Positions 1 to 64,000 are shown, counted from the first letter of the stretch. The stretch: DNA of 64,000 bases from Oopsacas minuta (GCA_024704765.1 JAKMXF010000342.1:124001-188000), one strand, 5' to 3'. Made by a program: numbers and translations. The notes: generated by a model not told the origin, from the letters alone.

Positions 1-404
1 GATCTAAATGTGCCAGCTGATCCTTTGGTTTCGCTATTGAAACTCATACTATATACAAGCAAGCACTACATATTTGCGCTTCGCATCTTGCAATACTTTG
101 TGTCCTCGGGAACTTGGATTGTTGACGTACTATTTGTTAATGCTTTTATATATATCAAGTATTACAACGACTCTGACATTCGAATAGCTTTTCGATGGTC
201 ACTATATATCGCATTCATCATAAACTCCACTTTATGTAGTACATGGTGAATAATGTAGCTGTATCTCTTTGCATCACGCAAGGTGCATTTTGTTTGCGAA
301 AGATGTAAATTTTATATAACGAGTAGTCGGTGAATTTATGAATTTCAGTTTATCATTATTGAGAAAACGTATTTTTCTATATTTATACTTCATGTTTAGG
401 ATAA

Positions 405-2723
405 CACAGCCCTGCGGGAAAAAAAATTTTATTTGCTGATTGTTATTGCAAGACATTTTCTAATCCACATTTTAATTCTGATTTTGAAAAATGTTGTAAA
501 ATATACGTATCACGTCTAGTTTTTTAGCAAAATTATTTTTAAATATTGGTATATTTATCGATGAATGCATGATACCTCTACAAGTAAAATAGTGAAAATC
601 TGCCATTTATAAATTTTTACTAAGGATTACAATAAATTTTTATTGATAATATAATCTTAGTTAATAAATAAATTTGAATACATTAGTCTGAATCAGGAGT
701 AAATTTCCGTTTTTTTGACATTCAAGCATGAATAACATCAATACAATCTCTCTTGAGGCACCAGCAGTAATCAGCCATCATATGAACGCCCCACCTCCCT
801 TGATATCGTGTTTCCATTGTTTTTATGTCTTGGTGGAATCGTTCACCTTGCTCCTCGGAAACAGCTCCAAGATTCTCTGGAAAATAGTCAATATGACTGT
901 GAAGAAAGTGAACTTTTACACTCATATTGCAGCCGAGATTCTTGTAAGATTCAATCAACTCATTCACAAGTATTTATAATTAGGAGATTTCGTATTTCCC
1001 CAAGAAGTTTTTCATGACATTTACAAATGCATTCCATGCACATTTTTCTTTGCATATCATAGAATTTGAAAAATTATCATCTCGAACAAGTTGTCTTATC
1101 TGAGGACCGTCGAATATACCGGCTTTTCTTTTTTCATCACTTAGGTAGTAAAACTTCTCGGTAATATGTTTGAAACAATTTCCTTCTTTATCTAATGCCC
1201 TTACAAACTGTTTCATCAATCCTAATTTTATATGAAGTGGTGGAAGCAAAATCTTGAGAGGATCCACTAGAGGCTCGTGAATAATGTTCTTATCTCCAAC
1301 ATTTAGATTGGTTCTAGCTGGCCAGCTCTGTCTAGAATAGTGTTCGCTCTTTGCACGACTGTCCCATAAGCATAAAAAACAAGGGTATTTTGTATATCCT
1401 GATTGCTGTCACAAAAGAATGCATATGATTATTGAGTCACCACAGATTACCCAATTGTGCTGGTTATAATTAATTTTATGAAGCACAATTTTCATGTTAT
1501 CATATCGTTCCTTTAAACTTACTGAATGTCCAATTGGTATGGAACTAAATTTGTTGCCATTATGAAGTAGAACACATTTCAAACTTTGTTTTGAACTATC
1601 AATAAAGAGTCTCCAATCATTAGGTACATACGGACATCCAAGAGTATTAGCTAGCGGTGAAACATCATGACAAAACACAAATCCGTCTTCCATTATGAAA
1701 TATTTCAAAAATTCGATCTCTCTGTTCCTATATGAGTAAAATTTTGTTTCTGGGAGAAGCAAGTTTTTTTCTTTTAGCCTAGAACCTAACAACTCCGCAG
1801 ATTCTTTAGGTAAATCTAAATCACGTACCAAATCATTTAATTCAGACTGATTAAATAACTGTGGAGAATTAGAACGAGATAATACACACGGAATAAAATC
1901 CTCATCTTCTCTAATTAATGAATCTCTAGTTTCACAATCATCATTTTCCGAGATAACATCCAAATTAGTAAATTTTGGAACAGGTACATCAATAGAATGG
2001 GGAACGGGTCATATTGCTGAATGTAAATTTGGATACTTGATCAATGACTTGGTTTTAGCATTGAATCCGGAAATATTCGCCATACAAAAGTAGCAATCGC
2101 TAATGTGATTTTGTGGCTCTCTCCATATCATTGGAATTCCAAAACTTAAACTCTTTCTGATTCCTTTTGTCCATTGTCTCAAATTTTCTACACAAGATCG
2201 GCACACTGTATGTGGAGCCCATGTTTTGTCTTGATCACCTAATCTCATTCCAAAATATCCTAAATATGCTTTTTTAACAAATCCTGTTATTGCCGTAGTT
2301 TGTTTAGAAGTCATAAAACTACCACAAATATAGCAAAAGACGTCTGGATCATTACTGCACCTTCTCCGATAAGCCATATGATAATAAAATATCAAAATAG
2401 TAGACTATAGTACAATAAAGCTGTATATAACAAAAATAAAAATAAAACAAATTATGTAGAAAAGAATGGAGTTAAAGGGACTAATTAGAAAATACAATAA
2501 AGCACGCATCTGTTTATTTCAAAAGACAAAATTCACACAAGTATCAAATATAATAATTTATTCTAGGGAAGTGTACTTAAAAAAATCGACTTACATTAAA
2601 ATGACATTTGAGTAAAAACGAGACGTGATAGGGGAATTCTGATGACAGATTGAGAATCAGTATACTCAAGTTAACTAAAAACAACCCATGGATAATAATC
2701 AGCAAATGTGACGCAGGGCAGTG
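405..2723 (-). mobile_element. Chapaev3-like (CMC superfamily) DNA transposon, decayed full-length copy
   Basis: TIRs CACAGCCCTGCG (405) and CACTGCCCTGCG (reverse complement, ending 2723). Perfect TAA TSD at 402-404 and 2724-2726. Encloses broken transposase fragments. Confidence 0.85.
722..2395 (-). pseudogene. Chapaev3-like DDE transposase pseudogene in four frameshifted pieces
   Basis: ORFs 2009-2395 (CSNDPDVFCYICG, GDQDKTWAPH, CYFC zinc finger), 1409-1963 (ELNDLVRDL, WRLFIDSS, ICGD), 980-1267 (PPLHIKLGLMKQFV) and 722-967 (HFLHSH, EEQGERFHQD). These are collinear with the intact ORF at 39792-41513. Confidence 0.9.
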
Positions 2724-3325
2724 TAATTGATTAGCGTGAAAATACAGTAGTCAGTTTATGAACTGTGAAACAATCTTGGTTAGTTATATATTCCAGTGTC
2801 ATCTCGATAATATTCCACTATATATTGGTTACATAGCCTAATTATCGTGTCATTATATATTATCAAACATAGTTACACGTCTAACAAATTTGCATTTGAA
2901 AGAATTTATGCAATTTGAACTAATGAGTAGTATTTTCATCTTAATTGAAAGGGCTTAAAGCTTCACATATGATAGGGTGATATTACACAATTCGTAAACT
3001 CTCGAATCTGATAATACAGATAGGTAAATGCATTTGACACCTATCTCAGTAGAGTTTCTGAGATATTGCTTAGATCTTAGAACTTGTTCCTAGATTTATA
3101 ACATTCCATACACATGCCAAGTTTCAAGTCTCTAGTTCTTACCAGTTCCTCAACCAATTCCGAACAAAAATTCCCATCGACAAAATAATATATTAAAATT
3201 ATTTCAATATTCTACAGTGTAATGAGATTTATGCTAAAATTTTTGCCTCCTCCCTCTCCAGTTTGGATAGATAAACAAACATATCAACGCAGAACTTTTT
3301 GCGATAATTACACAATGGGTCACGT

Positions 3326-3372
3326 ATCTTTAAAGGCATAGATATCTAACAAATATCTATGCCTTTAAAGAT
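3326..3372. repeat. Perfect 20-bp inverted repeat with a 7-nt loop; TTAA-flanked AGG...CCT core
   Basis: ATCTTTAAAGGCATAGATAT ctaacaa ATATCTATGCCTTTAAAGAT. Confidence 0.85.
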
Positions 3373-3698
3373 CTATTACTTTAATGTTAATCTAACAGAA
3401 TACGAGATAATTAAATGAAATTTTCAATCTAACCAAAACTTAGAACATTTGACATATGAAACAAACGTCAAAACTTTTCGATATAGATAATTTCACTCAC
3501 TATCTTAGATTTCCAGATATTACTACAAGAAGTTGTAATGTATCCTCCTGTAATACATACTCGGAAATTGCGTAAATCAAAATTCTCATCGGCGACATTT
3601 AGCGACATATTTATCAAAAATTTGATTTCTGAATGCCTTGCCCCAGGATGATCCTCAATTCTTTGTTCAAAACTCCTGCAAATCTATTGAAATCGAAG

Positions 3699-4186
3699 TT
3701 ATAGCCTTGGAATATAGTTTAACTTGAAACATTTGCTTATTGATGAATACCTCTGTGGAAATATTGTAATAATGATAGACAATATATTTAAAAGATATAC
3801 AGTAGCTATCTTAGAACTATGCGAACCCTCAAGTGCCCTCGTATATATTTGTGGACTAAATTCTCTACCGGTATTTATAATACATTCTAAGATGCCAATA
3901 TCCTTGGATCTTTTCAATTTCGTTTCCAGCTAACATATCTAAAGTCTGCTACTAGATCAGGTGGTACCAAACCTTCCAATGCTTTGAAGATTAGCTGATG
4001 CAGTGAACACAAAATAGAGCTTTTACTATACTTGTCCATGAGCCCAAAATGTGTTTTCGGTATCATCTTGAGGGTTAAATCCCATATCATTTTTGGAAAG
4101 ATAGACATCGGTGAATTTAAAAGATTCCTGTAGATCGATGGTAGCTTTCGTTTGTTATCACCCCTAAGGGCCGGCTGTCCTAACAT
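3699..4186 (-). mobile_element. Possible 3' remnant of a non-LTR (L2/CR1-like) retrotransposon ORF2
   Basis: LIFKALEGLVPPDL followed by NTGREFSPQIYTRAL resembles the post-RT C-terminal segment of LINE ORF2. No RT core motifs are visible. Confidence 0.35.
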
Positions 4187-4306
4187 GGAGCAAATTATTT
4201 CAATTCATCTAACTGATTTTTGTATAATTTTAACCTTTTTCATTGTGATATTCATAGTCAGTATTACATTCCAACAATTTGGTGTTTAACTTGATCATAT
4301 TCCGAT

Positions 4307-4653
4307 CACTTTTGAGAATGGAATGTATCACATTCCAGCATTGTCAAGGAGACTTTTATCATCCTAAAGTGACCACCATAATGAATGAAATTTCATGTTG
4401 ATTACGAATATCTTAGCATATCGACTCGACCTAAATATGAATGTTATTATAATTTTATCTTATATTTGGTATCTATTTGTGCCCAAAATTTAGAAATTTT
4501 TACACTACCATTTATAATTTATTTCGATTCAATTTTCTATGTAGATATTCGTGTTTAGCATGAAATTTTCTTTAATTGTAGGTTTCACATGAAATGTTTG
4601 GCAAATTTCTCCTTGAAAACTCAAAAATGTGATACATTCCATTCTCAAAAGTG
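4307..4653. mobile_element. MITE-like element with 28-bp inverted repeats
   Basis: CACTTTTGAGAATGGAATGTATCACATT at 4307-4334 and its exact reverse complement at 4626-4653; non-coding interior; TSD not identified. Confidence 0.55.
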
Positions 4654-4864
4654 GTCAGAATTTCTTCGAGTGACCCTCAAATTGCTGTAATTTATTGGTG
4701 ATTACATTATGAATATCACGATTAAAATGGTTAACTCTCGGCTTCTGAATTTTTAGGTGTAATTACCTGATGTCAATCTCAATCTACGATATTCTTTATA
4801 ATTCATTTTGAACTATATGGATTCAGTGTAACCATTATATTATTATACGTTCTATAAACTTTAG

Positions 4865-5328
4865 GCAGAAAATGGAAATTGTTATGATTGCCGAATCAAC
4901 CCTATGGGGCAAAGAATGATTAAATCCGCTGAACTTGTGCCTGCAAGACGAAATATTCTCGCAGAAAAGCATTGCGCAATTCAAACAATTCATGAGTTTA
5001 TTTCAAAGAAACGTGATCTATTTTTGGTTGAATATGGTCTCAGTGTTAAGCGTGATGATTTGCTACTATTGGAGACCACTGCCTCACGAAGAGAGGACGA
5101 ATTAATGCATGCTGCGAAGTTACTCGAGGAAGATGCCACCAACTTTGATGAATTTCTTCGTAATACGAATATCCTCACTCAAAAAACCATCTCTTCAGCT
5201 GATTATTATGTTAAGGAGAGGTTCGAAAAACTTGTATATTCTCAGAAGTTGAAAAGCGAGATTATTTTACATAAGACTGAAATTTCAAAGAACGCTGATA
5301 TGTTGATCCAGTTGCGAGTATATGAATT
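4865..5328 (+). CDS. CFAP100: CFAP100/CCDC37-like cilia- and flagella-associated coiled-coil protein, exon containing a DUF4200-like region
   Basis: Peptide FISKKRDLFLVEYGLSVKRDDL...AAKLLEEDATNFDEFLR...TEISKNADMLIQLRVYE matches my recollection of CFAP100 (KKRQMFLLQYALDVKR...LEKDAALFDEF...SEISRFEDTLKHYKVYK). Acceptor TTTAG|4865, donor 5328|GTAAGT (phase 2). An upstream exon was not found; ATG 4904 is an alternative start. Confidence 0.85.
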
Positions 5329-6194
5329 GTAAGTAGTTTCTATCTTAAATAACAATTTTATATGTATGTAAAGTGAATCTAATTTCCTGGGTAATGTATT
5401 ACTTTAATTCACTAAATATAACTGATAATTCTACACTGAATATCTCACAGCTACTTTCATCGTTTTTTGGACCCGTGGATTTAGCTTAAGTAAGAAATAA
5501 CTAAATTTCTTAGTGCTTTTGGTCGATACTTAACTGTATATACTCGTCACTAAGTCCTCTACTTTATAAAGATGCTGATATTTACACTTTTATTATCTAT
5601 TGCCTTTAATTACTCGAGAATTTCGTAATTCTCAAAATTTCCGAAACAATGAAATATTTAGGTTTTGTTCCAGTCATCATATATTTATAATTGTATTATG
5701 CGTTTTAATTTTGTGAAATCACGAATTAAGAACTCCGATTGAATTGAAATTTTGCCTTGAGTTATTTTCATGTATTTAATTCGTAGCAGAATATGTGGCT
5801 ATATATTAATTGTATAGTAACATATGTTGCGATGAAAATGTAGCAACCACTTTAGTGACGTAATCATGGGGTTTTGAGGATTTGTAATGTTGCTACGAAC
5901 ATACTTCATATATATTAACGTATATATTATTCCAATATTTTGCTGTGTATCACTCTAAATATTCTGGATGGTTCATTGTTTATTTAAACAAGAATTACTG
6001 CTATGGCATTAAATTGCAGTATGGGAAGCAATATAGTCACGAAACTCTTTTCAAATTTGACAATTATTTCAACATGGTCTTGTTTGCAGGTCATGTATTT
6101 CTAAAATCCTCTTCGCCGAAATCTTATTAATTTATCTTTAGTAGATTATATCAAGTATACGATGTAGTAAGTTCTTGGTAAATCAATATTTATA

Positions 6195-6667
6195 CAGTGG
6201 AACCTGCATAATCCGACACCACTCTAATTCGGAATTTCGCTAAACCGACATTATTTCTTTTCACGGATACATTTTGTATAGAAAACAACTCCAATAACCC
6301 GGAACCTCGCTACTCCGTATTCCGACAATTTAATGATGATCAAGTAATATAAATTCGTTCTCAATAAACCGACAATTTAGCGATTTAGCTTTCATTTATC
6401 TGAGATGTACATATTTCAACAAATGTCGGATTATGGAGATGATTTTACTTTCATAATCCAATGTTATCGTTTACAATGTAAATATAGTATGCTGCATACT
6501 TGATATTTGACAACCATATGTCCTGAATTTTATTTGAGTATATATGAAAACACCTGTATAATCCGAAATTTTCTTCGTTCTCAACAAACGTCGGATTACA
6601 GAGTTTACTCGATAATCCGACATTTTCTTCGTTTCCCAACGAGTGTCGGATTATGCAGGTTCCACTG
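6195..6667. mobile_element. pogo/Tigger-type MITE
   Basis: TIRs CAGTGGAACCTGCATAATCCGACAC at both ends, TA on both flanks, internal repeats of the TAATCCGACA motif, no transposase. Confidence 0.85.
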
Positions 6668-6908
6668 TAACACGATTTCGCTCTCGCCCATTTTTTAATT
6701 TATTTATTCAATGACATAGGCGAGAGCATTTGATTATTCCTATTTCATCAAATGTAAACAACTATGTATTGGTGTAAGATTCTGGAGATTCTAGGAACAT
6801 CTCTCTCTGAGTTTTACTTCATGATTTCAACTTAATTTCATTACGTACTTAGCGAAAATGCGTCTTGAGCCGTATACTTCTTATCCAAATTCTACTCTAT
6901 ATATCGAT

Positions 6909-6929
6909 TATATATATATATATATATAT
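6909..6929. repeat. (TA)n microsatellite
   Basis: About 10 TA units. Confidence 0.9.
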
Positions 6930-7231
6930 GTTAATCGTGTTTTAATAGTATACATTGGTAGATTAGCTTCTTACTAAAGTTCAAGTTAGTGATATAATGC
7001 CATTATATTCACTAAGACAATGACACTCAATTCTAATTCTTTACCCTGGATGGCAGTTACCCTGGCTTTCAAATTTCAAATAGTTGTTATATCGCTTTTC
7101 AGTGACGTTCGAAAGCATTCTAAAATTATATATGGTATGCATTAGTAATTTATGAATTTTTGGACTATGTTTGTTGCTTTGCTTGACCGCTAGTTGGTCT
7201 CCTTTGCACCACAGCCTTATTCTGCCACCAA

Positions 7232-7618
7232 CTAGCCAAATTGATATCTCATCGCTAAAAACAACTCGCTCCCATTCAGTTTGTTTGTTATTCTTAGCCT
7301 ACAATACTTTTGTTGTTTGTGTCGATCCGTTAGCATAGGAAAACTCCTTGCTACCTTGTCGATGTACCCTCTCCTCTTTAACTCCTTTCTGACCATCTCA
7401 TGGGAGAAACATTTCTGACGAAAATGATTGAATTGACTGGTCAATTTTCGTATGGACATCTTGTGATTCTGATTTGCCAAGCTTACAAGAGATCTAGCAT
7501 CGTTCACATGTAATATTCTCTGTATATCATCGCCCTGACGGAGTTTGGCTAATATGCGGAAAACAGTGCTCCTCGGGATAGCTGTTCGCTGTTGTATTTC
7601 GCTACCACTTGTAACCAC
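7232..7618 (-). pseudogene. Tc1-like transposase N-terminal (HTH) remnant
   Basis: IQQRTAIPRSTVFRIL and MSIRKL...SHEMVRKELKRRGY...PMLTDRHKQ match the paired-like and Tc5-type HTH pattern. The catalytic region is truncated and TIRs were not resolved. Confidence 0.6.
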
Positions 7619-10600
7619 CGCATCGTATAATTTGCGGATGAGGTCTCTTTGTTCTAACTACACTATACTGATTACGTATTTCGACACAAAAGGCAAATAT
7701 GAGCCAAAAACTGATATTGGCGCGGTCTATGTGAATATAGCAGGTATTTTCGGGAATGCGTATTTTAAGTGACAGACAGATAGGTTGTTCGTGTATTCTA
7801 GAATCAATTAACTAATGGTAACTTGAGATACATGTATAAATGAATCAGCAAAGAAATGCGTTTCATATCTAACCATAGCAAATGAAAAGGTTCTGAAAAT
7901 GTACTCAATTACACGAAAGTTCCAATTTCATCTTGACAGATTGTGCATTGTAAATACTAGAAATAAATATGATTATTATTCTTTGAGTGTTTGAATTTAA
8001 TGTGATTGTTCTGCGGAATAATTTTTATTAGTATTCTCTCTACATACACCATAATCTATAAGTTCTGCCTAAATTTCAAATTTCAAAAACCTATCAGTAT
8101 ATTGTCAAATCCTGTGTAACTACTTAATATCTCTAATAAATTCACACTGAATACTGAAGTCTCTGTGGGAATAGCTACCCAAATCGTCTAGAATGTCAAT
8201 TTTTCAAAATATCATGGAATTTCGTCATGCATTTGAGATTTTTCCTGGTCTTGCTGCTTCCAAGCACGCCTAATTGCTCTTTCAAATTATTCAACTGAGC
8301 GATAAGACGTCAGTTTCACAATTGGATCTATTCTATCACATAGGTAAAAATTACTTGTGTATAAATCAATCTTATTATGCGCCCAATAACTTTTGCTATG
8401 CAATTAGTCGCTAGCCAATCTTGGGTCAAATAGCTGTTTTTGCTGGTATTCCATTGTCTTGAAATAACCAATGGTTGTTTTTTATAGAATACTCGCTATT
8501 CGACTAATGTGAGTGGAAAGTATGTGTATGTATGAGTTTGTGATTTATCTTTTTCACCATTCAGTAGAAATACAATTTTTGCCTTCACCTTAGCAGAAAT
8601 TCCGGCCCAAATCATGACAGTTTTTGGATGTAAGCTCTTTTCCACGCGTTGGTATTGCTCTGGCATATGCTTACCAGTTATAGTGTATTTATAAGAGTTT
8701 TGAACATTTTGGAATTTTGAACTGCGCTGCTATTCGCTGCTCAGTATTGATTTAAATCTTGCTCTGCGCTGCGGCTGTGGTTTCTGTAACCAGCGTTACA
8801 TCTCTGCCCTGTATCGGACTTTAGAGTTATTTATGTATTTATGTACCGAATTATATCGAAATGTGTTACTCAAATTTAATTTATATATATGATGGATGGA
8901 TATTTGATGTAATAACTAACTATTTCTAACCTATTCATTAATTTATCATCTCGCTTGTTTAATTCTCCACGAATAATCGGTTCCTCCGACCTTCAACCAA
9001 TAGTTTAATTTGAGCAATTGATGACTAGACATTCCAGAACTATCGATACTCTTAAAGTCTCGAACTAGCACTGCTTATGCAAAAATTGAACTCCATAGCA
9101 CTGCTCCCTTACGATTTTAAAGAGCACTACGCTGCGCTGCGCGATGTGCAGCGCTTCGAAACACTTATCGCCGTTATAGACAAGTTGGATGGACATCCAT
9201 ATTTGCAGAAAAATTTAACCAACATATCATATAAATTTACCTTTTAAGTTTAGTATTAGTTCTATATTAATGTATCACATAATAATTGCGTACTCCTTCG
9301 TCTTGCTGATATTGACATTACTTACCTCAATGTATTTAAGATATACCACTTAAAATACAACCAATATTCTTATCGATCCAGATATTATTATGTTTATCTC
9401 TTTAATGGTAATATACATACATTAACAGGCTAAGGGATGATCAAGAATGGAATTCCTGGTTAATTGACTCAAATCTATTGATTTATTTAGATTACATGTA
9501 TGTTAACATAGACTTCAAAAATTTTTCATTATTATAGAAACAATGTTTCTTTATTATAGGAATAGTGCATTTTTGCCTTTATATATGCACTACATAATTG
9601 TAGAACATCAGATTTGATCTATTACATTCATTCATGCACAAATACACTGCTTTTCCAATAGAAAAACTGCATATATTAATGCATTCATCTAATACTGCAT
9701 TTTTGGTCTTTTATTGTTAGCTCTTATATTTGGTATGCTATGGATTATGCCAATACTAAACCAGTAAAAACGAAATCTCGGGATTGCAAAATCTAGTTGC
9801 ACCCATATCAAGTTCCCCCTCTCCGACTTTGCCTAGTCACCGAAGTGCAATTACAGGCACAATATTTTACTTAATGGTTTGTATATAGCGATTGATGTTT
9901 AAGGGATTCGTACGAAAAGCAAGATCGCCACAATCTTTTGATTTACTGAGTCTGGAGATTTCTTGGAACAAATGTCTCTTATTTCAATTCAGGTACATCG
10001 CAAAATCACATTGTAAATAACAATAACTCCTACACGTGCCTAATCGTATCGATTCTGAACATTTCATAATAATTAGTATATTATATTTGGATAGTTAGAA
10101 TTGTTGGAGGTTTCACACAAGCCAAAATACTGGCTAAAATCAGTTGAGAACCACTTTGCATGTTAGTGTTTCCTTTAAGAAATACGGGTATCCCATGATT
10201 CAGCAGTTTTAAGACCTATCCTCTCGAAATTTAACATTTTGTGTGCTTTCCTCGAGAATTTACAGTGCATCCCACCCTATATATAGTAATTTGCATGTCT
10301 ATAGATTAAAGCCCCCATATTAGTCTGTATACCTCGTTATAACTTGGAATAAGTGAATTGGAAGGAAGATAGTTGCTTATTCTTATGAATTTTAGCAGTC
10401 AAAGATTCATAGGACTTGTGTGGAGAATCTTCAAAAATTTCAGGTAGAGCAGTAAATAAGATTGTTAACAATTATCGCCAATAGTCATTAGGATAAACAA
10501 AATATAGTCCAATGTGCAAGTTTCGTCAGTGTTTAATAATCCTGATATAAGATGGCTCTATGTTTGAAGGAATCTTTAATCAACTTGTAGATAGTATATA

Positions 10601-11016
10601 TACTACAAATAATTTTGAAACAAATCCGGGATAAGACGAACAAACACTAACAATAGAAATGGTACATACTATAGTTACAGTAAAGATTAGATAATCCTTG
10701 TATTGATCCAATTACGAAATATTTCGTGTGAATTTGTTCGTGATATTGATTTATTATTCATCGGGAATAATTATACAGTCTGTATTAATCAGGGACGTGG
10801 ATTCCAAATATTTATTTGTGGGGGGAGGGGCAAAAAATGTTTAAGTCTACCTATTCGGAATGTTGGTAGGAGTAAAGATTTTGCATCCCCCAAATAATCT
10901 AATTTTGGGCCTGCGAGTCGGATACTTTCTCGCCAATTTTATTCTTGGAAAATATATCTCAAGCGCCATAAACATAGCACTTGGTCGTCTCTTCTTGCAA
11001 TAGCAGGATCATAATA

Positions 11017-13036
11017 CAATAGAACCTGCCAAAGTGGGGCCTCTCAAAGTGGTGTGCTGCCCAAAGTGGTTGTACAATTGGTGTGTTTAGTAAACTACAG
11101 CTAAATGAACCTCCCAAAGTGGGGTTTTGTCAGAAGTGGGGTGTGGGGTGCGCCTGCTGAAATTTTGAATAATATTGTATAGAAATTTACATTTTTTATT
11201 CCCAAAGTGGGATATCCAAAGTGGGGTATTTCCCAAAGCGGGGTACCTAAGTGGGCTGAATATATACCATAAAGTATCACTACTATATGCTAAAAGTAAT
11301 TCAATACTAGGATAGTATCCTTCCTACACCACTTAATTTTCATTATTCTTCTTCAACAGATAAACGTCAAGTGATGGTTGAATCAGATTAGCCTGTACCC
11401 TTTCCAGGATTTTTCTTGAACTGAGATAACTCATGCTACTTCATCATCCATTCCTTTGTATTCAAAATACTTTTCGAGTTCAAATAGGCTTCTTCTGTAC
11501 TTATTGGACGACTACCTAGTTCTAGGTCTACCTGTTCTTCATTTGTTTCAATTTCAGGTTTAGCACCACTGTCATCTTGTTTTCGGCATTTCCAACTTGA
11601 TTTTCTTTAGCATCGAACAACTCAATCATTTCTAGAACTTGATCAGCATCTACAACTGCAGGTAGACCAGCTATTAAAACTTCTTGATCAAGGATATCCT
11701 GCTCATCATGATTTACAACATCTGAAATTAGATCTGGAATGATTTCATAATCTAATTCAAAGCGGAAACTAGCTTTCTCAAAACAACGAGAACAGTGGAT
11801 GTATTGTGTAAAGAGTTGCAAACACATTCACGCAACATATCGACGCCCTCCATGGGATGTCTATCGATGAAAATCATCTTAGACATGTGTTCATGGAAGT
11901 ATTTACGATATCTAATTTTCAAAGCGTCACCGATCCCTTGATCGACAGGTTGTAACAGAGATGTACAATTCGGTGGTAACCATTCAACACGAACATGAGT
12001 TAGATATTCCTTTGCTAATTCGAATCCACATTCATGACCGGAAAAATTATCAAGAAAGAGCAAGACATTCCGTTTCTGTGTATCAATTGTTGTATTTAAA
12101 TATATAAGCCACTCCTTGAAAATAATAGAATTCATCCATCCTTTGGGAGTCGCTTTCCATTGCATGACACCGGGAGTTTATTAGTGTCGTAGTGAATTCT
12201 AGAGAATGCTCTTGGTTTTAAATACTGGTTAATAACAATCATTTGTTCCATATGTCCATCCATAGCAGTAACAATGAACACAGTAATCCTCTTCTTGCTG
12301 ACTTTACTTCCTACAGGGCCTGTGCCTTGCTGAAGCAATGTTTTTTTCCACTTTGTTCCCAATAAATACCAACCTCGTCACCATTTAGAACATCCTTTTT
12401 GTCATAACCTTAAGGAGAGTAGGTGATATCTTCTTGAATTCCTCAACAGCATTCATGGGAGCTGACGCTCTTTCTCCTTGGAGAGCTCTACTTACAATTC
12501 TATTGCGGCTTCGGAACCTTTCTAACTAGCCATTAGAGGCACTAAAACCATCTAAATTGGGCAGCTTCTTCGAAATCATTGTGGCAATATTTTGTATAAT
12601 TGGACCAGTTACAATAGCATTTAAATCTCGGGCTCTCACGATATACTCAACAAGTTTGTCATCCAGATCAATAGTCTTAACCTTGACTATACGCTTTCAT
12701 TCCGTACCTTTGCGAGGAGCACTTTCTAGTGTTTCAAAATTAATAGCTACCCATCGTTCCTTTTTCCTTACCAATCCTAGACACAGTACCTTTTGGGGCC
12801 TTGTACTTTTTTACAGCATCTAACTGGGTCATTCCTTTGGATAGATCCTGTGCAATTTCGACCTCCCTCTTTAAACTTAGTTTAGTTTTATGAACAGTAG
12901 CCATAAATCATATAGAATCTAGAACAATGCTTAATGAAATTAAAAATAACTATTGTCAGAAGTGGGGTATTTCCCAAAGTGGGATGCAAAATTTTAGCAG
13001 TGCTTCCTAGACACCCCGCTTAGGGAGGTTCTACTG
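11017..13036 (-). mobile_element. pogo/Tigger-like DNA transposon, decayed (CENP-B-type HTH plus DDE_1)
   Basis: TIRs CAATAGAACCTGCCAAAGTGGGG and CAGTAGAACCTCCCTAAGCGGGG with TA flanks. Fragments include KGWMNSIIFKEWL, LLFLDNFSGH and WLPPNCTSLLQPVDQG (11528-12362). Confidence 0.85.
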
Positions 13037-13155
13037 TATAGAATTATAGATGATGTAACGTGTACTCCCTAGGAGACTGTATTATAGGCCTGACAAACTT
13101 CATCCGTGCTGTGTCACTGATCCAGGTGTTAGGCCAGGGGACATAGAGGGGTGTA

Positions 13156-14515
13156 CAGGGTGGGCCACGGGAGTCTGATCAAAAGTTAATTGCTCTCATT
13201 TGAAAACGAAAAAGTAGAACTTAATTCTGTAAAAAGATTATTAAAATATAGATAAATAGTTTTATGAATACATCATCCTTTCTTCTTCAGCCATTAATCA
13301 GGTGCTCGATCCATGCTCCTTTCCTACCTAGCACTCTTTGTAGTCTGACAAGCATGTTATCGTACACTTTAGCCAGAGTTTCTCCATTAATCTTCTTGAT
13401 TTCTCTTCTGATGTTGTTCTTGAGGTCCTCTAGTGTCTTAGGAACAGGATCCCTGTACACAACTGACTTCAGGTAACCCTACAGGTAAAATCGCAAGGAT
13501 TAAGGTCCGAGGGATATGGGGGCCAGAAGTTGTCAAATCCACGACCAATCACCCTGTCACCGAACTTCTCTTGTAGCCAGCCCCTAACTAAATTGGCATA
13601 GTGTGGGGGTGCTCCATCCTGATGGAAAGTAATAGTATTCAGTTCACCATGTCTCCTGATGTTGGGAAGGTAGAATCCTTTCGGCATTGCCAGGTATCTC
13701 CACCGGTTCACCGTACAGGTCTTACCATCCTCATCTTCAAAAAAGTACGAGCCTATGATCCGGTCATAGGCAACTGCACACCAGACAACCACCTTTTCAG
13801 TGCTCAAGGGTCTCTGGGCAATAGGTTCTGGTTTCTTCAATGCCCAGAACCTCATGTTCTGCTTGTTAACATGTCCTGAAAGATGAAAGTTTGCCTCGTC
13901 AGGCCAATGTACTTCAGTATCTTCAAAAGTTCTTCCTTAATCTTCTTGGAAATGTACGTGGCAAATTGGACCCTCTTCTTCTGATTTGATTCACTTTGCT
14001 TTTGATGCATCTGTATTTTGTAAGGAAAGGCTCCAATGTCATCATTAAGGATCCTCCTCACTGAGCTCCTACTGATTGCAGTCTCTGCAAATAGCCTTCA
14101 TGTTGCACTTTGGGGTGAATCTGCCAGTTTCTTCTTGATTTTTTGAATGTTTTCAGGGGTTCCAACAGTCTTCTTGGGTCCCTTTCGTTTTCTATTGCCT
14201 ACCGTACCACCCTCCTCCATCCTCTTGACAATATTCATGATTGTGTTCCTTGCAGGAGCCTTCAATGTCTTGTAATGCACCTTGAAAGCTCGTTGGGCCG
14301 AGACAACACTTCTCCCGTTTTCAATACACCAGTAGAGTAACTTCACTTTGACATCCTGCTGGAGCGACATTACATAAACCTAGGGGTAGTTTGGTTAGTA
14401 TTTTTTAAAAACTATTTCTCTCAGCTTTAAAATGAATGGTGAACCACTGAAGTCTGACAAAAATTGCACGTGCTAGAGCAATTTACTTTTGATCAGTCTT
14501 CCGTGGCCCACCCTG
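13156..14515 (-). mobile_element. Tc1/mariner element, DD41D (rosa/VS) type, frameshifted
   Basis: TIRs CAGGGTGGGCCACGG(G/A)AG with TA flanks. I count 41 residues between FHQD and PCDF in ORF 13469-13855. Confidence 0.85.
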
Positions 14516-14689
14516 TAGTTAACCAAATGCAGAAATTTACCCCAAATTATTAGAAATTAGACCCAATAATAGCGAGAATAAGCCCCTCAGTTACAATGGA
14601 CGACTAAGGTTATCCCTGAACTAGTGCCGGGTCTTGAAAAAGAGTCGAAGCTAGAATAGAGCTCAATGAACTGTAAAAACAATACAGCG

Positions 14690-17600
14690 CACAGTGGCTT
14701 GAAATGGGAGTTAGTAAAGAATGGGTACTTTCATTTGAAATAGACTTGTATAATGTATTATTAGCATATTGATTATCATAAGCTAGGAATCATTTGTTCC
14801 ATTCAAAATTTTTATATGGTTTCTATATCTGATGTTCTGACGTCATAGCTTCATGCTGAATTTTGTTTTCTTTAATATCTGATTGTATAATAATTTTAGC
14901 CCTATATATTGTATCCTTTGGGTATAGTATATCATAACTATGGAAGCAAATACAACTGTTAGAATTTCAACATTACTCATAATTTTTATAAAATGACGTC
15001 ATATACATTTTTTCATAATTTTTGCTTTTGTACTTCATACTTCTAAATGCATTTTAGAATTTGTATCTTTTTTTGTGTTAATATATATATATCCATTCTA
15101 ACAATTTCTGGATAAAAACAATTAGCACTTATATTCCGAAATGTTATATTTGTATTATTCATTTGGTAACATTCAGCAAACTACGTTATTCCAATATCGT
15201 ATCAATAATAAGGCCTTTAAGGGTATTATCAATAGATGAATCTAATAAATCTGTTGCATTGTCTCTACAGCACTTAGCTCTTCGGGTATGACCGTGTTCT
15301 TCGCACTTTCCGCACACCACTGTCGATCGATATTTATTAACACTGGATCGCTTTCAGATGTGAGTCTGACAAATATATCAATGACATTATCCTCAAAGGA
15401 AGTTTTCCTTGCTAGATTTTTCCTTTATTTCTTGATTAATTTGTTGCAAGCTTCGGATCCTTCTTCGCTAAAGCATTTTAATCCATTCCCAAAGTTCATC
15501 TCTCTCAGTATTTCTTCAGAATGGCCTAGTAATTTATGTAAAGTCGGTGTAATGTTCCCCAGGGAAAGGAATGAAGAATAAGGAGGTAGGTGTCTGTACA
15601 AAGGTTACCTAATTCTTCTGTAGTGATTTTCTGTCTGAATTTATGAATCTCAGAATGGCAGATAATTGTGTGTGCAATTTACAAAATGAGTCCCTATGGT
15701 CAATCTTAACCAAAGACATTCCGCATTCAATAAACTTGGAATCGTTTGATAAAGCTCTTCGAGTCACACCACTAGTGGAAATAGTGTCTCCTTTTGGGTC
15801 TGGTTGGCTAATTCTTAGACCTGTTAGGTCTTAAACTATTGTTCGCACATCCATCATAGAGTCTTTAATTTCTTTTGATGATGTTTATCATGTTGAGCTT
15901 GTTATAATTCAGGTGGTACACAAGTAAATTGAACCATCTAAAAATGCTCGTATAGGAATGTAAGGAAGAAGCAGGTAGAATATCTATTGTTGATAATGGT
16001 TGGTGAGTCAGGTTAAATCTTTGATTTGTTGGTAATGAAAAGAAAGCATCAATGTCTTCCAGTTCTCCAAATAATTGAATGGCGTCTGAAATGTTTCTAT
16101 TGATGGGATAGCCTTGCATAATTAAATCACGATCTTTTAGTTCTTTCTGCGTTGCAGTACATAGTTGGCAACTCGCACCTCCTGCTCCTGAGAGAATATT
16201 TGCCATTTTGCCATCAAGCATTGATCGGACAACTTCGACAAATATATGTTTATCATCGGCAAAATATAACCTTGGTCCTTCATTTGATCTATTTCGGGAT
16301 TGATGATATCTTTCATAAATTGGTGAACATTGTCATGATTTTCTGTAGCAGCAAGAAGGAAATTGGACGTTGGGAGAATGGAGAATGGAGAATTCGGGCA
16401 GTTGTTTTTCCAAAGTTCCTTTCCACTAGAATTGACAATGTGTATTGCTTTGAAGCAAAATAGGATGAACCATTTGGTAGATGTATTCCTATTTGGTTGA
16501 TTGTATACGGTATGCTTTCCAGATCCATCTAAGCCATCAGAAATCTGAAATCAGAGAGGAAAATCCTCATTTGAAGGGGACGGTAGAGTGGACATAATTC
16601 TACAAAATGTATGGAAGACAAATTGAGCATATGGCACACACACACCAACCGGGGCTGTAGGATTCGGGTATAGTTGAATCATACTTCGTAGTACTAAATT
16701 ATTTCTGCTCGGCCACCTTTTGATATGTAGGAAAGTGAATTTCATTAGATAACAAAAGTTGTCGTGGTAGAGTATACTTCCTCTTGCCAATCTCTAGTAG
16801 ATCCAAAAGATATAATGCCTTGTCCACATCCAATTCTTTGCTTTTGGATGCACGCCCGAATTGACCAGAGAATTTCCCAGCACAATTGATTTAAACACCC
16901 TTGCAACTTCTCGATTGTCTTCTTCATTGCACAACAATTGCAAAGCAAGAGCTGCAATTGTAATTTCAGAAGTTTTTTCGATTACCGAGATGGACCTGAT
17001 AGACTCAAGAACGAGATACGGGAACGTTGATGTTGCAATGAAAGATTGATAAGTTCTTTCTTTTGGTGCACCGACTTAGTTTTTTGGAGGGCTTGTGAAG
17101 CTATGAATAATTCTGAGCAAATTCCAGAATGCCACCAATCTCCATGCAAAGATTCAAGTGATTTTTTTGAAGTTCTAATCATATCTCGTATTCTACGTAG
17201 AATCAATTCAAGTTTAGCCTGCTTGGCATCGTTTAATCCATGGAGATCGCTAAGATAACAGAGAGTTGTTTGGACGCAATTGCCATTTGCTTTCAGGATT
17301 CTCGCTAAATCGAGACGGGATTCAGGGGAAGTCATCGGAGCAATTGGTTCAGCAATTAATCACGGATAGATTACAGTTCGTTCGGAGATTATTGGCAGTG
17401 AATTTGATTTGGTTCCATTCAATATATAAGTTAAGAATGATCAAAATCATATGATTTCTAATAATTGGTACTCTCTCATAATAGAATATATATGAGTAAC
17501 TAACATATAGCTAATAATTTATCTTCTTACCTCCACCTTTGATGCATAACCGAATTCTTTTGTCCATTGATAGACAAAATGGCTTTAAAAATTCAGGGTC

Positions 17601-19441
17601 AAATGTGTTCTATATCTCCAAAATAGCTTCTTTCAACTCATTTGAGCTAGTAAATCTCTTTTTGAGGAGTCTCTTCTTTAGTACAGCCCAAAGATTTTCA
17701 ATTGGCTTCAGATCGGGGCTATTGGAGGGTCAGTCGATCTGATGTAGGACAAATTCCTGTTTCCAAGCCTTTGCTACATTTCCTATATGTATAGGACTGT
17801 TATCTTCCTGTAATACCCATTGATTTCCGTATAAAGCATTAGCTTCTTGTATAAGACACTCATTTAGAACTGTTTTGTATCGTTCTTGGTTGAAGTTTTC
17901 GGTGAAAACTTTGAGGTTTGTTTTGCCCATTACCGAAATACCACCCCAAATATGTAGCTTCGCTGGATGTTTAAAGTTAGCAGGTTAATGGACTGTCCTT
18001 TCTTTGTCCATACATATATCTTTCCTGAATTCATCCATATAGAGCATTCATCAGTAAAGAACACTTTAGACCAGTTCTGACCCCTCATTCGTTTACACCA
18101 TTCTATTCGTTTAGTAATATGGAGTTGTGACAAGGCTGGAATTCTTACTGCCTGGAGATATTGTAAGCCTCTCCTCTTCATTTCCTCCGATAGTGTGCTT
18201 TTGGCAACTGGAGTACTCAATTTTGCTCGACATTCATTCAGAGTGATCCTTGGATTGTGTTGAACGCGTGCCATAATCCTATTACTATCAGACTTGTACA
18301 ATATTTGAGGTCAACCTGCTCCTTTCTTATGAGTCAAGCTTTTGTCAGAAATAGACTTCAAAACACGATATACTCTCGCTCTGGTATAGCTAGTCGTCTT
18401 GATATTTCAGTCGCTTTTGTTATCCCAGCATCAAAGAGTTCCTTTATTCTGATTCTATTCTTTTCCTGAGCCTTCATACCAAAATTGTGGAAAATACTGT
18501 TAGTGAAAGTCAGAGAATATGGGTCTAAAATGTGTGAACAAAAATAATAAGCTCATATTTAATGTCAAAGATCATTTGGGATAGATAAGGCAGAAAATTA
18601 GAATGTCAGTGGATCTATACATTATATTTCGAGATATTATATGTTGCTATAACTTAGACGTCGTAAATAAGGTTGTTTCAGAATATTTGTAAGGGATAAT
18701 GAAAATAGTATTTACTGCCAATAATTTCCGAACGCACTGTATCTATGAGAAAATAGAGGTGTTTGATTGAAAACATAGTACACGCATATGCACACATTTA
18801 TATGTTTAATTTCGTGCAGTAATTTCCAAGAATAATTAGGATTATATGGGTATTCAATAATATAATTACAGATATCACTTTAGGAATTTCCTTAGCAACG
18901 ATTACCGACAATGGAATGTGACCAAAAAAATCAAAGTTGCGCACTGTTTCGGTACCTGTTATCTTCATATAACATACTATACTTATAACCAACAACTGGT
19001 ATTATTGTCGCTTTGAAGTTCTTTGACTTTTTCTTTTCAGACACTTTCAAAATTTATCCAGTGAAAAATGGGATCCATTTTTTGCCCTGAGTACAACAAT
19101 CCTTCACATGAAAAGTACACAGTTTGGAATATATCTGATACAAAATTTGAAATCAGCAGGCAAAATTGTCTAAAATTGATGAAACAATAGATCGCTAATC
19201 TATTTTATAAGGAAACAGAATCAATGTGTGAAAATCTTGTATGTTTTGAATTCTCCGAAACCTTAATTTCAGGATCAAAAACTAAGAAGTTTCGATTCAA
19301 ATATACATAACTAATAGGCTCCCAAATTATTTGAAAATTGGAATGGAAGCTACTTGAATGTTTAGAAACACAATGAAACCATAAAGGAATGAAAGCATTA
19401 CTATGAACAATTTCTTAATTCTTTACTACTAAGCCACTATG
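14690..19441 (-). mobile_element. Transib/RAG1-like DNA transposon 1, decayed, with a nested Tc1
   Basis: Ends CACAGTGGCTT (14690) and AAGCCACTATG (19441); 5-bp TSD CAGCG/TAGCG. Minus-strand motifs ISDGLDGSG, MLDGK...SCQLC, TPTLHKLL and SEEGSEACNK across about 15300-17335. Confidence 0.8.
17520..18739 (-). mobile_element. Tc1 DD34E element nested in Transib 1
   Basis: FTDECSI, then QEDN followed by 34 residues to PIENLW (count spans one stop). Right TIR ends CGCACTG|TA at 18739. The left TIR was not found, so the left boundary is approximate. Confidence 0.75.
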
Positions 19442-22400
19442 TAGCGGACCCTCTAAAAGAATTGTTTTGTGATATTTGGGCCTCAATTGACTATGGAACA
19501 AATTAGGATAACTAGCTTCTTAAAATCATTCAATTTTCAAAATTATTACCAAATCTCCACGAAAAATTCCCCCAATATAATACGCACCAGGACGATTCAG
19601 GGAAATATTTCACTTAAAATTTACTGAAATATTGTCAGATTTCAGAATTTCCAAAGATTTCCCAGTTATATATACTGTTTAATTCGGATAAAAGGTAGCG
19701 GCTCTGGTAACAGAATTATTTGGAATAAGCACTAATTGAAGTTCTTCCTATCCTAATCCCGTTCTTTTATAGTAAATGGAATAGTAGCTGACCAGGATTG
19801 GAGAAATGTTCGTAATAACTTAGTTCTACTCTAACTTTAATACTAATATATTGTTCAATTCGTTGTGTTGTAATTGTTCAGTAGCGTGCTTCGCTTTCCA
19901 GGTCGATGGCGAACTGCTTGGTGCTTCAGATTTATCTTTATTTACCGATTACGGACGAAGTGTTACTTTACTAACGAAAAGGTACACGATAATTTAACCA
20001 CTTCGTTTAAACCAATTCCCTACCAAAATAGAGATTTTACACCTTTTTCGCCTCATAAAATCACAGATTTCCTGAAGTATTCGGTTAAACGACTAAATAA
20101 TTTCGTGCTTATTCTCGCTATGCGACGGAATATACACTGTACTACATGCCAGAATATAAAACAGAAAGAATTTAAATTACTTACTATCCATGCTCCATCC
20201 CTTTTTACATTTGCTGCGCTTAGTTGGTAACACTGGAGCTCTTAAGGGGCTTTGGTTAGTTATCTTGGCACTTTGTGCCTCGTGCATTCAGAAATTCTAC
20301 AAATTAATTTTTGTAGAGTCGTGGAGGCGTAAAATTCATGATGAGTTTCCAATTGTTCAAAGTGATGATGACAGGACATTTGGCATAGTATGGGGCACCT
20401 GTGATTTAATTTTAACTATCTATCATTTATGTTGGCTGTGCTGTGGCTTATAATGTGATTGGTCGAAAAGTCAAAAGGTACAATGATATGATAATTTCGT
20501 CATAGGTGTGAATTTTCGTCCAAGACTTAAATTGTCTGTTCCAAGCCCAAAATACTTAGGTATGCCAATACTCAGCCCTGGGGGTCTTCCAGTTTCTTCA
20601 ATGAATTCTTAACATGTATATATACATACACATAGTGATATATTGCGTTTTGATATTATAGATAACCATAAATGAAGAATTGTGTTTCGAAAATTTGTTT
20701 CAGTCTCTACTGCCATGCAATATTCAGCTACTCTACTTTTACGCCTTCTTGATATGTATTAATGCACCAATATATTAGCACAATCCAGTAGTTCAATTTT
20801 ATTCATAAAGAATTTGTGGACTGTATGGATCACACTTGATCAACTATATCAAAATTAATCAAGTCAATAAAATCTTGCTTTCTAAATGTAGTGAATTCAA
20901 GTAATTATGAGGCTGTAAGTAAACGAAGCGACAAACCTAGTGAGGACCATTTTCATACAAGGCGCACTTGGGGGTAGATAAATTATTCGGCGTACGAAGT
21001 GATACTCTTTCGCCCCTAAAAAGTATTGGTGGGATAAACTGCTCCTCTTAACCTTTAGGATCGATGCTCTTAGTATGAATTAAATCTATGTATTGTTTAA
21101 CAATTTCGAAAACTCAAAATACGTATCTCATCATTAAAAAAGAGCCCAAACCAAATGAAGATCGGTGCTGAGAGCACACTAAGTGGTCTCGATGGATTCC
21201 TAATATTCGGAAACCCTTGTAACTAATACTTGGCAAATGATAAGAGAGTTAATCCTAAAATTATTAAGTACACAGTAGTGTTACATTTGCAAAATAATTC
21301 TCTCAGATTAATGAATGGTTTCGCATTAGAGAAATACATTGAAACAATACTATAGGATCTAGGAGTATATATTTTAGAATATTGAATGAACATTAAAATT
21401 CTGCTAACATATGTAGTAAAATTTTATGGATTTTCCGCAGTAAAGTCAGATACAATTAGGCCTTTTGAAAGTGTTGGAACATTATTAAATCGAAATTTTA
21501 GCATAAATACATTTGTGAACTGTGACATATCCTATTAATACAATTATTAGGTTGAAATTGTACAGGTCATATTAGTGATTTGCTGGGCTCTCATATCTCA
21601 CGATCTCGTTCTTGGTAATACGCTTTTGTATCTGTATATACACATAATATTGAGTATTTCACCAGAAAACTAAAATTAAATTGTAATTCTCTGGATGAAT
21701 CGTGAAATTTATCGCGAACATAACGATTTTGAAAGTTACCAGATTAAGAGCACTGCATCAAAGAATTGCGCATTGAATCTATCCTTTTCCGGGATTGATC
21801 AGATTCTCAATCCCGGAAGAAATATTGCACATAATATAATATGCCTGTGTTCTTATAAATGAAATCAATTTCCAATAACTTAATATGCTAAAATGAATAT
21901 TTCTAAAATAATGAACAACGAGAAATAATATCACAATATAGTGAATGAGAAGGAATATATATCGAAGAGTAATAAGGTTTAGTTCTTGTGATTATCAAGC
22001 GTTGTGTCACCAAGTCTAGTTCTAATTTTATTGCAAAGTACAGCCTACGAAACTACACCCTGTTCTCGGTCTAACATTTCCTGGACCATGAATTATTTCA
22101 AGTCTATTAAATTTGACTTGCAAATTATATTTTTCTCGATAATATACAATTGGTGCATTTAGGCTCGAATAAGTGTATTATTGATAGTTAATAATTTACA
22201 CAGCCATGTCATCTAACTATTACCAGTTTGAAATGACATCTGTTTGTTTAAAAGGATGGCACATGTTTTGGAAACAATTGCTAATTGTAACTTCTTAGCT
22301 ACTTACAAGTCAATTGCATCTTTGTGAAATTGAGTTATCAAATTAATTATCAATATCGTCCAACAGATCTTCTTCATCTTCCACTTTCGGGATTGATCTA

Positions 22401-24300
22401 GCAAGCAAATCGTGACAAAATGCCATTATTATACCTCTTTTTTCAGTTGTGATTGGGGATTTTGTAAGATTGGTAAATTATAGCAGCATCTGTCTAAAAC
22501 TCCTGTACAATACGTTGGTCAAAAGCTTTCTGGATTTTCTCACTAAAAATATGAATTCTAGCTTTGGAGTTCTTCCAATAAAAACTCGATAGTTACTTCT
22601 GCTATCTTCAAATTTCATCACTTCTGTATTATGCTTTTATCGCTACTTTGATTGTGCTCAGGATTAGATTATTCCTTGAGATCTCTATGAATTCTTGATT
22701 ACTAAGATTTATCATTTCTTGATACCTAACATTGCTTTTGAAAAGTTATTCTTGTATTCGTTCATGCATATTTAATAACGAACTCCACTTTGTCTTGCAA
22801 TCTATACCTATCTGTGAATGCATGATTAGACCAACTAAATAAACTTATGATTAGTAGTTGTTCATGATTATCAGAGGAACCATATTGATTTGGGGGGGTT
22901 TATTCTTACCTTGTCCCGAATATAATTATTTAGGAGTATCTGAACGTTCGCCAAACAGCGTCTAAACATTCCCGTAGTATATAGTCGATGCGCGTAATTT
23001 TGAGCTATTTATCAATTAATGAACTCTGTAAACGCTTTAAAATATATACATGATGCAGGTAGAAAATATCGGTCTTTAATGGTGCCGTCCTCCAGCTAAT
23101 TCTGATTCGTAACACTGAGTTCATAAAGTTATGTATGCCATAATATTCCATCCACAGGCCAAATTGTGTACAATATGTTCCAATTTGTGTAATTACTCAA
23201 TAGGCAATTAACAACGAAAAGCATTACTTTATACCATTCATTAATATCATTTTATATATAGATCTTAAAATGAAGCCAGAGTATCGAATTTGGTGCCTAA
23301 AATAGCATTTCCCATAATACCATTGATTATACCAAAATTTGATATTCTTTTGATATGGATACAGTCATAATATTATATTTTGTTGAACTTTGCCAACTCT
23401 GCACTTTTCATGTATTTTTGGTATATTAGAAGTTATTATGCATTTTAACCCGTTTTAAGGTCAGATTTTCTATGCCGATCATCGTATTAGTCATGAAATT
23501 TCATTTATTGGAGGGTCATATGATCATATTTGGAAGAATGCAAAAATGTGACACCTTCCATTCTTAATTTCTTTTACCTCTTTTAACCCTATCGAATCAA
23601 TCCTCTTTCGACTCCGATCGGTAATTTGGGAGCAACTAGGCGTAAGATAAAACTCCACTAATGGCCACTTTATGACATTTAATGAATACAGGATGATATA
23701 TTATTTTGAAATACATAATTTATGATTAAAACCCTTTAGCAGAACACAATTCTATGGACAGCTATCCTCTTAAAATATTGTTTATTTGCATACTTATATC
23801 TATATGAGAGTAATCAGGGAATACATGTTATGATATTACCAAGTATACAATCACAGTGTTCATATTTATTGCTTATACAGTGTTTGATAATAGCTTCAAG
23901 AGGATTGAGGGGTTGAAGTTCATTAGTACAAGTCTTTTTCCAAGTCCATACTTGACCCCTTTTTGTACCTGAAAGCTTATGTCAGGACTCTAGTCCTGTT
24001 AAATATAGGATTAATTTCAAAGCCTTTTCAGGCTTGGACCCATGCCTGGAATTAATACTAATCACCTACCATTAAATGGCCAAGATGAAGCGCATACTGC
24101 ATACTTCACTCAAATATCATAATTGAACGCATGGCATATGCAATATGAATTTAACTAGACATAAAGGAGAGAAATTGAATATATATTATAACTTTCCGTA
24201 GTTGCTAGCCCGGAAAAGAGTATTTGAGTTCAAGAACAAATAATTATAATTGTTCTGACCAGTCTTTTTTGTTTGTACTTTTCATTAGACTTCTTTGTAG

Positions 24301-24541
24301 ATTTTTGACAACCCTCTCACCTAATGGAAAGTCTATTTCTAATGGTATGTCCCAATCTTTGGGAGAATTTCATGAATTTTCTCGAAACCCTAATGTTTAT
24401 GAGCCGGCTGTATTCTCAAGATTAATGTCCAAACCTTATCACCACGATATTTCTGATGACATGTATGCTCTTCCAGGATCTTTAATTGATATTCTTACTT
24501 CTCTTGAAGAAAACAATCTATCCCTTATATTGAACTCTCAG
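24301..24541 (+). CDS. CFAP100: CFAP100-like gene, middle exon
   Basis: TTGTAG|ATTTTTG acceptor joins the previous exon in phase 2, giving VYE-L-FLTTLSP (compare VYK-D-FLYKLSP). Ends ALPGSLIDILTSLEENNLSLILNSQ|GTACTT (compare [21 protein letters not shown]). Length 241 nt, phase 2 to phase 0. Confidence 0.85.
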
Positions 24542-25369
24542 GTACTTACTCTTTTTCTAATTATTCTCCTGATTTTATACCATATTTTCAGTTATCTTGA
24601 CTATTCTGAGCAACAAGTAATATCCTTGAGGACATTTTTAGAACTTTACCAATTTTGACTTACCTACAGGATTATCTACCCATTCCAGTATATTGTTACT
24701 TCTGATGTTTTTAACTTTCTTGATAACACTTTTAGAGTCTACATTAATATCATATCATCTTATATTTCGTACAGTGCATTGATTCTGCACGTTATGTTTA
24801 GTGTGCTTCCTATTCGTTGTGTTGCAAAATCAATTGTAATCTTCATTGCTTTCTCTTACCCTAAAAGATACACAGATATTTTATCTGAATGCAATTATTT
24901 TCGTATTTTGTCTTTCTTTGATATAACTTACGCCAATAATTCTTGCCATTCAAATTATCACTAGATTCAGAATAATTTTTATTCTTTGATCCCATCTTTT
25001 CAAAATTCCACATAATTTGATATATTTTGGCATAATTTGACACATTTCGCTTCTATACAATGATGATATCATTGACATGTATTTCTTCCCATACCTGGGT
25101 AACCAATCCCTGGTCCTGAAAAATAGCCATTGGCATTGCGTAAGTGTGTTACAAATGCCATGAATATACGTATTATTTTGAAAATGCTTAAGACATCCTA
25201 TTTTATAACCCTATATTATTATTGTTATACCATAATTCTTCACTATTTTCTTTACCTTATGACTTTCAGTGTCTTTGTTTGAAATTGTTAGTTTTCTTAA
25301 CTCGATAACATCATATTTTTCCTTATTCTCAATATTTTCTTCATTTTTTTACAACTTTATCAGATTCTT

Positions 25370-26160
25370 CACCACTAGATTGGTTAATAATCAGGAACAA
25401 GTTAGCAAAACTATTGACAAACTCTTGAGAACCTGCCACCTCACTATGAATGATATTTCAAAATATGTGGCTGTTAGTTTAGCAACTGTATATAGGGTCA
25501 AATCCTGGAATTGGATGAAATTAGATTTGAAACAGAAGAAAGGATCTGTTGACCACCTAAACTAAGTATATTATATTAGAAGAAGTTTTATTAGTAGATA
25601 AAACATAGCCCACATTTATTTTTCCATTCTTTGGCTCAGATTGCTCCAGATAATCCATCTGATGAAACAGTAATACGAGCCTTAAACAATTGGATTATAT
25701 GAAGAGATATCCATCAAACCCCCCTTTAGTTACTGAAAAGAATCGATATCCCGCGTATATGGGCTCGGAAACACAAGTATCCCATTGTGATACCATACAA
25801 CCTATTCGGATGATATGTTTGTTTGGCTATCCATAGATCAGGTTACAATGTGGACGAAATCTAACCAAATTCGTTAGTCTCAAACACCAAACATGTTCCG
25901 AAAAATCAATGTCTTGGCTGCAATTAGCTCAATGGGAACATTCTTGCTGTGTTCTTTTACAGATAATATGAATATTGTAAGATGTTATTAACATTTTCGG
26001 AGGAACATCTATTATTTCAGGCCGAAGTCTTCCACCAAATCAGTTTCGTTTGGCGACGGATAATGATCCCGAGCACACGTCGAAGATAACCAAAGAGTTT
26101 CTGGCCAAGAGATCTTACACAAATACCATGGGCATCCCAGGAGGCAGTTCCAAGCGAAAT
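25370..26160 (+). pseudogene. Heavily decayed Tc1-like transposase remnant
   Basis: SLATVYRV HTH-like piece near 25480 and TDNDPEHTSK near 26056. Boundaries are approximate. Confidence 0.5.
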
Positions 26161-26262
26161 ATTAATGTTGTTTTATTTGAAATTTAATTCAAGAATTTGA
26201 TAAATTTTAAAGAGAGCAAATTGTGCTGTTGTTTTTATGATATGAACAATATAGTAGATATA

Positions 26263-27588
26263 CAGGGTGTAACAAAAGTATTGTCGTTTCATATAATGAA
26301 TCAAACGTAAGCAAAATACAACAATTATTACATTATTACTTCCCACTATAGTATCCTTGTCTTTCTAATACGAGTGCTACTCGCCTAGGCATACTGGAGA
26401 CCATATTTTGCAAAACATTTCCTGAAATATCACTCCATGCCTTTTCCAAATTTTTGATGAGGTTATTCACGGTGCTTGCTTGCTCAAACTCTTCCACTTT
26501 GTCTTTCAGTATTGACCATAAGTTTTCAATAGGATTGAGGTTAGGTGAGTTCCCAGGCCACTCCGCTTTCTGCCAAACGCTGGAAGATTCTATTTGCACC
26601 ATTCTTGCGTCAGTTTGGCCGTAAGAGCGGGAGCCCCGTCTTGCATAAAAATTATCTTGGAAATCTTTGAAGTCATGGCCCGCTGTAAAACCGATCCATT
26701 TTTGTTCTTCTATTGATCGTATCTTTGCAAGATCCAGCCAAAATCTTCGTACGATAGTACTCTCCATTAATAGTTTGCCCCTGAGGTATAACATGTAGCT
26801 CAGATAGGGCTTGGTGAGACATCAATGCCCCAAACGTGAACTTTCGCCGGAAATTTTATCTTTGTGCAGGGTTCGATTGAACCAGAATCCTTGCTCTAGA
26901 CTCGGTCATTCTGTCTGTTTGGAGTTGGAGACAATTCGAATGGAGATCCATCCGACTACAGAACTCTATTCCAATCTTCTACAGTCCAATCCTTGTGTTT
27001 CTGCTCAAATTCGATCCGGTTTTTCTTCATTTTCAAGGTCAATCGAGGCCCTTTCGGCCTTTTAAATGGCGTAGTACCTAGAGACTTCTTAAATATCGAT
27101 GTACAGAGGTGTGAGAGACATCACAACCTCTTCTCGTTAATCTCAGAGCTAGCTTTCGTGTAGATTGCCTTCTCTTCCCCAAAGACTTTGCGATGGCAAT
27201 TTTCGGCGGTTGTTCAGACTTAGGCTTTGATTCCATTGAAAATCTCAATTTATCGCCACGCCCCCATCTTTGAACTGATCGAATATTGACATTCCACACT
27301 TGATCAACCTTTTTAGGCGTTTCTCCTGCTTTAAGCATCCCCAATGCCTGAGATCTTAAAGATAATCTGTAATCCGGGACATTCATATCACAACAATAAG
27401 TAGAAATTTCCAAAATGACGAAAATAATTCCAAAAATATATTTATGTAAGATTTGACTTCACTCGAGTTTAACTAAGTAGTATAAAAACATATTTACTGA
27501 GAGAAATCAATAGCGAGGGGCTGTATACGAATGTGGAATTCGAATTTAATGTATATTAAAATGACGACAATACCTTTGTTACACCCTG
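26263..27588 (-). mobile_element. Tc1/mariner element, DD37E (TRT-like), decayed
   Basis: TIRs CAGGGTGTAACAAA(A/G)GTATTGTCG with TA flanks. MQDGAP...WPGNSPNLNPIENLW gives a 37-residue spacing after correcting one 1-nt deletion. Confidence 0.8.
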
Positions 27589-29517
27589 TATAGTAGATAA
27601 ATGTGTTTCTCTTTATCAGAAGGATTCAATATGCACTCTTAACTTATCGTAGATGGAATTATGTCAATAGCTTACCATAGCAACTAACATTGATGGGATG
27701 GTTGTCAGATGTAATTCCTCGAAGAAAAACTTATTTTGAATAAGAATTTGAATGCAGCTAATTATCCCAGAACTAACGATATCACTTTGAGATTTTCGTC
27801 AAGGGAACTGCTTTTTATCATGACTGGAACAGAAGAAGTTAAGAACACGACCATGTTGCAGAGAATACTTCGATACATCTGAAATTTGTAATCACACCCA
27901 GTAAGTGCCTGGCCATCATACTGAACTTGTTGTTACAAATACTTTTCGTACAAAAGTAAAATGACATAATTACCAACTTGTTTATTATTTGGCAGAATAA
28001 CTAAAGTTTTGATAGTGTCGATATCCTGACTATTTAACTTGGGTAAAAGAGAATAGCTAGATAAGGCATAAAATGTCGAAGATCATGATAAGCAGCATTT
28101 TAGATATACCGCATCATTATTGCAAATCTCAGGGCTTTCGTAGAATCGAGGGGTCTTCCTTTAGGGCTATAGTAACTTCTATCAAGTAGCTCTTTTATTA
28201 CTTCAGTCTCAGTTGAAGGGCTTTGATTTTACAGTAATAAGGTAGATCCACTAGCATGTGGAGATAAGTAAGCTCGGAACCTTGGCATTTGCGATAATAT
28301 TGGGCAAGGAGAGAGGCATGCTTTCATAACTAAGTTTTACTTCGAATGAATCTTTACGCTTTTACATTCCTTATTGTATATTATTCTGTGAAGTATTTCG
28401 ACACGATAAGCAGTCACACATTCTCCACAATTCTCGACATTGAAACCTATATATTCTGCAGCTGTATGAAAAATTTGGCGATGTCACCTAAATATTTGGA
28501 TTCAAATACTGATTTGGACAATGGCATTTGGTTTGGTTGATAGATACGAACTTTGGGATCTTTTCTTGGACTTTGAGAATGACTCCGAGACTCTTTGGAA
28601 TCGTTTCAGGGTGAATAGTGGGAATGGGGTGGAGAGCATAGTTTAATCGAATTGTTTTGGATTTCGTACGAGATATTTCTCAGAGAAATGGGCTATACAG
28701 ATAGTTGAGTATTTCGTAGCAGAAAATCCCTTCGACTGGTAACTTTGTCCACTTCGCTCGTAATTCCATATTATCTGGAAACTTGATGACCTGTTCACTT
28801 GTTTCTGAAATTAAATAATTTCTCTTGCCACCAGTAACAACACACTTGTTTGGCATCTAGGAGTATGAATAATCTATGTATAATAAGATAAAGATAATGT
28901 CGTGTCGAATTCGACATATTTGGACACATATCCCGATGTTTGTTATAAGTAAATAACCGAAAGGCATACTTGAGTATTAGCTTATGTATATAACTATGAC
29001 TATTCGTTCCTGTAAACCTCTCTCAAAGAGTTGTCACAAGTGCCCAATTAAGAGGGAGTCAACTATAAAGAGTAATAAATAATTATAATTCAGTTTGCAC
29101 ATGTGCGTAAACTACTTTCAAAGGAGAATGGTTGATATCATGGTTGATTAATAAAGTATTTTTATACAATTTTCGAAATGTCGAAATTTGCTTTGGCATC
29201 ATTACCCACAATTGTTTCGACGCATAATCATGCGTAATGTGTCTGTTGTAATATCTAGTACAATTCATCATTTGGAAATACTCTTCTATCTGATATATAG
29301 ACGGAGTTATAGCCATTCTAGTATTCCATTACTGCATCATTTAGCAAAAATATACAAAAATTTATGAATGTGTCCAAACATTCATGTTTTGTCGATTTTT
29401 CAATATCTGACTTTTTGAAATTTTTGCTTTGTCTTCACCACCTCCACTATGGTGTCCAATGTGTCTATCCTAACCTATATTACACTTCATGAATTAGAAG
29501 TGTTACTTTAGCTATTA

Positions 29518-31799
29518 CACAGGTCAACAAAATTTAACTTCATTTTCTCATCAAGTATTAGATTGACATTTTCTAAGCTAGTATTCTACGCTGAATTCAA
29601 ATCTGCTTTCAGATTCTTTCCAGCATGTCCAGTTTTTTTCTATCTACAAGTCAACGATTTTTATGTATTTCCTAAATTTTTCCTGTTATTTTATGGTAGT
29701 GGCTATGTTTTTGCCTTCTTACATGATAGCTATCTGAAATAAATCAACGTTTCGATGTTTTTAGATTAATGCCAAGACAATATCAGTTGTTATCCTAGCT
29801 CTTACATATAATTATTCACATTCATGCATGTATCAACTACTCACAAACTAAAGGGAAATACATATCCATCTAGAAGTATAAAGGTAGCTAACTAAACTAA
29901 AAGTGTTGAGAGTACGACTTCCTTCTATATATCTTGTTGGGATTATCTCTGAAGAGCCTCCAACAGTAATCGGACATCATGCCCTCATTCCAGAAACCTT
30001 GGTATCGGGTTTCCATCTCCTGTATGTCTTGGTGGAATCTCTCACCCTGTTCATCACTTACAGTACCAAGGTTCTCAGGGAAAAAATCAAGGTGAGAGTG
30101 CAAGAAGTGAAGTTTTAGCGACATGCGACAGCCCATCTTCTCGTATGCGTTAAGCAAGGTTTCCACTCCTTCTCTGTAGTTGGACGACTTCTTGTTGCCC
30201 AAAAAGTTTTCACAAACCCATTTGAAAGATTTCCAAGCACTCATTTCTAATTCGGATAATTTCTTCTCGAAATCTGGAACTCTGAATACTTGTCTGATTT
30301 GTGGTCCTACAAATACTCCCTCTTTGAACTTTGCCTCGCTTAGTTTCGGAAATTTGCCTACCAAATGCAGAAATCCTGCTGAATTTGTTTTGCCCATTGT
30401 TTTCATTAATCCAAGTTTAATATGAAGTGGGGGTAAGAAAACTTTGTTTGGATCTACCGATGGCGAATGCTGTAAATTGGTTTTCCCCACTTCATAGGTC
30501 TCTTCGGCCAATCACATTTTTTATAATGTTCACCAGTTGCTCGGCTGTCCCATAGACATAGGAAACAACAATACTTTGTAAAACCTTGTTGCAAGCCCAT
30601 CAATAGCCCGATTATCTTAAGATCACCGCAAATATTCCATATATGTGTTCTATACTGTATTGCCTCCAAAGCTTCCTGCAAATTGGCGAAGGTTTCTTTG
30701 AGATAGACGGAGTGAGCAATTGGAACGTCAGGCTTAAGATTTCCGTTATGCAACAGGACAGCTTTCAAACTGCGTTTTGACGAGTCGATGAAAAGGCGCC
30801 ATTCAGAGGAAGAATGTTGTTGTAATAGGTTTGCATAGAGTCCTTCGATATCATTACAATAGCACAGTGGACCATCAGTGGTGTAGTGTTGAGCGAGATC
30901 GAAATTTCGCTTGCAATAGTGGGATACTAGGACATCTTTGTCGAGTAGGTTTTTCTGTTTGAGCCTGGATGCAAGGAGTTCAGCTTTGTCTTTAGATAAG
31001 TCTAGATCCCTGACCAGGTCATTCAATTCTCCCTGTGTTAATGTTTGTGGCTCTAGTAATTCATCTTCCGGGACATAATTAGCATCTGTAGAATCTGCAT
31101 GAACATCCTCCACCATATCTGACCCGATTTTAATTTGCTGTGGCTTGGGAATTGGGATTGGTAATGAGATGTCGTGTGGAATTGGCCTGCGAGCAGAATC
31201 CAAGTCTGGGTAAACAAGAGCGTGCTTATTCTTGGCTGAGAATCCTCTAATGTCGATAAGGCAACAGTAACAATCATCAAGGTGATTTATCTGTTCCCTC
31301 CAGACCATGGGTATTGTAAATGACATTGAAACTTTCCTTTTGTTCAACCAATCACGTAGTCCACTTGAACAAGAAGTGCATATAACATGTGGTGCCCACG
31401 ATTTGTCTTGGTCACCAAGTGGACATTCGAAGTACAATTTGTATATGTTCTTTAATTGATTTGTGATTGGTCGTCTTTGTGATTTTACACAAAAAAGACC
31501 ACAAACGTAACAGAAATTGTCGGGATGAGTTCTACAATTACGATGCATGTTTATAATTTGATTTGCTTGAATTCAAATAAGTAAAGTCATTTATATTCCG
31601 GATAATTGAATCAAAATAGGCATGCTCATATAGCAATTTAGTAACTAGGTAATACTATACTATTGAAAAAATGGATATTGGATTTCAGAATAACTATAGA
31701 CGTGCTAGAGAAATTCTGATTGCAGATTCGAGTTCAGCATTCAAAAGTATGCTAAGATAAATTTATGTGATCTCTGATGAGAAATCATGTTGAGTTGTG
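29518..31799 (-). mobile_element. Chapaev3-like transposon, copy A (2282 bp, frameshifted transposase)
   Basis: Ends CACAGGTCAACA and TGTTGAGTTGTG. ORFs 30454-31548 and 29897-30511 translate identically to 51110-52204 and 52147-52761. Confidence 0.9.
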
Positions 31800-32614
31800 T
31801 AATATTAGTAAATTATTATGTATAATTGTTGTGTATTATTCAAATAACTAGTAGAGTTTCTCAAATAAAATTAAACAAGCAACGTAGTCAATACTTCCAG
31901 CACCAAAATTTGGAATTAGAATGCGACCCCCGCAGAAAAAAGATTGCCCACCCCTACTCTAGAAGATATGACATGGCACCTTTGGGACCAATGTCAAGTC
32001 TGTACGGATTATACAATCCTTCCAATAATCAAACAAAATGATGAGCATTGCCACTTCAGATGTGTGAAAACACTACACATTGTAGAGGGCCTAAGTCTGA
32101 ATATTTCATCCATCATATATTCGCTTCTAAATCATCTCTAACTCGAGATATTAACCTTTGAAAATTTATTTGGTTATGATGATGTAGCAAAAGCCTCTAT
32201 CAGCCATTAGCCTTTCGGCGGTTCAATATGAGATTTTATTATGATTAAAGAGAACACGTAACCAGAGGCGTGGCCAGGGTGCGGCATGTAGGGCACATAC
32301 AGCACCTAAATTTGCTTGTGTACACCAAAGTTATAAAAGAAATGTATTACATGTACATGCCTCTCCCGCTTCTTTGCCGCAGGTATGCAGCACGTTCGTG
32401 CGGCTTAGCTACATATCTGCAAGTAATCTAATGTTAGTGGGCATTCCCAGTGTCAAATATGTGTACTTTCGCTAACATACACGGAATAGTGACAAGATGG
32501 TCAGTGATCATAGAGATTTAGCATGAATCAAAAACACAACCCGGAGTCCCATCCCGCTCGGACCTTCTGTAAAACAATGGTCATTTTAGTCGTGTGCATT
32601 CCTATACTGTGCTG

Positions 32615-35605
32615 CACAGTGGCTGAAATGATCAGAATGTGGAAATAGGCATTTTGATGGCACGTAGGTCCACAGAATGTATTATTGGCGTATAGGTTTT
32701 CGACCCCAACGAATCGAATGGTATACTCATTTTTCTCTATCCATTCAGGTGACAAAGTTATGACGTCACTATCACTTATCTGAGGTGTGAAAATTCCCCA
32801 AATTTTCTATTAATCGATTGAGAGGTTTACTTTTAATCATCATTATGATATTCATGAACATGAATAAGGGTGTTCACTAAAATATCTTGGCTACATCTAA
32901 GTATTTGGCTAGATGGAGGCCTTGGAATAGAAACATGCGATTCATTAACAGCATGGGATCACTGTGAGAAATCAATCAAACAAATACATCCTTTAAATTT
33001 TCTTCAAATAATAACTTGCGAACAAGACGATCTCTGTATCTCCGAATATATTTGTTAGAAGCCTCTAGTCCTTCTTCAGATATGTTCTCTAGCCCATGTC
33101 CATCATTAAACATTGAGATGATTTCCGGTACACGTGCTAACAGTTTATGTAACGTCGGCGAAACATTAGCCCAAGGAAATGCACAGAGAATTGACTGGTA
33201 GATATTACTGCAAACAAGCGCTAGTTCTTCAGTATCCACTCTTCTGCTGCTATTATAGATGCGCAGGATTGCTCCTAGGCATGTGTGAATTTCAATTCTG
33301 TGGGGTTTGAACTCAGACGGGGTCACTGTCAAAACCCAGTAGAGGAAATCTTGATCGTTGTCATCCTTTCTTATCAAGCATCGTCTTACCACATTACCAG
33401 TAGTCGTTGTGCCACCTTGTGTTGAAGGGATGTCAATGATAATATTGAGATTGTCTTTAATTAAACTTGTAATGAAAGTTTTAGCACCTGAGACTCACCT
33501 AGAAGTTGGTGACCACTTAAATACTCCTGCGTGCAAATGGCTAATTAGATGTAAAACCAGCCAAAACATCGGAGATATGCATGCAAAGGCGAACTGGGTA
33601 TGATTTCTTAGTTAGATATTGGTCTGTGTGTAACGTTGAATCTGTTGTCAGAAGATAATGATAGAAACTCCTCTTCGTTAACTTCATCAAATAATACTTT
33701 GAGGTCTGTGATGGATCGATTAATTGGAAAACCGTCTTTTACGATATCAGGATCATGGATATGTTTGAATGTCGCTGTGCAGAATTGGCAACATGCACTC
33801 CCAGCTTCACTAATAAATCTTAGCCATTTTGCTATTCAATTGTGAACGTTGAATTTCAACTTCACAAAATCCGCTTGTTAGTTCTAAACCATTTTCCGTT
33901 ATCTCTGTGGACTCCTTATTGATTAGGGTATCCATAAGATATCGAATATTGTCTTCGTTCTCCTGTAGAGCTAGTATCGCAGCGGGTCAAATTGAGAAAT
34001 GAGAATTTGGTAGAGGGTTTTTCCAAATCAGTTTGTTATTGATGTCGGATATGGAAATCACCTTAAACCCGAATAAAATAAAACATTTGTTGAAATATTG
34101 GGGTGAGCAGCTTGCTTATGAACTCTGTGAGAGCCAGAACCGTCAAGTCCATCTGAAATTCGCATCTTTTTAGGATTGCTGGCGCTGGGAATTTCATTGG
34201 CAGAAGCAGTCAATATTCTGTTTACTGTATGAGTCAGAAGCTTTTTGTAAGATACAGCAATGCCTACCCGATGTTCTCTATCAACTGAAAAGATGTCATT
34301 AGTCAAGCAAATTTGAGATCGATGGGTAGCTAATCGATTGTAACCTGGAAGCTGGACATCTGAAAGCAATAAACATCTTAAATCGATGTATTTCTTCTTT
34401 CCAATTTCTAAAGAATCCATCAAGAACGCACTTTGATCGCAGGTTAGTTTATTGCAGACTGGACCGAAGCTTCCCTTAGCAATAATTTCTTTACAGAACT
34501 TGGTAGTAGTAAAGTCGTATTCAGTCTGTGAACATAGCATCATCGGGTAACAGGATAGTTTTTTACTGGAAACATTCTCCTGTACAGCAACATTTTAAGA
34601 TGTGTTAATAAAGAGGACAATGGGCTGCGAAGACCTTTAGTTGATAATTCCCTCAAAGGCTTACGGGTGACCATACTAAAATCTTCTTCGAAAACAGAGA
34701 TTGATTGGCTAGAAGAAACACTCCCAATCACCATGACTACATCTGAGCATTGATAACCTGTACTTAATCTCGGGTGTTTAAGTGATATGTGAAAAGGTAT
34801 CGCATTCCAAGTAGTTATATCGGCTCATTTCAGGTATTCTCTCCTATCTTCTCTGAGGGTCGAAAAATTTCTCCGAACTGTATCATGCTCTGTTTCTCCC
34901 GAATCATTGAGGACAATAAACAAAGACGCGAGAGAAGTGATTGTTTTGTGCTTTTGTGCAGTTAAGAACGTGTATGCATCTTCGTTATTCATAATGAAAA
35001 TGTGCTAACCAACAACCACAACAATTATTTATGATTTATATGGGCCAAAAATTAGATAATTGTGAATGGATTACATTTTAAAATGCCGCAAAAGTATCGT
35101 TGACACTTCCTGACACCGTAATTTAAAGAGTATATGTAGAGGACGCAAAGAGCTATTAGGAAAGTGTAATGGAAGGTTCCGCAAGTGAAGGCAAAAAGTA
35201 CCAGAGTTTTAATGAAACATGTTTCTATTTATTGCAATTGCACGAACAAGTTTGTTTAAAATGAGAATAGTAAATTCCATCTGTTCATTGGAGCCAAGAA
35301 TAACGTGATTTATTATTCAGCAACATAAGAGCTTTCGATTGGTACACTATAAATAGCAGGCATTTGATGTGGAGAATCCAAATCATTCAAAATTACATCA
35401 TGACCAAAAATTGATACCATAAATCAATCTTTCGAATTTCAGTTATTCTCTCATTGCAATAGACATAGGAGCTAAATGGAAAGTCTATTGTAGAGATGTC
35501 AAATGTTTTCCGAGGTTTGTGGGGGTGATGAATTCAAAAATCAACATTATAGAGCAATTTGAGATTATATTTTTTCCACCCATTTCCACATGCCGTGACA
35601 TTGTG
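32615..35605 (-). mobile_element. Transib/RAG1-like DNA transposon 2, decayed
   Basis: Ends CACAGTG (32615) and CATTGTG (35605); perfect 5-bp TSD TGCTG. Motifs RISDGLDGSG, SPTLHKLL and SEEGLEASNKYIRRYR across 32976-about 34990. Confidence 0.85.
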
Positions 35606-36049
35606 TGCTGGAGTAGACTCTCGATAATCAGAATAGCAGGGCAAACATTTAGTTGTGAAAAGTGTTCGAAATTCATATCGACAAAATGCTATAATCTACT
35701 TTGGTGCTTGGTTTTCGGATCGTGTGACCATTTCGGCCCAAATAGTAATAAATAAGCTATCAAATATGCGAAAGTTCAATTCCAAATTTCACATACGCCT
35801 GAGTTATATGAAAATACACTATTTCAGCTATCCGAACACCAAAATGAGAGTGCATAAAAAAGGTGTTGTGCACTGTAATAGTATAAAAGAAGCAGATTAA
35901 AGTGAATCAAATTTAGGAAATTTTGATCGATATATTCGGGTGTGAACAAAAAATAACAAATATTTTCTGGACAAGGGATAAATACGAAGTGCATTGTAGT
36001 TGATTAGAAGACAAAACATAAAAATAAATAAATATTTTGAAGGTATGAT

Positions 36050-36850
36050 CAATTATCACAAATATAATGTGATAAATCACACATTTCTCACCTTGAAATA
36101 TTTTCAGCTCGAAAAGAAATCATGTTATCGCCAAATAGGTTGATATGTTGGAAAATGCTAACGCTATAAAACGAATAGTATTGATCTAGAATTTCCAAGT
36201 TCAACTATGAAGTAATCGAAATATATTTTTGTACAAAATATCAAAAAATTGTCATGATAAAGTTGGCTAGTTCTTGAGCTACAGCTGAAGCCATGGATTG
36301 CACTTCTATGTGAATACTCACTTAAAACTGGATAATCGTTACAGTTATAGTTTTATCAGGGTACCCAAATTATAATACACACCGAACTTCCTATAGCCTG
36401 GTAATACATTATGATGTGATATCTCACAAGAATATTCCGCAATCTATAAAATGACAATATGCATTCATGATTGCGTCACGACGAGATATGACATCAAAAA
36501 GTATTATCAGACTATGGGAAGTTAGGTATATATGATTGGCCATCTTGATAGTACTATAACTGTAACGATTATCGAGGTAAAGTGAATATTGACACAGAAG
36601 TGAAACCCATGATTCCAGCTGTAACTCAATAACTATCCAACTCTAGCATGACAATTTTTAGATATTTGTATAAAAATATATTTGGATTATTAGTAAGTTA
36701 AATTTGAAATTAAAGAAAATTGTAAATTTATTGATTTAGCAGTTTTCCAACATATCAGCTAATTAGGCTATTACATGAAGTCTTTCAGACCTGAAAATAT
36801 ATTTTAAATGTGGAATGTGTGATTCATCTCATCATATTTCGAAACTTGAT
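36050..36850. repeat. About 800-bp imperfect palindrome (fold-back element)
   Basis: Arms pair across a centre near 36450. Examples: GATAATCGTTACAGTTATAGT / ACTATAACTGTAACGATTATC; CGCAATC...GATTGCG; ATATATTTTTGTACAAAATATC / GATATTTGTATAAAAATATAT. Outer limits are approximate. Confidence 0.8.
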
Positions 36851-39228
36851 GATAGCATCAATATATTTGCTATTATCATGAGTTACAGAATTGGAATCAA
36901 CAATAGTACACTTCTTGATTATCTCTGGGCCAGGGAAATAATTATAGTTTCTAGTCTTATATTACATAATTCAGGTTTCAGGCTAAAATTTGATGACCTC
37001 TAACTTAGATGCAGCAAAATTGATGAATTCTTTGTACTCCATCAAAAACATCTGCTTGAATGTCCCTAAGATTAAGTTGTGTATATAGATTTTTGCAGAA
37101 TTGATGAAAAGAAAATTATGTAGATTTCTGAAAGTTAGTCCAAAAGACGCGAATATCTCACAATGAGCAAACCATGTCGCATCAACAGCTATTGATCTAG
37201 ATCTCTAGTGGTTCTAGTGAACACAAGAATAGGCAAAGTTCGTTAGCAAAATGTATCCATCGATTTTAACCTATATAATTGGTCAAACAAGGTTTGTCAA
37301 ATCATATCATTCTATGTACTAAGGTAAAGGTAGTCACTAAAATAATTGGACCATGGATGCACCAATTTATTCAATTTAAAATTATTCTATATCACTGTAT
37401 ACCTGTAATTACGAATTTATTGGTCATCCCGTCCACCAAATGTCATCAGCATGTGTTAAATCTATAAACAGCATCGTCTTTTATGCAAATAGAATAAAAT
37501 TATCAAATTATGTGCAGTTTATACAAGTCATAATACAATAAACATATATTACATCAACATCAACATTCTAAAGGATTTGGTTTTAGTCTTTCTAGCAAAC
37601 AATATATTTTGTACTCTCCTACCACAATATAGAAACATAATAAGGAGAACGTCCTGGCAGGAAGGGCCTCTAGTACCTTTGAAATACACCTGGAAGTCGA
37701 AAGATTTGGGCCTCTTAGAATCTTTGTTGATAATTGCGGCTTCGTGAACCTCAACCTGCTATTTCTCGGTTTCATAAACTCAGGTCTAGCAGCCATTCTT
37801 CGTCCACTTGCAATTGGATTTCTCAAGCTAGTTCCATTTACGAACCCATTCGTTATTATCAACACTCTCTAAAGGGACTCTGCCAGAACGGAAACTATAA
37901 CCTCAACTCATTGTCCTTCAATAACAAGAAAAGATCAAAAAATAACAGTAGAGCTCGGATAGGAAATTCAAACGAAAATTGGTATGTGATAACTGAAGTA
38001 TGTCTTATCCGAATATTCAGCCTATACAATGGATAGGACAATATAAAATACATTTAGAGAATGGTATGTACTAACAGAAGTCAGCAAAAGCAGAGTAAGT
38101 ACTAATCAAGTTGTACTGTATCTACTATAGTGGCTTTTTCTATTTCGTGCAATGGAAAGTAACTCTTTAAGGACCAAAATACCCTGAAAAATAGCCTGAC
38201 ACTAATATATCGAGCAGGAGAGCACGCTGACTATTCTTGTAAACACAGAACTTTCATCGACGAATCATGGCATGTTGAACATGTATTATGGATTGAAAGA
38301 AAGGGTAGAATTACAATAATGCACCTAATGTATTGATGACACATTTCAACTATCTGTTGGTGTTTGTGATAGAACTCGCTGAGAGAGGATCCTCAGGACA
38401 AAGTACACAAGATCGGACAAAAACAGACGAAGTTACAAAAATTTCCTAAATAAGCCGAGTACTATGGAGGAATTATATTAGTAACTATGTTGAAATAATG
38501 CTGAGGAATTCTAAACAAACTACTATAGGTAGTATAGGCGGAATTAGGATCAATTGGGTGGTCACTGGCACACCTTGAAATCAGTGCACCCAGCAAGATT
38601 CAGTTCCATAATAACACCAAAAATATAGAGAGGATGGGCAAGACGTGATCTCGTCCACCCCGAATCGGACCCCTAGTTGTGCCATTGCCATATGAATGAC
38701 ATATTTAATCTTGTGGAATTTTCACGCTTTTGTCAGTTACCTCTTTCATGACTATAATTGATTGCGAAACATTTAAACAACCTATAATGTATGATGTGGC
38801 GTTGAAACTGGATATTTAGATCAACGATAATGCATGATTTAGATCAACGCTTGATGATAATTTTGTTCAAGGGGGATTATTTCCCTTTACTCCTTAATAA
38901 TTAAACGCGCGAACGAGTGTAGAGAGTATTGGAGGGAAGCAGAAATGAACACGAATGACGCGCGAATCGCGCTATATCAAGTCTTCGGAGAATTGTAAAA
39001 GGAACAATAGATATTTTCTAGCAATTCCTAGAAAACAAGTCCAAATTTCGACTCAATTTTCTATCAAAATCAGCACCAAAGCAGGACGAGTGTTATCTTA
39101 GCAGCCGATTCAGCAGCAGATTCAAATCCCCACTAAAACACCTTTTCTCAAAAAGTATGGGTTCTATTTTGAAAAGGACCATCCAGTGTCAAGAAGAAAG
39201 TTGGTACATTTCATATCACCACTCATAA

Positions 39229-41950
39229 CACTGCTCAACAATTTTTTTTCATTTTTTGTTGCATGAGATTTTTCAATTGATTCTGTATAATTTTGGGATG
39301 CTGATTTCAAATCTGCAATCAGTTTCTTTCTGCATGCTCTAGTTTTCATGCAATCGACAATTTAAATTTTTTCGTTTGTGGTACTTATTTAGTACATAAA
39401 TCTGATCTCCACCAAATACTTTTTATCTATCAAGCCATTTTTCTTAGATTGTAGCTGTTACTATGATTTAGTAATGGCTTCAATCTATTGAAAACAAAAG
39501 CACCACTCTATTGTTCTCTGAAAACATGACACTATTAGCGAAGTGTCAAAATTTAAATAAATCAAAAATCATCATGTGGATTTTTTTGAAATGATTTAAT
39601 TCAAACAACCCTAAGTGATTGTAGTGAAGTATCGTGGATAGATGCAGCAGAATAGGCATTTAAGCTGTATTTTTCCGCTCGTCTGCTGGTAGCCTTAATT
39701 AGAACCAAGGTTTTGTTATTCAGTTTGTTTGTGTTAAGTTACATAGATATCAACAGACTTTCTTTCGATTCTTAACTCTTCAGATTTGATCATGGCTTCT
39801 TCTAGTAGACATAAATGCAAAAATAACCCTGATTCATTTTGTTACATCTGTGGTGTGTATACGCTTTCGCGTCAAAGACGAAATATAACATCGTTTGTGA
39901 AGCGTGCCTACATAGCATACTTTGGTATCCCTCTTGGTGATCAAGATAAGAAATGGTCTCCTCATATTGTGTGCCATAACTGCGAAGAAATGCTCCGAGA
40001 CTGGACAAAAGGAAAGCGGAAGGGTCTGCCTTTTGCCATTCCAATTGTGTGGCCTGAACCCCAAGACCACACGACTGACTGCTACTTTTGCATGGTCAAT
40101 ACAAAAGGTGTTGGCAAGAAGAGCCGACAAACGCTTTCTTATCCTAGTATACCATCAGCTATGCGACCTGTCCCGCACTCTGATAGACTTCCTCCTCCGG
40201 TTTTTAGTGGTTTTGCTTTTCCTAATGATGAAGAAACTAAATTGGAAAGGGAAGAGATCGTAGAGATGGAATATCAAAAAACAGACACAGAATCAGAATC
40301 TGAAGATTCTTCTTGTGAAACCAGAGTAACTGTCCAGCAGTTTAATCAATCAGAACTGAATGACTTAGTACGTGATTTAGATCTGCCCAAGCAAGCAGCT
40401 GAGCTCTTAGCCTCCAGGCTCAAAGAAAAACAGGCGCTGGATCAATCTGTAAAGGTTTCCTTTTTTCGAAAAAGAGAAGAATTCCTTCTGCCTTATTTTT
40501 CAGTAGAAAATAAGCTGGTATATTGCAACGATATTCCTGGTCTTCTCGGACAACTGGGTATCTCCTCATATGATCCAGGAGAATGGCGATTGTTTTTGGA
40601 CAGTTCCAAGCGCAGCCTCAAGTGTGTTCTTTTACACAATGGAAATGTTTATGGAGCTGTTCCAGTTGGTCACTCCACTGTCTTGAAGGAACAGCATGAT
40701 GACATTAGAATTGTTATGGATTTACTCGGATATCATGATCACAACTGGATCATTTGTGTTGACCTCAAAATGGTTAGTTTTCTGCTAGGTCAGCAAAAAG
40801 GATACACTAAATTTCCATGTTATCTGTGCATGTGGGACAGCAGAGCACGTGAAAAACATTGGATACAGAAGGAGTGGCCCTTACGTGGAACATTTCAAGC
40901 TGGCATGCCTAACGTAACACACGACCCGATCGTAAACAGAGACAAAATTGTTTTTCCACCCCTGCACATCAAGCTAGGTCTGATGAAACAGTTCGTTAAA
41001 GCCCTAAATCCTGACAATGAATCCTTTCATCATCTTGTGTATACTTTCCCTGCTTTGTCATATGATAAAATCAAAGCAGGAGTGTTTGATGGACCACAGA
41101 TACGTACACTTATTCGCGACAAAAACTTCATTCAGAAAATGAATGTCAGGGAGAAAGCTGCATGGCTATCTTTTGTGGATGTTATACAGAACTTTCTTGG
41201 TAACAGAAAAGCTCCAAACTATGAAATGCTTGTATCCAAGATACTCTCAGGGTTTCGTGATTTGGGATGCAACATGAGCATAAAAGTACATTTTCTGTAC
41301 AGCCACCTGGACAAATTCCCTGAAAACCTTGGGGCTGTCAGTGACGAACAGGGAGAGCGTTTCCACCAGGATCTTATGACAGTGGAAGAACGTTACCAAG
41401 GTCGATGGGATCGACATATGATGGCAGACTATTGTTGGGGCATTAAACGTGACTGTCCTCACAAAGCGTACAAACGCAGAAGTTATAAGAGGAAATTTTG
41501 TCCAGATTTGTAGAATATTTGAATCTTTTGCATCTTGTCATTGATCGCTTTAAGTTACTATTGAAGATTGCCATCGTTCTTTTCTACGTTATTTTGCAAA
41601 AAAAAATAAATTTTTACATGCATATTACCAGCAAAACTGTTGTTTTTTACATTTTTTAAAACATTTGTTGCCCATCTGTCTACAAATACAATTTCTATTG
41701 GCAACATAAAAGTTTTTTGGCACCTATTTTTGTTTTGAGGCTAGTTATCCAACTGTAAGCAGAACATCATTTGACAAATCATGTCACTTTTTCAAAAAAT
41801 ATGAATTTTGTGCAAAAAAATTAAAAATCTCGATTTGCAAAAAATCTAGAGCTTGCGGAAAAAAACTAAGGTCGGATTCGGATTCAGCGCCCCAATATTA
41901 GGTAAAAACAAGTGTTGGTAGAAATGCAACAAAATTTTTGTTGAGGAGTG
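39229..41950 (+). mobile_element. Chapaev3-like transposon with an intact ORF, inserted in the left TIR of the Mutator element
   Basis: TIRs CACTGCTCAACAA and CACTCCTCAACAA; perfect TAA TSD at 39226-39228 and 41951-41953. The uninterrupted site is visible in the right TIR near 47693-47700. Confidence 0.9.
39792..41513 (+). CDS. Chapaev3-like DDE transposase, 573 aa from the ATG, uninterrupted
   Basis: N-terminal Cys/His zinc finger (CYICG, CHNC, HTTDCYFC). Candidate catalytic residues in LFLDSS, ICVDLK and DEQGERFHQD. Also PPLHIKLG and HFLYSH. Confidence 0.9.
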   Translation: MASSSRHKCKNNPDSFCYICGVYTLSRQRRNITSFVKRAYIAYFGIPLGDQDKKWSPHIVCHNCEEMLRDWTKGKRKGLPFAIPIVWPEPQDHTTDCYFCMVNTKGVGKKSRQTLSYPSIPSAMRPVPHSDRLPPPVFSGFAFPNDEETKLEREEIVEMEYQKTDTESESEDSSCETRVTVQQFNQSELNDLVRDLDLPKQAAELLASRLKEKQALDQSVKVSFFRKREEFLLPYFSVENKLVYCNDIPGLLGQLGISSYDPGEWRLFLDSSKRSLKCVLLHNGNVYGAVPVGHSTVLKEQHDDIRIVMDLLGYHDHNWIICVDLKMVSFLLGQQKGYTKFPCYLCMWDSRAREKHWIQKEWPLRGTFQAGMPNVTHDPIVNRDKIVFPPLHIKLGLMKQFVKALNPDNESFHHLVYTFPALSYDKIKAGVFDGPQIRTLIRDKNFIQKMNVREKAAWLSFVDVIQNFLGNRKAPNYEMLVSKILSGFRDLGCNMSIKVHFLYSHLDKFPENLGAVSDEQGERFHQDLMTVEERYQGRWDRHMMADYCWGIKRDCPHKAYKRRSYKRKFCPDL

Positions 41951-42537
41951 TAATCACCAAATTTTATGATGAGTAAGCAATTTTGCATTACATTATGGTC
42001 GAGGTTTTTTTATTAATATCTCCTGAAATAATTGTGATAACAACTTATCATTTTAATCATATTTACATCTCACTTGGTACATTGTGCATATCCAATTTGA
42101 AATTAAAATAATTATTTTTGAAAAAGTTACTACCGCCACAACTTTACATAGGAATTACATAGACGACCAGTTTTTGCTTGATGATTGTATGCTTTGTAGC
42201 TATGTATTGATTACTTGAATATTTTTAATATAAATTTACTTATGATGACTAATTTCTTGAAGTCAAATGTATTCCTTCTCAATTATTAGGACCAGTTATG
42301 TCAGTTTAGATTTTTGAACTTAGTATTAAGTTAAGAATGTAATATCAATCAACAAGCATTTGTAACTGTAACTGATTTATTTCGTTTCTCATGACCTTAA
42401 TACTCTTGATATTCTTCAACTTTATTTTATTTAAACTTCATTTCTTCCACAAATTTTTTTCATTACAACAGTCCTACTAAATTTCATTCAAATTCAATCA
42501 TGTGAGTATCTTTCTTAATTAATTTTTTAATACTACA

Positions 42538-42687
42538 CAGTCCACTCCCGTTATATCGAAGTCTGAGATTATACAAATATAGTCACAAATTGTTAAAGAA
42601 ACATAAATGTCATCAGTTATATTGAAATCCGCGTATATAGAAGTAATTATTGCAGTTCCTTGCTTCCGATATAAGAGAAGTTGACTG
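42538..42687. mobile_element. Short pogo-type MITE nested in the Mutator element
   Basis: CAGTCCACTCCCGTTATATCG and the reverse-complement end CAGTCAACTTCTCTTATATCG; TA present on the right flank only. Confidence 0.5.
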
Positions 42688-42980
42688 TAGTTATATGCAA
42701 ATGTGTCAGAAAATTAGTCGTTCTTTTTGGCATAGATTGTGTTTTTATTTCGAACCATGACATCTCTGGAACAATTTGTAGCTGCAATTACCCAACTGGG
42801 CTACAATGATTTTGATAAACTTAAGGTACCCTTGGATAACGGAGACAGGCGAAGGGCGAAGTCAGTATAGGGGAAGTTATCCATCCTCATGTTCAATAAG
42901 AATAACCAAACACACGTGCTCCTCTCTACTTAAAATAGAAACTAAATCGCAATCATTTTCAACATTATATAAAACAAAGT

Positions 42981-45620
42981 ATGGAAGGTAACAGCCGTAA
43001 GTTGAATAGCGATTCCGATACTGATATATTCCAGTTGGCTGTAGAACACGTTGGCACCAGGTTAGATTCAGATAGTATTTATGTTAATAGTTTAGATCCT
43101 AGTAATATTAGTAGTAGTCAATTAGATACAGATTTTAGTGTAGATAGCTTGGAGCGGGAAGTGTCAAATAGAAAATTCTTAGGCTTATTGGCATCTGGTT
43201 GCGATCAACCTGAACTATATAGTTTGAAGAGTACCCTGTGTTCTTCTCCTCCTCAGACTGAGGTAACCGATACCCTCATTTGGACTTTCATTGATTGTGA
43301 TAATCTTCTATAGTTAGACGCACTGAAATTTTTAGGGTCAGAATGTCCTAGTATTAGTGGCGAATTCATGCTCATTAATGGGATAATTTATGAGGAGTGC
43401 AAAAATTTTAATGAGTTTCTATATGAGCACCTAAGAAACTTTAGGCTTGTTAAGAGAGATAGTTGCTTGTTAGAAGCATGGATATTAGTTGGCAACATCA
43501 ACTGTCGAATTTTGGATTTGTTTGGAAGTGCTTATCTCATTATCACAGTTGCACAACTCGAAGAATTTCTTAACTTTGCTTTATTCATTCGAGAAAATAT
43601 GGATCTAATATTTTCATTTCATTCAACTCTATAAGAAAAACTAGGCAAAGTTAAATCTTCAAAAATTCCGTTGTTAGTTGATTCACATCCAAATATGTTA
43701 TCTAAACTTGCATTTGATATTGGTCACTCAGAAACTAGTGTTGTCATCGATAAATATAACGTTAATTATGTGTCACTTGTCCCAACCCTAGATGATGGTG
43801 ATATTCTGGAAGAGGTAATCATTGACGAGTCCAGTACTATGGAACAAAGACGGGTAGCTTTTTACTTAACTTTATAGAATGAGAAATGTTACTAGAATCG
43901 TGGGTGATCGTGTTATACTTTCAAAAGATTGACTAACTTATTTAATTCCAAATTGGAAGGGATATTTCATTGTGTACTTTGTTTTAAATACCACAAAATA
44001 AAGAAATCTAAAAGTAGAAAACTGAACAGTTGTTTTTTCAGTGCAAATGCAGAGTGTAAATTTCGCAATTGTTTTACTTTTACATTCATTATTAACAAAA
44101 TCCTCTTGAAAGTGACACCAATGATTGTATTATCGTGAATTACATAGTTTCTGGTACTCTATCTGATTAACATATAGATAATAACATTGTTTACGCAAGA
44201 AATTTGTGTAATTCTATTAGGTTAAAAGTAGCAACACAAATAGCAAACACATCTGTAAGTAAATATTTCTATAACCAATTCGAGTCTACAGAAAATAGAA
44301 ATTTAGCGGTTAATTTCGGCAATCTAAACAAAATTAAAAGCGCTGCTGTATTAAGGAAGGCAAAATTTGATTTGTCAAGTTTACAGAGGTTCTCTAATGG
44401 TAATTGGAGCGAATTGATTAGTTGACAACAGTATTATCGGAATGCTATAATGGATAGTAATGTTGGAGGGTACATTCAGTCATTAGGACATAACCTCTTT
44501 ATTATTCATTTATATACTGAAGACCAAATTAAAAAATATTAAAATGTTTTAAAGATAAAAGCATAATTCTTCACCTAGATGTAACTGGCTCAATCATTCG
44601 AAAGATTGAACCTTCCCAGCACAAAGTATTTTATTATGCTCTCACAGTACAACATCCAACTTGTTCTACCAGTCTCGTACCTCCGGCAGAGATGGTCAGT
44701 TCTGGTCATACTAGCACTGAGATTAGTTAATTTCTACACAAATGGTATCTTGGTGCAAAGAAAATATTAGGTTATAATATCAACATAGGACAAATTGAGA
44801 TCGATTTCAGCTGGGCGTTAATTCATAGTGTGTGTAATGCTTTTCTTAAATGTGGCATCGATACATATCTTGATAAATGATGGAATAGAGTGGATACAAA
44901 TTCTGTCAATCAGGAACTAGAATTATACTTGATTCTCCATTTATGTTCTGCCTATATAATGCATGGTATTGGCTTTCACATTAATAGGAAATTTAAGTTA
45001 AATAAAGAAGTGAGAAACTTGTTTTTGTATTCCTTTGGGTATCTGGTGCGTTGCACTAATATTACTCAAATAAGTTATGTGTTTAAGAGTAAATATATGA
45101 ATGAACATGTATTAACCAATATTAGAACATTAGAGTATTATATTAGTGACAGTTATTCTGATTTAGATGATACAAATGAAAGTTTATAGGATGAGGGTAG
45201 TGATAATGATCCCATCGATATTAAGGATGGTAAAACCCTAAGAGACAGATCTACCTTTGGCAAACATTTTGCATATATAAGTAAACAATGTGAAATGCTA
45301 TCAACAATAATCACACCAAAATATTTGATTCGAATCCTTGCTATTATCCTAGCCTTATAGAATATATTTTAACTTACTACTTACTGAAACCTATTCTGCC
45401 ATTATGGAGTGGTGTTATATTAGGTCCCCACAGTGTTTCAGTTGGAAATAATTATTCGTATTATAGTAACGCCATTGTAGAGAACTGGATGCGTATAGTT
45501 AAATTAGATATTTTGAATTCGAAATCAAATTTGAGGCCTGGGATTTCATTAGAGTATTATATCCCGGTATAACTAGTAGAATTTCCGCTTTCAATTTTAC
45601 TTTTCATCCCTGATCTGATA
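42981..45620 (+). pseudogene. MULE (NOF-type) transposase pseudogene
   Basis: Fragments FKYHKIKKSKSRKLNS..CKF, ILHLDVTGSIIRKI..VFYYALTV, IEIDFSWALIHSVCNAF and SNAIVENWMRIVKLDIL supply the D, D and E motifs. There are many stops and frameshifts. Confidence 0.7.
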
Positions 45621-45712
45621 GAACTTTTAAAGGTCGTAAGCGAATAAGAGATATTTCAGGAGAAAAATGTAGTGAAGAATGGTCCAGGAAAAAGAAACAG
45701 CATTGTGGCTAT

Positions 45713-46477
45713 TTGAAGTCGAAAACATATGAATTTCCTCAATTTAATAGAGATAAAACTGTCGTAGAAGATAAATTAATCCCTATTAAGCGTCAGAAGT
45801 TGTCTACGTTACGCATGATTTGCAAATCACCAGAAATTAAGACTGCGTCAATTATTACCGATGAAGAATTGGTAGAGTCTAGTATAATACGATATACTAT
45901 AGCAAGCCTTCGTCCACCACACGTTGAATGTAAAATTGCTACCTGTAAGAAATGGAAACTACATTATAGTAATCAGATTGTCTATTCTTTAGATAATTTA
46001 ATTGATAATGGTGAAGGATTATATGTATATAATCCCGGAACAACAGAAATAATATCAAGTGATGGAAACTGTTATTTTTCTACAATTTCTTATCTAATAA
46101 CAGGTAGTAAAACCTATCATAAAGAATTACGGGCAATTATCGTTGAAAACATGCTTGGTAAATTAAGTGCGAGTTGTAATGCGTTTTTGCGTACTAAGTA
46201 TGTTTATACTCAAGGGAATTTTAGGAATATTCAGGATTGGGTAAATAAAATGGGGATGAATAAGGTTGGAAAATGGGCTACTGACTTAGAGGTATTTGCA
46301 ACTTCGTTGTTATTTAATATAGATATTTGGGTGTTTTTGGGCCCTACTGGAACTCGTTGGGCTGGGTTTTCAGGTAATGAATCAAGTTTTGATCTATTAT
46401 TAAAGGAGCCAACTTCAAATGGTTTATATATTCAAAATTTAGGTAATCATTACCGGCACATACTATCTCTAATTTAA
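45713..46477 (+). CDS. OTU-like cysteine protease domain, probably the C-terminus of the MULE polypeptide
   Basis: SSDGNCYFSTISYLITG (Asp/Cys), KWATDLEVFATSLLFNIDIWVF and YIQNLGNHY (His). The ORF track start is TTG, so it is probably not an independent gene. Confidence 0.7.
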   Translation: MKSKTYEFPQFNRDKTVVEDKLIPIKRQKLSTLRMICKSPEIKTASIITDEELVESSIIRYTIASLRPPHVECKIATCKKWKLHYSNQIVYSLDNLIDNGEGLYVYNPGTTEIISSDGNCYFSTISYLITGSKTYHKELRAIIVENMLGKLSASCNAFLRTKYVYTQGNFRNIQDWVNKMGMNKVGKWATDLEVFATSLLFNIDIWVFLGPTGTRWAGFSGNESSFDLLLKEPTSNGLYIQNLGNHYRHILSLI

Positions 46478-48042
46478 TATTAATAGCAATCCAATCATTG
46501 GTTTCAATTTATGGCAGCCAAAATTATATATTTACTAACAAGATTATTAGTGAAACAATAAATATTTTGCATAAATGGAATTTGGATATTTTGTGAGATC
46601 TCATCTAAATATGTAAATTGATTGCGACAAAAATCACAAATGTAACTATCTACTTATATATATCGACAGTTGGATTATATGGAACAATTATATGACTTTT
46701 TCTCTAATCAAGATACGTTTAAAAGCTGGATTATATTACCCAGGATTTGGAAACTAACGCAACACCAATATGCAAAGTTCTGGAAGATATATTCATAGTA
46801 GAGTAAACAATGAACATGAAATCTATATTCTTATCCTTACAATTATCTTAATCAATCTAGGAATTAAATCTACAAATCTCTCTTACAAACTTTTACTTTA
46901 CAATTTGTGCAAATTTGAATCAGAAAGAAGTTACTATCTATTTTTGGAGCATTCATTTGGAGACCCATGTCCTGGAGTTAACTCTCGATTCTCTTACCAT
47001 TCTGGCATTAATAATTACAAATCGAAGTGTTGATCGTCTCTTCAAATCTTATCTGGTCAAGACATTTGTTACTCTCCCTTATACGTATAGCTGTAAAGAT
47101 TTTGCATAAATAGTACCACCTGTTTTAGGTTTAGCCTGTTCTAATAGACAAGGGAAATTCAATCAGTATTTCTCATTAGTTCACCAATCAGTTCAATACA
47201 GAAAAGATAGACAGACAAACTATAATATCTGGTTAATTAGTATCTTGTAATACTTTTCGATTTGTTTACTCTTTTCTATTCAAAAAGTAAAGTTTTGTAT
47301 AAGGTATGATAACTGTCACTACAATGGTGTTGTGTTATTTATTATATTTCAAATATCTTCTGATTATTGACTAGAAAGCACAATAGAATTGGGACTATAG
47401 AATTGAAAATGATACTAAATCTTATCAAAATTTACGTACACTGTAATGTCATACATACTTCATTATTGACAGTACAAACTGGTCGTCTATGTAATTCCTA
47501 TGTAAAGTTCGGGCGTTCATAACTTTTTCAAAAATAATTATTTTAATCTCAAATTGGATATGCACAATGAACCAAGTGAGATGTAAATATGATTAAAGTG
47601 ATGAGTTGTCATCACAATTATTTCAGGAGATATTAATGAAAAACCTCGACCAAAATGTAATGCGAAATTGCTTACTTATCATATAAAATTTGGCGATTAT
47701 GAGTGATGATATGAAATGTACCAACTTTCTTCTTGACACTGGTATGGTCCTTTTCAAAATAGAACCCATACTTTTGAGCAAAAAGTGTTTTAGTGGGGAT
47801 TTGAATCTGCTGCTGAATCGGCTGCTAAGATAACACTCGTCAAAGCAGGATACATTTCAGAATACAAACTACGCCAACAAATTTAACCTGACAAATGCGT
47901 TAATTTCCCCAAGATTGAATATGGGCATTGCTAAGTAGCTTGTATAGAATCAATTAGCATGATCTCATTTAGCTGCTTCATAATTAAGAGTAATCCGAGG
48001 CATTAGGTTATCGCTTAGACCTAGCAAGAAAGCCAGCTAGTA

Positions 48043-49637
48043 CAGTGGATGCCAGTAATTCTACAAACATATCGGTAATATGAACCAATTACCAATACTT
48101 TAAGAGTGTTCTTATAACCGGGATTAATTAAATTGGGGTATATGGCAATCGTTTTCCGGTAAAATGTTCTTATACCCGTGATGTTAAAATAATCGGCATA
48201 GAATGTTCTTATGTCATGTAAAATCCCATGGAGTAGACTACAAAAAGATTCAGAGAATCAAGTTAAGGCTCATATAACAGGCATGTTAAAATAACCGATG
48301 TTATTACAGGGTACACATAAATACTGTTACAAATAATAAAAGGGCTGAAAACAAAAACTATTGGAGCGATCGCTCTATTATTCTAAATTATGTTTAGATA
48401 TACTATAGGGTTGAAAATTAAGACAGTATTACTCAAATATATCGCCTTTTGCCTTAATGCAGCTCTTCAGACGGACGATGAAGGAGTCTACACTGGCACA
48501 CACATGCTCATCCGGGATCTTTGACCGCTCTCTTAATAATGTTCTCTTAAGAACCTCAACTGAACGATGGGGTTTAGCATTAACCCTCTCCTCCAATATG
48601 GACCATATAGAGAAGTCGAGGGGGTTAAGGTCTGGTGGACTAGGTGACCACTCTTCGGAAGAAATGACCCCCGGAAAATTGGTCTTGCATCACTTTTGAG
48701 TGGCTTTAACCTTGTGAGCTGGGGCAGAATCTTGCTGTAATACCCATAGGTCGTTTCCAAAATGTGATTGTGCCCAAGGCTTCAAAACATTCTTAAGAAT
48801 TGATTCCCAATATAAACCGATTGGTTGATTTTCACACCTTGGGGGATAATTATCGAAGGTGTCCGACCAGTTGCAGTAACCCCGGCCCATACCATCACTG
48901 AAGCTGGTTTCTGCGTTCTAGAGACCCGGAAAGTAGATTCAGGCAAAGTACTCTTATCGGTGGCTAAAATCCTATGATTTTGCTTGTTTAGGACTTGCTG
49001 AACAGTAAATAATTTCTCATCAGAGAAAAGGATCTGCTTGTGTCGACCATTGGTGAAACGTGAAAGCATGGCCTTGCATCTTTCCAACCCGATACTTTAT
49101 TTTTGGCTGTGAGGAGTTGTCTTTTTTTCATTTTGTACGCTTTCATGCCTACATCATTACAATCAAGCCTCCGCATCAATTCCCTGTTCGTATTTATTTC
49201 AATGACCATTTTTCGGATACTTCGGGCGGGATTTCGTTTAATCAGTTGTAGCACCCTCTTGATCAAAGAAATTGACCATGCAGTACGTGGACGGCCAGAT
49301 CGTGGTCGGTCTAACACTTCCCCTGTATCAGCAAACCGTGACAAAGTTCGCGAAATAAACATCCTCTTGTAACTGAGCAAAGAGGCAATTTTACTTCTAC
49401 ATTTTCTGGCCTTGAATAACTCAATAACAGCTGAACGACGAGTCTCGATTACAAAATGTTGAAATTATAAAACTTCTAAGTGAGATATAGCTGGTGTGAT
49501 TTATTGAGATAAAATAGATATGTAGTACAATTTATTGGATAAGTTTCAACGCTATTGAATTATATTCATCTATAATATGGTAGTTTTAAAAGTTGTAACA
49601 GTATTTATGTGTCACCATGTATATCCGGCATCTATTG
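48043..49637. mobile_element. pogo-type MITE split by a maT insertion
   Basis: Ends CAGTGGATGCC and GGCATCTATTG with TA flanks; repeated GTTCTTATA and GTTAAAATAA motifs. Confidence 0.6.
48307..49619 (-). mobile_element. Tc1/mariner element, DD37D (maT/mori) type, decayed
   Basis: TIRs CAGGGT-ACACATAAATACTGTTAC and CATGGTGACACATAAATACTGTTAC with TA flanks. FSDEK, then QQD followed by 37 residues to PLDFSIW. Confidence 0.85.
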
Positions 49638-49736
49638 TATAATTATAAATTAGAAGTAAATCCATAGGGATATTTGAATCTTTTCCTTTTAAATAGTCCA
49701 GTAAAATCATCTGTTATATTACATTGACATACGCCA

Positions 49737-50468
49737 ATGCACGCCATATATCCAATAACTACTAGTATAATCATAGAGTGGCTCTCAAATATTTACAACG
49801 GAGAAATAGCAGAATGGACTTTGATGGCGGAATCATATCAACTAATGAACCAATTCAGTCTCCACGAGACAATTTTGATATCACCAAATACATTCCTATT
49901 CTGGATCATCTTGTTTTTGCATTAGATCAAAGTATATATGCCTTCCAGATTCTGAATGAAAGATTCGATGTTTGGTTAAAAATTGGCTCAGATGACAATA
50001 GTGCTGAGGAAGTTAGTGAAGCTACTCAGAAACTTGTCTCTGTGTATTCTCAAAATCTTGAACCATCACTAGGTGATGAGTTAGTACAACTGTCAGAATT
50101 TGTTTCACTATGTCAAGATGAAAAGGCACAAGACGAATCTCATTAGTTGTTTATGTATCGTATGATAAAGGTAAAGGACTATCATCAACATTTCCAAATG
50201 CACAGATCTGTTGAGAAGCTTTCTGTCATCAATGGTGTCCAATTCAAGTGGAGAACGAACTTTCTCTAAGCTGAAGCTTATCAAAAATGAGCTTCGCTCA
50301 ACAATGTTCCAGCAAATCCTCACATTTTTGTCTGATATGAACATTGAGTCTGACATATTGCGGAAGCTGAATCCTGATGATGTTATTTATGATTTTCCAG
50401 AAATAAAGCTAGGAAGGTATTGATTTGAACGTCAATTACTAGTAGTTGCAAGTAAACTACTGTAACAA

Positions 50469-50534
<66 letters not shown>

Positions 50535-50704
50535 TAATATAGTGCACATAAATAAGTACAAATACAACTATAACTGCTAGAAGGCATAGAGACAACAAAA
50601 CTTTCTCTATATTATACATACGGGATATATCCACCTATCGGGAAGTCTACGGGGCCGCCAAATTGAGTTGTGCCTGAGTCCTAATCTAGCTTAATCGGGC
50701 CCTG
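49737..50704 (+). mobile_element. 3' half of a hAT transposon (ZMYM1-like C-terminal dimerisation domain)
   Basis: MVSNSSGERTFSKLKLIKNELRSTM...NIESDIL. The terminus TTAATCGGGCCCTG at 50704 resembles hAT ends. Confidence 0.7.
50471..50538. repeat. (TAA)n microsatellite
   Basis: About 22 TAA units with one interruption. Confidence 0.95.
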
Positions 50705-50858
50705 TCTATAAAAAGCATAAGATGGTATTGATATGATTCAATTAACTTAGTGGACAATCAGTAGACTAAGGAAAACAATTATCGACATAATAGACACAAT
50801 TTGCGTGACGTCATAAACCAAATAAAACTTGAAACCCGAGTAAGTCAATAACTGAAAA

Positions 50859-53140
50859 CACAACTCAACATGATTTCTCATCAGAGATCACATAAATTTA
50901 TCTTAGCATACTTTTGAATGCTGAACTCGAATCTGCAATCAGAATTTCTCTAGCACGTCTATAGTTATTCTGAAATCCAATATCCATTTTTTCAATAGTA
51001 TAGTATTACCTAGTTACTAAATTGCTATATGAGCATGCCTATTTTGATTCAATTATCCGGAATATAAATGACTTTACTTATTTGAATTCAAGCAAATCAA
51101 ATTATAAACATGCATCGTAATTGTAGAACTCATCCCGACAATTTCTGTTACGTTTGTGGTCTTTTTTGTGTAAAATCACAAAGACGACCAATCACAAATC
51201 AATTAAAGAACATATACAAATTGTACTTCGAATGTCCACTTGGTGACCAAGACAAATCGTGGGCACCACATGTTATATGCACTTCTTGTTCAAGTGGACT
51301 ACGTGATTGGTTGAACAAAAGGAAAGTTTCAATGTCATTTACAATACCCATGGTCTGGAGGGAACAGATAAATCACCTTGATGATTGTTACTGTTGCCTT
51401 ATCGACATTAGAGGATTCTCAGCCAAGAATAAGCACGCTCTTGTTTACCCAGACTTGGATTCTGCTCGCAGGCCAATTCCACACGACATCTCATTACCAA
51501 TCCCAATTCCCAAGCCACAGCAAATTAAAATCGGGTCAGATATGGTGGAGGATGTTCATGCAGATTCTACAGATGCTAATTATGTCCCGGAAGATGAATT
51601 ACTAGAGCCACAAACATTAACACAGGGAGAATTGAATGACCTGGTCAGGGATCTAGACTTATCTAAAGACAAAGCTGAACTCCTTGCATCCAGGCTCAAA
51701 CAGAAAAACCTACTCGACAAAGATGTCCTAGTATCCCACTATTGCAAGCGAAATTTCGATCTCGCTCAACACTACACCACTGATGGTCCACTGTGCTATT
51801 GTAATGATATCGAAGGACTCTATGCAAACCTATTACAACAACATTCTTCCTCTGAATGGCGCCTTTTCATCGACTCGTCAAAACGCAGTTTGAAAGCTGT
51901 CCTGTTGCATAACGGAAATCTTAAGCCTGACGTTCCAATTGCTCACTCCGTCTATCTCAAAGAAACCTTCGCCAATTTGCAGGAAGCTTTGGAGGCAATA
52001 CAGTATAGAACACATATATGGAATATTTGCGGTGATCTTAAGATAATCGGGCTATTGATGGGCTTGCAACAAGGTTTTACAAAGTATTGTTGTTTCCTAT
52101 GTCTATGGGACAGCCGAGCAACTGGTGAACATTATAAAAAATGTGATTGGCCGAAGAGACCTATGAAGTGGGGAAAACCAATTTACAGCATTCGCCATCG
52201 GTAGATCCAAACAAAGTTTTCTTACCCCCACTTCATATTAAACTTGGATTAATGAAAACAATGGGCAAAACAAATTCAGCAGGATTTCTGCATTTGGTAG
52301 GCAAATTTCCGAAACTAAGCGAGGCAAAGTTCAAAGAGGGAGTATTTGTAGGACCACAAATCAGACAAGTATTCAGAGTTCCAGATTTCGAGAAGAAATT
52401 ATCCGAATTAGAAATGAGTGCTTGGAAATCTTTCAAATGGGTTTGTGAAAACTTTTTGGGCAACAAGAAGTCGTCCAACTACAGAGAAGGAGTGGAAACC
52501 TTGCTTAACGCATACGAGAAGATGGGCTGTCGCATGTCGCTAAAACTTCACTTCTTGCACTCTCACCTTGATTTTTTCCCTGAGAACCTTGGTACTGTAA
52601 GTGATGAACAGGGTGAGAGATTCCACCAAGACATACAGGAGATGGAAACCCGATACCAAGGTTTCTGGAATGAGGGCATGATGTCCGATTACTGTTGGAG
52701 GCTCTTCAGAGATAATCCCAACAAGATATATAGAAGGAAGTCGTACTCTCAACACTTTTAGTTTAGTTAGCTACCTTTATACTTCTAGATGGATATGTAT
52801 TTCCCTTTAGTTTGTGAGTAGTTGATACATGCATGAATGTGAATAATTATATGTAAGAGCTAGGATAACAACTGATATTGTCTTGGCATTAATCTAAAAA
52901 CATCGAAACGTTGATTTATTTCAGATAGCTATCATGTAAGAAGGCAAAAACATAGCCACTACCATAAAATAACAGGAAAAATTTAGGAAATACATAAAAA
53001 TCGTTGACTTGTAGATAGAAAAAAACTGGACATGCTGGAAAGAATCTGAAAGCAGATTTGAATTCAGCGTAGAATACTAGCTTAGAAAATGTCAATCTAA
53101 TACTTGATGAGAAAATGAAGTTAAATTTTGTTGACCTGTG
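50859..53140 (+). mobile_element. Chapaev3-like transposon, copy B (2282 bp), inverted duplicate of copy A
   Basis: Same length, identical ORF translations, and no differences seen in the roughly 400-bp 3' end compared by eye. Confidence 0.9.
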
Positions 53141-53229
53141 TTATTTCATGAGAGCATATAATTGTTCAATGAGATTTCTAAATGTGTAAGGAAGAGTGAG
53201 TCAATGATCAAATAATTATAGTACTCAAA

Positions 53230-53285
53230 TAACTTATGCCAGGCGGGCCGGATTCGGTCTGCGGACCGTAGTTTGCCCACCACTG
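53230..53285. mobile_element. Solo terminus of a hAT-Charlie-like element
   Basis: GGCGGGCCGGATTCGGTCTGCGGACCGTAGTTTGCCCACCACTG followed by TTCTAGAG, an NTCTAGAN-type target site. Confidence 0.5.
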
Positions 53286-54326
53286 TTCTAGAGTCTAATT
53301 CGCTCCATACAAATTCGACCATGGACTTTAGCATATTGTGTTTTGAAATTTTGATGCCTAATACTCTCTTTATTCAAAACTAACATTCGAATGGCTCAGG
53401 AAACAGAACAAATTGAAACGTTCTCTTGACAGATTTACCAAAAATCCAAAAATCCAAATATTTGATTTCATTTGCAAACCTGAATTTGAGAGCATAACTA
53501 CGATGGCACCGTTTGCAATATACATTACTCCAACTGATAATATATGTATGATCATGTCACTGCCAAATTGTAAAAGGAGGATTGGAGGAAGCACATTCCC
53601 ATTCCTTCTGTTAGGGTTTTTTGTCCTTGCTATTCGAACTACAAATTCACAAGATATGTTATCTTTACTCAACAAGGATGTTTACTAATTTAAGTTTGTT
53701 TTGGATAGTAACTATCAATTTTGATTTAAACATCAACAACTAATTTGAGGATTTTCATTGGGCTTCTCAAATTTTGGACTATAGAGTACTCTCGTTAATA
53801 TGCACACCAGAGCACTGCCAAAATTCGTAATCATTATCCGAACTAATTTACATTGATTAGTCATCGAAGGGGGTTGATACAATATACTAATTTGTGCTCC
53901 TTATCCGGAGTTACTCCTTAACCGTGTTCGTATTAACTAGACTCTACTGTATATTGCAAGATTGTTGGTGTGCAGATCAAGCATATCATTGATGAGCTAT
54001 TTCTAAGCTCTTTAAACATTTATCATATTTAATCTGATCTCAATCTATGGAAATATTGTTTTACAAAATTTAATGGTTGGAATCGATTAATCAATTTGTT
54101 AACCAACTTTGCCTTCTATCCACTGGAACCACTAACGCAATAGCTGATGATGTATTTCACCGTGTAACGCAATAGAAGTGACCAAGTTAGATTCTGCCTC
54201 GCCATGGGTTGATTTATTTAGCCTTCAGCTATATTTACTTGGTTACCAATTGTACTTGTTGCGAAATGTGTTTTATTCTGTTTTACATTTTATTCTGTTT
54301 ACATTTTATGAAGCTTTATCAATTAG

Positions 54327-54677
54327 GAAGTTGAGGAAGCTTTAGAAGACCTTATTCATGCCAGTAGATTTTCAGAAGATCGATTATTGGTTCAAATAAA
54401 ATCATTGAATAAAGAAATTGTTCTTTTGGAATTCAATATTAGCAACTTGCAATCCTTAGCAAATAATCTTGAATATAAAGCAAGAATGTTTTCATATGGC
54501 GAATTTAAAGAAGAAGATCAGGACTTTCTCGTAAATATTGATAGAAAGGTGCAAAACGTTTATGTAAATTGTATTGGACATAACGAAGCGAATATTGGAA
54601 CATTACAGATGTTGTCGAGTATTGAAAATCGCGTGGAGGAATTATTTGAGACTCTTGACTGTCTAAACATTGAAAAG
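54327..54677 (+). CDS. CFAP100: CFAP100-like gene, C-terminal-region exon
   Basis: AATTAG|GAA acceptor in phase 0 gives NSQ|EVEEALEDL. Peptide LEYKARMFSYGEFK...KVQNVYVNCIGHNEANIGTLQMLSSIENRVEELFE (compare LELKARVFHFGEYK...EANLGTVQMLTIIE). Donor AAG|GTTTGT; 351 nt. Confidence 0.88.
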
Positions 54678-55885
54678 GTTTGTTAAGGAATTAGTAAATC
54701 TAATATTTAGCGCAGCTCCTATACGGAGATGCTATAATGCCATGGATGATGTGCGACGTCATTACAGCCCTTCTTACTTCGCATGGCCTTGCGAAATCTA
54801 GCATCCCGAATTTTCATAAAGATCTCTACACATTCGTATACATTGTGGTTCGGATTTAGCACCACCTCTGGTATGATTTCTTTCTAAAGTTAAAATTTCA
54901 CACCTTTCTATTCAATATTCAATAGTATGATATAGATTAGGTATCAACGTGTTGCCAGTGCTAATTGGGTTGCTAGAGTGTAATTTTAACATTTTCAGAG
55001 CCTGAATTAACAGTTCACAGATTTGCTTTATGTTATCATATTTTCACACCTATTTGCATATGTTCAAATGGCCCTAGAGATGGATTTCGTTTCTACTGCT
55101 AGTAGGGTGAATGACTATGTAGATTTCAAATTCACATTATTACTTCTATATCTACATGTATACTTAAATTATCATTTGGTTAATCATATTTTCACCACTA
55201 TTTTCATATATTTCAATGTTATTCTAGAATATAGTTTTATCGTTAGCCAGGACTAAATGATTCCTATTTTGACGTTTTATTATGATAACAGGGGCGACTG
55301 AACCTCAATCATTATTGGAACATCTTGCACATTAAATCGGGTATCATAACAAGCTAGAAACCTAGTTTGTATGGTTAGCCAAGGGTAATAGATTCGAATT
55401 TTGACATTTCGATTCTTATATACGTATATATGCATGCACGGCGTCCTTGAACCTCAATTTCTTTTGAAAAATTATGGCCTATGGCAATCTGGCATCAAAA
55501 CAAGTAGGTTTGTTAGTGGGTCAATGTTAAGATACTCAAAATTTATTTCTTGCTGAAAAACGAAATCTATTTAGTTGTTTACATTAATTCTATTCAAATG
55601 CAGTTCTCCTACACCATGAATAATAATAACTCAAATAGTTTCTCGCAATTTTTCAGTCATTCTTGGGAAATTCAGAATTCATTAACTCTATTGTTATTGC
55701 TAATTTAATAACCAATATATTCAAAATTCATGACTTTCCATCAGTCAATTACATTCTTAACATCAGAACATGCTAGATACAGAGATGCATGCATTTTAGG
55801 ATAGGATGAAGTTGTAAATATTTATATACAATTTTTCTTATTTATTCGTCTGGAAATCATTTCAAATGCTTGCCATTGAATTCTA

Positions 55886-57193
55886 CAACGGGCGTTCAAA
55901 AAGCTCCGACCCTGCCCCATATTTTTGTAACTATACAGAATACACATGTACTATTATTATATTTTCTCGAAATAATCACCATTAACGTCTATGACTCGTT
56001 GTAAACGATGTAGCCATTTAAAAATACATTAGTATAGTCTTCGGGCGGGATGTCTTTTACGGATCTTCAAATTGCGTTTCCTTGGCCTATTCTGGCATCT
56101 AAATGCGTGCCTGCAGTTCTTTTTCAACTTTATAAGAGCCAGAAATCAAAAGAAGCGCGGTCAGGTGAGTGGGGTAGGTGATCTAGCTCAACAACTGTCA
56201 TTCTATTCAACTCTGACTTTACGAGCTTAGTTTTATGTGGCCGTGCATTATCGTACAATAATCACATGCTCCTTCGCTCCCAGTATTTTTTTCCTACTTC
56301 TGAGAGGCAACTGTTGGCATAAAAGTCCGCGGTAATTGTCTTCCCTTATGGCATTTTAATCTGGGCAACTGGGCCATGTGCCCAAAAGAAAATAGAGTGC
56401 ATGATTTTCTGATCTCTGAAGTCCGGCCTAGGATTGAGAGGAGGCGCCTTACCTTTTATGACCCATACCTTATTTCTTTCCTTGCATAGTGGCTCGTCGT
56501 ATCTTATCCAGGTCTCGTCACCAGTAGTGATTTCTGCCAGCTTCTTGGATCCGAGTCTTTATACTCGGAGAGTATTTTTCTTGCACAAGCTACCCGACGG
56601 TTTTTTTGGTCCTTTGTAAGGGAATGCGGGATCCACCTCGAACAAATTTCGGTAACTCTCAGCTCATCGACAAGTATGGAATGAACAGCTCCCGTTGAGA
56701 TGCCTATACTCATAGCTACTCCTCAACAGTGATATGAGGATCTTCTTCCACTCTCCGCAATTTTCAGAGGTGTTACTGTAGAGAGGGCAGATCAGGGACG
56801 CCCGATTCGTTCCTCATCCTCCAGTGACTCTCGTCCTTCATGAAACCGTTTGGCCACTCCTTCACAGTAATAAATGAAAGATTAGCATCTCCATAAACGA
56901 CTTCCAAGTCAATGAGATAATCTTTTGGGCCAATACCAAGAAGCGTGCAAATTTTCATATAGCATCTTTGCTAAAATTTCAAATTTGAAGCCATTTAACG
57001 TGAAGAATACAAAGATAGTCATATCTGAGAAATTTGAAATAATCGTACCTAGAAAATTGTTGACGATATGATGAAAGTTAGAGTAGTCCTGGATAGATAA
57101 TAGAATAATGTTCATTATGAATACAGATACGTAATATAATATCTTATATCTTAAATTTTATGACCTAGGTCGGGAACTTTTTAACGTCCAATC
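55886..57193 (-). mobile_element. mariner DD34D element, decayed
   Basis: Ends GGGCGTTCAAAAAGCTCCGACC and GGTCGGGAACTTTTTAACGTCC. GDETW, then YDNARPH followed by 34 residues to SPDRASFDF. Confidence 0.8.
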
Positions 57194-57892
57194 TACATTG
57201 AATAATTCATACTTTAATACCTCATTTCAATGGCTCATATGTTTTCAACCATAACTAAGATTTAGGGAAGCCGTTTGATAGGTTGCGGTCTATGAATATA
57301 GAGCCCTATGAATCAGTACGGCAGGTGGGATCTTTGCCCGAATAATTGTTGCCAAATCATTATTAAGACTCAATTGTGTGCTTGTAAATTTGTTTGTTCA
57401 GTCAATTTAAGATTTATGGAATGATATTTCCTTCAATTGGCGATATTGGTATAGTAAATAGCTACATTAGGGTAATGTAGTGTGCTTATTCCGTATGTGA
57501 TATTGTAAACATGTAAACATGTGATGAAAATTTCTTTTCTTGAGATAAATTAATTATGTTTTCACACCCTTTTGATATATTTCTATTTGTGCTAGAGAAT
57601 TCATCTCAACGTATGGTGAGATGTGCTGAATGCCGTACCAATAAGATTTGCTTCCCATTGTTATATAATGAATGTTTATTATCTCAAATATTCTTTGAAT
57701 ATAGATATATCTGGTAAATATCGATTCAGTGTATTTCATTATAAGGCCCTAACTTTTTCGGAAATTAGCGCTGATGTCTTTTGAATTATTTATTATATAG
57801 GCATTAAAGATGTTCTGAAATCCGAACTTTTCTTCACTCTATTCATTGATAGCAATCATCTTGATATCTTAATTTTGATTTTTCTCAATTAG

Positions 57893-58392
57893 GAAGAATA
57901 CTAAAATATTTTCGTTCTTAAAAGAACAAGAAAACGCTTAAAGAGAAAACCTTAAGTTGCGCACTAGTAGAAACAACAGACTGTCTATTTAGCTGGAAGC
58001 CTTAGAATTAACCCTTCAATCCTTAAGGACGAAATTATTAGAAGGATCTAGGGATAAAAAAGGATCGACTATTCCAAAATAATGTTAATATTCGATATTC
58101 TATCCTTATGGAATCTATAAAAAAGACCCTTCTTTCAGGCCAAATTATAATCTTAGGCCATTCGTTCAAGGTGAGTGATAATATTGATTTTCTAGCCTGA
58201 TGGTATCATTGAAGAAAGACCCTTCGTTCAGATCAAGTGATAATATTAGACGTTCGAGCGAAATGGAATCATTAAAGAAATTCCCATTATTCCGTGAAGA
58301 GGACAAACCCGAGTCCAGCTCCTAATGGAGAAGAAACGTGCATAATCTTCTTTTAATAGAGCTGAGAGAATTCAGAGGGCTGCTATAATGAG
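57893..58392 (+). pseudogene. Decayed exon-like segment with an internal 63-nt peptide-like repeat
   Basis: Polypyrimidine-AG acceptor at 57892 and GTAAGA at 58393. A coiled-coil-like frame is broken by several stops; repeats include SLKKDPSFR. Origin unknown. Confidence 0.3.
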
Positions 58393-58899
58393 GTAAGAAT
58401 GGCCTGATCCTCTCGAAATTAACAATGATCTTTGACCTCTGCAGGTGTTTAATATTTCTGTTATCTATTTATTATGCTATAATTACCAATTCAGAACTAA
58501 GTATGTATTTGGATACTAAGAGATTTAGTTTTTTATTAATAGATGGATAGATATATAGGATCAGATACCGTGTTTTCAAATTATATGCTTTCTAAATCTC
58601 ATACCTATGAAATTAATGATTAACCAGAATATTCTTTTGTTCCTGAGGTATTACTTCAGATGTCTAATTTAAAATTGCATAACTGTTCTGTTTGTTGGCG
58701 GGACATCCTGATTTTCTGACCTAACTGCCAATGAGGCTAATGTCTTGGCAAAACCCTTAATTGTTGCTCTATTTTGTAGCCCAGTCCAATGCAAATATAC
58801 TACATCCGACGATGTCCAGCACGATTAGTCCCTTCTGTCCCGCTTTTTCTTTCAAGGCGAACATATACTTGTAAACAAGGTGTTAAGAAATTGATGTCA

Positions 58900-60050
58900 C
58901 TTTTATAACACGTACCATTCTCTAGTTTAATCTAAATAGATATGGTATTTATTTCCTATGTAACCTTCATGCAGTTTTAGACATTTTCTAATTCGACCAG
59001 GCATTAAAGCTATGAGTCTTCCTACTGTCTTCGGTGAGATTTCCTTCCAGCTCAAATTTAACTGGATATCTAAAACTTTTAGGTTGGTTGCGCTCCATTG
59101 CATCCAGGTTGGTTTGCAAATGCCCAGAGGTTTTTGATAGGATTTAAGTCTGATGAGTTCGGAGGTCATAGTTTTTTTGTCCAAAAAGCTGCCATACTGT
59201 TTTTCAACCACTCCTAGCTTCTTTTGGAAGTATGTGTCGGGGCCCCATCTTGTTGAAAAATTGCTTGCGACCTATCTGGCAACAATTTTCTCTCTAGGAT
59301 GGTCGCAGAATTTCTCTTTCGAAGTAAGCTGGATGTTAAAGTCTTTTTCAATATGACTTCCACATAATAGTCTGATGTCACAGTTTGTCTGTGGGGGATT
59401 ATAAGGAGGTCTGTGGGTCTTGATATGACATCACGCCCCATTCCATGATTTTCCAGGATATTTGACTTTTCAATGGGAGGGACACCGACCCTGGATTTCG
59501 CCCATACACTGTCGTTTTGCTTATTCGGAGTGTGGAATTGCCCAAAAGAGGACTCATCTGAGAATAAGACTCTTTCCAGGTGTAAATTGACCTATTCTTC
59601 CTTTCATTGCAGAATTTTAGCCGAGCTGTCCTCTGTTTTTCTGTCAATATGAGTTGAACCTGTGGTTTGTAGGATCGAAGGTTGAGATTTTTGCGTAAGT
59701 ACTAGTGTACTGTCACATGAGAAATAGAAAACCCCTATATTTGAGATTCTTGGAGAAATATCGTGTAGACTTCATCTTATACCCATTGTCTTAGCAATTA
59801 CCTTTTCAGGTTACATAGTGACGGTCGTTTCCTTCGACAGCCCTTCCTGTTCTGTAGTGACTCATCTGCCTTGAACCTCAGCAACCAGTATCGAATGGTA
59901 CGAATATATACTCCTACAACTTTAGCGATCTCATGAATCAACATACCCGCTCCTATCAAGGAAACTGCATGTGTATGGGTATTTGGAGTCACTTCTTTAC
60001 CCATATCAATTTCTAGTATCTTATTGATAGTATTCTTTGACAAATTGAGT
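58900..60050 (-). mobile_element. Tc1-like DD37E transposase remnant
   Basis: QQDGAPTHTSK followed by 37 residues to PI(K)NLW; HTH IAKVVGVYIRTIRYW. TIRs were not resolved. Confidence 0.7.
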
Positions 60051-62219
60051 ATTTTGAGTAGAAGTAATTTGGAAATTAACTGAAATCTAATAGTTGAAGT
60101 ATTTTGAGTATGATAATGGAGTTAAAACGTGATTCATCAATTGATATTGTGGCTCTTTTCATTTCCAAAAGGCCTACAATTGTTGTTCAATTTGTATTAC
60201 TCCGGGTAGGGGAACCAATTTTGACCCTTCATTTGTATTCGTATCAACGAGTTTTGGTTGTATGTTAGAAATAGTTCTTGTGCAATTTTATCGTATAGTT
60301 GTTGTCCCAGCATCTCTCATCGTGCGTTAGTAATGTTGGAACTTCCCTGTGTCATTTATCAATTAATTTCCACCTCCATATAACTGTTCTTGTTGAGATT
60401 TATGATCTTTTTGATATATTTATGGAAATAATATAATATATACGAAATATGTCCGAACAACTCCATGACAATGCCTGGCTAGCTTGATTATATATTTACC
60501 TATCTATACACAGAAATATAGTGATTTCCCTAGATCATTTGTCATGGGGTTCAAGCTCCTAGACGTACTGGTTCCTATTGAGATTAACAGTTTTTGCGAT
60601 ATATTTATGGATTTACGCATACTTGTCTTCTGATTCCGGTATCAATATAATGGATCCAGGAATCTGAATTGATTCAAATTTATACTTCTCCTCATGGTCA
60701 AATTCATTGAGCATTTTTTTCTTTCGTACCTCTTTTAATTTATATCTATATGACTGCAAAGAGACTAGACATCTATGTTTATACAAGGATGACTTTGCCT
60801 ATGTAAGAATGAAACCAAGCAACATTGGTGTTGGGTTTGCGTTGTGTAGGATCCGCCAATTTGATATTTGTATGACCAGAGATGGAAAACATGAAATCAA
60901 CCGGCGGCTAAAGACTGCTAAACATGAATGTATGCTAAATGGATAAACAATCTTCTGTGCCTACTACACTTATTTATGTACCAGAACCAAGACTTCTGCT
61001 AGTATTAGTCACTCCTTTGGCACCAACTTTATAGGTCTAGTCAGTGATAAATGCCCCTTTGGACCATTTTCGATAGTTTGTGATGGAGGCAACCTTATCA
61101 TAGATCTTAAATATTTTACTATACTCGTGAGATATTGGTACAAACAACCATGATATTAACTGTTTCTGGCAATCCTAATTTGTAAGATTGCAACTTTTAT
61201 AAATCTATTTAATGTTCTAATCACTGTTTTAATGAACTTACGCTTTATTGGGAAAGTGTGATCGATTTCCGTCGGATACCGCAAACGTTAAAGTTGTACA
61301 CGTAACTATGTACTCAGTTGAATACGCGAAAAGCAACCACGCTTTATCAGCCTCAGGTATTTGTGCCACTTGACTCACTTGTGTGTAACTACTGCACTAA
61401 AATATATCCCTATATATTTGGATGCTCTACTTATTGATTATATATTTTTATCACTTTAAGTATATTGTAAAGAGTTAAATATTAAGAATCTTCAGTGATG
61501 CAAGCAGGGTTTGAGTAATTCAACTAGTGAGAGTTGAAATACTGCTACCAGGTATTTCAGCCTACTTCGGTGCCTCAAATTCTTGCTTAAATAGTGTCCA
61601 GCCTGATAGCATATTTTGACAGGCAAATAGATTTAGAAACAAAGTGTTAAAATAGTCGAGGACTCTTTAAATAGTTTGGGGTAAAATTAATTGTACACTT
61701 TTACACTTCGCTATCAGTCACCCAACAAATTTACTCTAATATTTGAAACTCATGCAGCCGTATCGGGTAGCATTAATCAGGATACAATCTTTCTTCCTCG
61801 TGGTAGTACAGGTAATATTTTCAAATCTGAAATATTTATGGCTATAGCTGATATTCTAACTTAACAAAAAATGAACTTGATACCTAGAATTAGTTTAGTG
61901 ATTGGGAATGACACTTTAGACCATATTTTAGAGTTTGAATGTGAAATATATGGCGCGTTACTGGGGAATACAGGTGTACGATGATCTTCGCTTGTTTGAT
62001 GAAACTGTTGTCTCAAAAGATACCTGCCAATTTCCCTCACAGGAATGATACATTAAGCGATTTAGCGTTTCTTAACCTCATAATCATGTATATTATTGTA
62101 TCCAATCCATTACACACCTCTGTACACAATTCATGACTACTACCTCTGAGGAAATGATCAAATATTTGGAGAGTTTGTTACTTACAACGTTGCTCCAAAT
62201 AATCAGCTGACATCATATA

Positions 62220-62400
62220 ATCCAACTGCTATAGCTGCTATTGAACATTTCTGGTCATCAATTGGCACATTAGAAGTGGTTACTTCAGTATATACTTCTG
62301 ATTCCCCTATTGCTTACTCTCACTTATCAATACTTTCAAATATTCTTATTATCCTTCCGCATTCTATGGTTAAACAGTTGAAAGTGATTCCAGTTCTTCA
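62220..62400 (+). pseudogene. Possible hAT C-terminal remnant
   Basis: IEHFWSSIG...YSHLSILSNILIILPHS resembles the hAT dimerisation-domain pattern FW...YP.L..L...LL.LPHS. Confidence 0.3.
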
Positions 62401-64000
62401 TTGAGCCCATCCACAAACTTGTGATCTACTCAGTATGTACCACCCTGAACAATGGTATTCAGCCATTGCTAATATTTATACACAAATAGTATTAATCTCG
62501 CCTATTATTGAGCCAATGCTGCAAAACTGTAAGATAAGGACTATATCAAATGTAAAGTCTACATTCTGCGTAATTGAAAACTTCAATATATAGATTTCCT
62601 ATTCGATACTGAGTGATAATGATGAAAATTGTCAACTTATGAAACATTGTGTCACTATACACCATTTACAGCAATTATACATATTGTTATAGGTTTCACT
62701 GAGTGACCACAGTGTCCCAAATGGCAATTTAGTGAAAATAGAGATGAAGAGTCAGACACTATACATTCTTTCATTCAAGAGATCATCAATGAAGAGTTGA
62801 GTAACATAACAACTACCAAGACACTGTTGAAGTAATTACCTTCCTTTCTTTGTATATATGTATCTCGGTCTGTACTCAAGAATATCGATTGTGAAGAATG
62901 CAATAAAGGGGGCCTCAATTTACCAACATCGTGACTAAATAACTACACACAGTTTGCTTTTTCTGTTCTTGAATATCTGGAACAAAGAATACGTACTAGA
63001 ATTTGAAATTCCCTCAGAAGTTGTAGCTTAGAGTATCTTCAATTGGTTATGGTCAGATTGGGACGATTGCTTTAATTCAATGTTGCCTCTCATATAGGGC
63101 CCCAAATTCGTTTCGCCTCCATGCACCAATGGATTTAAGATTTTGAATAGCTAATTCGTCGTTTTCCAGTGCATCTCTCTCGAAAACCTTCATTCACTCT
63201 AAATATCTGGGAAGTATTTATTCTTCAATCTAGTCTGAGAGACCCCCTACTCTCTAGCGACCCCAGAATCTTCCTATGCAAACTTTTGAGGGAATCGGAT
63301 TAATCAGAGATGAGAAATCCTAGGGCAACCAACCGCCAGCTTTGGATCATGGATCTTTCGTCGAATCTTGAAATTTAACTTGTTCTATTTTCATATACAT
63401 ATGTTGTATATTATAAGTCACTCCACTCATTAATCGTATCTACGTATATATACAATTCATTTTGTTTACACGAAGCAAATCATGTATTTGTGATTGTATT
63501 TTGAATGCTCTCTAAGATAAATTATTCAAATTTTAACATTCATCATGAAAACAGTACTTTTCCAATTCAATGTATGGAAATAACACAAGAATGTGGAAAA
63601 ATACAAATTCCTTTAATTATTATATTCCTAGCTATTCTTAGTTATCTAATACATTTACTCTGTCTATCTGGCCTGAAAGATACCTACTTCCTATTAATAC
63701 CCAAATTATACTCAGCATTATTGTTTCCTACTAAATATTTCAGGCATTTAACTGGAAATTTCTTACTACTACCTTGAGTAATTTAATTAAAAATTTGTAA
63801 ACAAATCCTTTATTTATTTCTAACCCGGCCTTAGTCGTTGACTTACAGTCCGATATGAAAACCCTAACTGGCCACTAGGAATATCTAGACTATCACCTGC
63901 AACTATAAGTAGCATAATCTTCATGATAATATCATTAACCAAACTTAGTTTTTGTTCAGCTTCCACGAATTGAGTAAATAACATTTTGTCACCTAAATCA

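Follow-up and report, generated by a model that had tools for sequence, protein, structure and literature searches.

A spacer difference of one helical turn between the two ends of Chapaev3 transposons echoes the RAG 12/23 signal pair

The Chapaev3 end combines a 13-bp inverted repeat, located terminally where cleavage occurs, with a conserved subterminal array of ~90 bp. An AT-rich spacer joins them and measures ~7 bp at the short (S) end and ~17 bp at the long (L) end; this puts the whole array of the long end one helical turn further from its cut site. With ends of this build, an enzyme with a RAG1-fold core would favour one S plus one L end, although not absolutely, a reading that draws on sequence, a structural model and analogy and to which we give an even chance. 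We analyzed 64,000 nt of one strand from Oopsacas minuta (GCA_024704765.1 JAKMXF010000342.1:124001-188000), referred to as the window, in whose numbering all positions are given. The original prediction placed an inner motif, counted from the terminal CAC, at position 62-63 of one end and 72-73 of the opposite end, and counting from the sequence reproduced these distances in all four Chapaev3 copies of the window. With up to two mismatches, GCTGAWTYCRAATCTG occurred 10 times in the window versus 0.48 expected. The match at 36886 appears to be chance, and those at 31193 and 51450 both lie inside the A/B open reading frame.

The copies belong to three different families, as had been proposed, with 42-52% amino-acid identity among them. 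The intact element, family I (39229..41950, plus strand, TSD TAA/TAA), encodes a transposase of 573 aa (39792..41513, plus strand), and genomic copies of this family showed 97-100% identity, TWA TSDs and open frames. Its long end, 5′ of the ORF (39229..39322, plus strand), comprises the 13-mer (39229-39241), a 16-bp T-rich spacer (39242-39257), GTTGCAT at position 30 and the 23-nt motif at 39300-39322 (position 72). Its short end, 3′ of the ORF (41866..41950, minus strand), comprises the 13-mer (41938-41950), a 7-bp spacer, GTTGCAT at position 21 and a motif starting at 41888 (position 63).

The decayed family D copy (405..2723, minus strand, TSD TAA/TAA) matched the intact transposase on the minus strand with 52% identity in tblastn. 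Its right terminus, earlier given through the motif position alone, is 2723. The L end is at 405, 3′ of the ORF, and the S end at 2723, 5′ of it; both match 20+ genomic D copies. The D long end (405..499, plus strand) contains a terminal 12-13-mer (405-417), an AT-rich spacer of ~15-17 bp and, as first described, a weak motif match at 477 (position 73); alignment of the long and short ends placed a 9-10-nt gap at its position 17. The short end (2639..2723, minus strand) carries the 13-mer at 2711-2723, a ~5-7-bp spacer and a motif starting at 2661 (position 63). The 10-bp shift in this copy is confirmed by ATCACGTCT, another conserved block, located at 97 versus 107. Family A is represented by copy A (50859..53140, plus strand, with a frameshifted ORF) and the 100% identical copy B (29518..31799, minus strand). 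The short and long ends of copy A are at 50859 (motif 50920, position 62) and 53140 (motif 53068, position 73), and those of copy B at 31799 (motif 31738, position 62) and 29518 (motif 29590, position 73), respectively. While the TSDs of copies D and I were read directly in an A-TAA...TAA-T context, the flanks of copies A and B do not match; an inversion between the two would explain this.

Several features point to Chapaev3. Published Chapaev3 elements have a 3-bp TWA TSD, inserted between A and T (PMC4079192), and dozens of genomic copies had matching TAA or TTA TSDs. CAC...GTG termini were present in 4/4 window copies and 41/41 analyzed elements, with positions 1-3 of the 13-mer 100% conserved. 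In a 12-sequence alignment, C343/C346, L391-H392 and H500/H505, corresponding to the C(2)C, LH and H(4)H motifs, were invariant. By sequence, the elements combine the TSD, termini and protein motifs expected of Chapaev3. The same TWA TSD between A and T and CAC...GTG termini are found in Merrow, Garfield and Conan, published Chapaev3 elements that likewise encode a single transposase of ~560-600 aa with these three motifs (PMC4079192). Coverage of the ends in that paper and its supplement is limited to the TSD and the outermost ~20 bp, too short a stretch for measuring spacers in these three elements, and neither spacer asymmetry nor a subterminal motif is mentioned; we found no description of spacer asymmetry in Chapaev3 in the searchable literature. 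A Pfam search with the transposase returned no match. Its protein homologues, unnamed and annotated as "uncharacterized proteins", come from Hydra, bat, frog and squamates, which is also the published host range of Chapaev3.

The predicted model of the family I transposase consists of an N-terminal zinc-finger region, a disordered acidic linker (~107-179), short helices (residues 186-225) and a RAG1/Transib-fold core (226-558). D270, D324 and E519/E522, also invariant in the 12-sequence alignment, are candidates for the DDE triad. With this model of middling quality (pLDDT 66, pTM 0.52), Foldseek ranks 1-41 were all HzTransib, RAG1 or BbRAGL (E 8e-6 to 2e-3), followed by Hermes (E 0.03), and VIA-align aligned 309 aa of HzTransib with a Z of 17.9 and an rmsd of 4.1. 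RAG1 residues 504-1003 scored a Z of ~16, compared with ~9 for ISCth4 and Hermes. The modelled catalytic core thus superimposes better on RAG1 and HzTransib than on other DDE transposases, specifically matching the RAG1/Transib-type fold that had been suggested. No nonamer-binding domain was identified in the fold alignments, which start at RAG1 residue ~479-504, past that domain.

We then characterized the ends across elements. The terminal 13-mer begins with CAC and has the consensus CACTGGTCAACAA, and the subterminal array holds a GCTGAWTYCRAAT..(A)TCAG site of the form CTGA-N14-TCAG, with a ATCACGTC-like block ~20 bp further inward. The S and L ends differ by a single ~10-bp insertion directly behind the 13-mer, the next ~90 bp being shifted as one block, which places the motif at ~63 and ~73 from the terminus, or roughly 6 and 7 helical turns. 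Nearly every element showed the indel as one 8-12-nt gap that opened at position 12-20 of its long end, and the remainder of the two ends was collinear, giving one dominant k-mer diagonal at ±10. Spacer sequence varied by lineage (AnTn tracts, T8CAT6, AATTTAACTT and others), with length kept. A hairpin at CTGA-N14-TCAG was considered and rejected: conservation is limited to the outer 4 bp, positions 5-6 show no clear covariation, and TCAG is often degenerate.

Genome-wide, we identified 199 S ends (control 1), 234 L ends (control 2) and 11 intermediate ends (control 2), about half of the latter coming from known families as decayed or slightly modified copies. Pairing the ends by joining matches by hand on contigs C1-C244 yielded 46 S/L, 4 L/L and 0 S/S copies; families K, N, P, R and M are known from 80-letter stretches alone, and P, R and M from one end each. 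In other hosts, ~25 complete elements on unrelated metagenome contigs had the motif at the same two positions, with CTGA starting at 64 in 18 short ends and at 73-74 in 21 long ends. Of 30 lineages, 24 had an absolute offset of 8-12 bp with a mode of 10 (3e-14 under a uniform null that ignores kinship of lineages), and 25 of 28 lineages were heterotypic, where end frequencies would predict 49% (1e-5, with relatedness likewise ignored). The predicted spacer difference of about one helical turn is therefore real, sharply bimodal and kept across many lineages of this genome and foreign metagenome contigs. In size, about one turn, it matches the difference within a 12/23-type signal pair.

Since the lineages are related, descent from one old indel could account for part of this conservation. 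On a neutral-relic reading, a single ancient 10-bp insertion beside one terminus was simply inherited and spacer length is without function; the homologous end architecture common to all sampled lineages makes a single origin plausible. However, spacer sequences have turned over with their lengths held at ~7 and ~17 bp, and the motif is held at 63-64 or 73-74 across transposases diverged to ~38% identity. Moreover, intermediates made up only 11/444 genomic ends despite slippage-prone poly-A/T tracts, whereas other non-coding parts vary freely, with elements ranging from 2.1 to 3.1 kb. We therefore regard a neutral relic as very improbable.

Alternatively, the extra 10 bp may perform some other end-specific job, as a host DNA-bending protein site, a promoter element or a polyadenylation signal, with the length difference as a by-product. 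Long spacers are 85% A+T, often with AnTn tracts, and in families D and J, AATAAA can be read on the complementary strand of the long 3′ spacer, but short spacers are equally AT-rich (85%) and many long spacers lack AATAAA. The arrangement of the ends bears on this as well. D and A/B carry the long end on the 3′ side of the ORF and I on the 5′ side, as first noted; in a transposase tree from a quick IQ-TREE search, most lineages have it 3′ of the gene, the 5′ position being confined to essentially one clade. The change is a whole mirroring, both ends together, without erosion, and because polarity is mirrored in one clade, the asymmetry is a property of the ends and not of the gene, in agreement with the earlier proposal. 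A polyadenylation signal as the reason for a long 3′ spacer fails for the 5′-long clade and for many 3′ spacers. An end-specific job of any of these kinds also leaves the constant 10-bp increment unexplained, and we consider it improbable.

All symmetric cases with the motif are L/L: family F has at least nine full copies flanked by TSDs, and the miniature H elements at least three pairs. Two symmetric metagenome elements were also found, one L/L (L126) and one with long perfect TIRs (L087). Because L/L families have multiplied, any pairing rule is a preference and not absolute, and a strict unlike-end rule is excluded for at least family F, H and the two metagenome elements. The linker from the zinc finger to the helix-turn-helix-like region is 59 aa in the symmetric family F, not different from the 52-67 aa elsewhere. 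S/S elements were absent among the 50 paired copies and ~28 lineages.

These exceptions also bear on helical phasing alone. If the array must face the same helix side as the cleavage site, spacers would differ by whole turns without any pairing preference, and S/L would be common because the ancestor was S/L and exact 10-bp indels are rare. The discrete classes 10 bp apart, almost without intermediates, fit this account, as do the viable and multiplied L/L families and the fact that polarity and state follow the transposase tree, as inheritance predicts. Derivatives with two like ends are common in other DNA transposons. None was found among the 46 S/L-family pairs, deletion derivatives of J and I included, and together with the lack of S/S copies and the joint switching of both ends at the polarity change, this argues against phasing as the sole cause, which we judge unlikely but deserving of serious weight.

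Under the favoured reading, in which the enzyme prefers unlike ends, the RAG1/Transib-fold core would be tied by a long flexible linker to the N-terminal zinc-finger domain, and the transposase would probably touch both the terminal repeat and the subterminal array. A difference of one turn would preserve rotational register yet make the two ends geometrically unlike, so that a complex of one short and one long end might be favoured, comparable to the 12/23 rule of RAG or to the P element with its 9/21 spacing. The preference would be incomplete, with L/L tolerated in some lineages and S/S not seen. Counting against this explanation, the 75-residue linker looks, in the predicted model, flexible enough not to sense a 10-bp difference. 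By analogy, Chapaev3 may follow a functional 12/23-like rule.

The comparison with RAG1/RAG2 is close in some respects. Both systems have CAC at the cleaved terminus, a second element behind a spacer about one turn longer at one partner, and the same core fold. The RAG RSS is built as heptamer-12/23-nonamer, whereas Chapaev3 has a 13-mer, a ~7/17-bp spacer and a ~90-bp array instead of an A-rich nonamer; Chapaev3 also has no RAG2 and, unlike RAG, includes L/L families. Certain Transib and RAGL elements likewise combine a RAG1-like transposase with 5′ and 3′ ends of unequal spacer length, and their heptamer-TR2-spacer-inner element layout resembles the 13-mer-spacer-array of Chapaev3. Some Transib families, including Transib5 and Transib2_AG, have 12/23-like TIRs (PMC1131882), the RAGL-A TIRs of P. 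flava show a 10-bp asymmetry (PMC10462144), and ProtoRAG prefers asymmetric TIRs (PMC8289069). In contrast to Chapaev3, with its 3-bp TWA TSD and much longer inner array, Transib and RAGL have a 5-bp TSD and short TIRs of ~38-60 bp, and Transib families are mostly symmetric, whereas asymmetry is the norm in Chapaev3 (24/30 lineages).

Spacing between terminal repeat and inner element is also unequal in the Drosophila P element, where the terminal repeat lies 9 versus 21 bp from the internal transposase-binding site, a difference explicitly likened to 12/23 (PMC7776569). Its flexibly tethered N-terminal zinc DNA-binding domain (THAP) was proposed to absorb the spacing difference (PMC7776569). 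The P element differs from Chapaev3 in its unrelated transposase with a GTP-binding insertion, its 31-bp TIRs and 8-bp TSDs, and in being one family as opposed to a deep radiation.

How and when the asymmetric 12/23 pair of V(D)J recombination originated is debated, with RAGL-A TIRs and the Transib seed hypothesis as the candidates under discussion (PMC8355894, PMC10462144). Chapaev3 transposases share the RAG1 core fold and, as stated in PMC4411706, the N-terminal Chapa zinc finger, and one-turn asymmetry as the norm in this distant branch provides a third, independent data point. It is possible, although we hold it with more doubt than confidence, that the S/L pair one turn apart is ancestral and has been selectively maintained across the whole Chapaev3 radiation, biasing synapsis to unlike ends. 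In that case, 12/23-type geometry would be a general, old property of RAG1-fold transposases, in sponges too and without RAG2 or a canonical nonamer-binding domain, and not an innovation of the RAGL/RAG line. The Chapaev3 ends echo the RAG signal pair, an actual need for unlike ends being putative. The branch comprises many apparently active single-protein elements, including family I with its intact ORFs and near-identical copies, and its natural S/L and natural L/L families offer a simple, tractable system in which to ask whether end geometry alone can impose partner choice. In these families end geometry matches the enzyme family: the termini of the L/L miniature H elements resemble those of the L/L autonomous family F, and S/L non-autonomous J elements accompany the S/L autonomous J.

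A tblastn search located four Chapaev3-like copies in the window: copy D (405-2723, ORF on the minus strand, decayed), copy B (29518-31799, minus strand, frameshifted), copy I (39229-41950, plus strand, with an intact 573-aa ORF at 39792-41513) and copy A (50859-53140, plus strand, frameshifted). The flanks of copies D and I read A-TAA...TAA-T, matching the published target-site duplication (TSD) of Chapaev3, a TWA that lies between an A and a T (PMC4079192). Counted from the CAC termini, the subterminal motif GCTGAWTYCRAATCTG starts at 62 and 73 in copies A and B, at 72 and 63 in copy I, and at 63 and 73 in copy D, whose long-end motif is weak. All figures of the original prediction, which had likened this difference of about one helical turn to the RAG 12/23 rule, were correct. 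With up to two mismatches allowed, the window contains 10 occurrences of the motif against 0.48 expected, and the next conserved block of copy D, ATCACGTCT, lies at 97 versus 107 from the termini.

Copies A and B, which form one family, are 100% identical across 2282 bp, share their frameshift and lie 19 kb apart in inverted orientation. Neither has a matching TSD: the plus-strand flanks are TTA and TAA around B, and AAA and TTA around A. With the intervening segment inverted by recombination, the flanks would again read TTA/TTA at A and TTA/TTT at B. A lone minus-strand motif copy at 19142-19230 carries two mismatches, is followed by a ...TATCAG arm and lies 72-74 bp inside CACACATTG...; it has neither a TWA flank nor a partner end, and may be a relic of an old element's long-type end.

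Alignment of the two ends of each element revealed that the length difference is a single gap of 8-12 nt rather than being spread out, starting at long-end position 12-20, immediately inside a terminal 13-mer with consensus CACTGGTCAACAA and an invariant CAC. The Chapaev3 end is bipartite, its AT-rich spacer having one of two discrete lengths that differ by a helical turn: ~7 bp at short (S) ends and ~17 bp at long (L) ends. A+T content is 85% in the spacers versus 64% further in. Inside the spacer, S and L ends are collinear across ~90 bp, comprising a family-specific block, often TTTGNT..., a 22-bp site CTGA-N14-TCAG ~42 bp further inward and, after another ~20 bp, a ATCACGTC-like or GCTCTAG-like block, the latter being the form present in family I and in some of the metagenome lineages. 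This third inverted block, represented in family D by TATCACGTCTMGTTTT at 500-512 and 2618-2630 (~97 nt from the S and 107 nt from the L terminus), is alike across families and might serve as an additional binding site. The two ends also differ at position 13 of the terminal repeat in the analysed elements: nearly all L ends have A there, and S ends often have C, T or G.

Scanning JGI/ENA metagenome contigs with a transposase alignment yielded 80 loci, in ~28 of which the ORF sits between credible CAC...GTG termini. When the 5′ and 3′ subterminal regions of these were compared, six elements gave a dominant k-mer diagonal of +10, about seventeen gave one of -8 to -11, and two gave 0 or +1 (L126, and L087 with long perfect TIRs); three gave odd diagonals and nonetheless carry a 10-13-nt or split gap at position 13-17. 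Across lineages, 18 short ends have the CTGA of the motif beginning at 64 and 21 long ends have it at 73-74, absolute positions identical to those in the sponge. After elements were collapsed to 30 lineages, the absolute offset is 8-12 in 24 of them (3e-14 against a uniform null, relatedness ignored), and 25 of 28 classifiable lineages are heterotypic (S/L), compared with 49% expected from end frequencies (1e-5, relatedness ignored).

A quick maximum-likelihood tree was built from 39 transposases (midpoint root; stops in broken copies read as X). In it, the 3′-long state occurs on both sides of the root, the 5′-long state (11 rows; two changes, one forced) occupies essentially one clade, with I, sponge family E and six of the metagenome lineages, and symmetric elements are scattered tips; the asymmetry of the ends is therefore old. 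Where polarity changed, both ends switched together, in line with the proposal that the asymmetry belongs to the ends and not to the gene. It persisted as the transposases diverged to ~38% identity and as the spacers changed in sequence, with AnTn tracts, T8CAT6 and AATTTAACTT... among their forms.

We searched the 61-Mb O. minuta genome (365 contigs), which holds hundreds of Chapaev3 copies, with the pattern TWA-CACW-N-CTGAWYYYVAWT and varied gap ranges, using the reversed pattern as a control. Gaps of 45-85 bp gave 484 matches (control, 12); narrower ranges gave 199 short ends at 56-59 bp (control, 1), 234 long ends at 66-70 bp (control, 2) and only 11 intermediates at 60-65 bp (control, 2), about half of the latter being decayed or slightly changed copies of known families. 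The CAC-to-motif distance falls into two discrete classes. Plus- and minus-strand matches were paired manually for contigs C1-C244, over which the short and long listings are both complete; this gave 46 S/L, 4 L/L and no S/S elements. Overwhelmingly, an element has one S and one L end, an arrangement conserved across a deep radiation. The heterotypic families are I, D, A, E, G, K and J, the last with ~20 non-autonomous copies of 1.1-1.2 kb among its members; family F is L/L, with at least nine full pairs with TSDs, as are its related H miniature elements (three pairs).

Given these L/L families, a pairing rule, if there is one, is not absolute. No S/S elements and no like-ended derivatives of S/L families were seen, and the L/L miniatures match an L/L autonomous family; these three observations speak for a functional link between the enzyme and the geometry of the ends. 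In the proposed reading, the transposase would contact both end modules, the terminal 13-mer and the subterminal array, and the one-turn offset would render the ends non-equivalent, favouring S+L synapsis. Rival readings are that helical phasing alone matters, with no partner preference, that the asymmetry is neutrally inherited, or that the long spacer has another role.

Two further features of the genome were noted. At the 3′ terminus of L028 (G000:C321), a family D copy, about six tandem 18-bp units, each made up of the outermost 10 nt of the terminus and AATTATTA, lie outside a normal long end. A low-copy repeat, R (CACATTCTTTGCTAAAG...; G000:C5:99622, C155:665049, C296:435383, C307:373750 and C327:283381), has the motif at ~60-61 and no partner end matching the pattern.

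In an AlphaFold model of the transposase (pLDDT 66, pTM 0.52), a zinc-finger region at the N-terminus is followed by an acidic, disordered linker (~107-179) and a core (226-558). Foldseek PDB matches 1-41 were all HzTransib, RAG1 or BbRAGL, and VIA-align Z scores were 17.9 for HzTransib, ~16 for RAG1 residues 504-1003 and ~9 for Hermes and ISCth4. Both support the predicted RAG1/Transib-type fold, and agree with Kapitonov and Koonin, who grouped Chapaev3 with Transib and described a Chapa zinc finger common to Chapaev3 and the RAG1 N-terminus (PMC4411706). In RAG1, the region matching this domain has been shown to interact with nucleic acid (PMC3124419). No counterpart to the nonamer-binding domain was identified in the transposase.

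End-length asymmetry is known in a few Transib families (PMC1131882), in RAGL-A and ProtoRAG (PMC10462144, PMC8289069) and in the P element (PMC7776569). The main Chapaev3 paper is silent on it (PMC4079192), and a search confined to full-text articles returned nothing on Chapaev with asymmetric TIRs. A protein search with the sponge transposase found 1873 relatives at E≤1e-10, including 57-67% identical proteins in a bat, a poison frog, an amphisbaenian, a snake and Hydra, in keeping with the horizontal spread already described for Chapaev3.
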